Source: Schmidtea polychroa
Taxonomy: Eukaryota
Assembly: GCA_044892525.1 (NCBI GenBank)
Contig: CM097887.1
Coordinates: 101,162,397-101,226,396, forward strand
Length of the DNA stretch: 64,000 bases
Direction: 5' to 3'
Shown here: piece by piece, positions 1-64,000 of the stretch
Position numbering within the stretch: the stretch's first letter is position 1
Layout: every line of letters starts with the position of its first letter
Made by a program: the position numbers and the translations under genes
Notes under the pieces: generated by a model
Database searches by the model: none
What the model saw: only the letters and a program-made list of their open reading frames with translations
What the model was told of the DNA's origin: nothing

Positions 1-1171
1 AATGTACCATTGGTTGAAACAATTGAATTATGTTGCTTGTTATGGAATGAAAATATTTCTGAACATCATATTTTGGATAGAACAGCATTTCGTGAACTTC
101 TTGTATTTGCAACTTCAAAAATCAATTTTCTTTTCAATAATGAATGGTATCAACAAATAGATGGGGTTGCTATGGGTTCTCCTTTAGCACCAACGATGGC
201 TTCAATTTTTTCAGAATTTGAATGTAAAGATAGTTTTGAATTTGTTTCCTGCATTGCACAATATGATAGACAAAGTATGGATGAAATTATGGTTTCGTTT
301 GATGTTTGTAGTCTGTTTACTAATGTACCATTGGTTGAAACAATTGAATTATGTTGCTTGTTATGGAATGAAAATATTTCTGAACATCATATTTTGGATA
401 GAACAGCATTTCGTGAACTTCTTGTATTTGCAACTTCAAAAATCAATTTTCTTTTCAATAATGAATGGTATCAACAAATAGATGGGGTTGCTATGGGTTC
501 TCCTTTAGCACCAACGATGGCTTCAATTTTTTCAGAATTTGAATGTAAAGATAGTTTTGAATTTGTTTCCTGCATTGCACAATATGATAGACAAAGTATG
601 GATGAAATTATGGTTTCGTTTGATGTTTGTAGTCTGTTTACTAATGTACCATTGGTTGAAACAATTGAATTATGTTGCTTGTTATGGAATGAAAATATTT
701 CTGAACATCATATTTTGGATAGAACAGCATTTCGTGAACTTCTTGTATTTGCAACTTCAAAAATCAATTTTCTTTTCAATAATGAATGGTATCAACAAAT
801 AGATGGGGTTGCTATGGGTTCTCCTTTAGCACCAACGATGGCTTCAATTTTTTCAGAATTTGAATGTAAAGATAGTTTTGAATTTGTTTCCTGCATTGCA
901 CAATATGATAGACAAAGTATGGATGAAATTATGGTTTCGTTTGATGTTTGTAGTCTGTTTACTAATGTACCATTGGTTGAAACAATTGAATTATGTTGCT
1001 TGTTATGGAATGAAAATATTTCTGAACATCATATTTTGGATAGAACAGCATTTCGTGAACTTCTTGTATTTGCAACTTCAAAAATCAATTTTCTTTTCAA
1101 TAATGAATGGTATCAACAAATAGATGGGGTTGCTATGGGTTCTCCTTTAGCACCAACGATGGCTTCAATTT
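1..1171 (+). repeat. 321-bp (107-codon) tandem repeat of the PLE RT core, about 3.6 copies visible
   Basis: aatgtaccattggttgaaac recurs at 1, 322, 643 and 964; the copies translate identically. Confidence 0.97.
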
Positions 1172-2250
1172 TTTTAACAAGCTTAGAAAAGAAAATTGCA
1201 TCTTTCCAATGTATGAAACCCACTGTTTATAAACGGTATGTGGATGATATATTTCTTATATTTGAAAATCAGAGGCATGTTGACCCGTTTTTGCATTATA
1301 TGAACAGTCTACATAAAAACATTGTATTCACATGTGAAACGGAGAAAAAATCATCGCTTGCTTTCTTGGATTTGTTAATTCAACGCAAAGAGAAACACTA
1401 TGAGACAGAGATTTATAGAAAACCAACTGATACTGGTCTCTATACTTCTTCCGAAAGTTTTTGTGAATTCAAGTATAAAAGAAATATGGTGAAGGGGTTG
1501 ATTTATCGTGCATGGTCTTTGTCTTCTACTTTTAAAAATTCGGTAAAGAGTGTTGACGTGTTGGTTGAACTGTTGATGAAGAATGGTTATTCAAAATCCT
1601 TTTTAGTAATTATGGTGAAAGAGACTGTTGACAAATTTATTAAAAATCCTAAGGATCCATGTTTGAGAAAATTTGGGTGTGATCTTGTTGAGATGTGTGA
1701 GTCTGATGAGTTAAAATCTGGGTGTGATTTTGTTGAGATGTGTGAGTCTGATGAGTTAAATAAATTAAATAGTGTGAGCAAGGATGATGAGCTTAAATTT
1801 GTGTTAGTATTGCCGTACTCAGAAGGTTTTAAGGATTATAAAGTGAAGATAAGAAAGCAGTTAGGGAATTTAAACTATAGGATAGTGTCAACTTCATGGA
1901 AAGTACGCAATATGTTTATTAATAAGTCAAAGACTCCGGTTGAATTGTGTTCCGATCTCGTTTATCAGTTTACATGTAATGGGTGTAATGCCACATACAT
2001 TGGAGAGACTTCCCGTCATCTCTGTATTCGAGCTCGAGAACATTGTAGACCGAAGTCTTTGACCCATATTGGTGAGCACAATAAGGGCTGTAAGATTAAA
2101 ATAGGTATGTCTGATTTTAAAATTTTATTAAAAAACTTCGATAATTATTGGGAACGTGTGATTTGTGAGGTGTTGTTGATAAAATCATTGAATCCGAAAA
2201 TTAATGTGCAGAATGCTGTAAATACTTGTGTGTTGAGTGTTTTTAAATAA
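10..2250 (+). mobile_element. Penelope-like element ORF (RT + GIY-YIG endonuclease), 5' part outside the window
   Basis: RT motifs SFDVCSLFTNVP, QIDGVAMGSPLAP and YKRYVDDIF, PLE-type FLD and IYRKPT boxes, then the GIY-YIG signature LVYQFTCNGCNATYIGETSRHL..R..EH. Confidence 0.93.
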
Positions 2251-2439
2251 GCTTTTGTGTATTGTATGTATTGATTGTTGTGTTAAATTAAATAATTGAT
2301 AAAAAAATTTAAAATTTTTAAATTATTAAATTAAATTTTAAATGTTAAAGTTTTTAAAAAATAATATTTTTATAAAATAAAAAATTTTTATATATAATTA
2401 AATTTGTTTAAAATCCTTTATTTAATGAGTATTATATCC

Positions 2440-2478
2440 CACCTGATGATGACAGGAAAACTGTCGAAATTAATCGTG
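2440..2478 (+). ncRNA. Minimal type I hammerhead ribozyme in the PLE 3' region
   Basis: cac-CTGATGA-t-gacag(gaaaa)ctgtc-GAA-attaat-C-gtg. Core CUGAUGA 2443-2449, 5-bp stem II, palindromic stem III, AUC cleavage triplet 2473-2475, stem I cac/gtg. Confidence 0.85.
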
Positions 2479-2699
2479 AAAAAAATGTTTGATTGGCGTT
2501 ATCTTATAATTATTTAAAAAATACATAAAAATTTAATTAACAAAAAAATACATGTAATTTATATATCACTTATGATAAATATTGTCGATAGACTATATTT
2601 TTGGTTTGTCGAAAATCTCCAGCTAATACCACAACTGTTTCTCCCATTAGTTTTGTGTTTCCTTTTAAATCCTGAAGAGTTGAAGCAGTTGAACACTAA

Positions 2700-2955
2700 T
2701 CCTATTTTATAAACCTAACATGATCTACAACTTTTATTTGTAATATTGTTGCCAATTTCACCCCCTTCTGTAGTAAATCAAGGTAACCCTGATTAGGGTT
2801 AGGGTACCCTAGGGTGGTCACCTGAGGTTGAAACATAGCCTATGACCTGTCCCGAGTAAAATGAGGGCCGCATGCAAAATTTCAGCACCATAGGTCCAAC
2901 GGTAGAGAATTCTATGGGTAACAAACAAACAACCTTTCATCTTTATATATTAGAT
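2700..2955. mobile_element. Possible non-autonomous Helitron/Helentron-associated (DINE-1/Lep1-like) repeat
   Basis: The segment caaaatttcag...acaaacaaacaacctttcatctttatatattagat resembles the ends of these elements, recalled from memory; boundaries uncertain. Confidence 0.3.
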
Positions 2956-4229
2956 ATTTTGCAGCAAAAAGCTTATATTATCATTTACTTATTTGACATT
3001 TAATTAATGCTACTGCCTAGAAAACATCATTTCATATACTTAGTAAAATTAATTGTAAAAAATCAGAATTTTTTTTGGTAAAAATTTAATTTTGATTTAT
3101 TTTCTTATTTTTGCCGATATAAATCATGTAAATTTTAATAAGAATAATATTTAAAATAATAGATTAAAATATATATAAATTATTTTTTTATCCAATGAAA
3201 TGTAAAATATAGAAAAAAATAATATAACATTAGTTTTAAATTGAAATTATTATAAAGTTTATTAATATTACCAATATAGAATCACATTAAATGGATAACA
3301 TACAGCCATCCATTTCTGATGGCATTTGATAATCGTAACTTGACTATTGACTGGATGGCCATCTGTATAAGTAAAATCCAAACTTTTACTTTTAATTAAA
3401 TTATGTTGTTTGTTTGTTTCATTTCTAACTGATACTGATCTACAACAGATGAAATTTAATTTTGAATTTCGGACGAGTTACTCGATTTGTGATGTGGCAC
3501 GTAATTGTATTGGAGATGAAAGGCGTTGGGAAATCAGTGATGTATCATTGAAGAAATCATCGTCTGATCCTAGCCTAGACAAATCAACTGAATTGCATGC
3601 TCGGTGAGCATTTAACATTACACTAGTTCTTGATGGTAATTCTTCTTGTTGACTGATAAAATTTAACAGTTAAAATTTGAAATTCATCAAAAAATTGTGC
3701 TTTTTCACAGAACTTTATTTTACAACAATTAAGACGTCATAGTGATTAGGAGGATCTTTCGTTCGAAATGTATTTCAATTATTTATTGGTTTTATTCATT
3801 TATTAATTCTCTATAAAAATGTCTACAGTGCTTACAGTACAATATTTGCCTTTTTATGTTTGTCTCTCCAAATTTATCTATTATAGAGTGAAGTGAACTT
3901 TTTGGTCAAGAGTCAATTTTTGTCTGTTATTTTTTTCATTTAAGCAACAATACCAAATATTGAAAATTTACATACAATTTTTTATTATGTATTGTATTTA
4001 TATTTTCAATTTGTTTTTTCGCCACATTCTCACTTTTATATTACACTTGTTTACATGGAATAATAACAAAGCTATTGTTTTACCAGATCATGCATATGCA
4101 ATATTTGGTATAATTTTAAAGCTCTTGAAAAGGTGAATCTAATTACACAATATAAAGGTACAATTTTAAAACTACATTTGGTTATTTTTGTATTTTAAAT
4201 TGATTGAAGAAAAAACAGTAATTCGTGTC

Positions 4230-4470
4230 TTATTACGACATTATTGGCGAAAAGACCTAACTGTAGCACCTGCGATTCGAGAAATCTATAACTTGGAAGG
4301 CAATGTGCTCAAAGTGTGCTCAGTGGTGGATTAGTGGATATTAGGAACGTTCAGATCTACCACCAGTGATGAAAAAAGAGGTTTCGTCTCCTGGTGGAGC
4401 AATAGTCTAGTTGGTTATTCTCAAAGTACCATTGTTCGTCATCTGCATAACTTTGGTTTGTAAATAAAAA
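4230..4470 (+). pseudogene. Possible mariner transposase N-terminal remnant
   Basis: Degenerate AIREIY and SQSTIVRHLHNFGL segments resemble mariner HTH regions. Confidence 0.3.
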
Positions 4471-5048
4471 TCCACTCCGAGTTTATGTGTAAATCAATAA
4501 ATGAATATCAGTTTAAAAAATTTTGTTTTCTTTTGAATTTTTTACAATTTTAAGTTTTAATAATTTTAAACTTCAATTTGAAAGTGGTTATATATTTTTC
4601 GACAGATTTAGTTATTGGAAAATATTCACAAATGAGTATTTTTATATTTTTACATGGATTTTTTAAAGTTTTTTTTATAAATTGGTAAATTGTAAAACCA
4701 AATGAAGATTTTGGTATTAATAATAAACGTTTACAATGAAAGTTCGTTTCATCATTTACTATTTTCTCGACAACTCAGTATTTTTGATATTAAAGTCGAA
4801 ATTTTTGAATTCAAATGCGGTTTAAAGACAATTGAAACGAGGAAGGAATTGGCAGAATTCCCAATATACCGTGTATTGGTTATTTGCAATAGGGATGATG
4901 AATACACTGAAACTGCCACGCTTTTGCAATATAAGCAAAAATACAAAAGTAAGAAATTTGCTTGGGATAAAAATGGAGTATCTAATTAGCATTTTGTATT
5001 AAAAATCAAAATCAGCCAATGAATATCATTGAATAAAATAAATTAAAT

Positions 5049-5350
5049 CAGTGGTTCTCAACCCGTGTTCCGCGAAAAAAATGACATTTTATCTTAAAAT
5101 TTGCATTTAATATACATATCATCAAAAACCTCAATTTTTTATAAGATGATTCAATAAGAAAATACAAATATAAAAGTGTTTTTATTGCTTGTTATTGTTG
5201 CGCGTGGTATTTTCTTTGCTTATAAGAAGGCATTGTTTACGTTTACGACAGATTTATAGTAATTTGTGATTGGTATTTTTTGTCAGTGTTCCGCGTAAAA
5301 AAAATCATGTGAATGGGTTTCCGCGCTTTTATATTAATTGAGAACCATTG
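5049..5350. mobile_element. hAT (Charlie/Buster-type) MITE
   Basis: TIRs cagtggttctcaa (5049-5061) and ttgagaaccattg (5338-5350); flanks aattaaat/acttagag both have a central TA but match at only 5/8. Confidence 0.7.
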
Positions 5351-5358
5351 ACTTAGAG

Positions 5359-6328
5359 CAGGGGTGATACAGATGATACTCAGTTGATACAGGGGGTCAC
5401 ATTTACTATAATTGCGCATCACGTGTTGCCTCCAGAAACTTGACACCTCTTGCTATTAACAAGTTCATCAAAGTTTGGCACCAATGGCTGTGTTGTAGCA
5501 ACCTTCAGTATTGAATTAAGGTGCTCGTTAAAAATTTTCGAGCAAAGCCGAGTTTGTTTATGTTCATTACAGGAAAATGCTGTTCACATACGTATATACT
5601 TCCGAACTGAATAACTTGGACCAACATATTGATAAAATGTGCCAATATCACCATCGGAAAATCTGTTCCTCAATACAGAATCGCACTGGACCTCAATTAA
5701 TTCTAGCTGAAGTAGATCTGGTGCCTCATTAACATTAACCGAGAATGGATTCTGAAAAATGGCAATGTCCTTTTCAAGGTATTCTTGGAACTCATTCTTC
5801 AAGTTGGAAATATTGATGCAGTATGTTTCTGTGTTGATTTCAGCTGGAAGTTCAGTTGTGCCTTGCAAGGATTTCAAGGTTGGAAAGTGCAAGATTATTC
5901 TCTTTTAGCTGCCTTTCAAAAACCTGTAGTTTCATATCAAAGGTACCAATGGAGTCATAAAGCTCTGTTACCAATTTATTGCGCCCTTGCATTTTTGTAT
6001 TCGGAAAATTTAAATGTCCCGTAATATCCACCATGAAAGCAAGATCTTGAATCCATTTATCATCTTTAAGTGCATGTACTTCATTGTCTTCCAGTTCCAT
6101 GAACATTTGTATTTCTCTGCACAGTTCATAAAATCGCTCCAGTACAACTACCCGAATTAACCAACGAACATCATTGAGATATGGTAACCCAGCTGCTATA
6201 TTGATTTCCTCCAAAAACCAGTTGAACTGCCTGTGGTTTAGGCCTCCCGCTTTATAGAAATTCACTGCCTTTATAATAAGGTGACCAACTATTTTTTGTT
6301 CAAAGAGTACACTTTGCAAGTATTTCAT
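5359..6328 (-). pseudogene. GTF2IRD2/SPIN-like hAT transposase, 3' half (frameshifted)
   Basis: GLNHRQF, VRWL, WIQDLAFMVDITGHLN and QLELIEVQCD motifs; a TIR-like caggggtg starts at 5359. Confidence 0.85.
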
Positions 6329-6329
6329 A

Positions 6330-7174
6330 GGTGAAAAAATGAAAAAACGATAAAATATATTTTACTTCGAAGTGGATTTTTTTTGCTAAATGAGGATGTT
6401 CGTCTAATAATGTAGCCACATCCGAACAACTTTCATTTTGCATATTAAATTTGATCGTTAAGGCGGCAGATAATGTTTTTACAGAAAGTTGCAACTTCTC
6501 ACTGCTCCAATAAGCATTCCCTAGTGAAAATGCCCTTTCAACAGCAGCATTAGTGCCTGGACAACATAAGGAAATTTCTATTAAAACTTTTAAATTTTCA
6601 TGTGGGATATGTTCTACTCTAAAATCCCGGAAGATTTCTACCCATCGTTCGATTTCTTCAATTTTTCTTCATTTAAATATAAATTTACTCTTCGAATTTA
6701 TTCAAAGAGAAAATTGCCATTAATAACAATATCTTTTACTTCCTTCATTACAAATTCGACTGCTGAAGAAACTTCTTTCCATTCAATTTTACTATTTAGA
6801 AGGGTCCATTTGAAACAATTTAATGCTCTAAAGTTCACTATCCATTCTTCGATATATTCATAGCAAATTTTATAAAAAATTTTAACTTCTTTTAAAAATT
6901 CATTTTTTATTCCGGGATTGGAATCTTCATAAATGGTCAATTTATTCTTTAGAATTAGTGGTAAAAATCCATCATTAAATCTGGATTTATATTGCAGTAT
7001 GAAATCATTTAATATAATACAAACTTCTGCTGCTGAAATTTTATCTCCTTCAATTTGTAGAGTAATTTTATGAAACAACGACGCCTGACTGTGGATAAAG
7101 TGAAGCATAGGTTCTGACATATAAATTATAATAACACCCATGGCGTGAGCCGTTACTTCTCTGTGTAAATGCAA
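6330..7174 (-). pseudogene. Second, different hAT transposase C-terminal fragment
   Basis: Minus strand reads CCPGTNAAVERAFS (hAT dimerisation motif P.SNA..ER.FS) at about 6520-6570, preceded by the 158-aa ORF 6698-7174. Confidence 0.7.
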
Positions 7175-7199
7175 TGTAAATTATAAAATTTCTGATTTG

Positions 7200-7900
7200 G
7201 ACTCACAGATAACAGTTTTCCTTTAGTTTTGTTGCCACTCCAGCTTTTTTACAAAACAATTTGTAGTGCTCCATCTGTGGTCAAACTCACAGGTTGTGCC
7301 CAATCAACATCTAATTTATCGATTGCCCCTATCAAGCTTTCAAAGATGTCATTAGCTATTGTTGTTCCTTTATTAGTACCAATTTTCTACAAACTCTTCT
7401 GTTAAATACATATTTTTATCCACACCGTGTATAGAAACTGCAAGTTGTGCTACATCAGTTATGTCGGTACATTCATCAATTACAACTGAAATGCAGCAAA
7501 GCATCGAACTTTCTCCTTGAGTTGGCAATTAATATTCTTTCTGCAACTGTATTTCTTAATAAGATTATGTTCGCAAAAGCTGGAAGTTTTTTCCGGACAA
7601 ATATCTTCTGAAGCAATCAACATACATTTTTTTATGAAGTCCCTTTCCGAAAACGGCTTCGATGACACAGCTATTCATGTTGCAATCCTGTAACTTGCCT
7701 TAACTGCAGCATCACTAACTTCATTAACCCTATTAAATACTGACTGTTGCTTATTCAATGACGGTTCTAATTGTTTAACTTTATCTTCGCGTAACTTACC
7801 GCTGTTTTTATTAAACTTCGAAGCATGGTTCGTTTCATGTCTTTGAACATTATAATCTTTGGCAACAGCAATCTAATCCTAATAGTGTTTCAAATGACTT
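7200..7900 (-). pseudogene. GTF2IRD2/SPIN-like hAT transposase, 5' half
   Basis: KPFSERDFIKKCM and VIDECTDITDVAQLA motifs (first catalytic Asp region). Confidence 0.8.
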
Positions 7901-9817
7901 TCAAAAAGATATCAGTTCATCTAGTGGAGAAGTTTTGATTAAAATTTGAGACCAACCACGTTTTACAACTTGTGGAAACTTATAACTTGCTATTTCGATT
8001 TGCGTCAGCGTTCTCTGGCAATAATTAACAACACAAATCGAAGTTTTGGTTATATATCTTTTAGACAAATAAAAATTATTTTATAGCAAGGATCAAAAAG
8101 AACAAATTTAAAATAATCGAATAATGTTGAAAAGGATATATTTTTAATGAGATATACTTTTTATTATAATTAATGTTTAAAATTTTCTATTTTACAATTT
8201 TAATAAATATTTGTATGGAAAAGAATTAATATAAGTAAATATTAAATAACCATTGAACTGGATTTGACACATTTTTCATCCCTAGATCTCCTGCCTCTGT
8301 TAAAAATTTACCATTAGAAATTAACACAAAAATCAACTACCGGAAAATTTAATGCCTCCTTGAAATAAAATATTTCCACAATAATTAAAATGACCGAACG
8401 ATATTAAATTAATTTTTAAAACTAGACTTAAAATTAAAAAAATTTGACAATTATTTAAGAATACCTAGAGGGTTTATTTGATAAAACATGGCTTCGTATT
8501 TAAGAGCCGTAAAATCTATGTTATGAGATTCTGAAATGAGATCATTAGTCCGCAAGTAATTTAAAATCACAGAAAACATTTTTGGATCCCGGTCAATAAA
8601 AAACTAGTGATTAATTAAATAAAAATATTTTAATAAATCCTCACAAACTTCATCGTCATCATCTCTTATTGAATTATGAATTAAGCTAATATAATTTAAT
8701 TTGATAATAAAATAAATATAATTATACCTTGAAAAGAACGTAGAATGATGAAGGAGTAATGTTTGCTGTGTAGTAACAAACCTTTTTAATATTATATAAA
8801 TTTTTTTTTTGAAAAATACTTACAATTGACCACCTACATTAAGTTTAACAATTTGAGAAGATTTTGAAAGCATTCTTTTATTGAAATTTAATTTATTTTT
8901 TAATATTATCAAAAAACAATATATTTTAATTTAAGAAAATTGTAGTTAAAATAGAATCTATAATAATAAAAATTTGAGAGTGAATGTAGGTTAATTTACT
9001 AAAACAAATAACGTAAAAATTTCGTTTAATTAAAAGTTAGATTGATTAGTAAAAAAATATTCATTATAAAAACATGTATATAAAAAGTTATATTTTTATA
9101 TATGCAAATTAAATATATGTATACTTCTAATACGATTAATATTTAAAATTTTCTTGGGTTTGCAATTTCTTTTTTCCAAAGTTGAAATTGAACTTGTAGC
9201 GTCAGCGCACAAATAATTTTCGCTTCAGATGGAACAGCTAATTTTTTTGTACCCTCCCGGCTGGATTACAGGATAGATCACAACGTTGTTGCTTTGACCA
9301 CTTTTCACCTCGGTCTGCAGCTTATCTATTGTTTATCTTCTTGAAAATCAATTTGATTACAATAAGAGTGTTCTTGGAGAAAGATATTAGCTCTTTGCAT
9401 CATTTTTTTATCGGTTGGCCTAAACGCATTACTTCCAGCTCTCTCAACGTTGTTTTAATCTTTCTTTCTCCTTAACTGATGATCGTTATGACAATAATAA
9501 TAATTCAGCAGATTTGTTGCAATTTTAAATTAATATATATTCATCGAAATTATATTGAAATTGTAATAAATAAGTTATTTTAATTATAAGAAATTCCGTA
9601 TAATTATATTTTTAAATTTTAAAAAATTGTTATAGTTTTGTACTTCATTTGTAAGATAATTCCAACAGTCGTTCTTCTCCAGCCAAACTGTGCCAAATCC
9701 GCTTGAAATATTTTACAATATCTTTTCAACTAAACAAATATAATGGTTTTAATTAACATTCGCAATCTCACAGTAACCATTGATGCATTTATCATACATT
9801 CAACTTCATATTTTCGC

Positions 9818-10340
9818 CGGGTCACCTCATAAAATCGACTTCTAGTACATCGATTTTTAAAACATCGAGTGTGAAAAGATCTACTTTTAGCCTTAAAACA
9901 TATATTGTCGAAAACATCTACTGTCAAAAACATCAACTGTCAATAACATCTAGTAATAAAAGCCAAGAACATCAATCGCCTAAAACATCGAGTTTAAAAA
10001 ACCTTTTTTAATTAAATGCTCTCATCATTTTTTTTTAATTTTAATAGTTTTTTTTAATTTGTTTAATTTTGAAACCATCTCTTTTCGTTATATTTTCATC
10101 AATTTAATTAATTCAACAAATTTTAATATCAGATGAAAGTTTAATTAACATCAATTAATTTAATTTTAATTTGTAGATGTTTTAGAAGTTTTAAAAGTAG
10201 ATTTTATTGACAATCGATGTATTTGTTGTTGATGTTTTGGACTCGATGTTTTAGACAGTAGATGTTTTCGCCAATAGATGAATTAGAAGTTGTTTATTTT
10301 GTTGTTGATTATCTAGAAGTCGATGTTTTGGGGGCGCGCC
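9818..10340. mobile_element. Mutator-like (MULE) foldback MITE with 9-bp TSD
   Basis: TSD tattttcgc at 9809-9817 and 10341-10349; inverted ends share atcgacttctag; subterminal tandem aaaacatc(g/t)a units are mirrored as t(c/a)gatgtttt. Confidence 0.7.
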
Positions 10341-10856
10341 TATTTTCGCGATTAAAACTTAGTTGTTTTCATGGAGTAAAATACTAGTTGTTTTCCTTTG
10401 TAAATTAGTCGGATTTAAAGCAAAATTTTTGGTTTCATTAGGAATTGGTATTTCTTCATGTTTATTATCCGGTTTTATTCAACTTTCACTTAATTTAATA
10501 TTTCAGTTTAATTTTCTATCAGGCTTTATGCTCTATTTTCTTTAAAGTTATAAATATACTCATTGATTATAGTAAATAACTGTAAATTTTGATTATTTTT
10601 ATTTATGTTATGTATATTTTTATCTATATATTTCCTTATTTTGTTTTAAAAAAATGCAACAAAAAATATAATAATTTTATATACCAAAAAATAGTTTATT
10701 TCCCTAAAATTTAATTACTCGATATTACTCATACTAGGAAGACATTTCTATCATCAAACTCTGTATTATTTGAAAATTTAGATTTTAAAACTCACTGATC
10801 ATATATAGGATTGTGTGATTACTATTGTTAGTTGTGATTATTAGGTGTGTTATAAG

Positions 10857-13800
10857 TGTTGGGCTAAAACGTGGAGTTTCGAAAACTGGAGCGAATAGAA
10901 AAGTAATCCTTGAAAAATAAACGAAATAAAATAAAAATATAAAGTACCATCAAATTCTCACTAATAAATCAAAAAGGAACAATAAAATATCAATAAGAGA
11001 ATAAGAATAAGTAAAACAAACTAAATAAAACCCAATAAACCCCTTGAGATTTAGAAATAAAGCGATTTAGGACCCAGCAGATGAAATAGAATAAAATAAG
11101 TAAAAAAGTGACAACAAATAAACGAGAAATTTAAGAAATAAATAAAAAATAAAACTATCTTTAAGTCTAATTAAAACAAAAAATTATATTACAATAAAGT
11201 AGCAATAAATCCACAGGAAAAATAGGAGGAAAATAATAAAAATAAGAAAATAAATAAAATAATAATAAGAAATAAGTTAAGTCATTAAAATCTAATATAT
11301 TATAATAAAAAACATAAAAATAATAATAAATAGTAAAAATACAAACAAGTCGTGTCCTGATTGGACGAAAAATAATATATAAGGAACGGAAAATATCTGT
11401 AGAGTACCACTTTTAAAAAATATTCTACAGGTAAACTTTGGTTCGTTATGACCACTTTTAAAAAATATTCTACAGACTTGACAGATTTCGGAACCTTTAA
11501 TTATCCTACAGCGAACTAGTTCAGAGATTACCAAACCAAACCGAGGAAGGAATATATAGAGGCCAAACCACAAATCCATTCGGGAAAAATTTTAAATTCA
11601 ACCGATTTAACTTCAGTTTTCGAAACTCAAGTTGCCTTTCTTCATGGTACCGGCGACTGTACCATCTGAGAACTCCCAGTGTGATGTGGACGAGTTGGAA
11701 TTGTACTGCAGTAGAGGACACCACCGTGGAAAGGTTGGTATGCCTAAGAAATCACGAACATGCTGAAAGGAGAATGTGATATGTGTAGGGTATGATATTT
11801 GTCATATTAGAGATCCACCAAGGAGACGAGGAGGTTTCGGTTAGGTAGGAGGAGCAACATCATACTCGGAGATCCAAATGATATGGTCGCCGGGTAAATT
11901 TTCTTTATGCATTTTTCTATCATTCAGTTTGATTATGGTATTGTTGATTTGGTTGAATGGAAACGAGTTGATTGGTCCCTCTTGACGGTGCAAGGAGGCG
12001 GCAGCAATGAATGCCTTCTTGGGTGTGTCGTGAGGGGTGAAGAAACTCAGTAGGTGGAACATCCAGTTGATAAGTGAAAGTTCCTTCATCAAGCGCGATC
12101 GTCTATAGAGCGTACCATCGGTTCATTTAGTCAAATCGAGATTTCCAGTAGTTGTAGAGATGATTTGAATTCCGAATGCAGGCAATTCAGAGCGAGATAG
12201 GCAGTGACGTTCGTACAGATTCGATAATAATCCACATAGCTAGGAGAAAAATTTTTTTCGTGATATTCAGCCGGTCGATCGACGTAGTTAGGAAAGAGCA
12301 GTGTTGACCATAGATTGCAAGTAAATCCAACGATTTTTCGGTGACGCACTGCGTTCGCAAGGTCCTGTCTGATTTGTGCCGTCATGATGTTAGCGGTTAC
12401 ATCCATTGTCGATGTACTCTTACGATTTGATTGTCGTCCGTGAGTCGCCATTGCCAGTGATAAAAAATCTCTCGCTGACAGGGAAGTAAACATCTTGCAG
12501 TGAAATTATCAAAATTTTTACTTCGAGCTCGCAGGCAATAGTCGCCAACGATAACAAAATCAGTTGATTTACATTAGCCAGCGTAGAGTTAGTCGACAGG
12601 AGATATCTGATAATGTCCTAGAGAAAGAGATAACGTGTCGGTTTTTCTGGGGAAATGTCAAATGGATAAGCTGATAGTCATTGATCTGAATAAATATCGT
12701 AAAGGGAAATTAGATGATAATGTTGAGCTTACCCAATAATCTACGAAGTTGTCGCCCACTCAGATTGATTAATCTGATTTTCCGATTCATCTACGACTGC
12801 TTATTTGAGGAATCTATTACGCAACCACTATTATTCCGACTTGAGTATGCACATACACACGCACCACCGTCGAATCTACATAGGGCAGTGTAAAAGTAAA
12901 TACACAATTTTTGGTGATGTAATAGCGGCATGATGATGTGAATTTTTCTAGAACGGTGAGATAATAAGATGGAGTAAAGGAATGGATTTCCCCTACACAA
13001 CTCGATATATAATAATTTATCATAACAGCATAAACCATCATTCGCGGTGATAGCCTACATACAGTTACAGATGCCACCAGGAGTAATGACACACCTACAC
13101 ATTCAGTCATAATGCATAATCACAAGTAAACGTTTTCCATGACGACGATTTCGACGCGTTATTGGAATTAATTAGATGTAGATTTAGAGCTGAATTTTTG
13201 ACTGATTACCTGATCAATTCCATAATTTTGAACGAGATAAAAACATAAATAATCTATTCCGTCGCCGTGAATTATTTCTCTGTAATTTTAGGTACGCCTA
13301 CATCGACGGATTGCCATAATGATATCGGCAAATTTTTAAATAAAAATATACTAAGGGGAACAAGGTTGAAGGGAATAAAGTAAAAGACGAGTTTTACCTG
13401 GGAATGGCCCATCCGAAAGTAAACCCAAAGGGCGAGGTTTATGTAGAGAGAATTTTTGGTGTACGAAATCCCCGTTTCCTTTTCTTAATTTACACGAATC
13501 AGGTGAAGAGATTTGAATGTTTGCAACTGAATGACTACGAATAGAGATGGATGAAGAAGTGTGTGGGTCATCGTTGGGTGGTATGTTTGATAAACCTCCA
13601 AAACCATGCCCAAAAATTTGATTTTGTTTTTTGCCACTGATAGAGGTTTTTCCGAGTAAATCTAAACAATGATTGATTTTCTAGATGGCTACATCGTCCA
13701 ACAACGCCAAAGAACTTCGCCCGTGTTTTTCTTGTGCGGACAAGAACGCGGATATCGCCCAACTGCACTTATATATCGGGGCTCTCAAAAAGAGAATTGA

Positions 13801-14984
13801 TCTCTATGAAGGAACGTGGTTCTCCCCGCCACAAATGAAAGAGGAACGCAAGAAAATTCTCCGATTAGAGCATTGCAGGGACAGCCTGCTAGAGGAAAGC
13901 CGTTGCCAGCGGCTCACCATCAAAGCGCAATCAGAAGCCCTCCATAAGGTGTATACGGAGGCAGAACTGGCTAAGCGGGTGCGAGAATTTCCCGTTCTAG
14001 ATGGGACGAATGTTTTTCCCCTTCACCACCAGTCTTCTACATCTTCCAGTTCGCACTGCCAGGGGCACGGCTCACAACTGCCGCCCATTCCAGCCCCGGT
14101 ATTGTCCAGTCACCAGCCAAAGACAGGTGGACCTACCGATCCCATCGTAGCTCCAATCTTGGTAGCACAAATCGGTACCACGAACACCGAAAACCCCCCG
14201 ACTACCCGCAAACGGAAACGGCCAACTCGAGCCGAGAAGAACCAAAAACGCCGAGATGCGATGACAGCACTCGAGACGTCCTTATCGGCGGCGAAATCAA
14301 AAATCCAAGAGATAACGTCCTCCCATTCAATCCCCTCAAAGGAAGTCTTCCGCATTGTTCCAGCTGAGGGCATCAAATACATTGTAGATAGCCGATTACC
14401 GGTCGACATAGATGAGATACTGGCCGATGGGGATAACTTTGTTTAATGTGATGTACAATTGAGCTTGATTTCCTCTTCATTGAGTTGTAAATTATCTTGT
14501 GAATTTTGCTAAGGTTATATCTTTTGACTGCTGTTGATCTGTTGGTGGTAATGATATTTTTATCGTTTCAGGGTCAATAAAATTTTCTGTTTGATTTCAG
14601 TTTTGTCGAGCTTTCATATATTTGTTTGTGCAATTAGGGTAGATGAGATAATGCTGCGGAATGAAGGTAATTAGAGTTGAAAGTCGTTCCTTTGGACCAG
14701 GATCAGACCGAGTGACACGCATGTATGTGGGTAAGTCCTTCTAAGGCACCGTAGGACCCGAACCGAGAAAGGGTTAGGAGTAGTCCTAAGGCAGGGGCTC
14801 ACCTGCTAACCTTTTCCGACCCGTGTGAGCAGCACCAACATGGAACATCACCATGGGCTCATATGTGGGAATATGCAATCAATCATTTGGAGTATGTGTA
14901 GAGAATGTATAACGGAGCCATGATGCTTGATAGGTGTGATGGAAAGGCATGTATAATTTTTTTTCTTCTCCACATACGCCAACA
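10857..14984 (+). repeat. 5' LTR (4128 bp)
   Basis: Starts TGTTGG, ends CCAACA; matches 36992-41132 at offset 26135, then 26148. Confidence 0.97.
13685..14446 (+). CDS. LTR-encoded 253-aa protein of unknown function (basic NLS-like TRKRKRPTRAEKNQKRR)
   Basis: Intact in both LTRs, ttttctag immediately before the ATG, higher GC than surrounding LTR sequence. Confidence 0.7.
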   Translation: MATSSNNAKELRPCFSCADKNADIAQLHLYIGALKKRIDLYEGTWFSPPQMKEERKKILRLEHCRDSLLEESRCQRLTIKAQSEALHKVYTEAELAKRVREFPVLDGTNVFPLHHQSSTSSSSHCQGHGSQLPPIPAPVLSSHQPKTGGPTDPIVAPILVAQIGTTNTENPPTTRKRKRPTRAEKNQKRRDAMTALETSLSAAKSKIQEITSSHSIPSKEVFRIVPAEGIKYIVDSRLPVDIDEILADGDNFV

Positions 14985-14991
14985 TGATTTT

Positions 14992-15009
14992 TGGGGGCTC
15001 AGCCGGGAT
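14992..15009 (+). promoter_or_regulatory. Primer binding site, tRNA-Pro type
   Basis: TGGGGGCTCAGCCGGGAT matches the classical tRNA-Pro PBS TGGGGGCTCGTCCGGGAT at 16/18, starting 7 nt after the 5' LTR. Confidence 0.85.
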
Positions 15010-15444
15010 TGTATATTGATTTGTTTGATTGTCTAATTTTGTGTTATGATGTGTTAGATTAACAATTTAATTAATTATGATAAAAATGGAATCGGGGCTG
15101 AAACGAATTATAGTGCAATAAAATGATACGAACTGTCTGAGTTTGAAATGGAGCATGTGGTGAATGAAACGAACCTAAATGAGTTGGAATGAATGTGATG
15201 AAGTATGATGAGAAAAGTAAACGGGAATTGGTTATTGTGATTAATTTTAACTGGTTAAAATAAAAAGGGGGACGAAAGAAAGTAAGTGATTAAAGCAAAA
15301 AGATGAAAGGGGAATTTCAAAGATCGAATAAAATACAAAAGTTAAAACACTAACGCATAAAAGTCAACGAATATTAATACAAACATAATAATATTATTTT
15401 TAATACCAGCAGGAACAAAATAATAACAACACATTCATTTAGAT

Positions 15445-15924
15445 ATGTCAGAAGCTAGACAACATCTACAACAGCTAAGCCGGTTCGTCGAAATAGAAAA
15501 TGATTCAATAAAAACATTAAGGGAAAAACTGAAACAAATAGAACTGCTAGAACAACAAAGCCACAACGCACCGCTGATATCCAAACAAAATTTTCTAACC
15601 GACAGATTAGGATCAACAAATACCGATACCGACTTGTCTATTCATTACCAATGGTTTCAGCAACGTCTCGACGACCCCGCTCTGAACATCGAATATGTGA
15701 GGATACGCGAACAAGTCAAAACTCTGTCTCAGCGGATACGAACATCAATAGTAGAGAAAGCAGCGGCCTTGAGAACCTGTAACATTTGCAGGATGCGACC
15801 TGTCAAAATTCTAATTCTACCTTGTGGGCACCTTAGCCATTGTGACGAATGCGCCGCCAGTTTAATCCGTTGCTCTATGTGCACATGCGTAATAAAAGAG
15901 AAGCACACAATCTACTTCAGTTAG
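15445..15924 (+). CDS. Coiled-coil plus C-terminal IAP-type RING-HC E3 ligase (no BIR)
   Basis: CNIC-x11-CGH-x2-CDEC-x6-CSMC ending KEKHTIYFS*, the spacing and aromatic C-terminus typical of cIAP/XIAP RINGs. Confidence 0.85.
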   Translation: MSEARQHLQQLSRFVEIENDSIKTLREKLKQIELLEQQSHNAPLISKQNFLTDRLGSTNTDTDLSIHYQWFQQRLDDPALNIEYVRIREQVKTLSQRIRTSIVEKAAALRTCNICRMRPVKILILPCGHLSHCDECAASLIRCSMCTCVIKEKHTIYFS

Positions 15925-16507
15925 GTACGCGATCGTCGCTCGGTGAAGGAAATTGGATGATTAACAATTAGATTAAACATTTTGATATTTTTGTTCCGAA
16001 TTAATTCGGTAATGTTTTGTAATGATAGCATATATTATCTGTAATGTGGAGTAAATAACTAATAAATCCTTTTTGTGTATTCATTTCATTATACGAAGTT
16101 ATAAATTGATTTGTGTTATTATAATTTTCACCATGAAGAAAGGGCATTTTAAAAATTTAAATTGATTTTTTAAAGTGGAACTAGTCCCATCATAGTGTTA
16201 AAGGGGGAGTAAACCGAGCCACCTTCGGGAGGTACGATATTGGAACCATTTGGGAAGGGACAACCGATCACCCAGAGTAAGAGATGTAAGGCGAGGTACC
16301 ATCGCGAATATTGAAAAGTTTCTGCGGTATGGCTGATCACCATACCAATGTAGAAATGGATCAATGCGATCGTTTTGCGTTTTGAGCAAGGGGGGAAAGG
16401 GGAAACCTTCCAAAGCGGTACAGATTAAGTCGACAAATAAAAGTAAAAATAGGAAGATGACAGTATAGAATAAAGACAGAAAAGGAACGGAAGCATGCAG
16501 AGTTTAG

Positions 16508-16860
16508 AGACATTAAGGCCGAGCTGTTGAAAAGTCCAGCCGGTCAGGGAAATTGAAACTGAGCTGTGAAAAGTCCAGCCAGTCGGAGACATTAAGGCCG
16601 AGCTGTTGAAAAGTCCAGCCGGTCAGGGAAATTGAAACTGAGCTGTGAAAAGTCCAGCCAGCCGGATATTAAGATCGAGTTGTTGAATAGTCCAACCGGT
16701 CAGGAGAAGAAGATTGAGCTGTTGAATAGTGCCAGCCAGTCGTAAGGCCGAGCTGTCGAGAAGTCCAGCCGGTCAGGAAAAATTAAAACTGAGCTGTGAA
16801 AAGTCCAGCCAGTTCGGAGATGAAGAAGATTGAGCTGTTGAAAAGTGCCAGCCAGTCGTA
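16508..16860 (+). repeat. Tandem array of nine 34-41-bp units (dimeric 79-bp period) in the leader
   Basis: Core gagctgt(t)gaaaagtccagcc(a/g)gtc at about 16520, 16561, 16600, 16640, 16677, 16716, 16750, 16791 and 16832. Confidence 0.92.
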
Positions 16861-18083
16861 AAGGCCTAAAGTAATAGTGAGATAGCATTCAAGCTACAAG
16901 TTGATAACATTTAAATTACTAGTGAGATGGAATATTAAAGCTAGCTAGAAGCAAATTGAGTTTGAAATATGGTATTTGAATTTAGAAAGGATTAAACGAG
17001 CTCGTAAAAGATGATAGTAAAATTCTTTGAGTAAAGAAGGAGAAACGGAAAAGGAAAATGAATTAGGAATAATAGAAACAAAGAATAAGTATGAATAGAT
17101 GACGAACCAAGGAGGAAATAATTAATTAATTGAAGGGGATCCCAGATAGGTAGATAAAGTTCTACAGAATTTTTTGTTTAAACCGGTTAAAAGAATTTTG
17201 TTTGGTTCCGGAGTAGAACCGAGTAAAAGGAAACAGAGACGAAAGAGTAAGTAAAATAGCGGAACCGCGTAAAAGGATTAAGGAAAATATGGGGAGTAAT
17301 AAGCAGTAACTGACAACGACCTATCGATATTATAAATGCTAACTATAGATAATTTATACGACTATATAGATAATTGTTACTACCCCAAATAGATAATTTA
17401 AAATCGACGAAAAATATGGGTTGATGGGTAATTATATTCCGCGAAGAAGCGTATGAGGGGAAATGAAGAGAAGTATAACAGAGGCCCTAAAACGGTGTCT
17501 GTGCTTGAATGTGGCAAAAAGGAATGATTGATTCGTGTAAGCAAAGGCAACACGATATCATATTTTCATTGTAGACATCAGTCCAACCAAGTCAATTCAG
17601 AACCAGCTCAAACGGAATCCAGAGAATATACAAACAACCCAGGAAAAGCAATTCAGAACCCGCACAAAGGAAAACAATATCAGAACCGAACTCGACCAAT
17701 TCCGCAGACGCTAACCGTAGAAAAACCCAAGTGAAAAGACAGAAAAGAGTAAAAAGAAAATCACGGATAAACCCAACCTTAGATCTTCAAGTAAGCCAGG
17801 AGACGTATTATTTTCAGGAGACGAATTAGATCAACTCAAAAGAGGACGATCATTTAGGCAGCAGAGAGGAATATCACAAGGAGCAAAAAGACCCCACAAA
17901 ACACCGATATACGATCAAGAAAACCCCACAGCCGGACATACGCCCAGTCGATCTAGAAGTAGAGAAAGTCTATCCGATATAACAAACAACCTAACCGGGT
18001 CAACAGAAGAATTATCCGTCCATAGTTTAGCTACATCACTAGAAAATTTAAAAGAAATAATAGCATTTCAAGAACCAATCAAG

Positions 18084-18986
18084 ATGAATGTAGCAAAAAC
18101 CGACGAATATAAAGAAAAATTTAGAGGCGAACCGTTCAACGGGAATGCGAACAAGTTGGCAACGTTCATAACCAATTTTGAAGTCTATATCGATGTGTGT
18201 GGATGGACGTCCGAAGCAATTAGTAAACGAATGCCTCTGTTTTTGTGCGATAGCGCACTCGAAGTGTATCTAGAAGCAAAAGAAAGAAATACGAAATTAG
18301 ACAATTGGGAAAACATCAAAACAATTTTGAGAAAAACATTCGGAGCCAGCAAACCGATAAATCAAGCGTTAGGTGAACTGGCAAGTAGAAAACAAAGGGC
18401 AAACGAGTCAATTACGTTATACGCAAGTGAATTGCGAAGATTGGCAAAGAAGGCCATGAACGGAAACTTGCCGGAGGAAAACTTAATTGGTTACTTCATA
18501 GAAGGACTGTGCCGAGAAGAGGTAAGGGCCTCGGTGGGATGTCAAATGTGTAAAACACTAGAAGAAGCTATAGATTGGGCCACAAGATGCGAACTACACC
18601 TCCCGGCACAAATGAATGTCATGCAAGAGGAGGGAAGAATCGCAACAGCAACGGTGAAAACGGAAAATGGAGATAACAATAATCATGAACCCAAGATGAA
18701 TCAGTTTATACCAGGAGCTCATCAAATCTTCAAACCACCACAAGGACGATCAAACGGGAATAACAGTGAACGCAACAACTCGAACAATGGGAACAACTTT
18801 AATAATCGACGAAATATGAACGATAACAAACAATGCCGAACATGCGGTAAACCAGGACATTGGGATAGAGATTGTTACCGAAACGCAAATTGCAATAGGT
18901 GTGGACGACGAGGACACACGGAAAATATATGCCAATCGAGAGGATGTTTTAACTGCGGTCAACCAGGTCATATCTCAAGAGACTGT
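18084..18986 (+). other. Gag region: capsid-like domain and three CCHC zinc knuckles
   Basis: FNGNANKLATFITNFEVY...MPLFLCDSALEVY gag-like segment; knuckles at 18834-18986. Confidence 0.92.
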
Positions 18987-21900
18987 CGAGAAAGGAGCCA
19001 ACAACAACGACCACCACAGCGAAATAATAACTATGCACCAAATCCGCAACGACAAAGTAATCCTAGTGAGGGAAAGCAAATGAATGTGATGCAAGAAATT
19101 TCACAAATGAAGCAGATGATGCAACAAATGATGAGACCGAGACAAGAGCAAGTACCACAACAAACCCAGAATATACGCATGATGAGAAGCACCGAGAATC
19201 TTAACAATTATGAAGTGCAACAACATGCACAAGAATGGCAAAGACTACAAGCTGAAGAAGAGAGGATAAAAAGAGAGCGAATTCAGCAGCGACAAGAACA
19301 ACCACTACGAATAAATATGATGAGGATGGTAAAGGAGATAAAGGAGCAATATTGTTACAACTATGGTAAAAATCCAAGAGTTGTACCTACGAGCGAACCA
19401 GAGAAACCGAAAGAAACAATTACAGCAGCAAAGAAGGAAAATTCAACAACACCGCTAAAAGGAAATCAGAGAATTCAGAAAATATTTTGGAAAAAGATAA
19501 AAGATAAAATCGAAAGAGAAAATGAGAAAACAAAAACAGAAGCAGAAGCAGAGAATAACGAAAATGAAAAACAGATTAATCATCTAAATCATGATATGAT
19601 ACGAGAATTAGACTCAGAAGAGCTAACGTTATTCGAGAACAAAAAGTTAAAGAAAGTACCAAGAATGAGAAATTTACGAATTAATATGATGAGGACAACA
19701 AAGAAGGTGTTGTCAACAGATGACGATGAGGATTATGTGAGTAGCCTTGGTGGAGAAATGTTACAGTTAAATGAAAATATCGACCAACTAAGAGAGAAGA
19801 TCGGAACAGAGGAAGAGGAGAGTGAAAGCGACGTAACAAGTGAAAGCGAAGACGAGAATATCGAAATGAAATTGAGAAAAGAAAGAGAAGAAGCGATAAA
19901 ACAAGTAAAGGAAATACTTCCAGTGGTGGTAAGAAACCAGGAATTCATTGACATCATACCATACAGACGCTTCATACAAAAGATAATGAAACTAGAAAGA
20001 AACGGAAAAGATCTAATACCAAACGAGGAAAAAGCGATAATAAAGAAGTATATGGAAAAAATGAAACAAGCGGAGACAACACGCTATGTAATAAAAATCG
20101 GAACGAGTAAAGGACTCGAGAGAATATGGATAAAAAGCACAGTCACAGACGAGCTTTTTGATTGGATAAGAGAACATTTGGGCAGCTCGAAAAAGAAAGA
20201 GTATTTATATCAATACCAAGGAGAACAAATTAAGCCAGACATGCACCTAATAGATGCATTGATCTGGCCAGGAGAAACTCAAATATTGAAATTGTATAAA
20301 GAGAAGCAACCAGCAAATATTCACGAATGGGCTAAAGACGCCAAGGCCGAGTATGACTTTAACATCAAGCTGAAGCTGGAACAAATAAAACAATGCACCT
20401 TGCGACGAAATCTAGATAAACTAATCAAACAAATTCAAGAACAAGTCGAAGATAACTGGGATTTACTCATAGCAAGACGAACTGCAGACATGCATGAACT
20501 AATGAGCCGATTACGAGATACAGAATTGCTCAGGATGAGCGATTGGAGAACCATAAATTTGATCCACAAATACGGAAGAGTAAAAGAAACGCAACCGCAG
20601 AAATTAGAAATAACCATATGGCTACCAAACGAGGAGAAACGACGAATAAAGATGAGTAATCAGAGTACGGTGGATGACTTAGTAACCAAGATAAACCAAG
20701 AGATAACGGAAAAAGTACGAAGCGAGAGTAGCGACAGGATGATAGATGATGTAGTCATGATGTACGATAAAATAATATTACGGGCCGAAGATGACACCTC
20801 GCTAAGCGAAATGGGAATATGGGATAATCATCAAATCATCAGAATATTGCCCATGGACGAATTCCGAACAAGAGATGTAACATACCAGAAAGAAATACGA
20901 GACAGGATGAAAACGCTATATCAAAAATCAGTAGAGATAATTGAAATTCATCAACAGTGGCTAAAAGAAAAAGAGCTTCAAGGAAAAATAAAGAAACTAA
21001 GTGTTAGATCCTGCAGACGAACCCCATGGGAAAGGATGTGGAATGCGGAAAACAAAGAATGGGAAATCAGGAAAGGGATTTTCGTGGAAACAGACATTGG
21101 TGAGATAGAAAGCGAATCAGAAGAAGAGGAAGATGAACCTCCAAAATACGAAGAGGACGAAATAGAATCGACATCGAACGACGAAAGCGAAACGGATGTT
21201 ACATCAGAAAGTGAAACGGAAACCAGACATATTCATGCGATGAGAAAGAAAGAACGCGAATATGCCGATATGGACAGCGAAGAAGCGATGGAAGCTCGAG
21301 AACGAGAAGAGAAGGAAAGATATAAACAATTAGGTGATATCTTAGCAACGGGAGCAAAAAATCAAAAACGACAAGTAATAGCATTGGCTAACATCATCCT
21401 AAAGACATCAGAGAATATCCACAATCTAAGAGAAATGGCGAAAGCGATTGAGGAATACAGACAATATAACGAATGGTACCCAGAACAGCTAGAACAAATT
21501 ATTAGGAAATGGAGAAACCAAGAATGGGCACAAGATACCCAGGAAAGGTATCGTATCCGAGTCAAGTATCCCGACAAAAGCATTGAGGATACAGAAGTAC
21601 ATCCAACAACAAAGATCAGAGAGTTAAAAAAGAAATTAGCGTACGAAACTCCATTTCACCTACAACTATTCGGAAAATCGTTGGATGATAATGCAGATGT
21701 CGGAATAACACCCATGAGATTGGGGGAGATCAATGTAGTGACAATGGCAGAAACATTGGGAAAACCGATTAAAAGGAAGAGCAAATCCAGTAAACCTACG
21801 AAAGGTAGCTTGAGTACACCAAGCCCTAACAAAGTGGCGAGTAAATCGAATGAAACCGAGGAAATCGAGGAAATTATATTAGAAGACAGCGATGAAGGAG

Positions 21901-24900
21901 CTGGAGAAAGATCACCAATTCTGGTAAGATGGCCGACAGGAGCCGAAATATGGACAACAAGCCAACCGTCAACTAGCTATCAGCAGCCAAATAAGCTGAG
22001 TATCGAGGAGATTATCGATAATACAACAGAAACCGAAACCGACGAACAATTCCAACGACAGAAAGGACCAACGAAAGCAACACCAGAAGGTCAAACGGAC
22101 AAAATAATAGACGAATGGAACGAATGGCTGAGAAACAACGATAGCTCATTACCAAGAACGGATAACGAGAGAAACCCGAATTATGAAAATACAAGGGAAG
22201 CCGGAACAATGATGGAAAAACGGGCAAAAGGGAGACCCAAGAAGCAAGGAGAAAAACCGGAATTTAAAACCAGAGAACAGTTGAAACAAGAACAAGGACA
22301 AGTCAGACTAGAAAAACTGGATAAAATAGTGTGGGACTTAAAAGAAGCTCAACCAACAATCGAGAAAGGTGAAAAATGGATACGGGAGCTAGTAAAAGAT
22401 ATGTTAATAATAACAAACCCGCAATTGAGACGGTTATGGCAACGAAAAGTAGCAAGCGTAGACGCCAGACAACTATGGAATACAATATCCGGAATAATTC
22501 CGAAATTAATCAAAGAGAAGACAAAAACCACTAAAACCGATTGGGAAGAGACAAGAAGAGTAATTGAACAATTAACTTTAAACGCAAACGACGACGAACA
22601 TCATTTAGTAGTATTAACGTATCTAATGTACAATTTGATGGGATTAGCAGCAAGGAAAATACCTAACAAACAATTCGCAAATCATGTAGAAATGACCGTT
22701 ACAATCATTGAAAATACAATCGAACCACATATTATCCGCGCCGGTGGGTGGAAAAGACTCATACAAGCGCCACGAAAAAACGAGCAAGAGAGATCAATGC
22801 AAATTCGGTTGAAGAAATTACTAAACGAGCTAGAATGGGAATTGCCATTGAAAGACCCAGCCAGCAGAAAAGCGTCGATTAATTCACTAATGATGACCAT
22901 GATGATATGGATGCTCTGCACCAGTGGAGCCGCGGGATTTACTATTTACGACTGTGACAATTCGATAATAGGAGAAAGATACTCCCTGAGAGATATAGAG
23001 GAATGTAGACAGGCGTCTCCGAATAAATTAGATATAGTAAAAAAGAAAGTCTCCTATCACGTATACCAAGAATCAGATTTCATTAGAACGCAAGCTAGAG
23101 AATGCGTAGTATCGAAGAAAGTGTTGGCATATTACTGTGGACAATACTCATATTCAACCCTCATATTACCTGGATTAGATAAAGAAATAGTACCTATACA
23201 ACGGGAAGACTGTAAAGAGCTTTTTGGAACCGGAGCGATGAGAATCAGGGATGGAGTAACAATACACGGACAAAGCGGAATGATCAAGACGGAAAGTATC
23301 TATGTAGCCGGACGAGTAAAATCAACTGATGGATCATGTAACGGAGGCACATATACGATCAGAGGAGAGGTGATATCAGGAGTAGTAGTAATTGAGTCCT
23401 ACACAGTGGAGTTGAAGGAATACGAAGCACAATTCGACGCAAACAACTATCAAATGAAAACCAACCCAGCATGCAGAGCTACGGAAAACGTGTGTAGAAC
23501 GGGGATTTCGACTATAATATATGAAGCTAACACCCAAAAATGCCGACTCCAATTGTTAAAAAGTGCTCTATTCAATGAAGTAAAAGGAGAAATTTACGAA
23601 AACGAGGATGACGATGAAGAGAATGGAAACGTAAGGATGCGAAATGGGAAACCAGTCCCACCATCCCCCAAAGAAAAGAGACTCACAACACAAAAAACAC
23701 CAACGGCATTAATTACAGATGACCCAGATATCGGTATGAGATTTATCAGAGAGAAAGAGACCACCAAATGTGACAGCATAGTATATCGGACGAATTACGC
23801 AGGTATCTACATGTCAAGGCAAGTAATAGACCGAGCAGTGGGAAAGGTAGCAACAGAGGACGTAAAATTGTACCTGTACGCCAATAACAAAATGGATTTT
23901 TTATTTCATCGAGGACAAACGACAATGCAAAAAGTGTATTACGATCTTATACAAAATGACTGTTCATTGAATAAAGAGATACTAAAAACAAAATTAGCCA
24001 TCGCAATAACACACCCAGATAACACAATGCCATCACTCCCGTTACCGGATGGACACTTTGGTAGAATGGTGGGAGAGGTAATGTATACATATGCATGTAC
24101 CAAGACATTTGCGCGACTGCCAAGAAAGCCCACAATTCCACCAGGGAAATGCGCAAACGAGTTGGAAATTAGTTACAAAGGGCGAAACAGATTCGTTCAA
24201 CCCGTCACTAGGATAATGAACCCAATTGGATTTTATCCAAACACCTTTAACTGTTCAAATGCATACGGACCGTTATATGAAAAACCCGATGGGAAATGGA
24301 TAATGTTACCAGTAAAAACCGAAGTACAAGAGCCTAAAAAGTTTGGATTAATAGAACTCGCAACAGAACAAGATTTCAAACCAATTGATGTGTCAAAGGC
24401 TGGTATGTACTCACCAGAGGATTTAGAAACGGCACGATTAAACGTATTATTCCCAGCAAGACGGGAATCCATTCTATCGAATATGGTTACCATAACTGGG
24501 GGAACGAATTTCCAGTCAGGCCCCAATTACGAACTATTATTGTCACCTGATCATTTTCAACAAGCCACGTCAAACATGATGAAAGCAATGTGGGGAAGAT
24601 TTCTAGTATTCGGTCAAATGATGGCAGGAATATTGGGAATCATTCTTATTATCCAGATTGTTAGAGTAATATTGACTCAAATGTTGGCGTGTTTTGATAT
24701 CTATAAGAGAGAAAAGAAAGTAAATTGGAAGTTGATAGTAGGTTTTCTACCATTTTTGGCAAAAACAATGGTGTTGCACGGTCATTCTAAAGACATACAT
24801 AGAATAAAACGATTGATCAAAATACTGACAAAAATAAAAGGAACTGACGAGGAAGTCGGTAGACGATTTCGGAAAACCATGTATGATGAAGCAACAAGAG

Positions 24901-27900
24901 CGCAATTAAAGAAGAACAAACCAAAATTCTTAGACAGATTTAGGAATCGATCAAACAGCAGCGATAGTGATGATGACGACAATGGGAATGACAAATATCC
25001 ATATCCAAGTAGAAACCCGAATGAAAAGCCAATAGAAACAGCGCCATATTGGGAGAAAGAAAAAACAAATACCTGGATAGCCAACGGAAGTTATATACCA
25101 CCAGATATCGTTGGACAACAAACAGCTTTGACCATGACCCAAAATATGTATCCACAGTTACCAAGTCAACCAGGGATGAACTATATGCCGACCCGAAGAA
25201 CGAAAAGTGTAGACCAAGCGGATGACGTAAGAACGATAGCAGTAATGAGTTCACCAGGAGGTGCGGCAGTAACAGTCATGATCCAAATCAACGGGAAAGA
25301 GACAAGCGCCATGATAGATACCGGAGCAAACGTATCAGCAATAGCAATAAACCAAATACCCAGTAAATGTTGGAAAGATATCGAACAAACAACTATCCAT
25401 ATTATTGCATGCAGTAAAGAAACCGTAGACGTAGTAGGAAGATGGTGGACTACGTTACGATATCAGGATAACGAAATTGAAACGTATCTAGCGGTGATAC
25501 CCAAACTGAGTGAACCATGTATAATCGGAACGGATTTGATGCCGGAATTGTTTAAGGAAGTGGTAATCGATTTAACAACAATGTGTCTAAAAGACAAAAT
25601 GGGTAGAATATGCAAGATGAACGCAATAATTAGATGCCCGGAGAAAATAATTGTACCCGCAAAATCACAGATGATATGTCAAATAAAAGTGGATGCAGGA
25701 ATGGAAGGAGAAGTCATTTTTGAGCCAAGCAAATCATTCGAAAAACGACGAGAATTACCATTAGCAAGAGAAATAATAACAATGAATGAAGACGGGGAAA
25801 TACCAATTAACATCACAAATTTCGAGGAAGAAGACAAGATCATATATGAAAATGAAAGATTGGGTAGATTGACACCCATGATAGACATCGAATTACCAAA
25901 AATCACCAACGAAACAACGAAAGCTGACGAATTATGGATAATGGATAGCACCTTGCTAACGGAAAAAGAAAAGGAGAGACTTCAACAATTATTGATAGAA
26001 TATAAAGATATATTCGCAATTTCGGATTTAGATTTGGGAGCATGCGATGTTACATTACACGCAATACCATTAATAGACGAAACTCCAATCGCTCTACGTC
26101 CATACAAACTAGCAGAGAAGCAAAAAGAGATAGCCGAAGCAGAAGTACAAAAAATGCTAGATGCACAAGTGATCGAACCAAGTTGTTCGCCATGGCAATT
26201 TCCAGTAGTCATGGTGAAGAAAAAAGATGGTACTCAGAGATTCTGTATCGATTATCGGAAACTAAATGCAGTAACAAAAAGAGACACATACCCGTTACCA
26301 GACATCAATGAGATGTTACTTATGTTACAGGGGGCCGCATATTTTACATCTTTAGATCTGAAAAGTGGATATTGGCAGATCAAAGTCAAGGAGGAAGACA
26401 AAGAGAAAACAGCATTCACATTGGGCCGAGATCTATACCAATTCAGGAAAATGCCGTTCGGACTGACCAATGCCCCAGCATCATTTCAGAGATGTATGAA
26501 TTTTGTCACACACGGGATCAAGCAATGTATGGTATATATTGATGATTTATTAATATATTCAGCAACTTTCGAACAACATTTGGAAGACATTAGAAACGTG
26601 TTCATCCGATTACGACAATGGAAACTGAAACTTAAACCATCCAAATGTGATTGGGCAAAAGAAAAAGTTACGTTCTTAGGACACATAGTGTCAGCAAAAG
26701 GCAAAGAACCAGATCCAAGAAACATAGAAAAAATAAAAACATGTCCAGCACCAAAAACTGTCACCCAAGTTCAAGAATTTCTCGGATTATGCGGATATTA
26801 TCGTAAATTCATCAAAAACTATGCAGGTATTGCGAAACCAATACAGGAATTAGTGAAAAAGGATATTTCATTTATTTGGGGTGCAGAACAACAAAAAGCG
26901 TTTGAGACATTGCGAGATAAATTAATTGAAGCCCCAATACTAGTACATCCTGATTTCAAGAAACCGTTCTTATTAGCAACAGATGCAAGTGGATATGCAG
27001 CCGGAGCAATATTGGGACAACTCGACGAGGAAGGGAAAGAAAGAGTGATTGGATACTACAGTAGAACGTTTAAAAAGCATGAGAAAAACTATTCCGTAAC
27101 CGAGAGAGAAGCGTTAGCAATCATACAAGCGATTAAACACTTTCGATATTTGTTATGGGGACACGAAATATGTATCACCACGGATCATCAACCACTAGTA
27201 TGGCTTGGTCAACACAAAGAAGCCTCAAGTAGATTGATGCGATGGGCAATGCAGTTACAAGAATATTCGCCGTTCATAAAATTCAAAGCGGGAAGAGCGA
27301 ATGCCAATGCGGATTGTATGTCCAGATTTATCTTTCCAGATTTAGTAGATCACGAAATGCAACGAATATGTCTGATGGTAGCAGAAGATTTAGATTTTTG
27401 CCAATTACGAAAAGACCAACAAGAGGATACAGAGTTGAAGCAAATCATTGAATATGTGAAAACAGGGAAAGCAGAGGTATATGAGAAAGATCAAAAATTG
27501 AAGGAGCATATGGATAAACATCGACATCGATATATTATCGAGAAGGACTGGTTGTTGATAATGGATGGCGAGAAAAGACTGATGTGCATTCCCGAGAATA
27601 GACGTAAAGATCTACTAACACAATACCATGACGGAAGACTCGGAGGACATATGTCATCTAAAAAGACGTTGGCACGAATGAAACAAAAATACTTCTGGCC
27701 TACATTGACCGAGGATGTAACAGAATGGGTGAAAAATTGCATAACTTGCGCAACCAGAAAAAACACGGGAACGAAATGGAAGGCACCATTAAAGCCAATG
27801 CCAGTACCAGCGGAACCAATGACAATGATATCAATGGACGTAGTCGGTCCACTACCAGAATCAGATAGAGGGAATATATATATATTGGTAATCACGGATT

Positions 27901-30900
27901 ATTTGACAAAATTCCCCGAAGCATTCGCAATGGCAGATCAGAAAGCAAGAACAATCGCAAAAATACTAGTAGAGGAGATATGCTGTCGATATGGAACACC
28001 AAAACAGATACTAACTGATCAAGGGACAAATTTCATGAGCGAAATAATGAGCGAAGTCACCAATTACTTCAAGATTGCAAAATTAAGAACATCACCGTAC
28101 CATCCACAAACTAATGGTATGACAGAAAGATTCAATGGAACACTGATTCAAATGTTATCAAATTATGTCGATCGTCATCAACGAGACTGGGATGAATATA
28201 TAAAATTATGTCTAATGGCTTACAGAATGTCGATTCACGCGTCCACAAAGATGAGTCCGTTCAAGTTGATGTACGGCAGAGAATGCAATATGCCAATGGA
28301 TTTGGAGTATCAGCCACCAATATCACAGTATATGGAAATAGACGATTATGTAACCAAGTTCAAGGAAAGAATGCAGGAAATCTGGGAAACTGCAGGATTG
28401 AATATAAAATTTTATCAAGAAAGCTACAAAGAGTTACATGATAGAAAGAAAAACGTCAAACAGCATACGTTCCAAACGGGCGATTGGGTGATGATCGAAA
28501 CACCAGAATTAATTCCAGGAACCACCAAAAAATTACAACGAAACGGTAAAGGTCCGTATGAGATTCTATTCGTCGGAGAAACTAATGTAAGAGTACGATT
28601 AGTGAACAACCCTTTTACAAGACCAATATACGTAAATGTTGCACGATGTAAGCCAATTCCGAAAACCGCCACCAGTCAGCCAGAAGGACGTACATTAACG
28701 ACAAGATCACAAACGTATAGAATAAACATGTTACAGCAGATAAACGAACCAACAGGTAATCGATTAGGGTTACAACCATCAGAAGCCGAGAAAATCATAA
28801 AGGAAGTAAAAGTTAAAATGCCCGGATGGGCAGAAGACAGATTAGATTTTGAGATATTGGGAGGTCTGCTAACAATGATAGAAAACTATGCAAATCGAGA
28901 AAGAACACACCCATTACTTAGGGTAGTAAAAAGTCAATGGCCTATATTATTTACGATCACAGACCATTATGGAGATACACCGCTGCACAAACTTTTAAAG
29001 GTCGGGAATAATGAACAAATACTGGAAACGATCGAAGCATTTCGCGACTGTAACATTTCGACGGATCAAGAAAACAACCAAGGTTACACTCCATTAATGA
29101 TAGCAGCCAATCGGGATAAAGCTAAAGATATTATCATCGCATTACTCGAAACTGGGTCAAAGATAACCACACAAGATCACAACCAGAAAAATGCACTACA
29201 TCATGCAATCGAAGGGAAAAGTACGGAAGCCTTCATAATCTTAGTAGATCTATTATCATATGAGGATAATAGGGAGATAGGAAACATGTATGACGGGTTA
29301 TTAACTGCAATCAAAGAGAAATTAATAACAATTGCTGGATTACTAATTGCATGGAGGAACCCGATAAAAAACGATTATATGGTAGATATAAACGAAACAT
29401 TTACCAGAGGAGAAAACACCTTGATGAGAGAAGCGATGAGAGGACATCACCTATTCGAAATTCCAAATCAACTACTACAACGTGGCATAAAGTTCTCAAA
29501 TCACAAAGACGAACAACTAATCAGAAAACGAATTACCAACTTCGAAAAAGCTATATCTCAATTTACCGATAAAGTACAAGTAAAATTTTGGGAAACCGTG
29601 AGTGTTTTACATATGATGGAAACTATGAACAAAATTCGAGAAAACTACCTAAGTATTATTCAAGTTCTAACAGCAGAGGAACGCATTAACAATTCGAACA
29701 AGAAAAAGATAAAAATGAAGAAAGTAAAAGCAAGAGAGTCTGAGGAACAAGTCGATCAACCAATAACCGATATAGCAACAACAAGTAAACCAAAGACAAT
29801 AAACTCCGACCAAGAGATAGTAGTACGTAAGGCTAAAGAAGTATTCTTTGAAGAAATGCAAGATCTATCCGATGAAGCGATACTAGCAAAAATAACCAAA
29901 ACAGTACACACCTACGCAAGAGATCAGACCACAAATCTAGACATAGGAAAAATAAAAACATTTATACCACTAGCATTCACCTTACCAACAAAAGACTCAA
30001 GAACACCATTACAACAAGCCATTTTAGCAGCAAAAGAGAACAGAGCAATAACCATCATAAGAATCCTTAGAGACTTCGGAGAAAAATCTAATGCAAAAAA
30101 TGAACAAGGAGAAACAGCAATGATGTATGCAGCAATAACAAAGATACACCCGAAAACCTTACATATACTACATCAATCAGGTTCGAGACTTGACGAAATA
30201 TCAAACGAAGGAAATTCTACCATGGATTGGGCAACAATACAACCAAACTTGGAAATGATTAGATTCATTTGTAAAAATGCTATAAGAGCTGAGGTAGAAA
30301 ATATCTGTAAAAACACGTCACAATTCCAATGGAACACGATACGGATGAACTTAGAAGCCATGAAGTTATTGCTAACATGGAAAATACCACAAAGCAATAA
30401 ATATGCAATAAATATAAATGAGTTCTACGAAAACGGAGAAAATGCTATGGTTAAAAATACACTAACAAAAGGAGGAACTCCGAAAATCATAATGATCGTA
30501 TTGAACAGAGAGGACCTCAAATTCACGCAAAATCTAAACGAACAAAAGCGAATCGGAAAACATCGCCGTATACAATTGAGAGAACTGGTAAAAGAATGGA
30601 ATAGAAAGAGACATGTAGCAACAGGCAGAAAGGAGTTCGAATTCGAGGCAAAATTAGCAAGAAACAGAGTGCTAACGGCATACCGCAGATTGTTGAATGA
30701 TATAAATGTCGAGGACGACATTTTAAACGATAGCGGGGGAGATAAAGACGATAAAGACGACGATAATAATGAAAAAGGTCGAAACGGGAATAAAGAGAAA
30801 GAGAAATCAGAGGAGAATAATCAAGAAAATAACGACGCGAGTAAGAAAAAAGAGGAAAATAACCCGAGAAACCGAATAAAGCAAGAAGAAAAGACGAATA

Positions 30901-36760: not shown

Positions 36761-36991
36761 CATCGACCATTCATAAACTTTGTGTGTATAAATCCGGTCA
36801 CCTAAAGTGGCCACTGCTTGCTTATATTTGTCCTTTTATCTGTTTAATTAAAGTATTATTTAGTTATTTTAATTTTATGTTTGTGTGAATGTTGACCGTG
36901 AAATTAGTTGTTATGCCGAAAGAAGGTATGATTTAAAAATATGATATTATGTGAATTGCGGGGCGCAATTTTAACGGGCCCCGGAGTGATT

Positions 36992-39900
36992 TGTTGGGCT
37001 AAAACGTGGAGTTTCGAAAACTGGAGCGAATAGAAAAGTAATCCTTGAAAAATAAACGAAATAAAATAAAAATATAAAGTACCATCAAATTCTCACTAAT
37101 AAATCAAAAAGGAACAATAAAATATCAATAAGAGAATAAGAATAAGTAAAACAAACTAAATAAAACCCAATAAACCCCTTGAGATTTAGAAATAAAGCGA
37201 TTTAGGACCCAGCAGATGAAATAGAATAAAATAAGTAAAAAAGTGACAACAAATAAACGAGAAATTTAAGAAATAAATAAAAAATAAAACTATCTTTAAG
37301 TCTAATTAAAACAAAAAATTATATTACAATAAAGTAGCAATAAATCCACAGGAAAAATAGGAGGAAAATAATAAAAATAAGAAAATAAATAAAATAATAA
37401 TAAGAAATAAGTTAAGTCATTAAAATCTAATATATTATAATAAAAAACATAAAAATAATAATAAATAGTAAAAATACAAACAAGTCGTGTCCTGATTGGA
37501 CGAAAAATAATATATAAGGAACGGAAAATATCTGTAGAGTACCACTTTTAAAAAATATTCTACAGGTAAACTTTGGTTCGTTATGACCACTTTTAAAAAA
37601 TATTCTACAGACTTGACAGATTTCGGAACCTTTAATTATCCTACAGCGAACTAGTTCAGAGATTACCAAACCAAACCGAGGAAGGAATATATAGAGGCCA
37701 AACCACAAATCCATTCGGGAAAAATTTTAAATTCAACCGATTTAACTTCAGTTTTCGAAACTCAAGTTGCCTTTCTTCATGGTACCGGCGACTGTACCAT
37801 CTGAGAACTCCCAGTGTGATGTGGACGAGTTGGAATTGTACTGCAGTAGAGGACACCACCGTGGAAAGGTTGGTATGCCTAAGAAATCACGAACATGCTG
37901 AAAGGAGAATGTGATATGTGTAGGGTATGATATTTGTCATATTAGAGATCCACCAAGGAGACGAGGAGGTTTCGGTTAGGTAGGAGGAGCAACATCATAC
38001 TCGGAGATCCAAATGATATGGTCGCCGGGTAAATTTTCTTTATGCATTTTTCTATCATTCAGTTTGATTATGGTATTGTTGATTTGGTTGAATGGAAACG
38101 AGTTGATTGGTCCCTCTTGACGGTGCAAGGAGGCGGCAGCAATGAATGCCTTCTTGGGTGTGTCGTGAGGGGTGAAGAAACTCAGTAGGTGGAACATCCA
38201 GTTGATAAGTGAAAGTTCCTTCATCAAGCGCGATCGTCTATAGAGCGTACCATCGGTTCATTTAGTCAAATCGAGATTTCCAGTAGTTGTAGAGATGATT
38301 TGAATTCCGAATGCAGGCAATTCAGAGCGAGATAGGCAGTGACGTTCGTACAGATTCGATAATAATCCACATAGCTAGGAGAAAAATTTTTTTCGTGATA
38401 TTCAGCCGGTCGATCGACGTAGTTAGGAAAGAGCAGTGTTGACCATAGATTGCAAGTAAATCCAACGATTTTTCGGTGACGCACTGCGTTCGCAAGGTCC
38501 TGTCTGATTTGTGCCGTCATGATGTTAGCGGTTACATCCATTGTCGATGTACTCTTACGATTTGATTGTCGTCCGTGAGTCGCCATTGCCAGTGATAAAA
38601 AATCTCTCGCTGACAGGGAAGTAAACATCTTGCAGTGAAATTATCAAAATTTTTACTTCGAGCTCGCAGGCAATAGTCGCCAACGATAACAAAATCAGTT
38701 GATTTACATTAGCCAGCGTAGAGTTAGTCGACAGGAGATATCTGATAATGTCCTAGAGAAAGAGATAACGTGTCGGTTTTTCTGGGGAAATGTCAAATGG
38801 ATAAGCTGATAGTCATTGATCTGAATAAATATCGTAAAGGGAAATTAGATGATAATGTTGAGCTTACCCAATAATCTACGAAGTTGTCGCCCACTCAGAT
38901 TGATTAATCTGATTTTCCGATTCATCTACGACTGCTTATTTGAGGAATCTATTACGCAACCACTATTATTCCGACTTGAGTATGCACATACACACGCACC
39001 ACCGTCGAATCTACATAGGGCAGTGTAAAAGTAAATACACAATTTTTGGTGATGTAATAGCGGCATGATGATGTGAATTTTTCTAGAACGGTGAGATAAT
39101 AAGATGGAGTAAAGGAATGGATTTCCCCTACACAACTCGATATATAATAATTTATCATAACAGCATAAACCATCATTCGCGGTGATAGCCTACATACAGT
39201 TACAGATGCCACCAGGAGTAATGACACACCTACACATTCAGTCATAATGCATAATCACAAGTAAACGTTTTCCATGACGACGATTTCGGAATTAATTAGA
39301 ATTAATTAATTGGAATTAATTAGATGTAGATTTAGAGCTGAATTTTCGACTGATTACCTGATCAATTCCATAATTTTGAACGAGATAAAAACATAAATAA
39401 TCTATTCCGTCGCCGTGAATTATTTCTCTGTAATTTTAGGTACGCCTACATCGACGGATTGCCATAATGATATCGGCAAATTTTTAAATAAAAATATACT
39501 AAGGGGAACAAGGTTGAAGGGAATAAAGTAAAAGACGAGTTTTACCTGGGAATGGCCCATCCGAAAGTAAACCCAAAGGGCGAGGTTTATGTAGAGAGAA
39601 TTTTTGGTGTACGAAATCCCCGTTTCCTTTTCTTAATTTACACGAATCAGGTGAAGAGATTTGAATGTTTGCAACTGAATGACTACGAATAGAGATGGAT
39701 GAAGAAGTGTGTGGGTCATCGTTGGGTGGTATGTTTGATAAACCTCCAAAACCATGCCCAAAAATTTGATTTTGTTTTTTGCCACTGATAGAGGTTTTTC
39801 CGAGTAAATCTAAACAATGATTGATTTTCTAGATGGCTACATCGTCCAACAACGCCAAAGAACTTCGCCCGTGTTTTTCTTGTGCGGACAAGAACGCGGA

Positions 39901-41132
39901 TATCGCCCAACTGCACTTATATATCGGGGCTCTCAAAAAGAGAATTGATCTCTATGAAGGAACGTGGTTCTCCCCGCCACAAATGAAAGAGGAACGCAAG
40001 AAAATTCTCCGATTAGAGCATTGCAGGGACAGCCTGCTAGAGGAAAGCCGTTGCCAGCGGCTCACCATCAAAGCGCAATCAGAAGCCCTCCATAAGGTGT
40101 ATACGGAGGCAGAACTGGCTAAGCGGGTGCGAGAATTTCCCGTTCTAGATGGGACGAATGTTTTTCCCCTTCACCACCAGTCTTCTACATCTTCCAGTTC
40201 GCACTGCCAGGGGCACGGCTCACAACTGCCGCCCATTCCAGCCCCGGTATTGTCCAGTCACCAGCCAAAGACAGGTGGACCTACCGATCCCATCGTAGCT
40301 CCAATCTTGGTAGCACAAATCGGTACCACGAACACCGAAAACCCCCCGACTACCCGCAAACGGAAACGGCCAACTCGAGCCGAGAAGAACCAAAAACGCC
40401 GAGATGCGATGACAGCACTCGAGACGTCCTTATCGGCGGCGAAATCAAAAATCCAAGAGATAACGTCCTCCCATTCAATCCCCTCAAAGGAAGTCTTCCG
40501 CATTGTTCCAGCTGAGGGCATCAAATACATTATAGATAGCCGATTACCGGTCGACATAGATGAGATACTGGCCGATGGGGATAACTTTGTTTAATGTGAT
40601 GTACAATTGAGCTTGATTTCCTCTTCATTGAGTTGTAAATTATCTTGTGAATTTTGCTAAGGTTATATCTTTTGACTGCTGTTGATCTGTTGGTGGTAAT
40701 GATATTTTTATCGTTTCAGGGTCAATAAAATTTTCTGTTTGATTTCAGTTTTGTCGAGCTTTCATATATTTGTTTGTGCAATTAGGGTAGATGAGATAAT
40801 GCTGCGGAATGAAGGTAATTAGAGTTGAAAGTCGTTCCTTTGGACCAGGATCAGACCGAGTGACACGCATGTATGTGGGTAAGTCCTTCTAAGGCACCGT
40901 AGGACCCGAACCGAGAAAGGGTTAGGAGTAGTCCTAAGGCAGGGGCTCACCTGCTAACCTTTTCCGACCCGTGTGAGCAGCACCAACATGGAACATCACC
41001 ATGGGCTCATATGTGGGAATATGCAATCAATCATTTGGAGTATGTGTAGAGAATGTATAACGGAGCCATGATGCTTGATAGGTGTGATGGAAAGGCATGT
41101 ATAATTTTTTTTCTTCTCCACATACGCCAACA
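36992..41132 (+). repeat. 3' LTR (4141 bp)
   Basis: TGTTGG...CCAACA; near-identical to the 5' LTR. Confidence 0.97.
39833..40594 (+). CDS. Second copy of the LTR-encoded 253-aa ORF
   Basis: Differs from 13685-14446 by one residue (YIVDS vs YIIDS). Confidence 0.7.
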   Translation: MATSSNNAKELRPCFSCADKNADIAQLHLYIGALKKRIDLYEGTWFSPPQMKEERKKILRLEHCRDSLLEESRCQRLTIKAQSEALHKVYTEAELAKRVREFPVLDGTNVFPLHHQSSTSSSSHCQGHGSQLPPIPAPVLSSHQPKTGGPTDPIVAPILVAQIGTTNTENPPTTRKRKRPTRAEKNQKRRDAMTALETSLSAAKSKIQEITSSHSIPSKEVFRIVPAEGIKYIIDSRLPVDIDEILADGDNFV

Positions 41133-41890
41133 TTAGAAATTTTGTGAGAACCCAGCAGTCTTCTTTAAAACTTGTTTTGGGACTGCTGGGATGCTTATGT
41201 GTGGTAAAAAAATAATACGCAACAGTAGAAAAATAAATATTAAATGAATGTGTAACATACAACGAAACTAACTTTACTTTTACAAAGTTTATTGAACAAT
41301 ACAAAATTAGAAAACCTTTTCTTAAACTAATTTACTTCTAAGTTGACCGGAAATTAATTGAGAATAGTTTTCTAATTCGTCTGAGGATCTGACAATTAAT
41401 TTTAATATTTTTTAGATTTCTTAATTTGTTTCTGTGATCTTCTGTTTAGTTCTTATATTTTTTTAAAATTTTCCATTCAATTTCTAAAATTTGCTTCTGT
41501 AATCTACTATTTAATTTCACAGATTAAATCTACTGTTTAATTTATTAAATTCGTTTCTGGTATTTTAGTTGTTAATTTGTCTATCGATTTTTTTAATTTT
41601 TGTAATTTTTCATTTACTTTAGTGATAATTCACACTAATGGTTTTTTAATTTTTTTAATAATTTTAACGTAAGGTTAACAAAATAGCAACACACTACAAA
41701 TTGTAGTTACAATTTCATATAAAATGATAATAATAAAAATAACTACACTCTATTATTTGAAAGTTCCAGATCATTTAGATTTTAAAACTCACTGATTATA
41801 TAGGATTGGAACGATAATCTTGTCCGATACAAAATAACATTTATTTAACCAATAAAGGCAACATGTAAATTAAAAATTATAAGCAAAGCA

Positions 41891-42205
41891 TCATTCGTCA
41901 GTGTTTCTGAAATGTTGAAAATAGTCTCTCTTATGGTCCGCACATCTTTTCCAACGTCCCGGAAGTGGTTTATTATTGTTTACATAGAATGCTACAGGTT
42001 TAGAAGTGAACCATTTTTCCAAATTACTGTTAACCTCTTTAGTTAACTGATATATTTTCCAACGAAGTGAGTTTTTCATACAAGAAAACGGATAAATGTC
42101 TGAAATGGAAAAGTCTGGTGAGTATGGTGGATATGGTAATATCGTAAAAATGCATGTAAATGAAATTCGGTAATAAAAGAAATATAAGACAATTAAAAAT
42201 GTCAT
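41891..42205 (-). pseudogene. Mariner transposase C-terminal remnant
   Basis: PPYSPDFSISD (YSPDL motif) and LPGRWKRC..H..DYF. Confidence 0.85.
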
Positions 42206-45169
42206 ATCAATTTGTTCTTGTCCTCAAATTTTTGTCAAGTGCAAGTCAAATGCCGGGGACTTTTAATGATTTATCAACTTTGCGATCCATTTCATTTGCT
42301 TGTTATCAACGAAGGATTAGTGTAGTAGTGGAAGTTGATTGTCTTACAGTAATGTTATGGATTTAAAATAAAATGTCTTATACTTGTTACATTATATTTA
42401 CTTCTTCGATGGTACTTTTGGGTTATTATTGTAAAATTGGTACAACACTCTGACTCCACGTGCTTTTGAACTAAATTAAAGCAATGACATCCAACACAAC
42501 AGATTTTTATTTAATTTCACCACAATTTCTTACTATATGTGAATAGATCAATTCTAAATTCTAGATCTTCGAATGACTGAGAACTAGCCACCAGTGTCAA
42601 TGTTTTTTATACCAATCTATCTCCTACAAATTTTCAAAAATAAAATAATTAAATTAAAAATTAACATTTCTCAAGTCAAAACAATTAAACAAGCGGTATT
42701 TTTGTTAAATATAAAATAATTAAGAAGCGACTTCTCTCCTTTACGCCCAAAGACACTGTTCAGCTAATTAGAATTCAAGAAAACTAATTCTACTATTAAT
42801 TTTTGATTTCCCCCCCTCAATTATCACTCGGCTTTTTCACATGGCAATTAAATTTTTTTTTCTTAATTAATTTGTATTTTTTTTAAAAAAAATTCTGAGG
42901 ACCCCACTGATTTTTATATTATTATATTCATATTTGTATCGTCATTTGTCATCAGCACATACTTGCTTCCTCCGAAAACTTTATTTATTAATCTGTATTC
43001 AATTAAATTTCCTTTGCACCATTCTAGACACAACCAAATATATCTTTTTTAATTAAAATTCATCCTCCAATCTACTTCTATTTGATTTACTTATATATGT
43101 TGAGAATATAAAAAACGTATGACATCAAAAAGGAAAATTATCAAAATTAGTTAAAAATTAATTTAAATTCAAAAAAAGTAAAAATCAATATTTTTCGAGG
43201 ATAAAAGTGATGACAGGTGACAAATGAAATTTTGAAAACGTTTAAAATAATTTTTAATCGACGAGAGGTTTCTAGAAAAGTCAGGAACTAAAAACTAATT
43301 AATTAATTGATATTAAAGTAATGCTTAATTAGTCAATAATTAAAATCAAGATAAACCAACTCGATATTAGTTAAGCGTCTCACTAAAACCTAAATTTGTG
43401 ATAATTTATTCATTCAAATTGGATTCATTATCGTATATGCAGCAAGTTTAAGAATATAATTAACGAGGGAAAATTCATATATAGGTAGACAAAAAGAAGC
43501 TAAAATATCAGTTTGTCAAATAGCATAAAAAAGTAAATTAATACCACATTAAAAAATAGTCAAAGAAGCGATGTTAAAGAAATTAAAGCAGATTGTGATT
43601 TGGATTAGTGCGATATCCATTGGGTATTTACCGTGTGAAATCCTGTGTATATGTTGGGTTCTATAACGATGATGCAAATATTGAAGATAACAATTAATAA
43701 AAGCGTGTTAAAAATTTATTTTTTATTCTTTCTTTTGCGTTTACTGTAGAAGCATTGTGCTTATGCAATTAGGATTCTCAAATGAAATTAAGTGAGATGT
43801 GTCAGTGTTTCACCAACTATTACATAACGTGTTCCATAAAGGAACTGTAATTCTTGACGCAAAAAAGAAAATTATTTTTATGAGCTAAAACTTATGGCAA
43901 AAAATATCAAAAGCTTCTTGAATAATTTTTATTTAACAAAATTATATGGCATGTTATAAATTTGCACAATAAATAATAAAAATACAATTCAAAATTTTAC
44001 ATGCAATTCTTGAGTTTCAAAAATGGATATGTTATCGTAATTAAAAAAAAGGAGGAAACTAGTATGAGCGAATTCTAAATGATGAGATGAATTCAAATAT
44101 AATAAAATAAAATCAATGTTGGGTCCTAGAAGGAAATATTTAAAGAAAATTTAAATTAATTATTTTATGGAAAACCTGGGCTGTCAACAAAGCTATTTAT
44201 TTAGAGCTAGGCGAATTGGAGAATAAAAGCAAACCCGAAATAAAAAGGAACCCGATTTTGACTTCAATTTGATGAAGTGACCGTGAAGAATTACTACAAC
44301 TGACTATAAAGTAGTTAGTAAAGAAAATCCGGGAGATGTAATTAAAATTGACAATCTAAAAAGACGCTCTGCCAAACTACCAATTTAAACGAAAAGCAAA
44401 GTTAATTACGAGAATAGTATAAAAATTAGAGACGAGTTAACGAAATCGCCAGTTGATTGAAATCAAATTAAAGAAGTTTAAAGTTAATTCAGAGGAAATA
44501 TATAATTTGAATAAGGACACCGAGGAATCAATAGCTTGTACCAACTTGTATTTAAACACTCAACAAGACTAAGAACACCATCTAATAAACTTAATCACTC
44601 CTATTAACCTTCTTTCAGTCAGTGAACCGAATGGAGAATTTACTTAAATGCCGTGTCTAATGTACTCACCTTTGCTTAATTCTAAGGACTCGTTCATAGT
44701 GTTTGTGCCTGTTTCTGATAAGATAATGGGATTTGAAGTGACAATTCTGAATATTTGGTACAGCCCCACATTACTTTAATATCCTGAAATGCCAATAAAA
44801 TGCGGTTTTTAAAATGATTTAATATTAAATCGTTACTTTGGTAGCAAAATTTTCATTCGTACCGATGAGTTTGCACCACAGTTTTAAGCAATTGAAAAAC
44901 TTTTGGTTATATGAATTAGAATTTTTACAAAAAAGAAAATTTTTAAAAATTTCTAAAACTTTATAATTTTACTAGTTCTATAAATATTTTAAATTAATTA
45001 AAATATACTATAAAAATTGAAATTTAAATTAAAGATTTATAAAAAACACAACTCGATATTAAGCGAATGTTTTAATAATACAGTGTAAATTAAATTTAAA
45101 TTAATTGATATTTGTAAAATTTATCTTAGTTACTGAAGATTTTAATTTATCTTCATAGAAAACTGGAAA

Positions 45170-48100
45170 ATGCGTACTAAACCCCCGCTCTATAAACTTC
45201 TTCATTTATGTGTGACGAAAAAATCGTATTTTGCGTATGATTATGCTAAAATATTTGATTAAATAACTATTTTTAATATTTAGACATCAGTCATTTATTT
45301 TAATTTTGACCTTCATTTGTTATACAACTTTTCATATGAGTCGTAAACCTATAAGTATCGTCAAATCTGTTTTGCATAAAACTTGTCCTTATAATCCAGA
45401 TTTCAAAGATGAATTTTGGTGTAATTGGAAACCATTTGGTAAAGTTTTTTGAACTATGATTTAGTTATAATCGATTTTAGATGGAAATGATTGGAGTCAA
45501 AAATTAGGAAGTTTAGAATATGCTTATTTATTGGCATATGCACTTTCTATGTTTGTGAGGTATATTTCAAATATTAATTTGGTTATTAAAAGTTATATAT
45601 CTTTTTTATTACAGTGGACATTTGGCTGAAAGAATTAATCTTAGATATTATCTTGCGATTGGTATGATTTCAAGTGGCTTAATGACTTGTTGTTTCGGTC
45701 TTGGTTATTTTATGTCCAATCACAATTTTTTGTTTTACTTCATTGTCCAGGTTAGAATGTTCTAAACTTGTTTCTATTAGTTAATTATTAATTTTATTTA
45801 TTAGTTAAATAAATTTATGTATTAATTGATAATTTATAGGTCTATGAACTTATAAAAACGAAGTGAAAATATATTTTTATAATATAATTTCTTTTTATTT
45901 AAATTATTACGTTATAAATTTAGTATATAAATTAGTTTTTGGATTGTTCCAAACAAACTGATAAACTGCAAATTTTAAAATGTGTCCGATTGACACTTCC
46001 GGTCCTCTAAGTGTTAAATAAAAAGCTGGATTTAGATGGATTTAGAAAGTGTATGTTTAGATTTTCATTATATTTTTTCCCTCATTTTAATCCATTTCAA
46101 TCGCTTTCATATTTGCTTTTCTATTTCGAAGATAAAAATAAAAGATGTTACTACATCTGTGGAGAACTTTGAAACTAAACACCTATTTTAATTCATCCAA
46201 TTCTATTTTGATGCGAAATAGTTCTCTTTTGTTAAATATTATTTTAATTTCACATTAAAAATATAATACCCGTGCTACCATTAATTCCAATAAATTCTAT
46301 GAATTTTCCCATTGTAATTTCAATTTATTTCCATGTTGAGATCTGTCATCTGTTATATGATGATTAAAGTATTCCAGTTTATATGGACTTATCATATTTC
46401 GAATAAACATTTTAAAAATGATTACTAAATTTGATATGTAGTATAACAGATGATGTATAATTGACTATTCTATTATTTATGTCAGACAATAACAGGAATT
46501 ACACAAGCAACGGGCTGGCCGGCTGTCGTTACCATAATGGGTAATTGGTTTGGAAAAGGAAGGTGAAAAACATTACTTTTTATTTATCCGTGATTTTTCT
46601 AACAAAATCTTTAGACGAGGCTTGATAATGGGAGTATGGAATTCTCATACAAGTTTTGGTAATGTTATTGGCTCAATTATCGCTGGGCTGTTTGTTTCAA
46701 CAGCATGGGGTTATTCGTTCGTTGTTCCTGGTTTCATTATGGTATTTATTGGAATAGTTGTGTGGTTGATAATGATACCTTGTATGGCTTTTTTTTTGAT
46801 AATAAATATAACTGCTATTGAATATTATAGATCCAGAAGATATTGGTTTATCATCACCTGATGATCAGAAATCTGTGAGTCTGATATTTATAATTATTTT
46901 ATATTTGCAATTATTATTTTCTATTAAATTATATTTATTCAATATTCAATGAACAATTGAAAATTTTCGTTTTTATTTATGCAATAATAAAGATTGAAGG
47001 AATGTACTCATGTACATTCGGTTTGTTTCTGGGCCATTTTAGTCATTGTAAACTATTAAATAAGAAATGATAGATAAGAATCTCAATTGTTTTATTTATA
47101 ACTACTATCAATAAATTTATTAACAAATATTCGTTTCTATTGTTTAACAGTAATTTGTGCGAATTATTAGTCAGATTTGTTCATTTATTAATTATTTATT
47201 ATTATTATTATTAATGATAATTAATAATAATTAATAATAAATAATTAATAAATAATAAAAATGATGATAGTATAAAGTGATAATTTCTTGGTAGCAGCAT
47301 TTATTATTTAAAACAATAAAGTGATAATTTAAGCCTTTTGCTGCGAATAATGTATTTAATGAAAAAACTTTCGACTATAAGATAGCTCTTGTCAATTTCC
47401 GTATTTTTTTTCATTAAATACATTATTCGCAACAAAATGCTTAAATTANNNNNNNNNNNNNNNNNNNNNNNNNNNNNNNNNNNNNNNNNNNNNNNNNNNN
47501 NNNNNNNNNNNNNNNNNNNNNNNNNNNNNNNNNNNNNNNNNNNNNNNNNNNNNNNNNNNNNNNNNNNNNNNNNNNNNNNNNNNNNNNNNNNNNNNNNNNN
47601 NNNNNNNNNNNNNNNNNNNNNNNNNNNNNNNNNNNNNNNNNNNNNNNNNNNNNNNNNNNNNNNNNNNNNNNNNNNNNNNNNNNNNNNNNNNNNNNNAAAA
47701 TCTTGTAAATATAAATGAAAGTGTAAATATGAAACGTGTTTAACTTAATAGTAATTTATATTTGCAAACATTAAAATCATTCAGATTGTGCTCTATTGTT
47801 TGTTCAAGAGATTTTACCAATAATCAAATTCATTACAACAAATAAATTAACGTATTTCAACAATCTGTTAGATTCTTAAATAATTTTAAATTGTTATTCA
47901 TTTTGAATTCATTAACTTACTAAAGTTATTGAATATAAAATAATAAAACAAACTCAAGCTTGCTGCCTATCATCCAGCAGCAAAACCATGTCTCTCTCGC
48001 TAGAAAGACTGGACATCTATTGACTGGTATAAAGTAATGTTTGCTGATGAGGCCGGTGCGCAGGTGTTACATTGCAATCATCCACATTTTCGTCGACAAT

Positions 48101-51100
48101 GAATCATCGTTATCATTCCCGATTTATTATCATTACAGTCAAACATTCACCGTCCGCAATGATTTGGGCTGCCATTAGCAGTATTGGATCAGGTGGAATT
48201 TGGTTCATTCCTGCAGACATAACAATTAACTGCACTATGTATGTTGATATATGTATGTCATATCATCTCCTGTCATACATGAAAGATCATAATTGTCATA
48301 TTTCTGAAAATTCGTGTTCTTTGGTGTTTTAACTTTGTTTTTAAATTTTAAATTCTATTTACTGAACGAACATTTTAAATTAATGATAGTAATAATTATT
48401 ATGATAATATATTATAGAATGATTCATCAGTAGGTATTAGGAGCAAGGCATTAACTTACACAAATAAGTCAGTAAGTAATTATTATTTTTATTCGATTTT
48501 AAGTTTTTCGTTTCTTATTGATTTTTTTCTTTCTACCGTAATATGATTGAAAATCTGGCGCGTGAAATTAATAATTTGATTTGATTCGTTTCTATTTAGT
48601 TAGTTGTGGACTTGAAGTCGTCCTTAGATCTTACCGAAGATAAAGTTCATGTATTAAAATCTCATGGATCAATGAAACCCCTTTTACCATATCATGATCG
48701 AAAATCAGATAAACCGATTTCTATATGGGAAGCTTTAAAAATTCCAGTAAGATTTTTTTATTGATCTTACTGTTATCTCTAAAATTAATGAACGCTTAAA
48801 ATTAAGACTTTTATAAATATTTGAAAAGATATTATACAAAAAAAAATTGAATCTATAAGACAATTGAATTAAATTTTCAATTTTTTTTCATAAAATTTCT
48901 ATTTCATTGCTAAATCAATTTACTTGAACATTTCACATTACTCAATGGAGAATTTAAATCTCAACGCATTATTTGAACTACAAGGATTGCTCACCCGAAG
49001 AAAATTTTCATTTGACGGTTTCATTAAAAAAAAATTACGTGAAAATTGTTTATACAAATAAATCCCTGTAAACTATCTATTTGCGGATGTGTATTATATT
49101 TTTAAACTTTTTTATTAACTTCATATTGTATGTTTAAATCCTTGTATGAGTTACGCAAATCTTGCGACGCAAATTAACCCACTTCCCATGATCGGATCGA
49201 GCTGTCATTTGGCAGATTGATTCGTCGTCGAAAACAATGCATTTCAAAATTTCAGATCGATCGAATGTTTTTTTCTTATTCAAAATATTAATAAAATGTT
49301 CTTTTCAAAGTAATTTTTTAACTAGGTAATTTTGCGTAATATTAAATATTTCATAGCATTGAGCACGCATATTGAAATTTTAATTTTGAGAGACTGTAAA
49401 CGTGATGTATATAGAGTTTTAAAAACAATGTTTTTTGCGCTTAGTTTTTATATACTAATATTTAGCTCTTAAGTACAAACATATTTGTAAGTCATCTTTA
49501 TCAATTTCACGCGTATTTAAGATGAGTTACATTCTCTTATACCAAACTTTTTCATTGGTTTAATATTGCCTGGTAGTCGACTTGCATTTGTAACAATAGG
49601 TTTATTTGGTGTGAAAATATAATAAATCAGTTTTTGTAAATTTGAATCTTTGGAAATATCTTGCACTTTATCTGTCACCAAATAAGACGAATAGAAACCC
49701 ACATCAAATTGGCCAATCATTGAAATATCAACTCAAGCTTTCTGTTCTGTCACAAACACTTAATTACAGGTCTTACAATTATACCTAAATTATTAATAAA
49801 ATCTGCATTTTAAAATCCGATTCCAGTTTCAATAATCGTCAATAATAATGCATCTGGAAATGATATTATCTTTATCTTTAATTCTTTTGCAATGTCATAT
49901 ACCTTTGTATTGAATTTAGTTAAGTCTATCACTATAATTTGAAATTAATTCTTAAATGGACAACAAGACTACTTATAATACGTAAAAAATTCGAAAATAC
50001 AATATTTTAAAAGATTAAAGTATTTGATGGCTGAAGAAAAATTAAGAACACTTACTCTAATCAATGAATATGTATCATATCACTATAATTTTGAAATGAG
50101 AATAAAAAATATTTAATTTATTTTCATTCTGACAAAAGATCAAAGATTTGTGTAGGGTAGAATACAATTTTTGATATTTTATCCGAATAAAAATAAATGA
50201 AATATTATCAAAAAAAGAAAACAGACCAATAAAAGTTTTTACTGTTAATAAAAAATATAAATATTTATAAGAAATTTTACAGAAATTTAATCAATTAAGG
50301 AAATTTATTTTAGCCAATTAAAATTAGTTAAAGAGTTTAACGTTATTTTATTCATAAATTTTAAATTATTTAAAGTTAGCTATTAGTCGTATTAATTTCA
50401 GCATGTAAATAATTATTTAAGTTTATATCCATTTTATAGTATCGGATATAAAAATAGAAATGCAAAGATATATTTTTTATGCGAAAGAAACCGTTATTAA
50501 TTTGCTAGGTATAACATAGTTAAAAGAGGGTCTTAAAAAGATTTGGAAAGTAACTGCTCTGGTCGAAATAAAGTTTGAATGAAATAATAATTATATCTGA
50601 TCATAACTATGTACTTGATCTCAACAAAATACAAGTTGTCAAGACCATTGTGGATATATATGGAAGAGTAATACATGAGTTAGGTTGACCAAAGTAGTTA
50701 GTCCACAATAGTATAGCAAGCATACCACTGGAAGCACCTGCTTTGCTACCTTTGTATAAAAATTGTCAACTAAAAATAGCACGAAAATGTAAAGCCATCG
50801 AAGAAATACAGTAATGTTCTTGGACAATTGCAAATTAAAGTGATCTTACAAGTTCCAAAATTTTACACTGAGAGGTTATCCATTGCTTTAAGCATATGAA
50901 TTTGAGTCAGTAACTTTGGACTCACATAGAATACTAATGCTTGGTACTCATGCCAATCTAAACGCCTTGAAAACTCGCTCACCTTGATTCATACATATTT
51001 ACAGTTCCTCTATACAAGTGCACATGATTCATGGCTTATTTGACCACGGCGCTTTTCCTATAGTATAAGATCTTTTGAAAGACAAATTTGAAGCTTTATA

Positions 51101-54100
51101 TTTTCTTAATATTTGATTCTTTAAAGAATTTACGGTTTGCTTTAAATCTTTTCAATGTAATGTCAGATTTATGAAAATCCTAATCAAAATGCCGCTAAAC
51201 GTTGGAAATTGTCGTATTCATATGACGATGTAAAAGGTTTTGAAGAGTTATCGGCAAATTTTTCCTAAGATTTTAGTGTTATTATAAATTATTGGGAAGA
51301 CAACTGAGTTAATGTCTCTGTGAATCCAAACTTTTCAATTTATATATGGAATGTCCATTTCTTGTTATTAATGTCCTTCCTCATACAAATCTTCTGAGTT
51401 TTGATTATCTTCATCTGTCAATCAATAAGATTATCAACCACTTTAGAAAGGAAGAAAAAAACCTCGTAGAAATATAGATGTAACGTTTAACTTTTTGCCG
51501 GGGACCGTTTTGAAATATTTGTTTGTTGCAGTAAAATATGTTGATGACAAGGCTCAATAACGGAACACTTTCTTGAAGAGCACGTGTCGCAGTATCATTT
51601 ATTGTTTCCCTTAAATTTTTTCCAGTAAAATTTATAATAATAACCATCTAAAGTTGATTTTCTTGGTACACTTTGTTCTAGACTAGGGGTCGGCAACCAG
51701 TGGTCCAAATTTGCTTTTTTAGCGGCCCATAAATGATTGACCATACTTAAATATTTTGGTATATTATTTGAAAAATAAATTTTAAATGAATAATAAGTTA
51801 AATAATATTATGTACACTTACTCAAATAAGTCTGCCAACTCTATAGTCTATTTCTATATATTCTATAAAATATTCTAATTATAATCTAGTTAATTCTAAT
51901 ATATAGAATCTCTAACCAATAATTAACCAATAATTCGATGCGTGTTTTGAAACACTGTATTTTAATATTAAATTAAAGGTGGTGCTTCATGAATAGGTTT
52001 GACCTAAGCCTTGATGATCGGTCGCGACAAAGATTTATTCTACTGTATAATTCTCAGACAATCTGTCATCTAATTTCATCATGCAACTTGCACAAGCTAA
52101 CGAGTCACTGGGTGGCTGAATTCATTGAAATTAGCCGTTTTGGCACGCCTTTGAAACCGCATCGCCTATGTGTCCTGCTTACAACATAAAAGTGTGTTGC
52201 GAACATATTCAATTGTGGGGTTTCCTTATTGTTGCAGCTTCGTGATTATTATTNNNNNNNNNNNNNNNNNNNNNNNNNNNNNNNNNNNNNNNNNNNNNNN
52301 NNNNNNNNNNNNNNNNNNNNNNNNNNNNNNNNNNNNNNNNNNNNNNNNNNNNNNNNNNNNNNNNNNNNNNNNNNNNNNNNNNNNNNNNNNNNNNNNNNNN
52401 NNNNNNNNNNNNNNNNNNNNNNNNGGTAGAAGAAAACGCAAAATTACAGATGAAGGAAGAATTTTTAATGAGGATTGGAGCAGCAAATAGTTCTTTACTG
52501 AAAATGGTGGTAAGTCAATTTGTCTTATTTGTCATGAAATAATATAATGTCAAACGTCATTGCGAGAATGAACATGAAAAACAATACAAGGATTTGACCA
52601 GTGAAATTAGAAAAAATAAAATTAATAAATTGAAAGCTTCTTTGACTGCTCAACAAAGCATATTTAGGAAGCAAAGTATACATAATGAATTGGTGGTTCG
52701 TTCTAGTTATATTGTAGCGGAACTTGTTGCGAAAGAAAGAAGGCCTTTTACGAATTCAGAATTTCTTAAACGATGTTTACTAGATGTGTGACAAATATGT
52801 GACAACCAATAATGGCAGAAATATGTGTGGCTCTAAAATCGGTGTAGTAGGCAGAATTTACTGGGAATTACAGAATATAGGTTGTCATAATTCAATGGTG
52901 TTTCATTGCATCATTCATCAGGAATCACTTTGCTGTAAAATTTTATCATCAATTAAAGAAGTTATGAACACCGTGATATCAACTGTAAATTACATTCGCC
53001 ACCACGGTCAGAAATACCGTCAATTTCAAGAATTCAATGACGTTATTTACTACTCAGCAGTTAAATGGCTAAGTAGAGTTGCTAAGTAGAGGTGTTCTAA
53101 GAAGGTTTTTTAATTTACGTGAAGAAATATATATTTTCATGACGGAGCAAGAAAATACTATCTTACAACTATCGGATCAAAAATGGTCAATGTCTCTTGC
53201 ATTTATGGTAGATATTACAGCGTACCTTTTATGAACTTAATTTGAACCTGCAGGCCAAAAGTAAATTACTCGCAGACCTGTTTTCTGTCATAAACATTTT
53301 TGAAGCCAAATTAAGTCTGTTGAAGAAACATGATTGAAGAAAATCGAAACCATTTTATATGTTGTAAACTTGTATCTGCAGATGGATGACAAACGCAAAG
53401 TGGCACTTTCGTTACTGTTGTTGAATATTTACAAACTGAATTTTCAACAAGGTTTATGGATTTTTATAGAAAAAGCAGCGGAATACGAATGTTTTTGAAG
53501 CCTTTCAATGTTGACATCAATGACATACCAAACAAACTGCAAATGAAATTTTGCAATTGCAACATAATGACACATATTAAAGAGTGCATTTTTGTTGGAA
53601 AATAGCCAACAATTTTATCGATGTTTACCAAAACAATCAGTTTCGTGAAGAAGATAATAGTAGCATTTAGAAGCACATATATTTGTGGACAAGCATCTTC
53701 CTCCATGAGTTTTAGAAAGAATAAATGTGCTTCTCAACTGACTGTATGCTTATATTCGGATTTGCACATCAGGTATAAAAGCTGATTTAGATAATTTGGC
53801 TAAGGACAAACCACCACAAAAGTCTCATTAAGAAAGGAGACAAAGACAAGTATGCATGAACTGTTTTTATTAAATATTTTTTATTCGGTTTCTTTTATAA
53901 ATCATGTTTGTTTCATATCTCATATTTTAAAAGTTCAAAGTTTAAATATTTCTTGTTTTGCTAATGATTGTTCTAATAAAAATTTATTAGTAATTTTTTT
54001 ACACTTTTCCTCTTCTAAAATCTGAAATCTAACACTTGCGGCTCTTTTATTAAACTAAAAGTTGAATGTGGCCCTTAAGTCTTAAAAGGTTGCCGACCCC

Positions 54101-55487
54101 CGTTCTAGACTATTAATTGTATCTTTTTAAATGTACTATTATAAATACAACTAATAAAAACTAAGTTTTATTTTTTAATTCTTAGTTTTTCAAACATTGA
54201 AATAATATATCATCTACATTCACATCTTTTCATTATTTTCATAATAATTTTATGCGTAAATAAATGTAGCATTGAATTTTTTGATATTATTTATTGTTGA
54301 AAATTCTATTTTTAAAAAACAAAAATGTGAGTTCACCTAAACGGCTTGATATAACTTATTTAGAATTAAACATTTTTAATTTAATTAACTTTTCTCTCAG
54401 TATTCTCGTTTTCTATAAATCATCATAATTAGAAATTAAATCTGTTATGCTTTCCGTTAATCGTTGAATAAAGACATCCTAATTATCCAAAATTTATATT
54501 TTCTAACCACTCATAATTTCTGTATTTGACTCCAGTTGAAATTGTAATATTATTAAATATAGCAACATATCTCTGAGTAACCGATATTTTTCAGAACGTT
54601 ATCGCTTATTCATTTGCCTTATTTTTTGCCAAACTTGTTTCATATACATTCCTTTATTGGTTGCCAAATTATTTGAATCGGGTTGGACAAGGTATGACAC
54701 CGAAAATGGCTGGAAATCTATCAACCCTTTTTGATATTGGTGGGATATTCGGTGGAATTTTAGCCGGTTTCGCTAGTGACATGTGGTTGATTTCTAGCTC
54801 CAAACCGTCTTCGTCAAACGGTCGATCGGGTACTTGTGCGGTGATGTTATTTCTAGCTGCCCCAATGGTTTGTTAAAGTTTAACTTTAACACAACTAAAA
54901 CTTGTTTAATTTTAAGATGTTTCTTTACCAATATGTTGCCGCTGATCAGTCGTATTTTTCATATTGTAAGTATATAAATCTTTGGTGAGATTGGAAATAT
55001 AATTGCATTAGTTTTGTTATTAATATGTGGACTTCTGGTAAATGGCCCGTATGCTTTGATTACTACTGCTGTGAGCGCAGATCTCGGCAGTCAAAATGAT
55101 AAACACAATTCGAGAGCCTTAGCAACAGTCACTGCAATTATAGATGGCACTGGATCACTAGGTTTCTTCTTTTCCAATATTCGTTTAATTTATCTATGAC
55201 CTTTAGGTGCTGCTCTTGGTCCATTTTTAACTGGATTAATTGTGCCAACTGGATGGTCTAATGTGTTCGTTATGCTCATTATCGCCGATTTGTTGGCATT
55301 AATGGCGACATTTTTTATCATTTTGAGAAACAACCACATAAATAAAGCTGATAATATCCCACATAATAGATCAGTATTTTCCAAATTTGTGACTTTAGAT
55401 TCTTTATTGAGCTTGAAACATTTATTGATCCTATTTTCTTCAATTATTATTTTCTGTTTGTTATTTTTTACGATTAAGTTGCGATAA
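45170..55487 (+). CDS. SLC37A2: Host multi-exon SLC37A1/A2-like sugar-phosphate exchanger (MFS); 3' end approximate
   Basis: Spliced reading MRTKPP..LILTFICYTTFHMSRKPISIVKS..WCNWKPF; GWPAVVTIMGNWFGK; RGLIMGVWNSHTSFGN; FAKLVSYTFLYWLP; NGPYALITTAVSADLG; GT-AG introns such as 45235-45283, 45439-45480, 45560-45614, 46563-46614, 46782-46830. Confidence 0.9.
47449..47696. other. Assembly gap (N run)
   Basis: Run of n. Confidence 1.
47960..48330 (+). pseudogene. Tc1-like transposase remnant (intronic)
   Basis: W..IDWYKVMFADE and TVKHSPSAMIWAAISS.G.G motifs. Confidence 0.75.
49640..49920 (-). pseudogene. HSP90: HSP90 N-terminal (ATPase domain) fragment, degenerate, intronic
   Basis: KELKIKI...LTIIETGIG...ADFINNLG...ISMIGQFDVGFYSSYLVTDKV, with stops and frameshifts. 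Confidence 0.85.
51684..54102 (+). mobile_element. Defective hAT (Charlie/Buster, GTF2IRD2-like) transposon with TIRs and TSD, intronic
   Basis: TIRs taggggtcggcaacc / ggttgccgacccccg (13/15); perfect 8-bp TSD ttctagac (51676-51683, 54103-54110); fragments RKRKI..EGRIFNEDW, RPFTNSEFLK, FHCIIHQESLC, VKWLSR. Confidence 0.92.
52254..52424. other. Assembly gap (N run)
   Basis: Run of n. Confidence 1.
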
Positions 55488-55899
55488 TATTCAATATAAT
55501 TTTATTGTTTTTATTATTTTATTATTATTTATTTATTAATAAAAAATTAATTTTTAAAAAATACGTGTTTATTGATTTTTAGTCCCAAATAAAGTTTATA
55601 TCGATTATATAAAACAAAATTTTCGATTGCATTTTTTTGAAAAAGGGTTTGATGTTTGTTGAATCGAAAAATTTGCTAAAAAACGATTGGAAATGATTTT
55701 AAAAAGCTTTGAATAAATGTGAAATGTCATAGAATATAATAAAATTCGAAAGTTTTCATTTTGATCAAAAGTGTTGAAAAGTACACTTAATAGTGTCAAA
55801 ACTAGTGTAATTAAACATTAGTTATTATATAATAAAAGCAGTTTATTCTTTTTTCTTAAAATTATAATTAAAATAATATGTTATTTTTAAAATTTTATC

Positions 55900-57710
55900 A
55901 TTTAGAATTTAATTTAATAATTTAAAATTATTTTTATTAATTATTTAATTTAACAAACAACAATCAATACATACAATATACAAAAAATTATTAAAAACAT
56001 TTAAAACATAAGTATTCACTGCTTTCTGCATATTAATTTTCAATGTCTATCACAATGCCTCACAAATTATACGTTCCCAATAATTATCGAAATTTTTTAA
56101 TAAAATTTTAAAATTAGACATACCTATTTTACTCTTACAGCCCTTATTGTGCTCACTAGTATTGGTTAAAGTCTTCGGACTATAATCCTCTCGAGCTCGA
56201 ATATTGAGATGACGGGAAGTCTCTCCAATGTATGTGGCATTACAGCCATTACATGTACACTGATAAACGAGATCAGAACATAATTCGACCGGAGTTTTAG
56301 ACTTATTAATAAACATATGGCGTACTTACTATAAATTGACATTATCCTATAGTTTAAATTCCCTAACTGCTTCCCTCCCTTTATAATTCTTTAAACCTTC
56401 TGAGTACGGCAATACTAACAAAAATTTAGGCTCATCATCCTTACTCACACTATTTTATTTAACTCATCAGACTCACACCTCAACAAAATCACACCCATAT
56501 TTTCTCAAACATGGATCTTTAGGATTTCTAATTAATTTGTCAACAGTCTTTTACTATAATTGATAAAAAGGATTTTGAATAACCATTCTTCATCAACAAT
56601 TCAACCAATTTGTCAACACTTTTTACTGAATTTACAAAAGTATAAGACAAAGACCATGAACGATAAATCAACCCCTTCACCATATGTCTTTTATACTTGA
56701 ATTCACAGAAACTTTCGGATGAAGTATAGAGACCATTATCAGTTGGTTTTCTATAAATCTCTGTCTCATAGTGTTTCTCTGCGTTGTATTAATATATCCA
56801 AGAAAGCAAGTGATGATTTGTTCTCCGTTTCACATGTGAATACAATGTATTAATATAGACTATTCATATAATGCAAAAACGGATCAACATGCCTCTGATT
56901 TTCAAATATAAGAAAAATATCATTCACATACCGTTTATAAACAGTGGGTTTCATACATTGGAAAAATGCAATTTTCTTTTCTAAGCTTGCAACTAATTGA
57001 AGCCATCGTTGGTGCTAAAGCAGAACCCATAGCAACTCCATCTATTTATTGATACCATTCATTATTATTGAAAAGAAAATTGATTTTTGAAGTTGCAAAT
57101 ACAAGAAGTACACGAAATGCCCTTCCATCCAAAATATGATGTTCAGAAATGTTTTCATTCCATAACAAGCAACATAATTCAATCGTTTCAACCAATGGTA
57201 CATTAGTAAACAGACTACAAACATCAAACGAAACCATAATTTCATCCACACTTTGTCTATCATATTGTGCAATGCAGAAAACAAATTCAAAACTATCTTT
57301 ACCTTCGAATTCTGATCGTATTTATGGTTTTAATAATCCATCCAAATATTTGGCTATTTTATACTGGGCAGTGCCAGTCATAGATAAAACAGTTCTCATA
57401 GGCATGCCATCTTTATGGATTTTTGGAAGTCCATACATTTTTCCTTACATTTTTAATGAATTTATTCAGTATCTCTTTTAACGAATTCTCATCCTTAAGA
57501 GGAGGCTGTATTCCATTTTCCCGAGAAATCTCTGCTTTCACAAACTGAAGAGCATTCAAAACATCATTAAGCTTATTCACATATAAGTCGTGGTCAAGAA
57601 TTACCAATCCATTTCCTTTCTCAAACTTACATATATTGATGTCTTTCTTAGCTAAATTTTTTAATATAAAAAAAATCTTTAATATTCTGCTTTTTATTTT
57701 TATCAATATA
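55900..57710 (-). mobile_element. Second, degenerate Penelope-like element of the same family as 10-2250
   Basis: KGNGLVILD, SFDVCSLFTNVP and VYQCTCNGCNATYIGETSR in several frames; its 3' flank matches 2250-2300. Confidence 0.92.
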
Positions 57711-59512
57711 CTCCATCGTACTCGAACTCAACACACTCTTCACACGATTAGTATTAATATCCTTCATCGATCGAAGTATATGAAAGTATTAACTTTCAAT
57801 CTTAGAACATAATTTTGTTTTATCAATTATTTTCTTAATGAAATGATTGGAACCAAATTTTAAAATACGATTCCTCCTCTTCAGACAAATACTTTACTCA
57901 TATTTATTAATGTAAACAAGGCATGCAAAATACATGCAAAGTTTAACAAAGACAACATATAAACAAACTTATTGTATAGTTTTTAAATGTCAATAATACA
58001 ATAGATAAAAGTAATTTGAATAATTTTTAATCCACTTTTTGTTTGAAAAATTATCAGAAATAACTGGTGCAAAAATAGAGGACATATTATCGGTTTCAAA
58101 TGCATTAAACATAGGCTGGGTAGCTGAGAGTGAAGATTCTTGATTGATTGAAACTGATTAAGAAATAACTCAACAAATTGATGAGGAAATCACTGAACCT
58201 GTAGATGAACCTAAAGAACAATTCACGGACAAAGAACTGCATGTATATATCGATTTTACTGATTGTGTCTATCATGTCGTTGAAAATGTTAAGAAATGCA
58301 AGTTTAATATGGGTTTTAAACTTGGTTTTCTGCCAGTCTATTTCCCTAGCATTTCGGGCGAGTTTATTGTGTGTACCTCATCCGTCATTGGCTTCTATTT
58401 ATGGAGAAAACTTGGATTTAATTATCTAAAAATGAATAATATTAATGATATATATATATAGAATATAAAAACTTACTTCTTGAGACTGCTGATAATAGTG
58501 TTCTGAGTCATATAGACTTTTTTCTATAATAATCTTCATGTAGATGAACCCTACAATTATTCTTGTTCACTTCATTTCTTCATCGAATATACAGTTGAAA
58601 ATCCGGTTGAAATAAAACTTTTTGGTCTCCAAACAATCCATATCCAACATGCATTGATAGTCAATATAGTTTCCTTCGATGATTATTTCGGTCCGATTGA
58701 CTAGGAAACTGAGGCTTTCCATGTTGAGCTCGTTTAACAAGTTTTCAATCAAATTTGTCTGTGACATTTTTATAAAAATTTAAAATATACTGTTTAATTT
58801 ATACTACTACTGTTTGATTGCAATATGATTCTGATTGGTTAATATAGTATAAATGTAAAGCATGAGTTTCGATTTGATACAACATGAATACATTATTTCT
58901 ATTGATAATTAATATAATGAGTGTGTGCTCATGCAATACAACAATAACAGTGGAGTCTTCAAATAAATCAATATGTGTTTGTCCAAATACCACCAAGTTG
59001 ATGGATATTTTTAACTATTATTGACATACCAAACTGGTTAAAGCTTTCAGGAAAAAGAATATCCGAGAGATTAGAGAATTTAGAAATCAGCCTTGACCTA
59101 CCACTTGAAAATATACAACCGTCAAAACTAAAATTACACGATGATGTTGATCATTTCAAAAAATCAATTGTGGAAAATACAAAGGATATGAAAATTATTG
59201 ACAAGAAACATAACCACATGTTAAGAAAGATTGAATTAATAATATGGGAAATTCGAACAATAAAAGAATCATTGGAATATCTGAAAACTGTTAAAAATTC
59301 AAAGTTACCAATTTAAAACCAAGTGGCCGCAAATATGAGTACATCAATATTTATATTACCATTGTTAATTTTAAATTATTTTATTGTTTAATAAATGTAA
59401 TAACATGTTTTATTGTCTTGATTAATATTCCGATAAGCCCTTTGAAAAACCGTTAAACGAGTTACTGTTCAATGAAATCCCTTGGTAGGAATTCCGAAAA
59501 CTAAAATTTAAA

Positions 59513-62500
59513 AAATTTGACACTTCATTTATGAAATTTACATTTGATGAATAGTTCATAAGGATGTCGAGAAAAGGAAAACCAATACTTTCAATTTTAG
59601 GACGGTCACCCATTTGAGTACTAACGAGACCTTTACCTGCTGCAGTTTCAATTATAGTGAAAATTTGATAAATTCCTCTTCACCATCACCTTGAAGGTTT
59701 GAATGTCAAAAATCCCTCTGTTAAAATTGGGAGTGTGACAGATTTATTTGTGGGGAAATTTGACACTTCATTTATGAAATTTACATTTGATGAATAGTTC
59801 ATAAGGAAGTCGAGAAAAGGAAAACCAATACTTTCAATTTTAGGACGGTCACCCACTTGAGAACTAACGAGACCTTTACCTGCTGCAGTTTCAATTATAG
59901 TGAAAATTTGATAAATTCCTCTTCACCATCACCTTGAAGGTGTGAATGTCAAAAATCCCTCTGTTAAAATTGGGAGTGTGACAGATTTATTTGTGGGGAA
60001 ATTTGACACTTCATTTATGAAATTTACATTTGATGAATAGTTCATAAGGAAGTCGAGAAAAGGAAAACCAATACTTTCAATTTTAGGACGGTCACCCATT
60101 TGAGTACTAACGAGACCTTTACCTGCTGCAGTTTCAATTATAGTGAAAATTTGATAAAATCCTCTTCACCATCACCTTGAAGGTTTGAATGTCAAAAATC
60201 CCTCTGTTAAAATTGGGAGTGTGACAGATTTATTTGTGGGGAAATTTGACACTTCATTTATGAAATTTACATTTGATGAATAGTTCATAAGGAAGTCGAG
60301 AAAAGGAAAACCAATACTTTCAATTTTAGGACGGTCATCCATTTGAGTACTAACGAGACCTTTACCTGCTGCAGTTTCAATTATAGTGAAAATTTGATAA
60401 ATTCCTCTTCATCATCACCTTGAAGGTGTGAATGTCAAAAATCCCTCTGTTAAAATTGGGAGTGTGACAGATTTATTTGTGGGGAAAATTGACACTTCAT
60501 TTATGAAATTTACATTTGATGAATAGTTCATAAGGAAGTCGAGAAAATAAAAACCAATACTTTCAATTTTAGGACGGTCATCCATTTGAGTACTAACGAG
60601 ACCTTTACCTGCTGCAGTTTCAATTATAGTGAAAATTTGATAAATTCCTCTTCACCATCACCTTGAAGGTTTGAATGTCAAAAATCCCTCTGTTAAAATT
60701 GGGAGTGTGACAGATTTATTTGTGGGGAAATTTGACACTTCATTTATGAAATTTACATTTGATGAATAGTTCATAAGGAAGTCGAGAAAAGGAAAACCAA
60801 TACTTTCAATTTTAGGACGGTCACCCATTTGAGTACTAACGAGACCTTTACCTGCTGCAGTTTCAATTATAGTGAAAATTTGATAAATTCCTCTTCACCA
60901 TCACCTTGAAGGTTTGAATGTCAAAAATCCCTCTGTTAAAATTGGGAGTGTGACAGATTTATTTGTGGGGAAATTTGACACTTCATTTATGAAATTTACA
61001 TTTGATGAATAGTTCATAAGGAAGTCGAGAAAAGGAAAACCAATACTTTCAATTTTAGGACGGTCACCCATTTGAGTACTAACGAGACCTTTACCTGCTG
61101 CAGTTTCAATTATAGTGAAAATTTGATAAATTCCTCTTCACCATCACCTTGAAGGTTTGAATGTCAAAAATCCCTCTGTTAAAATTGGGAGTGTGACAGA
61201 TTTATTTGTGGGGAAATTTGACACTTCATTTATGAAATTTACATTTGATGAATAGTTCATAAGGAAGTCGAGAAAAGGAAAACCAATACTTTCAATTTTA
61301 GGACGGTCACCCATTTGAGTACTAACGAGACCTTTACCTGCTGCAGTTTCAATTATAGTGAAAATTTGATAAATTCCTCTTCACCATCACCTTGAAGGTT
61401 TGAATGTCAAAAATCCCTCTGTTAAAATTGGGAGTGTGACAGATTTATTTGTGGGGAAATTTGACACTTCATTTATGAAATTTACATTTGATGAATAGTT
61501 CATAAGGAAGTCGAGAAAAGGAAAACCAATACTTTCAATTTTAGGACGGTCACCCATTTGAGTACTAACGAGACCTTTACCTGCTGCAGTTTCAATTATA
61601 GTGAAAATTTGATAAATTCCTCTTCACCATCACCTTGAAGGTTTGAATGTCAAAAATCCCTCTGTTAAAATTGGGAGTGTGACAGATTTATTTGTGGGGA
61701 AATTTGACACTTCATTTATGAAATTTACATTTGATGAATAGTTCATAAGGAAGTCGAGAAAAGGAAAACCAATACTTTCAATTTTAGGACGGTCACCCAT
61801 TTGAGAACTAACGAGACCTTTACCTGCTGCAGTTTCAATTATAGTGAAAATTTGATAAATTCCTCTTCACCATCACCTTGAAGGTGTGAATGTCAAAAAT
61901 CCCTCTGTTAAAATTGGGAGTGTGACAGATTTATTTGTGGGGAAATTTGACACTTCATTTATGAAATTTACATTTGATGAATAGTTCATAAGGAAGTCGA
62001 GAAAAGGAAAACCAATACTTTCAATTTTAGGACGGTCACCCATTTGAGTACTAACGAGACCTTTACCTGCTGCAGTTTCAATTATAGTGAAAATTTGATA
62101 AAATCCTCTTCACCATCACCTTGAAGGTTTGAATGTCAAAAATCCCTCTGTTAAAATTGGGAGTGTGACAGATTTATTTGTGGGGAAATTTGACACTTCA
62201 TTTATGAAATTTACATTTGATGAATAGTTCATAAGGAAGTCGAGAAAAGGAAAACCAATACTTTCAATTTTAGGACGGTCACCCATTTGAGTACTAACGA
62301 GACCTTTACCTGCTGCAGTTTCAATTATAGTGAAAATTTGATAAATTCCTCTTCACCATCACCTTGAAGGTGTGAATGTCAAAAATCCCTCTGTTAAAAT
62401 TGGGAGTGTGACAGATTTATTTGTGGGGAAATTTGACACTTCATTTATGAAATTTACATTTGATGAATAGTTCATAAGGAAGTCGAGAAAAGGAAAACCA

Positions 62501-64000
62501 ATACTTTCAATTTTAGGACGGTCACCCATTTGAGTACTAACGAGACCTTTACCTGCTGCAGTTTCAATTATAGTGAAAATTTGATAAAATCCTCTTCACC
62601 ATCACCTTAAAGGTTTGAATGTCAAAAATCCCTCTGTTAAAATTGGGAGTGTGACAGATTTATTTGTGGGGAAATTTGACACTTCATTTATGAAATTTAC
62701 ATTTGATGAATAGTTCATAAGGAAGTCGAGAAAAGAAAAACCAATACTTTCAATTTAAGGACGGTCATCCATTTGAGTACTAACGAGACCTTTACCTGCT
62801 GCAGTTTCAATTATAGTGAAAATTTGATAAATTCCTCTTCACCATCACCTTGAATGTGTGAATGTCAAAAATCCCTCTGTTAAAATTGGGAGTGTGACAG
62901 ATTTATTTGTGGGGAAATTTGACACTTCATTTATGAAATTTACATTTGATGAATAGTTCATAAGGAAGTCGAGAAAAGGAAAACCAATACTTTCAATTTT
63001 AGGACGGTCATCCATTTGAGTACTAACGAGACCTTTACCTGCTGCAGTTTCAATTATAGTGAAAATTTGATAAAATCCTCTTCACCATCACCTTGAAAGT
63101 TTGAATGTCAAAAATCCCTCTGTTAAAATTGGGAGTGTGACAGATTTATTTGTGGGGAAATTTGACACTTCATTTATGAAATTTACATTTGATGAATAGT
63201 TCATAAGGAAGTCGAGAAAAGGAAAACCAATACTTTCAATTTTAGGACGGTCATCCATTTGAGTACTAACGAGACCTTTACCTGCTGCAGTTTCAATTAT
63301 AGTGAAAATTTGATAAATTCCTCTTCACCATCACCTTGAAGGTTTGAATGTCAAAAATCCCTCTGTTAAAATTGGGAGTGTGACAGATTTATTTGTGGGG
63401 AAATTTGACACTTCATTTATGAAATTTACATTTGATGAATAGTTCATAAGGAAGTCGAGAAAAGGAAAACCAATACTTTCAATTTTAGGACGGTCACCCA
63501 TTTGAGAACTAACGAGACCTTTACCTGCTGCAGTTTCAATTATAGTGAAAATTTGATAAATTCCTCTTCACCATCACCTTGAAGGTGTGAATGTCAAAAA
63601 TCCCTCTGTTAAAATTGGGAGTGTGACAGATTTATTTGTGGGGAAATTTGACACTTCATTTATGAAATTTACATTTGATGAATAGTTCATAAGGAAGTCG
63701 AGAAAAGGAAAACCAATACTTTCAATTTTAGGACGGTCACCCATTTGAGTACTAACGAGACCTTTACCTGCTGCAGTTTCAATTATAGTGAAAATTTGAT
63801 AAAATCCTCTTCACCATCACCTTGAAGGTTTGAATGTCAAAAATCCCTCTGTTAAAATTGGAAGTGTGACAGATTTATTTGTGGGGAAATTTGACACTTC
63901 ATTTATGAAATTTACATTTGATGAATAGTTCATAAGGAAGTCGAGAAAAGGAAAACCAATACTTTCAATTTTAGGACGGTCACCCATTTGAGTACTAACG
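59513..64000. repeat. 243-bp satellite array, about 18.5 near-identical copies, running past the window end
   Basis: aaatttgacacttc recurs at 59513, 59756, 59999, 60242 and onward. Confidence 0.98.

What the first reader, a model, noticed from the sequence alone, without database searches (positions are those of the whole stretch)
10857..41132. 30-kb intact, enveloped, multi-gene Gypsy element resembling a complex endogenous virus
Seen: 30,276 bp, 4.1-kb near-identical LTRs, an unbroken 4623-aa ORF and at least seven extra sense ORFs (one per LTR, one in the leader, five at the 3' end). Established: most Ty3/Gypsy elements are 5-10 kb; only a few lineages (plant Ogre, planarian Burro) reach 20-30 kb or more. 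Inference: a recently active, probably infectious lineage with a gene content I cannot match to a described element. Whether it is truly undescribed needs a search.
Basis: partly seen in the sequence, partly recalled or inferred. Interest (0 to 1): 0.95.

Follow-up and report, generated by a model that had tools for sequence, protein, structure and literature searches.

The report
Giant Burro-type retrovirus-like element, intact
The 30-kb element is real and intact, but it belongs to the already described Burro group of giant flatworm retrovirus-like elements, which carry a viral envelope gene inside their main protein plus captured host-type signalling genes.

Summary
The element spans 10857-41132 (30,276 bp). 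Its two LTRs are 4.1 kb and 99.57% identical. It has a tRNA-type primer-binding site, an unbroken 4623-aa frame and further sense ORFs longer than chance gives.

The giant frame reads Gag, three CCHC knuckles, about 1300 aa with no match, a class III fusion glycoprotein, PR, RT, RNase H, IN, ankyrin repeats and a C-terminal hydrophobic stretch. The glycoprotein has its own signal-like stretch and membrane anchor. It matches Pfam Monjiviricetes_fusion at E 8e-72. Its model folds like chuvirus glycoproteins and herpesvirus gB.

The accessory ORFs include a full TRAF-like protein (RING, zinc finger, MATH) and a small RING protein.

This layout matches what has been published for planarian Burro/GYPSM1 elements, including env in frame between gag and pol, TRAF/MATH, ankyrin and three zinc knuckles. 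The AT-rich flanks fit a planarian genome.

It differs from the two published examples in three ways. ORF1 is shorter. TRAF sits in a 3' ORF. No BIR or dUTPase domain was detected.

So this is a member of a known kind, not an undescribed kind. I could not name the host or compare it with the catalogued Burro-1 to -4 sequences. Infectivity is untested.

The parts
10857..14984 (+). 5' LTR, 4128 bp, termini TGTTGG...CCAACA
   Evidence: blastn against the 3' LTR gives 99.57% identity; termini read.
13685..14446 (+). LTR-borne ORF, 253 aa, no family match
   Evidence: It is longer than the longest ORF in all 500 shuffles of the LTR. The copy in the 3' LTR differs by 1 aa.
14992..15010 (+). Primer-binding site candidate, 19 nt, starting 8 nt after the LTR. 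Its reverse complement ends in CCA and has the lengths of a tRNA 3' end (T-stem, acceptor stem, discriminator base, CCA).
   Evidence: Sequence read directly. The tRNA species was not identified, because the window holds no tRNA gene.
15445..15924 (+). Leader ORF, 159 aa, with a C-terminal RING finger (zf-C3HC4_3)
   Evidence: Pfam E 4.5e-8. It is homologous to a 3' accessory RING ORF of the distant relative L002 (26% identity, E 7e-11; Pfam on that ORF).
16507..16866 (+). Tandem repeats in the leader (periods 39, 79 and 116 bp)
   Evidence: Tandem Repeats Finder. Tandem repeats are drawn in the published Burro maps (PMC6431247).
18084..31955 (+). Giant polyprotein ORF, 4623 aa, unbroken: Gag, three CCHC knuckles, unmatched region, Env, PR, RT, RH, IN, ankyrin repeats, hydrophobic tail
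18231..18986 (+). Gag capsid-like domain (aa 50-142) and three CCHC zinc knuckles (aa 251-301)
   Evidence: Retrotrans_gag E 1e-11 and zf-CCHC E 1e-13; three CX2CX4HX4C motifs.
22596..22751 (+). Possible Bcl-2-like stretch (aa 1505-1556), unconfirmed
   Evidence: Pfam Bcl-2 E 0.14, below the cut-off. The single-sequence model is all-helical but has pLDDT 50. The fold search gave no Bcl-2 hit. The position matches the BCL2 motif reported just upstream of env in Burro.
22878..24674 (+). Envelope glycoprotein domain in frame: signal-like hydrophobic stretch (aa 1599-1617), ectodomain with 14 Cys, membrane anchor (aa 2179-2197). Class III fusion protein fold.
   Evidence: Pfam Monjiviricetes_fusion E 8e-72. 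Hydropathy; Cys count. AlphaFold model with 50-sequence alignment A1 has pLDDT 82. Foldseek hits: chuvirus-like glycoproteins at E 4e-42 to 3e-37, herpesvirus gB at E 3e-14.
25275..28163 (+). Pol: aspartic protease (DTGA), reverse transcriptase (YIDD), RNase H, integrase (HHCC and core). GPY motif follows at 28551-28559.
   Evidence: Pfam RVP, RVT_1, RT_RNaseH and _2, Integrase_H2C2 and rve. Motifs and in the alignment.
28956..30287 (+). Two ankyrin-repeat blocks after integrase (aa 3625-3722 and 3980-4068)
   Evidence: Pfam Ank_2; PDB ankyrin hits.
31758..31814 (+). Hydrophobic tail-anchor-like segment near the C-terminus of the polyprotein (aa 4559-4577)
   Evidence: Kyte-Doolittle peak of 2.07.
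32573..33961 (+). TRAF-like accessory ORF, 462 aa: RING, TRAF-type zinc finger, coiled coil and MATH/TRAF-C
   Evidence: Pfam TRAF-mep_MATH E 3e-25 and zf-C3HC4. PDB TRAF3, TRAF2 and TRAF6 hits at E 3e-28 to 1e-14 cover aa 22-157 and 243-454. The nearest database TRAFs are only 24-29% identical.
34183..35220 (+). Accessory ORF, 345 aa, rich in E, K, R, L and Q; no family match
35395..36096 (+). Accessory ORF, 233 aa, highly charged; no family match
36152..36760 (+). Accessory ORF, 202 aa, with one hydrophobic segment (aa 105-123); no family match
36992..41132 (+). 3' LTR, 4141 bp, carrying the second copy of the 253-aa ORF at 39833-40594

Best explanation
This is a full-length, recently inserted provirus-like copy of a Burro-type giant Ty3/Gypsy element. 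That group is described from planarian flatworms.

Shown from sequence:
- two near-identical 4.1-kb LTRs and a tRNA-type primer-binding site
- one 4623-aa frame encoding Gag, nucleocapsid knuckles, a class III (chuvirus/gB-like) fusion glycoprotein with its own signal-like stretch and membrane anchor, protease, RT, RNase H, integrase and ankyrin repeats
- separate sense ORFs for a TRAF-like adaptor/E3 ligase, a RING protein and four proteins with no family match

Inferred mechanism: the element is transcribed from the 5' LTR and replicates by tRNA-primed reverse transcription and integration, like other Gypsy elements. Env sits between Gag and Pol. It could be produced in two ways. In the first, an internal signal sequence threads the polyprotein across the ER membrane and a stop-transfer anchor halts it, leaving Gag and Pol on the cytosolic face, as in flavivirus-type polyproteins. 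In the second, a subgenomic spliced or trans-spliced mRNA starts at the methionine cluster at the signal-like stretch.

The TRAF-like, RING, ankyrin and possibly Bcl-2-like modules are most likely captured host-type regulators of ubiquitination, NF-kB-type signalling and cell death. They would act on the host cell in the element's favour, as similar genes do in large DNA viruses.
For: Anatomy.

Domains.

Env: Pfam E 8e-72. Signal-like stretch and TM segment. Model pLDDT 82. The fold matches chuvirus-like glycoproteins and herpesvirus gB. Free-standing sequence relatives include the Tacheng Tick Virus 4 glycoprotein.

Same gene order in relatives: G-PR-RT-RH-IN in a single frame occurs in independent relatives from environmental assemblies. 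These are P0163 (4844 aa), P0189 (4099 aa), P0191, P0015, P0025 and P0019, with pol 42-49% and G 31-40% identical. The layout is therefore conserved and not an assembly accident.

Agreement with the published Burro description (PMC6431247): total size over 30 kb, Gag with three CCHC knuckles, env in frame between gag and pol with mononegavirus glycoprotein hits, ankyrin repeats, MATH_TRAF_C inside ORF1 or as an accessory ORF, and tandem repeats.

Other literature: the GAG-ENV-POL order with gB-type Env is reported for flatworm Gypsy elements (PMC13524379).

Host context: the flanks are 22-33% GC against 37-41% in the element. This fits the >70% A/T planarian genome reported with abundant Burro elements (PMC11410931).

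Coding: the accessory ORFs exceed chance length, and the sense strand is A-rich throughout the internal region.
Against: No nucleotide or close protein match to a named Burro sequence could be obtained. Repbase and Dfam are not available here. The nearest proteins in 15 billion are at most 49% identical in pol and come from unnamed metagenome contigs. The host could not be named.

BIR and dUTPase motifs reported for Burro1 were not detected. The Bcl-2-like motif is only a sub-threshold hit.

TRAF lies 3' of the polyprotein. In Burro1 it lies inside ORF1, and in the D. tigrina element it lies upstream.

There is no perfect target-site duplication and no clear polypurine tract.

Expression, processing and the roles of the accessory genes are all inferred.
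Confidence: 0.82

Rival explanations
1. This is an undescribed lineage of giant enveloped Gypsy elements that only resembles Burro through convergent gene capture.
For: No close sequence match exists in the protein collections. The TRAF position, ORF1 length (4623 aa against the published 4873 and 5140 aa) and missing BIR and dUTPase hits differ from the two published descriptions (PMC6431247). The polyprotein regions aa 300-1600 and 3530-4623 have no match in the distant relatives except ankyrin repeats.
Against: The whole core layout is shared with Burro: Gag with three CCHC knuckles, in-frame Env, Pol, ankyrin repeats, TRAF/MATH and RING. So are the size and the AT-rich host context. Burro-2, -3 and -4 are catalogued but could not be compared. 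The lack of database hits is expected, because repeat-derived proteins of planarian genomes are usually masked before annotation (my inference).
Confidence: 0.12
2. This is an assembly chimera or a nest of several elements, for example a Gypsy element plus an endogenous chuvirus glycoprotein fragment plus host genes.
For: The size is extreme and the host-like genes are unusual. No clean target-site duplication was found.
Against: There is one continuous 4623-aa frame with a single set of Gag, PR, RT, RH and IN domains. The element contains no N. The LTR pair has matched inverted termini. No element-derived fragments occur in the flanks. The same G-PR-RT-RH-IN fusion in one frame appears in at least six independent contigs from other samples.
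Confidence: 0.02
3. This is a domesticated or decaying endogenous copy that no longer functions as a mobile element, its open frames kept for a host purpose or by chance.
For: No perfect target-site duplication and no clear polypurine tract were found. Only one copy is visible in this window.
Against: The LTRs are 99.57% identical and every ORF is open, including 13.9 kb without a stop in a sequence of about 39% GC. Catalytic motifs are intact. BURRO1 is described as highly abundant, active, expressed and piRNA-controlled in S. mediterranea (PMC8532177).
Confidence: 0.05

Closest known systems
Burro-1/GYPSM1 (and Burro-2 to -4) of the planarian Schmidtea mediterranea, and the Burro-like element of Dugesia (Girardia) tigrina (Jurka 2007; Grohme et al. 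2018; Arkhipova and Yushenova 2019, PMC6431247)
   Same: Giant Gypsy-like LTR element of more than 30 kb. One huge ORF1 starts with Gag plus CCHC knuckles (three, as in S. mediterranea). Env lies in frame between gag and pol and hits mononegavirus fusion glycoproteins. Then come PR-RT-RH-IN and ankyrin repeats. A MATH/TRAF module is present, as are RING-type motifs, accessory ORFs and tandem repeats. The host is AT-rich.
   Different: ORF1 is 4623 aa, against 4873 aa (Burro1) and 5140 aa (D. tigrina). TRAF/MATH is a separate ORF downstream of ORF1, not inside ORF1 (Burro1) or upstream (D. tigrina). BIR, dUTPase, SUMO-like and midasin-like motifs were not detected with Pfam here. Bcl-2 is only sub-threshold. 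Nucleotide identity was not testable.
GAG-ENV-POL Ty3/gypsy 'errantiviruses' with HSV gB-type Env in Platyhelminthes, Nematoda and Bryozoa (PMC13524379)
   Same: Gypsy pol, a class III (gB-like) Env placed between gag and pol, flatworm hosts, and intact recent copies.
   Different: In that survey the elements are described as having separate ORFs. It mentions neither Burro nor planarians, and I saw no mention there of giant size or of TRAF, RING or ankyrin cargo. I could not check which flatworm species it covered, because its supplements are not held.
Mosquito BEL/Pao elements carrying a Chuviridae-like glycoprotein (Dezordi et al. 2020, PMC7642597)
   Same: An LTR retroelement that acquired a chuvirus-type glycoprotein as its env. 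This is the same glycoprotein family as here.
   Different: A different retroelement superfamily (BEL/Pao) and a different host. I took only the abstract and the eLife paper's summary of that work, so size, env placement and accessory genes were not compared.
Drosophila gypsy and other insect errantiviruses (Metaviridae)
   Same: Ty3/Gypsy pol plus an envelope gene; an endogenous-retrovirus lifestyle.
   Different: Insect errantiviruses have the order GAG-POL-ENV with an F-type Env (PMC13524379). From general knowledge, they are about 7-8 kb with env as a 3' ORF from a spliced mRNA and no host-like accessory genes. Here Env is class III and lies in frame between gag and pol.
Unnamed G-PR-RT-RH-IN polyproteins in environmental assemblies (P0163/L002, P0017/L003, P0016/L004, P0191/L006 from ENA ERZ25039515; P0189/L005 from JGI 3300033082)
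   Same: The same glycoprotein fused upstream of PR-RT-RH-IN in one frame. Gag with CCHC lies upstream, ankyrin repeats are present, and a homologous small RING accessory ORF occurs in L002.
   Different: Only 42-49% identical in pol and 31-40% in G. They show several protease copies, an RNase_T exonuclease accessory ORF and no TRAF hit. The N- and C-terminal extensions are unrelated.
Plant Ogre elements
   Same: Very large Ty3/Gypsy elements with long LTRs and extra ORFs.
   Different: [quoted passage not shown] No env or polyprotein cargo is described for them there.

Membership tests
Ty3/Gypsy (Metaviridae) LTR retroelement | LTR pair with short inverted termini (TG...CA) and a tRNA-type primer-binding site | tested here: met
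   LTRs are 99.57% identical with termini TGTTGG...CCAACA. The 19-nt PBS candidate at 14992-15010 ends in the complement of CCA.
Ty3/Gypsy (Metaviridae) LTR retroelement | Pol order PR-RT-RNase H-IN (integrase after RT) with Gypsy-type RNase H and integrase domains and a GPY/F motif | tested here: met
   Pfam RVP, RVT_1, RT_RNaseH and _2, Integrase_H2C2 and rve occur in that order. DTGA, YIDD and GPY motifs are present.
Ty3/Gypsy (Metaviridae) LTR retroelement | Target-site duplication and a polypurine tract next to the 3' LTR | tested here: inconclusive
   The flanks read TAAG and TTAG, matching at 3 of 4 positions. No clear purine run abuts the 3' LTR.
Burro-type giant Gypsy elements of planarians | Total length above 30 kb with an internal region of up to about 25 kb | tested here: met
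   30,276 bp in total and 22,007 bp internal. Criterion from PMC6431247.
Burro-type giant Gypsy elements of planarians | One giant ORF1 (about 4.9-5.1 thousand aa) beginning with Retrotrans_gag plus two or three CCHC knuckles | tested here: met
   The ORF is 4623 aa, somewhat shorter than the published ones. Gag spans aa 50-142 and there are three CCHC knuckles.
Burro-type giant Gypsy elements of planarians | env in frame between gag and pol, related to fusion glycoproteins of mononegaviruses | tested here: met
   Monjiviricetes_fusion E 8e-72 at aa 1601-2208 of the same frame. The fold matches chuvirus-like glycoproteins and gB.
Burro-type giant Gypsy elements of planarians | MATH_TRAF_C module, inside ORF1 or as an accessory ORF | tested here: met
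   Separate 462-aa ORF at 32573-33961 with RING and MATH. Its position, 3' of ORF1, differs from both published cases.
Burro-type giant Gypsy elements of planarians | Ankyrin repeats in the polyprotein | tested here: met
   Two blocks after IN.
Burro-type giant Gypsy elements of planarians | BCL2-like motif immediately upstream of env | tested here: inconclusive
   Pfam Bcl-2 E 0.14 at aa 1505-1556, the expected position. The model has pLDDT 50 and the fold search found no Bcl-2.
Burro-type giant Gypsy elements of planarians | BIR domain and a dUTPase-like domain between PR and RT (reported for Burro1 by HHpred or CDD) | tested here: not met
   Neither gave a Pfam hit in the polyprotein or in other open frames. 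Only a RING finger (zf-C3HC4_3) is present in the leader ORF. These are accessory motifs that vary between Burro elements, and they were reported with more sensitive profile methods than I had.
Burro-type giant Gypsy elements of planarians | Host is a planarian (Dugesiidae); nucleotide similarity to Burro-1 to -4 or GYPSM1 | not testable with these tools
   No planarian genome or Repbase/Dfam library is at hand. The flanks at 22-33% GC fit the published >70% A/T. The Grohme et al. paper is not held.
Class III viral fusion glycoproteins (rhabdovirus G, herpesvirus gB, baculovirus GP64, chuvirus G) | Ectodomain fold with a long central helix and beta-rich fusion and PH-like domains, plus an N-terminal signal and a C-terminal membrane anchor | tested here: met
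   The model has pLDDT 82 with a 48-residue central helix. Foldseek gives probability 1.00 to herpesvirus gB (top hits mostly postfusion structures) at E about 1e-14 and to chuvirus-like glycoproteins at E about 1e-42. Fusion activity itself was not tested.

The most novel reading that the evidence does not exclude
This copy may represent a Burro lineage or host species not yet catalogued. In it, the TRAF-like gene has moved into a 3' cassette of accessory genes and each LTR carries its own protein-coding ORF. Env would be made without splicing: the 4623-aa polyprotein is threaded through the ER membrane by an internal signal sequence and stop-transfer anchor. That would be a flavivirus-like polyprotein topology in a reverse-transcribing element.
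Probability: 0.2. Interest if true: 0.6.

Novelty: new member of a known kind. Interest (0 to 1): 0.35.

Why it matters
Burro-type elements are the largest LTR retroelements known. They are the only ones reported with an envelope gene fused in frame between gag and pol, and they also carry host-type ubiquitin, TRAF, ankyrin and cell-death modules. They bear on how retroelements acquire envelope genes from RNA viruses and how they may manipulate host signalling.

This copy adds a clean, fully open example. It gives a confident class III fold for Env, a defined signal and anchor topology, and a different placement of the TRAF gene. The kind of element and its key oddities are already in the literature, so the finding is confirmatory and not a discovery.

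Tried and rejected
Steps that led nowhere:
- Exact look-up of the polyprotein and the TRAF ORF found nothing on record.
- The word-based protein search with the whole polyprotein returned only generic Gypsy pol hits. With the Env piece it returned one hit. With TRAF it returned only unnamed 24-29% identical TRAFs. None named the host.
- Scans of JGI metagenome contigs and IMG/VR viral contigs found no relatives.
- Rfam and ARAGORN on the window found nothing, so the tRNA matching the PBS was not identified.
- The sigma-70 promoter and terminator scan is a bacterial tool. Counts were near shuffle level, and I regard it as irrelevant to a eukaryotic LTR.
- Bcl-2 test: the PDB sequence search was empty, the single-sequence model had low confidence, and the fold search returned only designed helical repeats. 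The result is inconclusive.
- BIR and dUTPase gave no Pfam hit in any open frame tested.
- Accessory ORFs of 345, 233, 202 and 253 aa had no Pfam or PDB match and no counterpart in the related loci.
- Grohme et al. 2018 is not held. Supplements of PMC8532177 and PMC13524379 are not held. BURRO probe sequences and PBS tables could therefore not be compared.

Rejected readings: assembly chimera, and a stand-alone endogenous chuvirus fragment. Reasons are given under the rival explanations.

A slip to report: while reasoning about the PBS I recalled the generic layout of a tRNA 3' end, including a generic T-loop motif, from memory. No remembered letters went into any tool call. The PBS call rests only on the window's own 19 bases ending in the complement of CCA.

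Full report

Yes. Two long direct repeats bound the feature. blastn aligns 10857-14985 with 36992-41133 over 4142 columns at 99.57% identity, with 5 mismatches and 13 gap positions in 4 gaps. The repeats begin TGTTGG and end CCAACA, so the LTRs are 10857-14984 and 36992-41132 and the element is 30,276 bp. The internal region is 22,007 bp, and sense ORFs cover 82% of it. Neither N run of the window lies inside the element.

The ORF list confirms an unbroken 4623-aa ATG frame at 18084-31955. It also confirms a 253-aa ORF in each LTR (1 aa different between the copies), a 159-aa leader ORF, and 3' ORFs of 462, 345, 233 and 202 aa plus a marginal 119-aa one.

In 500 shuffles of each region the longest sense ORF never reached 253, 202, 233, 345 or 462 aa. 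The 159-aa ORF lies above the 95th percentile and the 119-aa ORF is only just above it.

The element is 37-41% GC and strongly A-rich on the sense strand. It sits in flanks of 22-33% GC.

Two expected features are not clean. The flanking tetranucleotides are TAAG and TTAG, not a perfect duplication. No obvious polypurine tract abuts the 3' LTR.

Eight bases after the 5' LTR lies a 19-nt stretch (14992-15010). Its reverse complement ends in CCA and has the lengths of a tRNA 3' end, so it is a plausible primer-binding site. The tRNA could not be identified.

**2. What does the giant frame encode?**

Pfam finds the following, in order:
- Retrotrans_gag, aa 50-142
- zf-CCHC; three CX2CX4HX4C knuckles at aa 251-301
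- a viral fusion glycoprotein, Monjiviricetes_fusion, E 8e-72, aa 1601-2208, covering profile positions 3-579 of 653
- retroviral protease, aa 2398-2489 (DTGA)
- RT, aa 2711-2869 (YIDD)
- RNase H, aa 2932-3061
- integrase zinc-binding and core domains, aa 3169-3360, followed by a GPY motif
- two ankyrin-repeat blocks, aa 3625-3722 and 3980-4068

The stretches aa 300-1500 and 4070-4623 have no significant match.

Hydropathy shows exactly two strong membrane-type segments. One is at aa 2179-2197, where the glycoprotein's anchor should be. The other is at aa 4559-4577, near the C-terminus. A signal-peptide-like hydrophobic stretch with a small-residue end lies at aa 1599-1617, at the first residues of the glycoprotein profile. 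It contains a cluster of methionines.

**3. The envelope domain**

An exhaustive HMMER search with aa 1590-2300 found 1003 relatives at E<=0.001. They form two groups.

The best hits (33-47% identity) are long polyproteins or their fragments from environmental assemblies. There the same glycoprotein sits upstream of PR-RT-RH-IN in one frame:
- P0163, 4844 aa
- P0189, 4099 aa
- P0191, 3003 aa
- P0015, P0025 and P0019

Pol identity to the window is 42-49% and G identity is 31-40%. One of these contigs carries prolyl-hydroxylase-type exons next to the element, so it comes from an animal genome.

The second group comprises roughly 650-aa proteins at about 20-27% identity. Where named, they are free-standing glycoproteins. 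Examples are the glycoprotein of Tacheng Tick Virus 4 and an endogenous copy in a beetle genome.

I aligned 50 of these (A1) and predicted the window's own domain. The model has mean pLDDT 82 and a 48-residue central helix flanked by beta-rich domains. Foldseek matches chuvirus-like and related negative-strand virus glycoproteins at E 4e-42 to 3e-37, with TM up to 0.6. It matches solved herpesvirus gB structures, the top hits mostly postfusion, at E about 3e-14 with probability 1.00. The domain is therefore a class III fusion glycoprotein of the chuvirus type. I made no use of the consensus line that the alignment tool printed.

**4. The accessory genes**

- The 462-aa ORF (32573-33961) is a complete TRAF-like protein. 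Its RING and TRAF zinc finger (aa 22-157) match TRAF6 and TRAF5. Its coiled coil and MATH/TRAF-C (aa 243-454) match TRAF3, TRAF2, TRAF1, TRAF5 and TRAF4. The nearest database TRAFs are only 24-29% identical.
- The 159-aa leader ORF ends in a zf-C3HC4_3 RING finger. It is homologous (E 7e-11) to a RING ORF that lies at the 3' end of the distant relative L002. A conserved accessory gene thus occupies different positions in different family members.
- The 345-aa and 233-aa ORFs are highly charged and rich in E, K, R and L. The 202-aa ORF has one hydrophobic segment. The LTR ORF has no distinguishing feature. None has a Pfam or PDB match.
- A Bcl-2 hit just upstream of Env is sub-threshold (E 0.14). 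Structure prediction could not confirm it.
- No BIR or dUTPase domain was detected.
- The leader carries tandem repeats at 16507-16866.

**5. Comparison with what is known**

The review by Arkhipova and Yushenova (PMC6431247) describes planarian Burro elements. Burro1 had been described earlier as GYPSM1 by Jurka (2007) and was named by Grohme et al. (2018). The published features are:
- Gypsy-like, more than 30 kb in total, internal region up to 25 kb, thousands of copies
- one enormous ORF1 (4873 aa in S. mediterranea, 5140 aa in D. tigrina)
- MATH_TRAF_C, RING-type, BIR, BCL2 and ankyrin motifs

The MATH_TRAF_C module is inside ORF1 in one species and in an accessory ORF in the other. [quoted passage not shown]

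The window's element shows the same order and the same peculiarities, with three knuckles as in Schmidtea.

Other papers agree. GAG-ENV-POL Gypsy elements with gB-type Env are reported from flatworms, nematodes and bryozoans (PMC13524379). Chuvirus-type glycoproteins have been captured by mosquito BEL/Pao elements (PMC7642597). BURRO1 is expressed in a tissue-enriched pattern and rises when the PIWI protein SMEDWI-2 is knocked down (PMC8532177). The S. mediterranea genome is >70% A/T with abundant >30-kb Burro elements (PMC11410931), like the flanks here.

**6. Differences and limits**

ORF1 is shorter than the two published ones. The TRAF gene lies 3' of ORF1. BIR and dUTPase were not detected, though they were originally found with more sensitive profile methods. 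An LTR-borne ORF is present, and I could not check this feature against the published maps.

I could not compare nucleotides with Burro-1 to -4, because no repeat library is at hand and Grohme et al. is not held. I could not name the host. The large protein collections hold nothing closer than 49% in pol. Two contig scans found nothing.

The element may therefore be one of the catalogued Burro families or a relative from another planarian. Either way it is a member of a known kind.

**7. How it most likely works**

Shown from sequence: all parts needed for LTR-retroelement replication are present and open, with intact catalytic motifs. Env has a signal, an ectodomain and an anchor.

Inferred:
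- Transcription runs from the 5' LTR, followed by tRNA-primed reverse transcription and integration.
- Gag-X-Env-Pol-Ank is translated as one chain. The internal signal sends the Env ectodomain into the ER lumen and the anchor stops transfer. Gag and Pol then stay cytosolic but membrane-tethered until the protease cuts.
- Alternatively, a subgenomic mRNA begins at the methionine cluster of the signal-like stretch. The distant relative P0163 has no methionine at the start of its equivalent signal-like stretch, which leans toward the polyprotein route. This is weak evidence.
- The TRAF-like, RING and ankyrin modules, and perhaps a Bcl-2-like one, plausibly act on host ubiquitination, NF-kB-type signalling and cell death.
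- With 5 substitutions in about 4.1 kb between the LTRs (K about 0.0012), the insertion is recent. No planarian rate is available to me, so I give no date.

**8. Rivals**

- An undescribed convergent lineage: possible but unlikely, given the shared idiosyncratic layout.
- An assembly chimera: very unlikely. There is one frame and one domain set, no N, and the same fusion occurs in six independent contigs.
- A domesticated or dead copy: unlikely, given the open frames and LTR identity.

**9. Verdict**

It is a Burro-type element.

Interest is moderate to low for a specialist, because the striking features are already published. The modest additions here are a confident class III fold for Env, its signal and anchor topology inside the polyprotein, a RING accessory gene conserved across distant relatives, and the 3' position of TRAF.

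Noticed in passing
window 1-2250 (+): A 746-aa open frame with a reverse transcriptase domain (RVT_1, E 4e-14) and a weak GIY-YIG hit (E 0.025). This is a Penelope-like retroelement fragment cut by the window start. Its first 1174 bp are 3.7 copies of a 321-bp, in-frame (107-codon) unit at 100% identity.
   Followed up: partly
window 46550-46858 (+): A 103-aa open frame with a Major Facilitator Superfamily hit (MFS_1, E 1e-6). It is probably an exon of a host transporter gene 5 kb downstream of the element. It lies close to the N run at 47449-47696, which was left untouched.
   Followed up: no
window 59513-64000: A 243-bp satellite with 18.5 copies at 98% identity, running to the window end.
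   Followed up: no
P0019 (NCBI HBK71150.1): A 2627-aa G-PR-RT-IN polyprotein of this family is deposited as a hypothetical protein of a Flavobacteriaceae metagenome-assembled genome. This is almost certainly a eukaryotic retroelement contig mis-binned into a bacterial MAG.
   Followed up: no
L002 21702-22841; L006 16542-17882; P0163: Distant relatives carry an RNase_T-type exonuclease accessory ORF 3' of pol. P0163 has three or four aspartic-protease domains, with ankyrin repeats before RT and not after IN. The accessory cargo of this family is highly fluid.
   Followed up: partly
window 10857-12300 vs 12301-14984: The 5' third of the LTR is more AT-rich (34% GC) than the rest (42% GC), and the 253-aa ORF sits in the GC-richer part. 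The U3/R/U5 boundaries are unknown, so it is unclear which LTR copy could express the ORF.
   Followed up: no

Follow-up and report, generated by a model that had tools for sequence, protein, structure and literature searches.

The element and its related families

The stretch of DNA analysed here (the window, 64,000 nucleotides of the Schmidtea polychroa genome) contains a long element in which a single plus-strand ORF of 4,623 aa (ORF1) sits between two LTRs. Its main features are as follows.

10857..14985, +, 5′ LTR of about 4.1 kb, 99.6% identical to the 3′ LTR over 4,142 columns
18084..31955, +, ORF1, 4,623 aa, Gag-CCHC-(modules)-Bcl-2-like-Env-PR-RT-RH-IN-ankyrin
22305..22763, +, Bcl-2-like domain from a five-family profile, whose best 60 of 119 PDB matches are all Bcl-2/Bcl-xL (E about 1e-3)
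22878..22937, +, probable Env signal peptide, a hydrophobic run preceding the env start, which would anchor the leader
22938..24707, +, Env, class III (Monjiviricetes_fusion), PF24664, E 8e-72
36992..41133, +, 3′ LTR, 99.6% identical to the 5′ LTR

The Pfam matches in ORF1 are arranged in the order Gag, CCHC knuckles, a weak Bcl-2 match, Monjiviricetes fusion protein, PR, RT, RNase H, integrase and ankyrins, and a RING ORF and a RING-TRAF/MATH ORF are carried by the same element separately from ORF1 (Pfam). The RING ORF, of C3HC4 type, is placed upstream at 15445-15924 and the RING-TRAF/MATH ORF downstream at 32522-33961; MATH is a separate gene in the family of the window and lies inside ORF1 in a related family (E). 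No BIR was found by Pfam among the 9 window proteins scanned, and the dUTPase family search returned no copies of the element.

The element is multi-copy: the 68 of 1,598 candidates scored for the whole region of interest were all 95-100% identical, and the 150 of 639 scored for one part of it (module 2, below) were all 93-100% identical. The ends of the window copy (10847-10856 and 41134-41143) showed no match as a target-site duplication. A primer-binding-like TGGGGGCTC run, presumably resembling tRNA-Pro, is present a few bases past the 5′ LTR (window 14986-15010). Both LTRs hold a 253-aa stop-to-stop frame (13685-14446 and 39833-40594) for which Pfam is empty, a cluster of direct repeats of 40-79 nt lies in the leader (16507-16861), and three more plus-strand frames of 208-354 aa are found before the 3′ LTR (34156-36760), with no credible Pfam match. 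Elsewhere in the window an RT with a weak GIY-YIG match (Penelope-like) occupies 1-2250, part of which recurs in inverted orientation some 54 kb further on (55868-57315), and a 243-bp satellite is repeated in 18 copies of 98-100% at 59513-63943.

Four further families (B-E, the window family being A) were found in the genome, with env 35-57% identical to that of the window; the env, Bcl-2 and MATH searches used for this scored top candidates only and may miss further families. A hydrophobic run ahead of the env start was seen by eye in 5/5 families, and the hydropathy cut-off for a signal peptide was passed in B and D and missed in A and E. Short Bcl-2-like frames (150-180 aa) are also numerous and multi-copy outside long ORFs (L049 and L050 type loci).

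Three modules of predicted helical and ubiquitin-like parts

The preliminary description of this DNA had proposed three modules between Gag and Env, each made of a helical segment followed by a ubiquitin-like domain. All the motifs that it quoted were recovered in the ORF 18084-31955, namely YVIKI (20085), RIWIKS (20121) and YQGEQIKPD (20214) for module 1, LEITI (20604), RIKMSNQ (20643) and DDTSLSEMGI (20790) for module 2, and YRIRVKYPD (21549), TEVHPTT (21591) and LFGKSLDD (21666) for module 3, and the helical segments ahead of the three domains measure 63, 61 and 73 aa. The position is also right, except that Env is not directly next, since the Bcl-2-like domain intervenes.

19884..20072, +, module 1 helical segment, aa 601-663, with an orthologue in family E
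20079..20300, +, module 1 probable ubiquitin-like domain, aa 666-739; 14/1000 shuffles as high, HHalign E 2e-5 for the whole module
20403..20585, +, module 2 helical segment, aa 774-834; 53/1000 shuffles as high, orthologue 11/1000
20598..20855, +, module 2 probable ubiquitin-like domain with a 10-12-aa insert, aa 839-924; 10/1000 shuffles as high, orthologue 0/1000
21306..21524, +, module 3 four-helix bundle, aa 1075-1147, helices from AlphaFold2
21543..21749, +, module 3 ubiquitin-like beta-grasp domain, aa 1154-1222, modelled fold

The region contains one unit in three diverged copies, and this unit is predicted to be composed of a four-helix bundle and a ubiquitin-like domain (UBL). The unit was present in 5/5 families examined (3 copies in A, 2 in B, 2 in C, 1 in D and 3 in E), always upstream of the Bcl-2-like domain, whose GGW follows at a distance of 203-330 aa. 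Family E has a MATH domain between the second and third modules, and its third module (E3) is orthologous to module 3 with 45% identity; the tree of the modules resolved orthologue pairs only.

A profile built from families B, C and D alone gave 30.5 bits for module 3 (0/979 reported shuffles as high) and 12.3 bits for module 2 (1/998), and it missed module 1 (0.7 bits, 478/997), which was reached at 11.2 bits (0/998) once modules 2 and 3 joined the profile. With orthologues left out, the shuffles scoring as high per 1000 numbered 14, 10 and 0 for the ubiquitin-like halves of modules 1, 2 and 3 and 383, 53 and 0 for the helical halves, by which the homology of the module 1 helical half to the others is at shuffle level. 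That module 3, and perhaps 2, alone is ubiquitin-like, with module 1 as an alpha/beta domain unrelated to it and similar by pattern, would agree with this value, with the miss by the B-D profile and with the lack of any PDB match for the module 1 orthologue searched alone. We judge this improbable, as module 1 shares the helix-turn-strand spacing and the hydrophobic core columns of the others when all 11 modules are aligned and gave 76% in HHalign, with E 2e-5 over 102 columns.

The alignment of the 11 modules consists of helices, a short K-aromatic turn and five strands with a helix, and its core columns 5, 26, 30 and 43 are hydrophobic in 11/11 modules. When its profile was compared with PDB, the best 60 of 383 matches were all ubiquitin, ISG15 or ubiquilin UBL, with single-domain E down to 8.5e-8, and the identity of the modules to ubiquitin is 11-23%. 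The six A and E domains alone reached 6.3 bits against host ubiquitin (10/1000 shuffles) and all 11 reached 20.7 bits; by these sequence comparisons the ubiquitin link is carried mostly by families B-D. Individual searches gave little: 7 PDB matches for the module 2 orthologue alone, none of them a UBL, 0 PDB matches for the window region alone, sub-cut-off beta-grasp matches only for that region in Pfam, DCX2 below the cut-off for module 1 (Pfam, E 0.07) and a weak Rad60/NFATC2IP-type Pfam match in D1 only (E 0.014). Word-seeded homologue searches over three length ranges found nothing.

The preliminary description had named a predicted structure without a beta-grasp as the result that would speak against it. 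The fold was modelled for module 3 only, and there the AlphaFold2 model contains the beta-grasp, preceded by a bundle with helices at 2-15, 21-34, 38-54 and 60-75 (pLDDT 84-94); single-sequence AlphaFold of the whole region (647 aa) was uninformative, with pLDDT 38. Module 2 fell in the Rad60-SLD and ubiquitin clusters of the Atlas (0.90). Support for the ubiquitin-like fold is strong for module 3, moderate for module 2 and weaker for module 1, the latter two being judged by profile and Atlas. Fold likeness extends to the integral SUMO/ubiquitin-like domains of Rad60 SLD2, TINCR, OASL, BAG1 and ISG15, and no UBL sub-family can be chosen because their scores are tied. None of the top 50 of this fold search, a listing filled by UBL matches, matched the helical half, and coronavirus nsp3 Ubl1/Ubl2 were not among the fold matches listed. 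These nsp3 domains are non-conjugatable UBLs with acidic neighbours in the polyprotein of an unrelated virus, and we know of no paired helix bundle in them.

For the helical half no credible match was obtained in Pfam or PDB, and the best Atlas match (0.82) was to hypothetical proteins with low recognition. When 1.84 billion representatives were searched with a profile, the 3 matches obtained were all repeat proteins summing weak stretches and were rejected; this blank is no proof of uniqueness, since the library returned no Burro module (see below) either. The helical half may resemble the TFIIS N-terminal domain (TND), and likewise PAH and harmonin-homology domains. HHalign against 5 host TNDs, a shallow template, scored 9.4, inside the shuffled range of up to 12.7, and the PF08711 search picked up no long-ORF element copies. 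As a separate observation, a TFIIS-N-terminal-domain gene is present in over a dozen near-identical copies (L066-L076), mostly clustered on contig C2.

Selection was estimated as pN/pS over the window and 38 copies (39 sequences), and over 10 sequences for env and RT. The values were 0.20 and 0.08 for helix 1 and UBL 1, 0.08 and 0.07 for helix 2 and UBL 2, and 0.12 and 0.11 for helix 3 and UBL 3, beside 0.07 for the Bcl-2-like domain, 0.19 and 0.16 for the linkers, 0.07 for env and 0.03 for RT. All three modules were stop-free in 38/38 copies checked. The modules are maintained under purifying selection, and it is the entire interval that is constrained, not the folded parts specifically.

Domain ends, acidic motif and predicted products

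Gly-Gly was absent from the last 25 residues of 11/11 modules, which bears out the earlier remark that the ends look non-conjugatable; the C-terminal Gly-Gly of conjugatable modifiers (ubiquitin, SUMO, ISG15) is found in none of the 11. Leu occupies the Leu8 column in 0/11 modules and Ile the Ile44 column in 1/11, the register being unsure for A1, A2 and E2. From established ubiquitin biology, the lack of Gly-Gly together with the lack of the Leu8/Ile44 patch speaks against conjugation, cleavage by DUBs and canonical binding to proteasome receptors, and the loss of this patch weakens the analogy to proteasome shuttles which had been drawn at the outset.

19677..19691, +, candidate protease site RINMM, aa 532, putative cleavage, predicted start of the module 1+2 product
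19830..19850, +, acidic DVTSESE copy 1, absent from family E
21195..21215, +, acidic DVTSESE copy 2, exact repeat of copy 1
21228..21242, +, candidate protease site HIHAM, aa 1049, putative cleavage, predicted start of the module 3-Bcl-2-signal leader

The RINMM-kind motif occurs 9 times in ORF1 against a shuffle mean of 1.0 and maximum of 6 (2,000 shuffles), a count that is inflated because the motif was drawn from the ORF1 sequence itself after the fact. It is placed at the PR start, the RH/IN junction and the IN end and also flanks the modules, and the sites at aa 532 and aa 1049 are kept in 9/9 copies checked. Among the relatives it was counted 7 times in family E, at matching places (with RICMM at the position matching HIHAM), 0 times in B and once in D. 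The recurrence of the acidic motif, which had been noticed before, was found again as DVTSESE at 19830 and 21195. ORF1 has just three exact 7-mer repeats, of which this is one (any such repeat arose in 18/500 local shuffles); it is present in 6/6 copies checked, with different Ser codons at its two places. Its absence from sister family E places it outside the repeated unit. It may resemble CK2 or caspase sites.

The protease of the element probably cuts near aa 532 and 1049 and so would release two accessory proteins. The first of these (aa ~536-1052) would be soluble and carry modules 1 and 2, and in family E also the MATH domain. The second, or leader (aa ~1053-1618), would carry module 3, a linker, the Bcl-2-like domain and the Env signal peptide, which, if it is truly one, would tail-anchor the leader in the membrane.

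Known elements and possible roles

Burro1/GYPSM1 and Burro2-4 are planarian giant Ty3/gypsy elements of over 30 kb with LTRs, and their giant ORF is described, in the parts of the source covered, as having Gag, a Ubi2/SUMO-like motif, a BCL-2-like domain, in-frame env before PR-RT-RH-IN, and ankyrin (PMC6431247). The window element is like them in its length of >30 kb, its multi-kb LTRs and its single ORF with Gag-Bcl-2-Env-PR-RT-RH-IN-ankyrin. The motif published there, located between MATH and BCL-2, corresponds to module E3, the orthologue of module 3; the text covered names one motif, whereas the window element has three, each behind a helical bundle, and the published figure may mark more (PMC6431247). 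The earlier statement that no such domain was known in LTR retroelement polyproteins therefore falls, one motif having been published already (PMC6431247). Strict Burro1 has MATH_TRAF_C inside ORF1, as family E has MATH in frame, whereas in the window element MATH belongs to the downstream RING-TRAF ORF. The parts covered of a 2019 review describe much of the Burro polyprotein as unannotated and suggest meddling with apoptosis and ubiquitination, and the RING/BIR cargo of Burro1 is reported, second-hand and in the part covered, to protect stem cells from apoptosis (PMC13465017).

Smed_errantivirus_1-6 are GAG-ENV-POL errantiviruses of HSV/gB type whose env is placed in frame after gag and before pol; compared by eye, the window env is nearest to Smed_errantivirus_5, and families B, C and D resemble _2, _1 and _3 (PMC13524379, in the parts covered). 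In the main text and 7 supplements of that source 'ubiquitin' occurs 0 times, and the Gag-Env interval is unannotated in the parts covered. No description of a repeated helix-bundle and UBL unit was found among the literature listings covered; modules 1-2 may be annotated in other publications or in figures. What is new is the repeated two-domain unit and, likely, its partition into two products, one UBL of Burro elements being known. The finding refines a known system and opens no new class; Burro elements are abundant in planarians, and the gain lies in the boundaries of a two-domain unit and in two predicted mature products, each of which can be expressed and tested singly.

Judged from the surrounding cargo, we tentatively prefer, at somewhat below even confidence, to regard the modules as non-conjugatable docking adaptors in a host-manipulation programme, because their neighbours are the RING and RING-TRAF ORFs, the Bcl-2-like domain and, in the family E product, MATH. 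Such adaptors would likely dock host factors of the ubiquitin or SUMO system, possibly by a face distinct from the Ile44 patch in the manner of SUMO-like domains, and may dampen cell death or innate signalling together with the RING, TRAF/MATH, Bcl-2-like and ankyrin cargo. It is a more doubtful proposal that Burro-type elements in general own a module of bundle and non-conjugatable UBL, in 1-3 copies, whose last copy forms an anchored UBL-Bcl-2 effector rewiring host ubiquitin and death signalling; if true, every round of envelope synthesis would give one tethered effector.

A role in particle assembly, in which the tethered leader replaces a matrix protein and connects the envelope with capsid or nucleocapsid, is rather unlikely in our view. 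Ty3/gypsy Gag is without a matrix protein, and the foamy-virus Env leader peptide and nsp3 Ubl1 with its acidic neighbour are analogies for it. The location between nucleocapsid and Env signal peptide in 5/5 families, the acidic flanks (net charge -13 and -21), a constraint similar to that of env and the loss of the host-type Ile44 patch agree with this role; however, 1-3 copies with MATH interleaved in family E fit modular cargo better than a lattice protein, and the product to be anchored also contains the Bcl-2-like domain. Quite improbable is a proteasome/p97 shuttle or degron, in which the bundle holds substrate or ubiquitin and the UBL docks Rpn1/Rpn10/Rpn13 as in Rad23, Dsk2 and Ddi1. 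The two-part architecture and the UBLs of ubiquilin, Dsk2 and Rad23 among the sequence and fold matches suit it, but these matches are tied with SUMO, ISG15 and Rad60 SLD2, so that shuttles are not singled out, no UBA-type match was obtained for the bundle in Pfam or PDB, and the Leu8 and Ile44 counts given above oppose it. It is barely credible that the modules serve as signals for processing by host deubiquitinases, in the way of the ubiquitin insertions of the BVDV polyprotein: these inserts are among the viral fold matches and BEL/Pao-like elements of the same genome place Gly-Gly-ended ubiquitin before Gag, but Gly-Gly is found in 0/11 modules and their identity to ubiquitin is low (11-23%).

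The BEL/Pao-like ORFs, which were recognised by eye, are multi-copy gag-protease ORFs having 1-2 near-canonical, Gly-Gly-ended ubiquitin units just before Gag, and these units are likely cleavable fusions. The search that gave the three loci below also returned L044, L046 and L047.

L042:3674-7858, BEL/Pao-like ORF with ubiquitin units, by eye
L043:1967-6013, BEL/Pao-like ORF with ubiquitin units, by eye
L045:2550-6008, BEL/Pao-like ORF with ubiquitin units, by eye

Follow-up and report, generated by a model that had tools for sequence, protein, structure and literature searches.

The closest described systems are giant planarian retroelements. Burro-2, -3 and -4 carry a BCL2-like motif and an in-frame env between BCL2 and protease, according to passages of Arkhipova and Yushenova (PMC6431247). 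Both the domain and the gene order were thereby already published (2018-2019). Passages of PMC13465017 cite Lee 2026 for Burro1 shielding stem cells from apoptosis via a captured IAP, and the de-repression of BURRO1 upon piwi knockdown is mentioned in passages of PMC8532177. In flatworm GAG-ENV-POL elements, the HSV/gB-type Env is flanked by signal peptides (Chary and Hayashi, passages of PMC13524379). A comparable arrangement of membrane signals is found in the core of HCV, which is ER-anchored by the E1 signal peptide after signal-peptidase cleavage and is released by a second cut (PMC5402940).

The window, i.e. the whole analysed stretch of 64,000 nucleotides of Schmidtea polychroa DNA, contains a 30.3 kb element (10857-41133) with two LTRs of 4.1 kb each, which are 99.6% identical by self-BLAST. 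It is a young retroelement of the Burro-type Ty3/gypsy group with the domain order Gag-Bcl2-Env-PR-RT-RH-IN-ANK. The assignment to Burro was made by size, LTRs, ORF and domain order against the published description in passages of PMC6431247. As stated there for Burro/GYPSM1 (citing Jurka 2007 and Grohme 2018), both exceed 30 kb and have a single giant ORF, which is about 4,700-5,100 aa long in Burro. A three-CCHC Gag, the BCL2-like motif, env between BCL2 and protease, ankyrin and MATH are common to both (PMC6431247, same passages). In contrast, MATH of the window is located in a downstream RING+MATH ORF and no BIR was found in the element frames scanned with Pfam, whereas the cargo of Burro includes ubiquitin-like and BIR domains. 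A ubiquitin-like match in the polyprotein of the window reached only E 0.04 with Pfam. The features of the element are as follows.

10857..14985, + strand: 5' LTR, 4.1 kb, starting with TG; self-BLAST 99.6% to the 3' LTR
15427..15924, + strand: short accessory frame with a C3HC4 RING at its end (Pfam zf-C3HC4_3, E 4.8e-8)
17721..31955, + strand: single polyprotein ORF of 4,744 codons, first ATG at 18084
18234..18986, + strand: Gag capsid domain (Pfam Retrotrans_gag, E 3e-9) with three CCHC knuckles (zf-CCHC, E 2e-10)
22338..22778, + strand: predicted Bcl-2-fold domain with eight predicted helices, ORF aa 1540-1686 (AlphaFold2, structural matches)
22593..22604, + strand: DEHH at the BH1 position, NWGR absent, register uncertain (Pfam and profile alignments)
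22728..22763, + strand: BH2-like HIIRAGGWKRLI, with His for Trp in the window's lineage
22764..22871, + strand: charged linker from BH2 to the hydrophobic run, differing in length among lineages
22872..22937, + strand: internal signal peptide predicted for Env, with 22 uncharged residues and with Ala and Gly at -3 and -1; the PF24664 match starts here
22938..24680, + strand: Monjiviricetes/HSV-gB-type Env, comprising the ectodomain and a transmembrane helix at about 24591-24680 (PF24664 E 9e-72; hydropathy)
25275..28106, + strand: protease, RT, RNase H and integrase core (Pfam)
29025..29249, + strand: ankyrin repeats (Pfam Ank_2, E 4e-15)
30942..31007, + strand: further predicted internal signal peptide, from hydropathy; lineages B and C have this layout too
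31008..31790, + strand: predicted second lumenal domain and C-terminal transmembrane helix (profile A5 against angiopoietin-1 receptor (Tie2) chains, E 0.005)
32522..33961, + strand: TRAF-like accessory ORF with RING and MATH (Pfam MATH E 2.5e-25, RING E 1e-4)
36992..41133, + strand: 3' LTR (self-BLAST against the 5' LTR)

A primer-binding-site-like stretch, which we take to be tRNA-Pro-like, follows directly after the 5' LTR. The flanks (10851-10856 and 41133-41138) were without an exact target-site duplication, which may be due to recombination between two copies. Each LTR contains a 253-codon frame (13685-14446 and 39833-40594, + strand) with no Pfam match, and three more frames of 208-354 codons with no convincing Pfam match lie before the 3' LTR (34156-36760, + strand). 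A basic GRP motif at 22221-22244 (+ strand), presumably AT-hook-like or a nuclear signal, precedes GGW by 150-170 residues; it is present in lineage B and absent in C and D. Env had no match in the PDB. At the ends of the window, tandem arrays with units of 321 bases (1-2250) and 243 bases (59513-64000) were detected; the 321-base array falls within an open frame, and a relative of it in inverted orientation is found at about 55900-57300.

The original prediction had placed a Bcl-2-like domain before Env, and its motifs were found in frame as claimed: DEHH at 22593, HIIRAGGWKRLI at 22728 and the AAG/FTIYDC junction at 22937/22938 (its numbering, aa 1400-1620, starts from the first ATG, 18084). 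The exact BCL2 spacing is correct as arithmetic, with 50 residues from the D of DEHH to the first G of GGW, but does not count as evidence. The distance from NWGR to GGW was also 50 residues in one host-type Bcl-2 of the same genome and in the Bcl-xL row, the latter being hand-counted. The spacing is uninformative because DEHH has no residue in common with NWGR and the alignments disagree on the register: Pfam gave the register of the original prediction, profile A1 gave +2 and profile A4 gave -1. BH1 itself is degenerate or lost, as had been proposed, the Trp-Gly pair missing in 8/8 lineage representatives, with the Arg kept in three of them and replaced by Lys in two. The BH3 Asp is absent by inspection. 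In the BH2 motif W-I-x-x-x-G-G-W, GGW was invariant in 15/15 rows, and the first Trp, which is His in the window's lineage, was retained in most others. The pattern [WH][IV]xxxGGW, chosen post hoc, was found in 0/2000 polyprotein shuffles.

The score of the window against a profile of nine host-type Bcl-2 cores was 3.5 bits, equalled by 2/300 local shuffles, while three sister lineages scored 12.5-25.3 bits. With the Pfam Bcl-2 model (PF00452, cut-off 31.4), the window resulted in 14.6 bits (E 0.05-0.1) and sister lineage B in about 28-33 bits. Because its 3.5 and 14.6 bits compare with higher scores of the sister lineages, the window alone is borderline and the signal is carried by the family. 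The best E value in a single-sequence phmmer search of the PDB was 1.2. Single-sequence searches of the protein databases gave no matches, none was found in the viral contigs searched, and the best Atlas recognition, 0.85, was under the threshold. There is no stop that would close a C-terminal tail anchor; the frame continues into Env and an anchor is possible solely through cleavage. By NWGR, the PF00452 cut-off and the tail anchor, the stretch is a diverged Bcl-2 relative and not a canonical multi-BH member.

The proposed fold was supported by structure prediction together with profile search. AlphaFold2 with a 15-row element-only alignment resulted in eight helices with pLDDT 68.3 and pTM 0.65, compared with pLDDT 47 on the single sequence; four of the 15 rows come from a lineage that was found via the Pfam Bcl-2 model. 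In the VIA-align comparison of the model with 48,161 chains, ranks 1-35 were all Bcl-2-fold and the first unrelated chain had Z 6.4. The best match was BHRF1 (Z 13.8, rmsd 2.7, 134 residues), followed by KSHV Bcl-2 (Z 13.2), Hydra Bcl-2-4, ASFV A179L (Z 12.9) and Bcl-xL. Lower values were obtained with poxviral folds: M11L 10.0, N1 9.6 and A52 9.3, the range for N1, A52, A46 and B14 being 7.2-9.6. Helical bundles are able to reach Z 13 by chance; a chance likeness is argued against by the uniform top rows, the gap beneath them and the separate profile match. In that match, profile A4, built from the 15 element rows, hit Bcl-xL in the PDB with E 5.8e-5, and the best 60 of 91 matches were all Bcl-xL/Bcl-2. 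Profile A2, which lacks the lineages found with Pfam Bcl-2, reached E 0.1 only, beneath unrelated chains. Foldseek gave TM values up to 0.67, the PDB matches listed being only of the Bcl-2 family, and viral Bcl-2 proteins were on top in BFVD; no match at E <= 0.001 was obtained by Foldseek in PDB or BFVD. Altogether, the domain is strongly predicted to adopt the Bcl-2 fold, a helical bundle with a hydrophobic helix at its centre.

The genome also contains other Bcl-2 genes. Short genes with a true C-terminal hydrophobic tail are dispersed in multiple copies (L046-L060, L151-L155) and adjoin A32-type ATPase, integrase-chromodomain and PolB-like frames, which points to Polinton/adintovirus-like elements. 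One of these families contains a short intron-like insert, in frame and with a stop. Seven near-identical host-type genes with intact NWGR (L031-L037) are clustered in about 0.9 Mb of one contig.

The copies of the element domain scored in its own genome, 150 of 1,658 candidates, were all 91-100% identical, and the stretch was stop-free in 142/150. Searches querying the Bcl-2 and Env families and an outside homolog gave 103 frames with an Env start among 141 sequences of the genome. A GGW-type motif was located 48-76 residues upstream in the same frame in 98 of these; in the other five, the upstream frame was broken or the motif changed. Most of the loci had been chosen by Bcl-2-region queries, and the unbiased count is given by those chosen by the Env family alone, where the GGW domain was upstream of Env in 12/12. 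The lineages are 49-50% identical to the window in RT, 36% in Env and 24-27% in the Bcl-2 core, and protein P0002 from outside the genome had the same layout in a representative search. This divergence indicates that the lineages and the domain are old. In a tree of 17 Bcl-2 cores, which excluded near-copies and genes interrupted by a stop, the eight element rows fell on one side of an unstarred branch (85/96; 81% of bootstrap trees). The window row is on a long branch and no donor is nameable.

Between the window copy and a 92%-identical subfamily, 13.7/315 nonsynonymous and 63.3/84 synonymous sites of the Bcl-2 core differed. The corresponding values were 2/88 and 21/23 for the linker, and 2/49 and 9/11 for the signal segment. 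These ratios indicate purifying selection on the Bcl-2 domain. As the whole ORF has the same pattern, the selection shows a kept protein and not its function.

The hydrophobic segment before Env has the anatomy of a signal peptide, and this part of the original prediction was borne out by the start of the PF24664 match and by the n-region, h-region and (-3,-1) residues. The match begins on the segment at profile positions 3, 5, 4, 5 and 4 in 5/5 lineages (3 in the window), in a model whose seed may include retroelement proteins. A net positive n-region precedes the segment in 8/8 lineage representatives, with +1 in the window. Small residues at -3 and -1, ahead of xxxYDC, were found in 7/8 representatives and 61/98 copies; the 37 misses all belong to one lineage with Asn at -3. 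The hydrophobic run of the window is the weakest of the eight, its 13-residue Kyte-Doolittle mean being 1.62 compared with 2.51-3.22. The segment is likely Env's own signal peptide, used internally.

In 3/3 full-length lineages, a second signal-like segment was detected after the integrase or ankyrin, and behind it lie one more domain and a transmembrane helix at the terminus. The equivalents of this unit are located at L072:2052-2915 (+) and L077:602-1753 (-), with no Bcl-2 before the second segment. The second lumenal domain is weakly Tie2-ectodomain-like, presumably FN3, and the C-terminal unit is possibly a second surface protein. The simplest reading is that internal signals belong to the polyprotein design and that the first of them arrived together with Env.

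With moderate confidence, the whole is read as a Bcl-2-fold domain followed by an Env signal that is used internally, whereby the Gag-to-Bcl-2 precursor would be tethered to the ER and would likely help host-cell survival. Gag, the spacer domains and the Bcl-2 fold would be synthesized in the cytosol. The segment very probably directs the chain to the ER, the N-side remaining cytosolic, and is cut after AAG, so that Env would enter the ER lumen. The transmembrane helix of Env would put protease, RT, integrase and ankyrins back in the cytosol, and the small surface protein would be exported through the second signal. Env would be released by signal peptidase, and the Gag-side precursor of ~1,600 residues would stay ER-tethered by the leftover signal; from the topology, the upstream chain is probably tail-anchored after the cut, at least temporarily. 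A later release by the element protease or signal-peptide peptidase may follow, and stable anchoring of the Bcl-2-containing product is uncertain. The original prediction of a membrane-anchored viral-type Bcl-2 protein left by the cleavage thus holds in part: an ER-tethered upstream product is expected from the topology and the HCV core-E1 case, but it would be the whole Gag-side precursor of ~1,600 aa and not a free Bcl-2.

Among the alternatives, removal of the anchor by the element protease, as in flaviviruses, or by the host signal-peptide peptidase, as in HCV, is quite possible, with the odds leaning against it; the mature Bcl-2-like protein would then be soluble or packaged into particles. 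A candidate protease site overlapping the start of the run ranks 20/4,734 against five junction sites, which is better than the leave-one-out ranks of three of these five (6, 9, 47, 86, 97), and a further site, ~200 residues ahead of the domain, has rank 9. However, the score prefers Met/Ile-rich text, by which hydrophobic runs score high by composition, and the five junction sites had been chosen by eye close to domain boundaries. An element-protease site conserved ahead of the signal was rejected as a general feature, only the window's lineage having one, with no such motif before the run in lineages B, C and D. The peptidase variant is favoured by Thr, Cys, Ser and Gly within the run, which are typical of signal-peptide-peptidase substrates.

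The function proposed for the tethered domain, dampening of apoptosis by binding host Bak/Bax-type proteins, is given even chances. The closest folds are those of BH3 binders (Z 12-13.8), though Z shows no function, and the reported IAP-mediated protection of stem cells by Burro1 also speaks for it. Against it stand the loss of the BH1 and BH3 residues described above, which in cellular Bcl-2 proteins engage BH3, and the ER anchor, which keeps the domain off mitochondria. These losses would fit a protein with no BH3 binding, which acts on innate signalling (TRAF/TBK1/NF-kB) in the manner of the poxviral A52, B14 and N1 folds, whose groove is closed and which bind proteins of the TLR/IKK pathways, or serves as a particle-assembly scaffold. 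In its favour is also the coding content of the element, with a TRAF-like ORF, a RING frame and ankyrin repeats. We regard such a role as rather unlikely, since the N1, A52, A46 and B14 folds are less close to the model than the BH3 binders, with the same limit on the meaning of Z. For NF-kB inhibition, which the original prediction had offered as an alternative, no support was found, and, according to passages of PMC13563047, no clear homolog of NF-kB was identified in S. mediterranea. A search for the Rel homology domain in the own genome gave 0 candidates, and the controls were silent too, so the zero is uninformative.

The idea that the captured gene's own tail anchor was reused as the Env signal, leaving a stably anchored viral-type Bcl-2, is improbable. 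A tail anchor and an internal signal share their orientation, and short hydrophobic segments are not traceable by sequence, which leaves descent from a tail anchor a small probability. In the Bcl-2 genes on Polinton-like elements of the same genome, the true tail anchors are located 22-30 residues past GGW and <=7 residues from the stop. The run of lineage C, 23 residues past GGW, falls inside this range, but the spacing is 43 in the window and 35-53 in the seven representatives other than C, i.e. 23-53 over all lineages. The segment aligns to the first positions of PF24664 in 5/5 lineages, as fits the N-terminus of a viral glycoprotein, and in the full-length lineages the other internal signal, located after ankyrin or integrase, has no Bcl-2 before it. 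Descent of the Env signal from a Bcl-2 tail anchor is therefore not supported; as topology, the double use in the original prediction holds.

Very improbable is the origin of Env chiefly from a spliced or internally started RNA with a Met just before the run, giving the Bcl-2/signal junction little weight: a Met does lie 13-26 residues before the predicted cut in 7/8 representatives, and other gypsy elements as a rule have env as an ORF of its own (passages of PMC6431247), but L081 has no such Met, which favours internal use of the segment, and, with Pol further downstream in the frame, any Gag-Pol translation crosses the segment. The contigs covered came from three presumed-RNA runs and one of unspecified kind; the presumed-RNA runs had no listed joint, and contigs cannot show the absence of splicing or expression.

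The reading with an internally used Env signal can be extended, tentatively, to a flavivirus-like production of the whole element. One polyprotein would be threaded through the ER at two internal signals, resulting in three products: a Gag-ubiquitin-like-Bcl-2 precursor tethered to the ER, a Pol precursor anchored through Env, and a second surface protein that is FN3-like. The Env signal would act as the Gag anchor in place of a matrix domain, and the trimmed precursor would display a working anti-apoptotic Bcl-2 on the ER. If this is true, a retrotransposon, like HCV and the flaviviruses, would process one polyprotein with signal peptidase and thereby bring its capsid precursor, its fusion protein and a regulator of apoptosis to the same membrane. 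The domain would be a possible second survival factor for elements that are reported to protect planarian stem cells.

In comparison with the described elements, the passages of PMC6431247 on Burro leave internal signal peptides, membrane topology and a second surface protein unmentioned. Smed_errantivirus_1-6 are Platyhelminthes GAG-ENV-POL errantiviruses of the HSV/gB type, and their two listed coordinates span about 14.8 kb (passages of PMC13524379). The word 'bcl' has 0 occurrences in the main text and seven supplementary files of that paper. No literature on the signal/anchor topology or the domain function was found in a search outside of which stand Grohme 2018 and Lee 2026, both possibly covering the topology or a test of the domain. 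Added here are the structural support for the fold, the age and constraint of the domain, and a testable topology.

The predicted fold and the eroded BH motifs are shared with EBV BHRF1, KSHV Bcl-2, ASFV A179L and poxvirus M11L, N1 and A52. Each of these viral homologs has a gene to itself, in many cases including a tail anchor, whereas the domain of the window is a polyprotein segment whose sole candidate anchor is the Env signal. In its membrane arrangement, the locus resembles HCV core-E1, where the upstream cytosolic protein ends in the envelope signal; the arrangement is experimental in HCV, a member of an unrelated virus class, and predicted in the window. At the flavivirus C-prM junction, the upstream protein likewise ends in the envelope signal.
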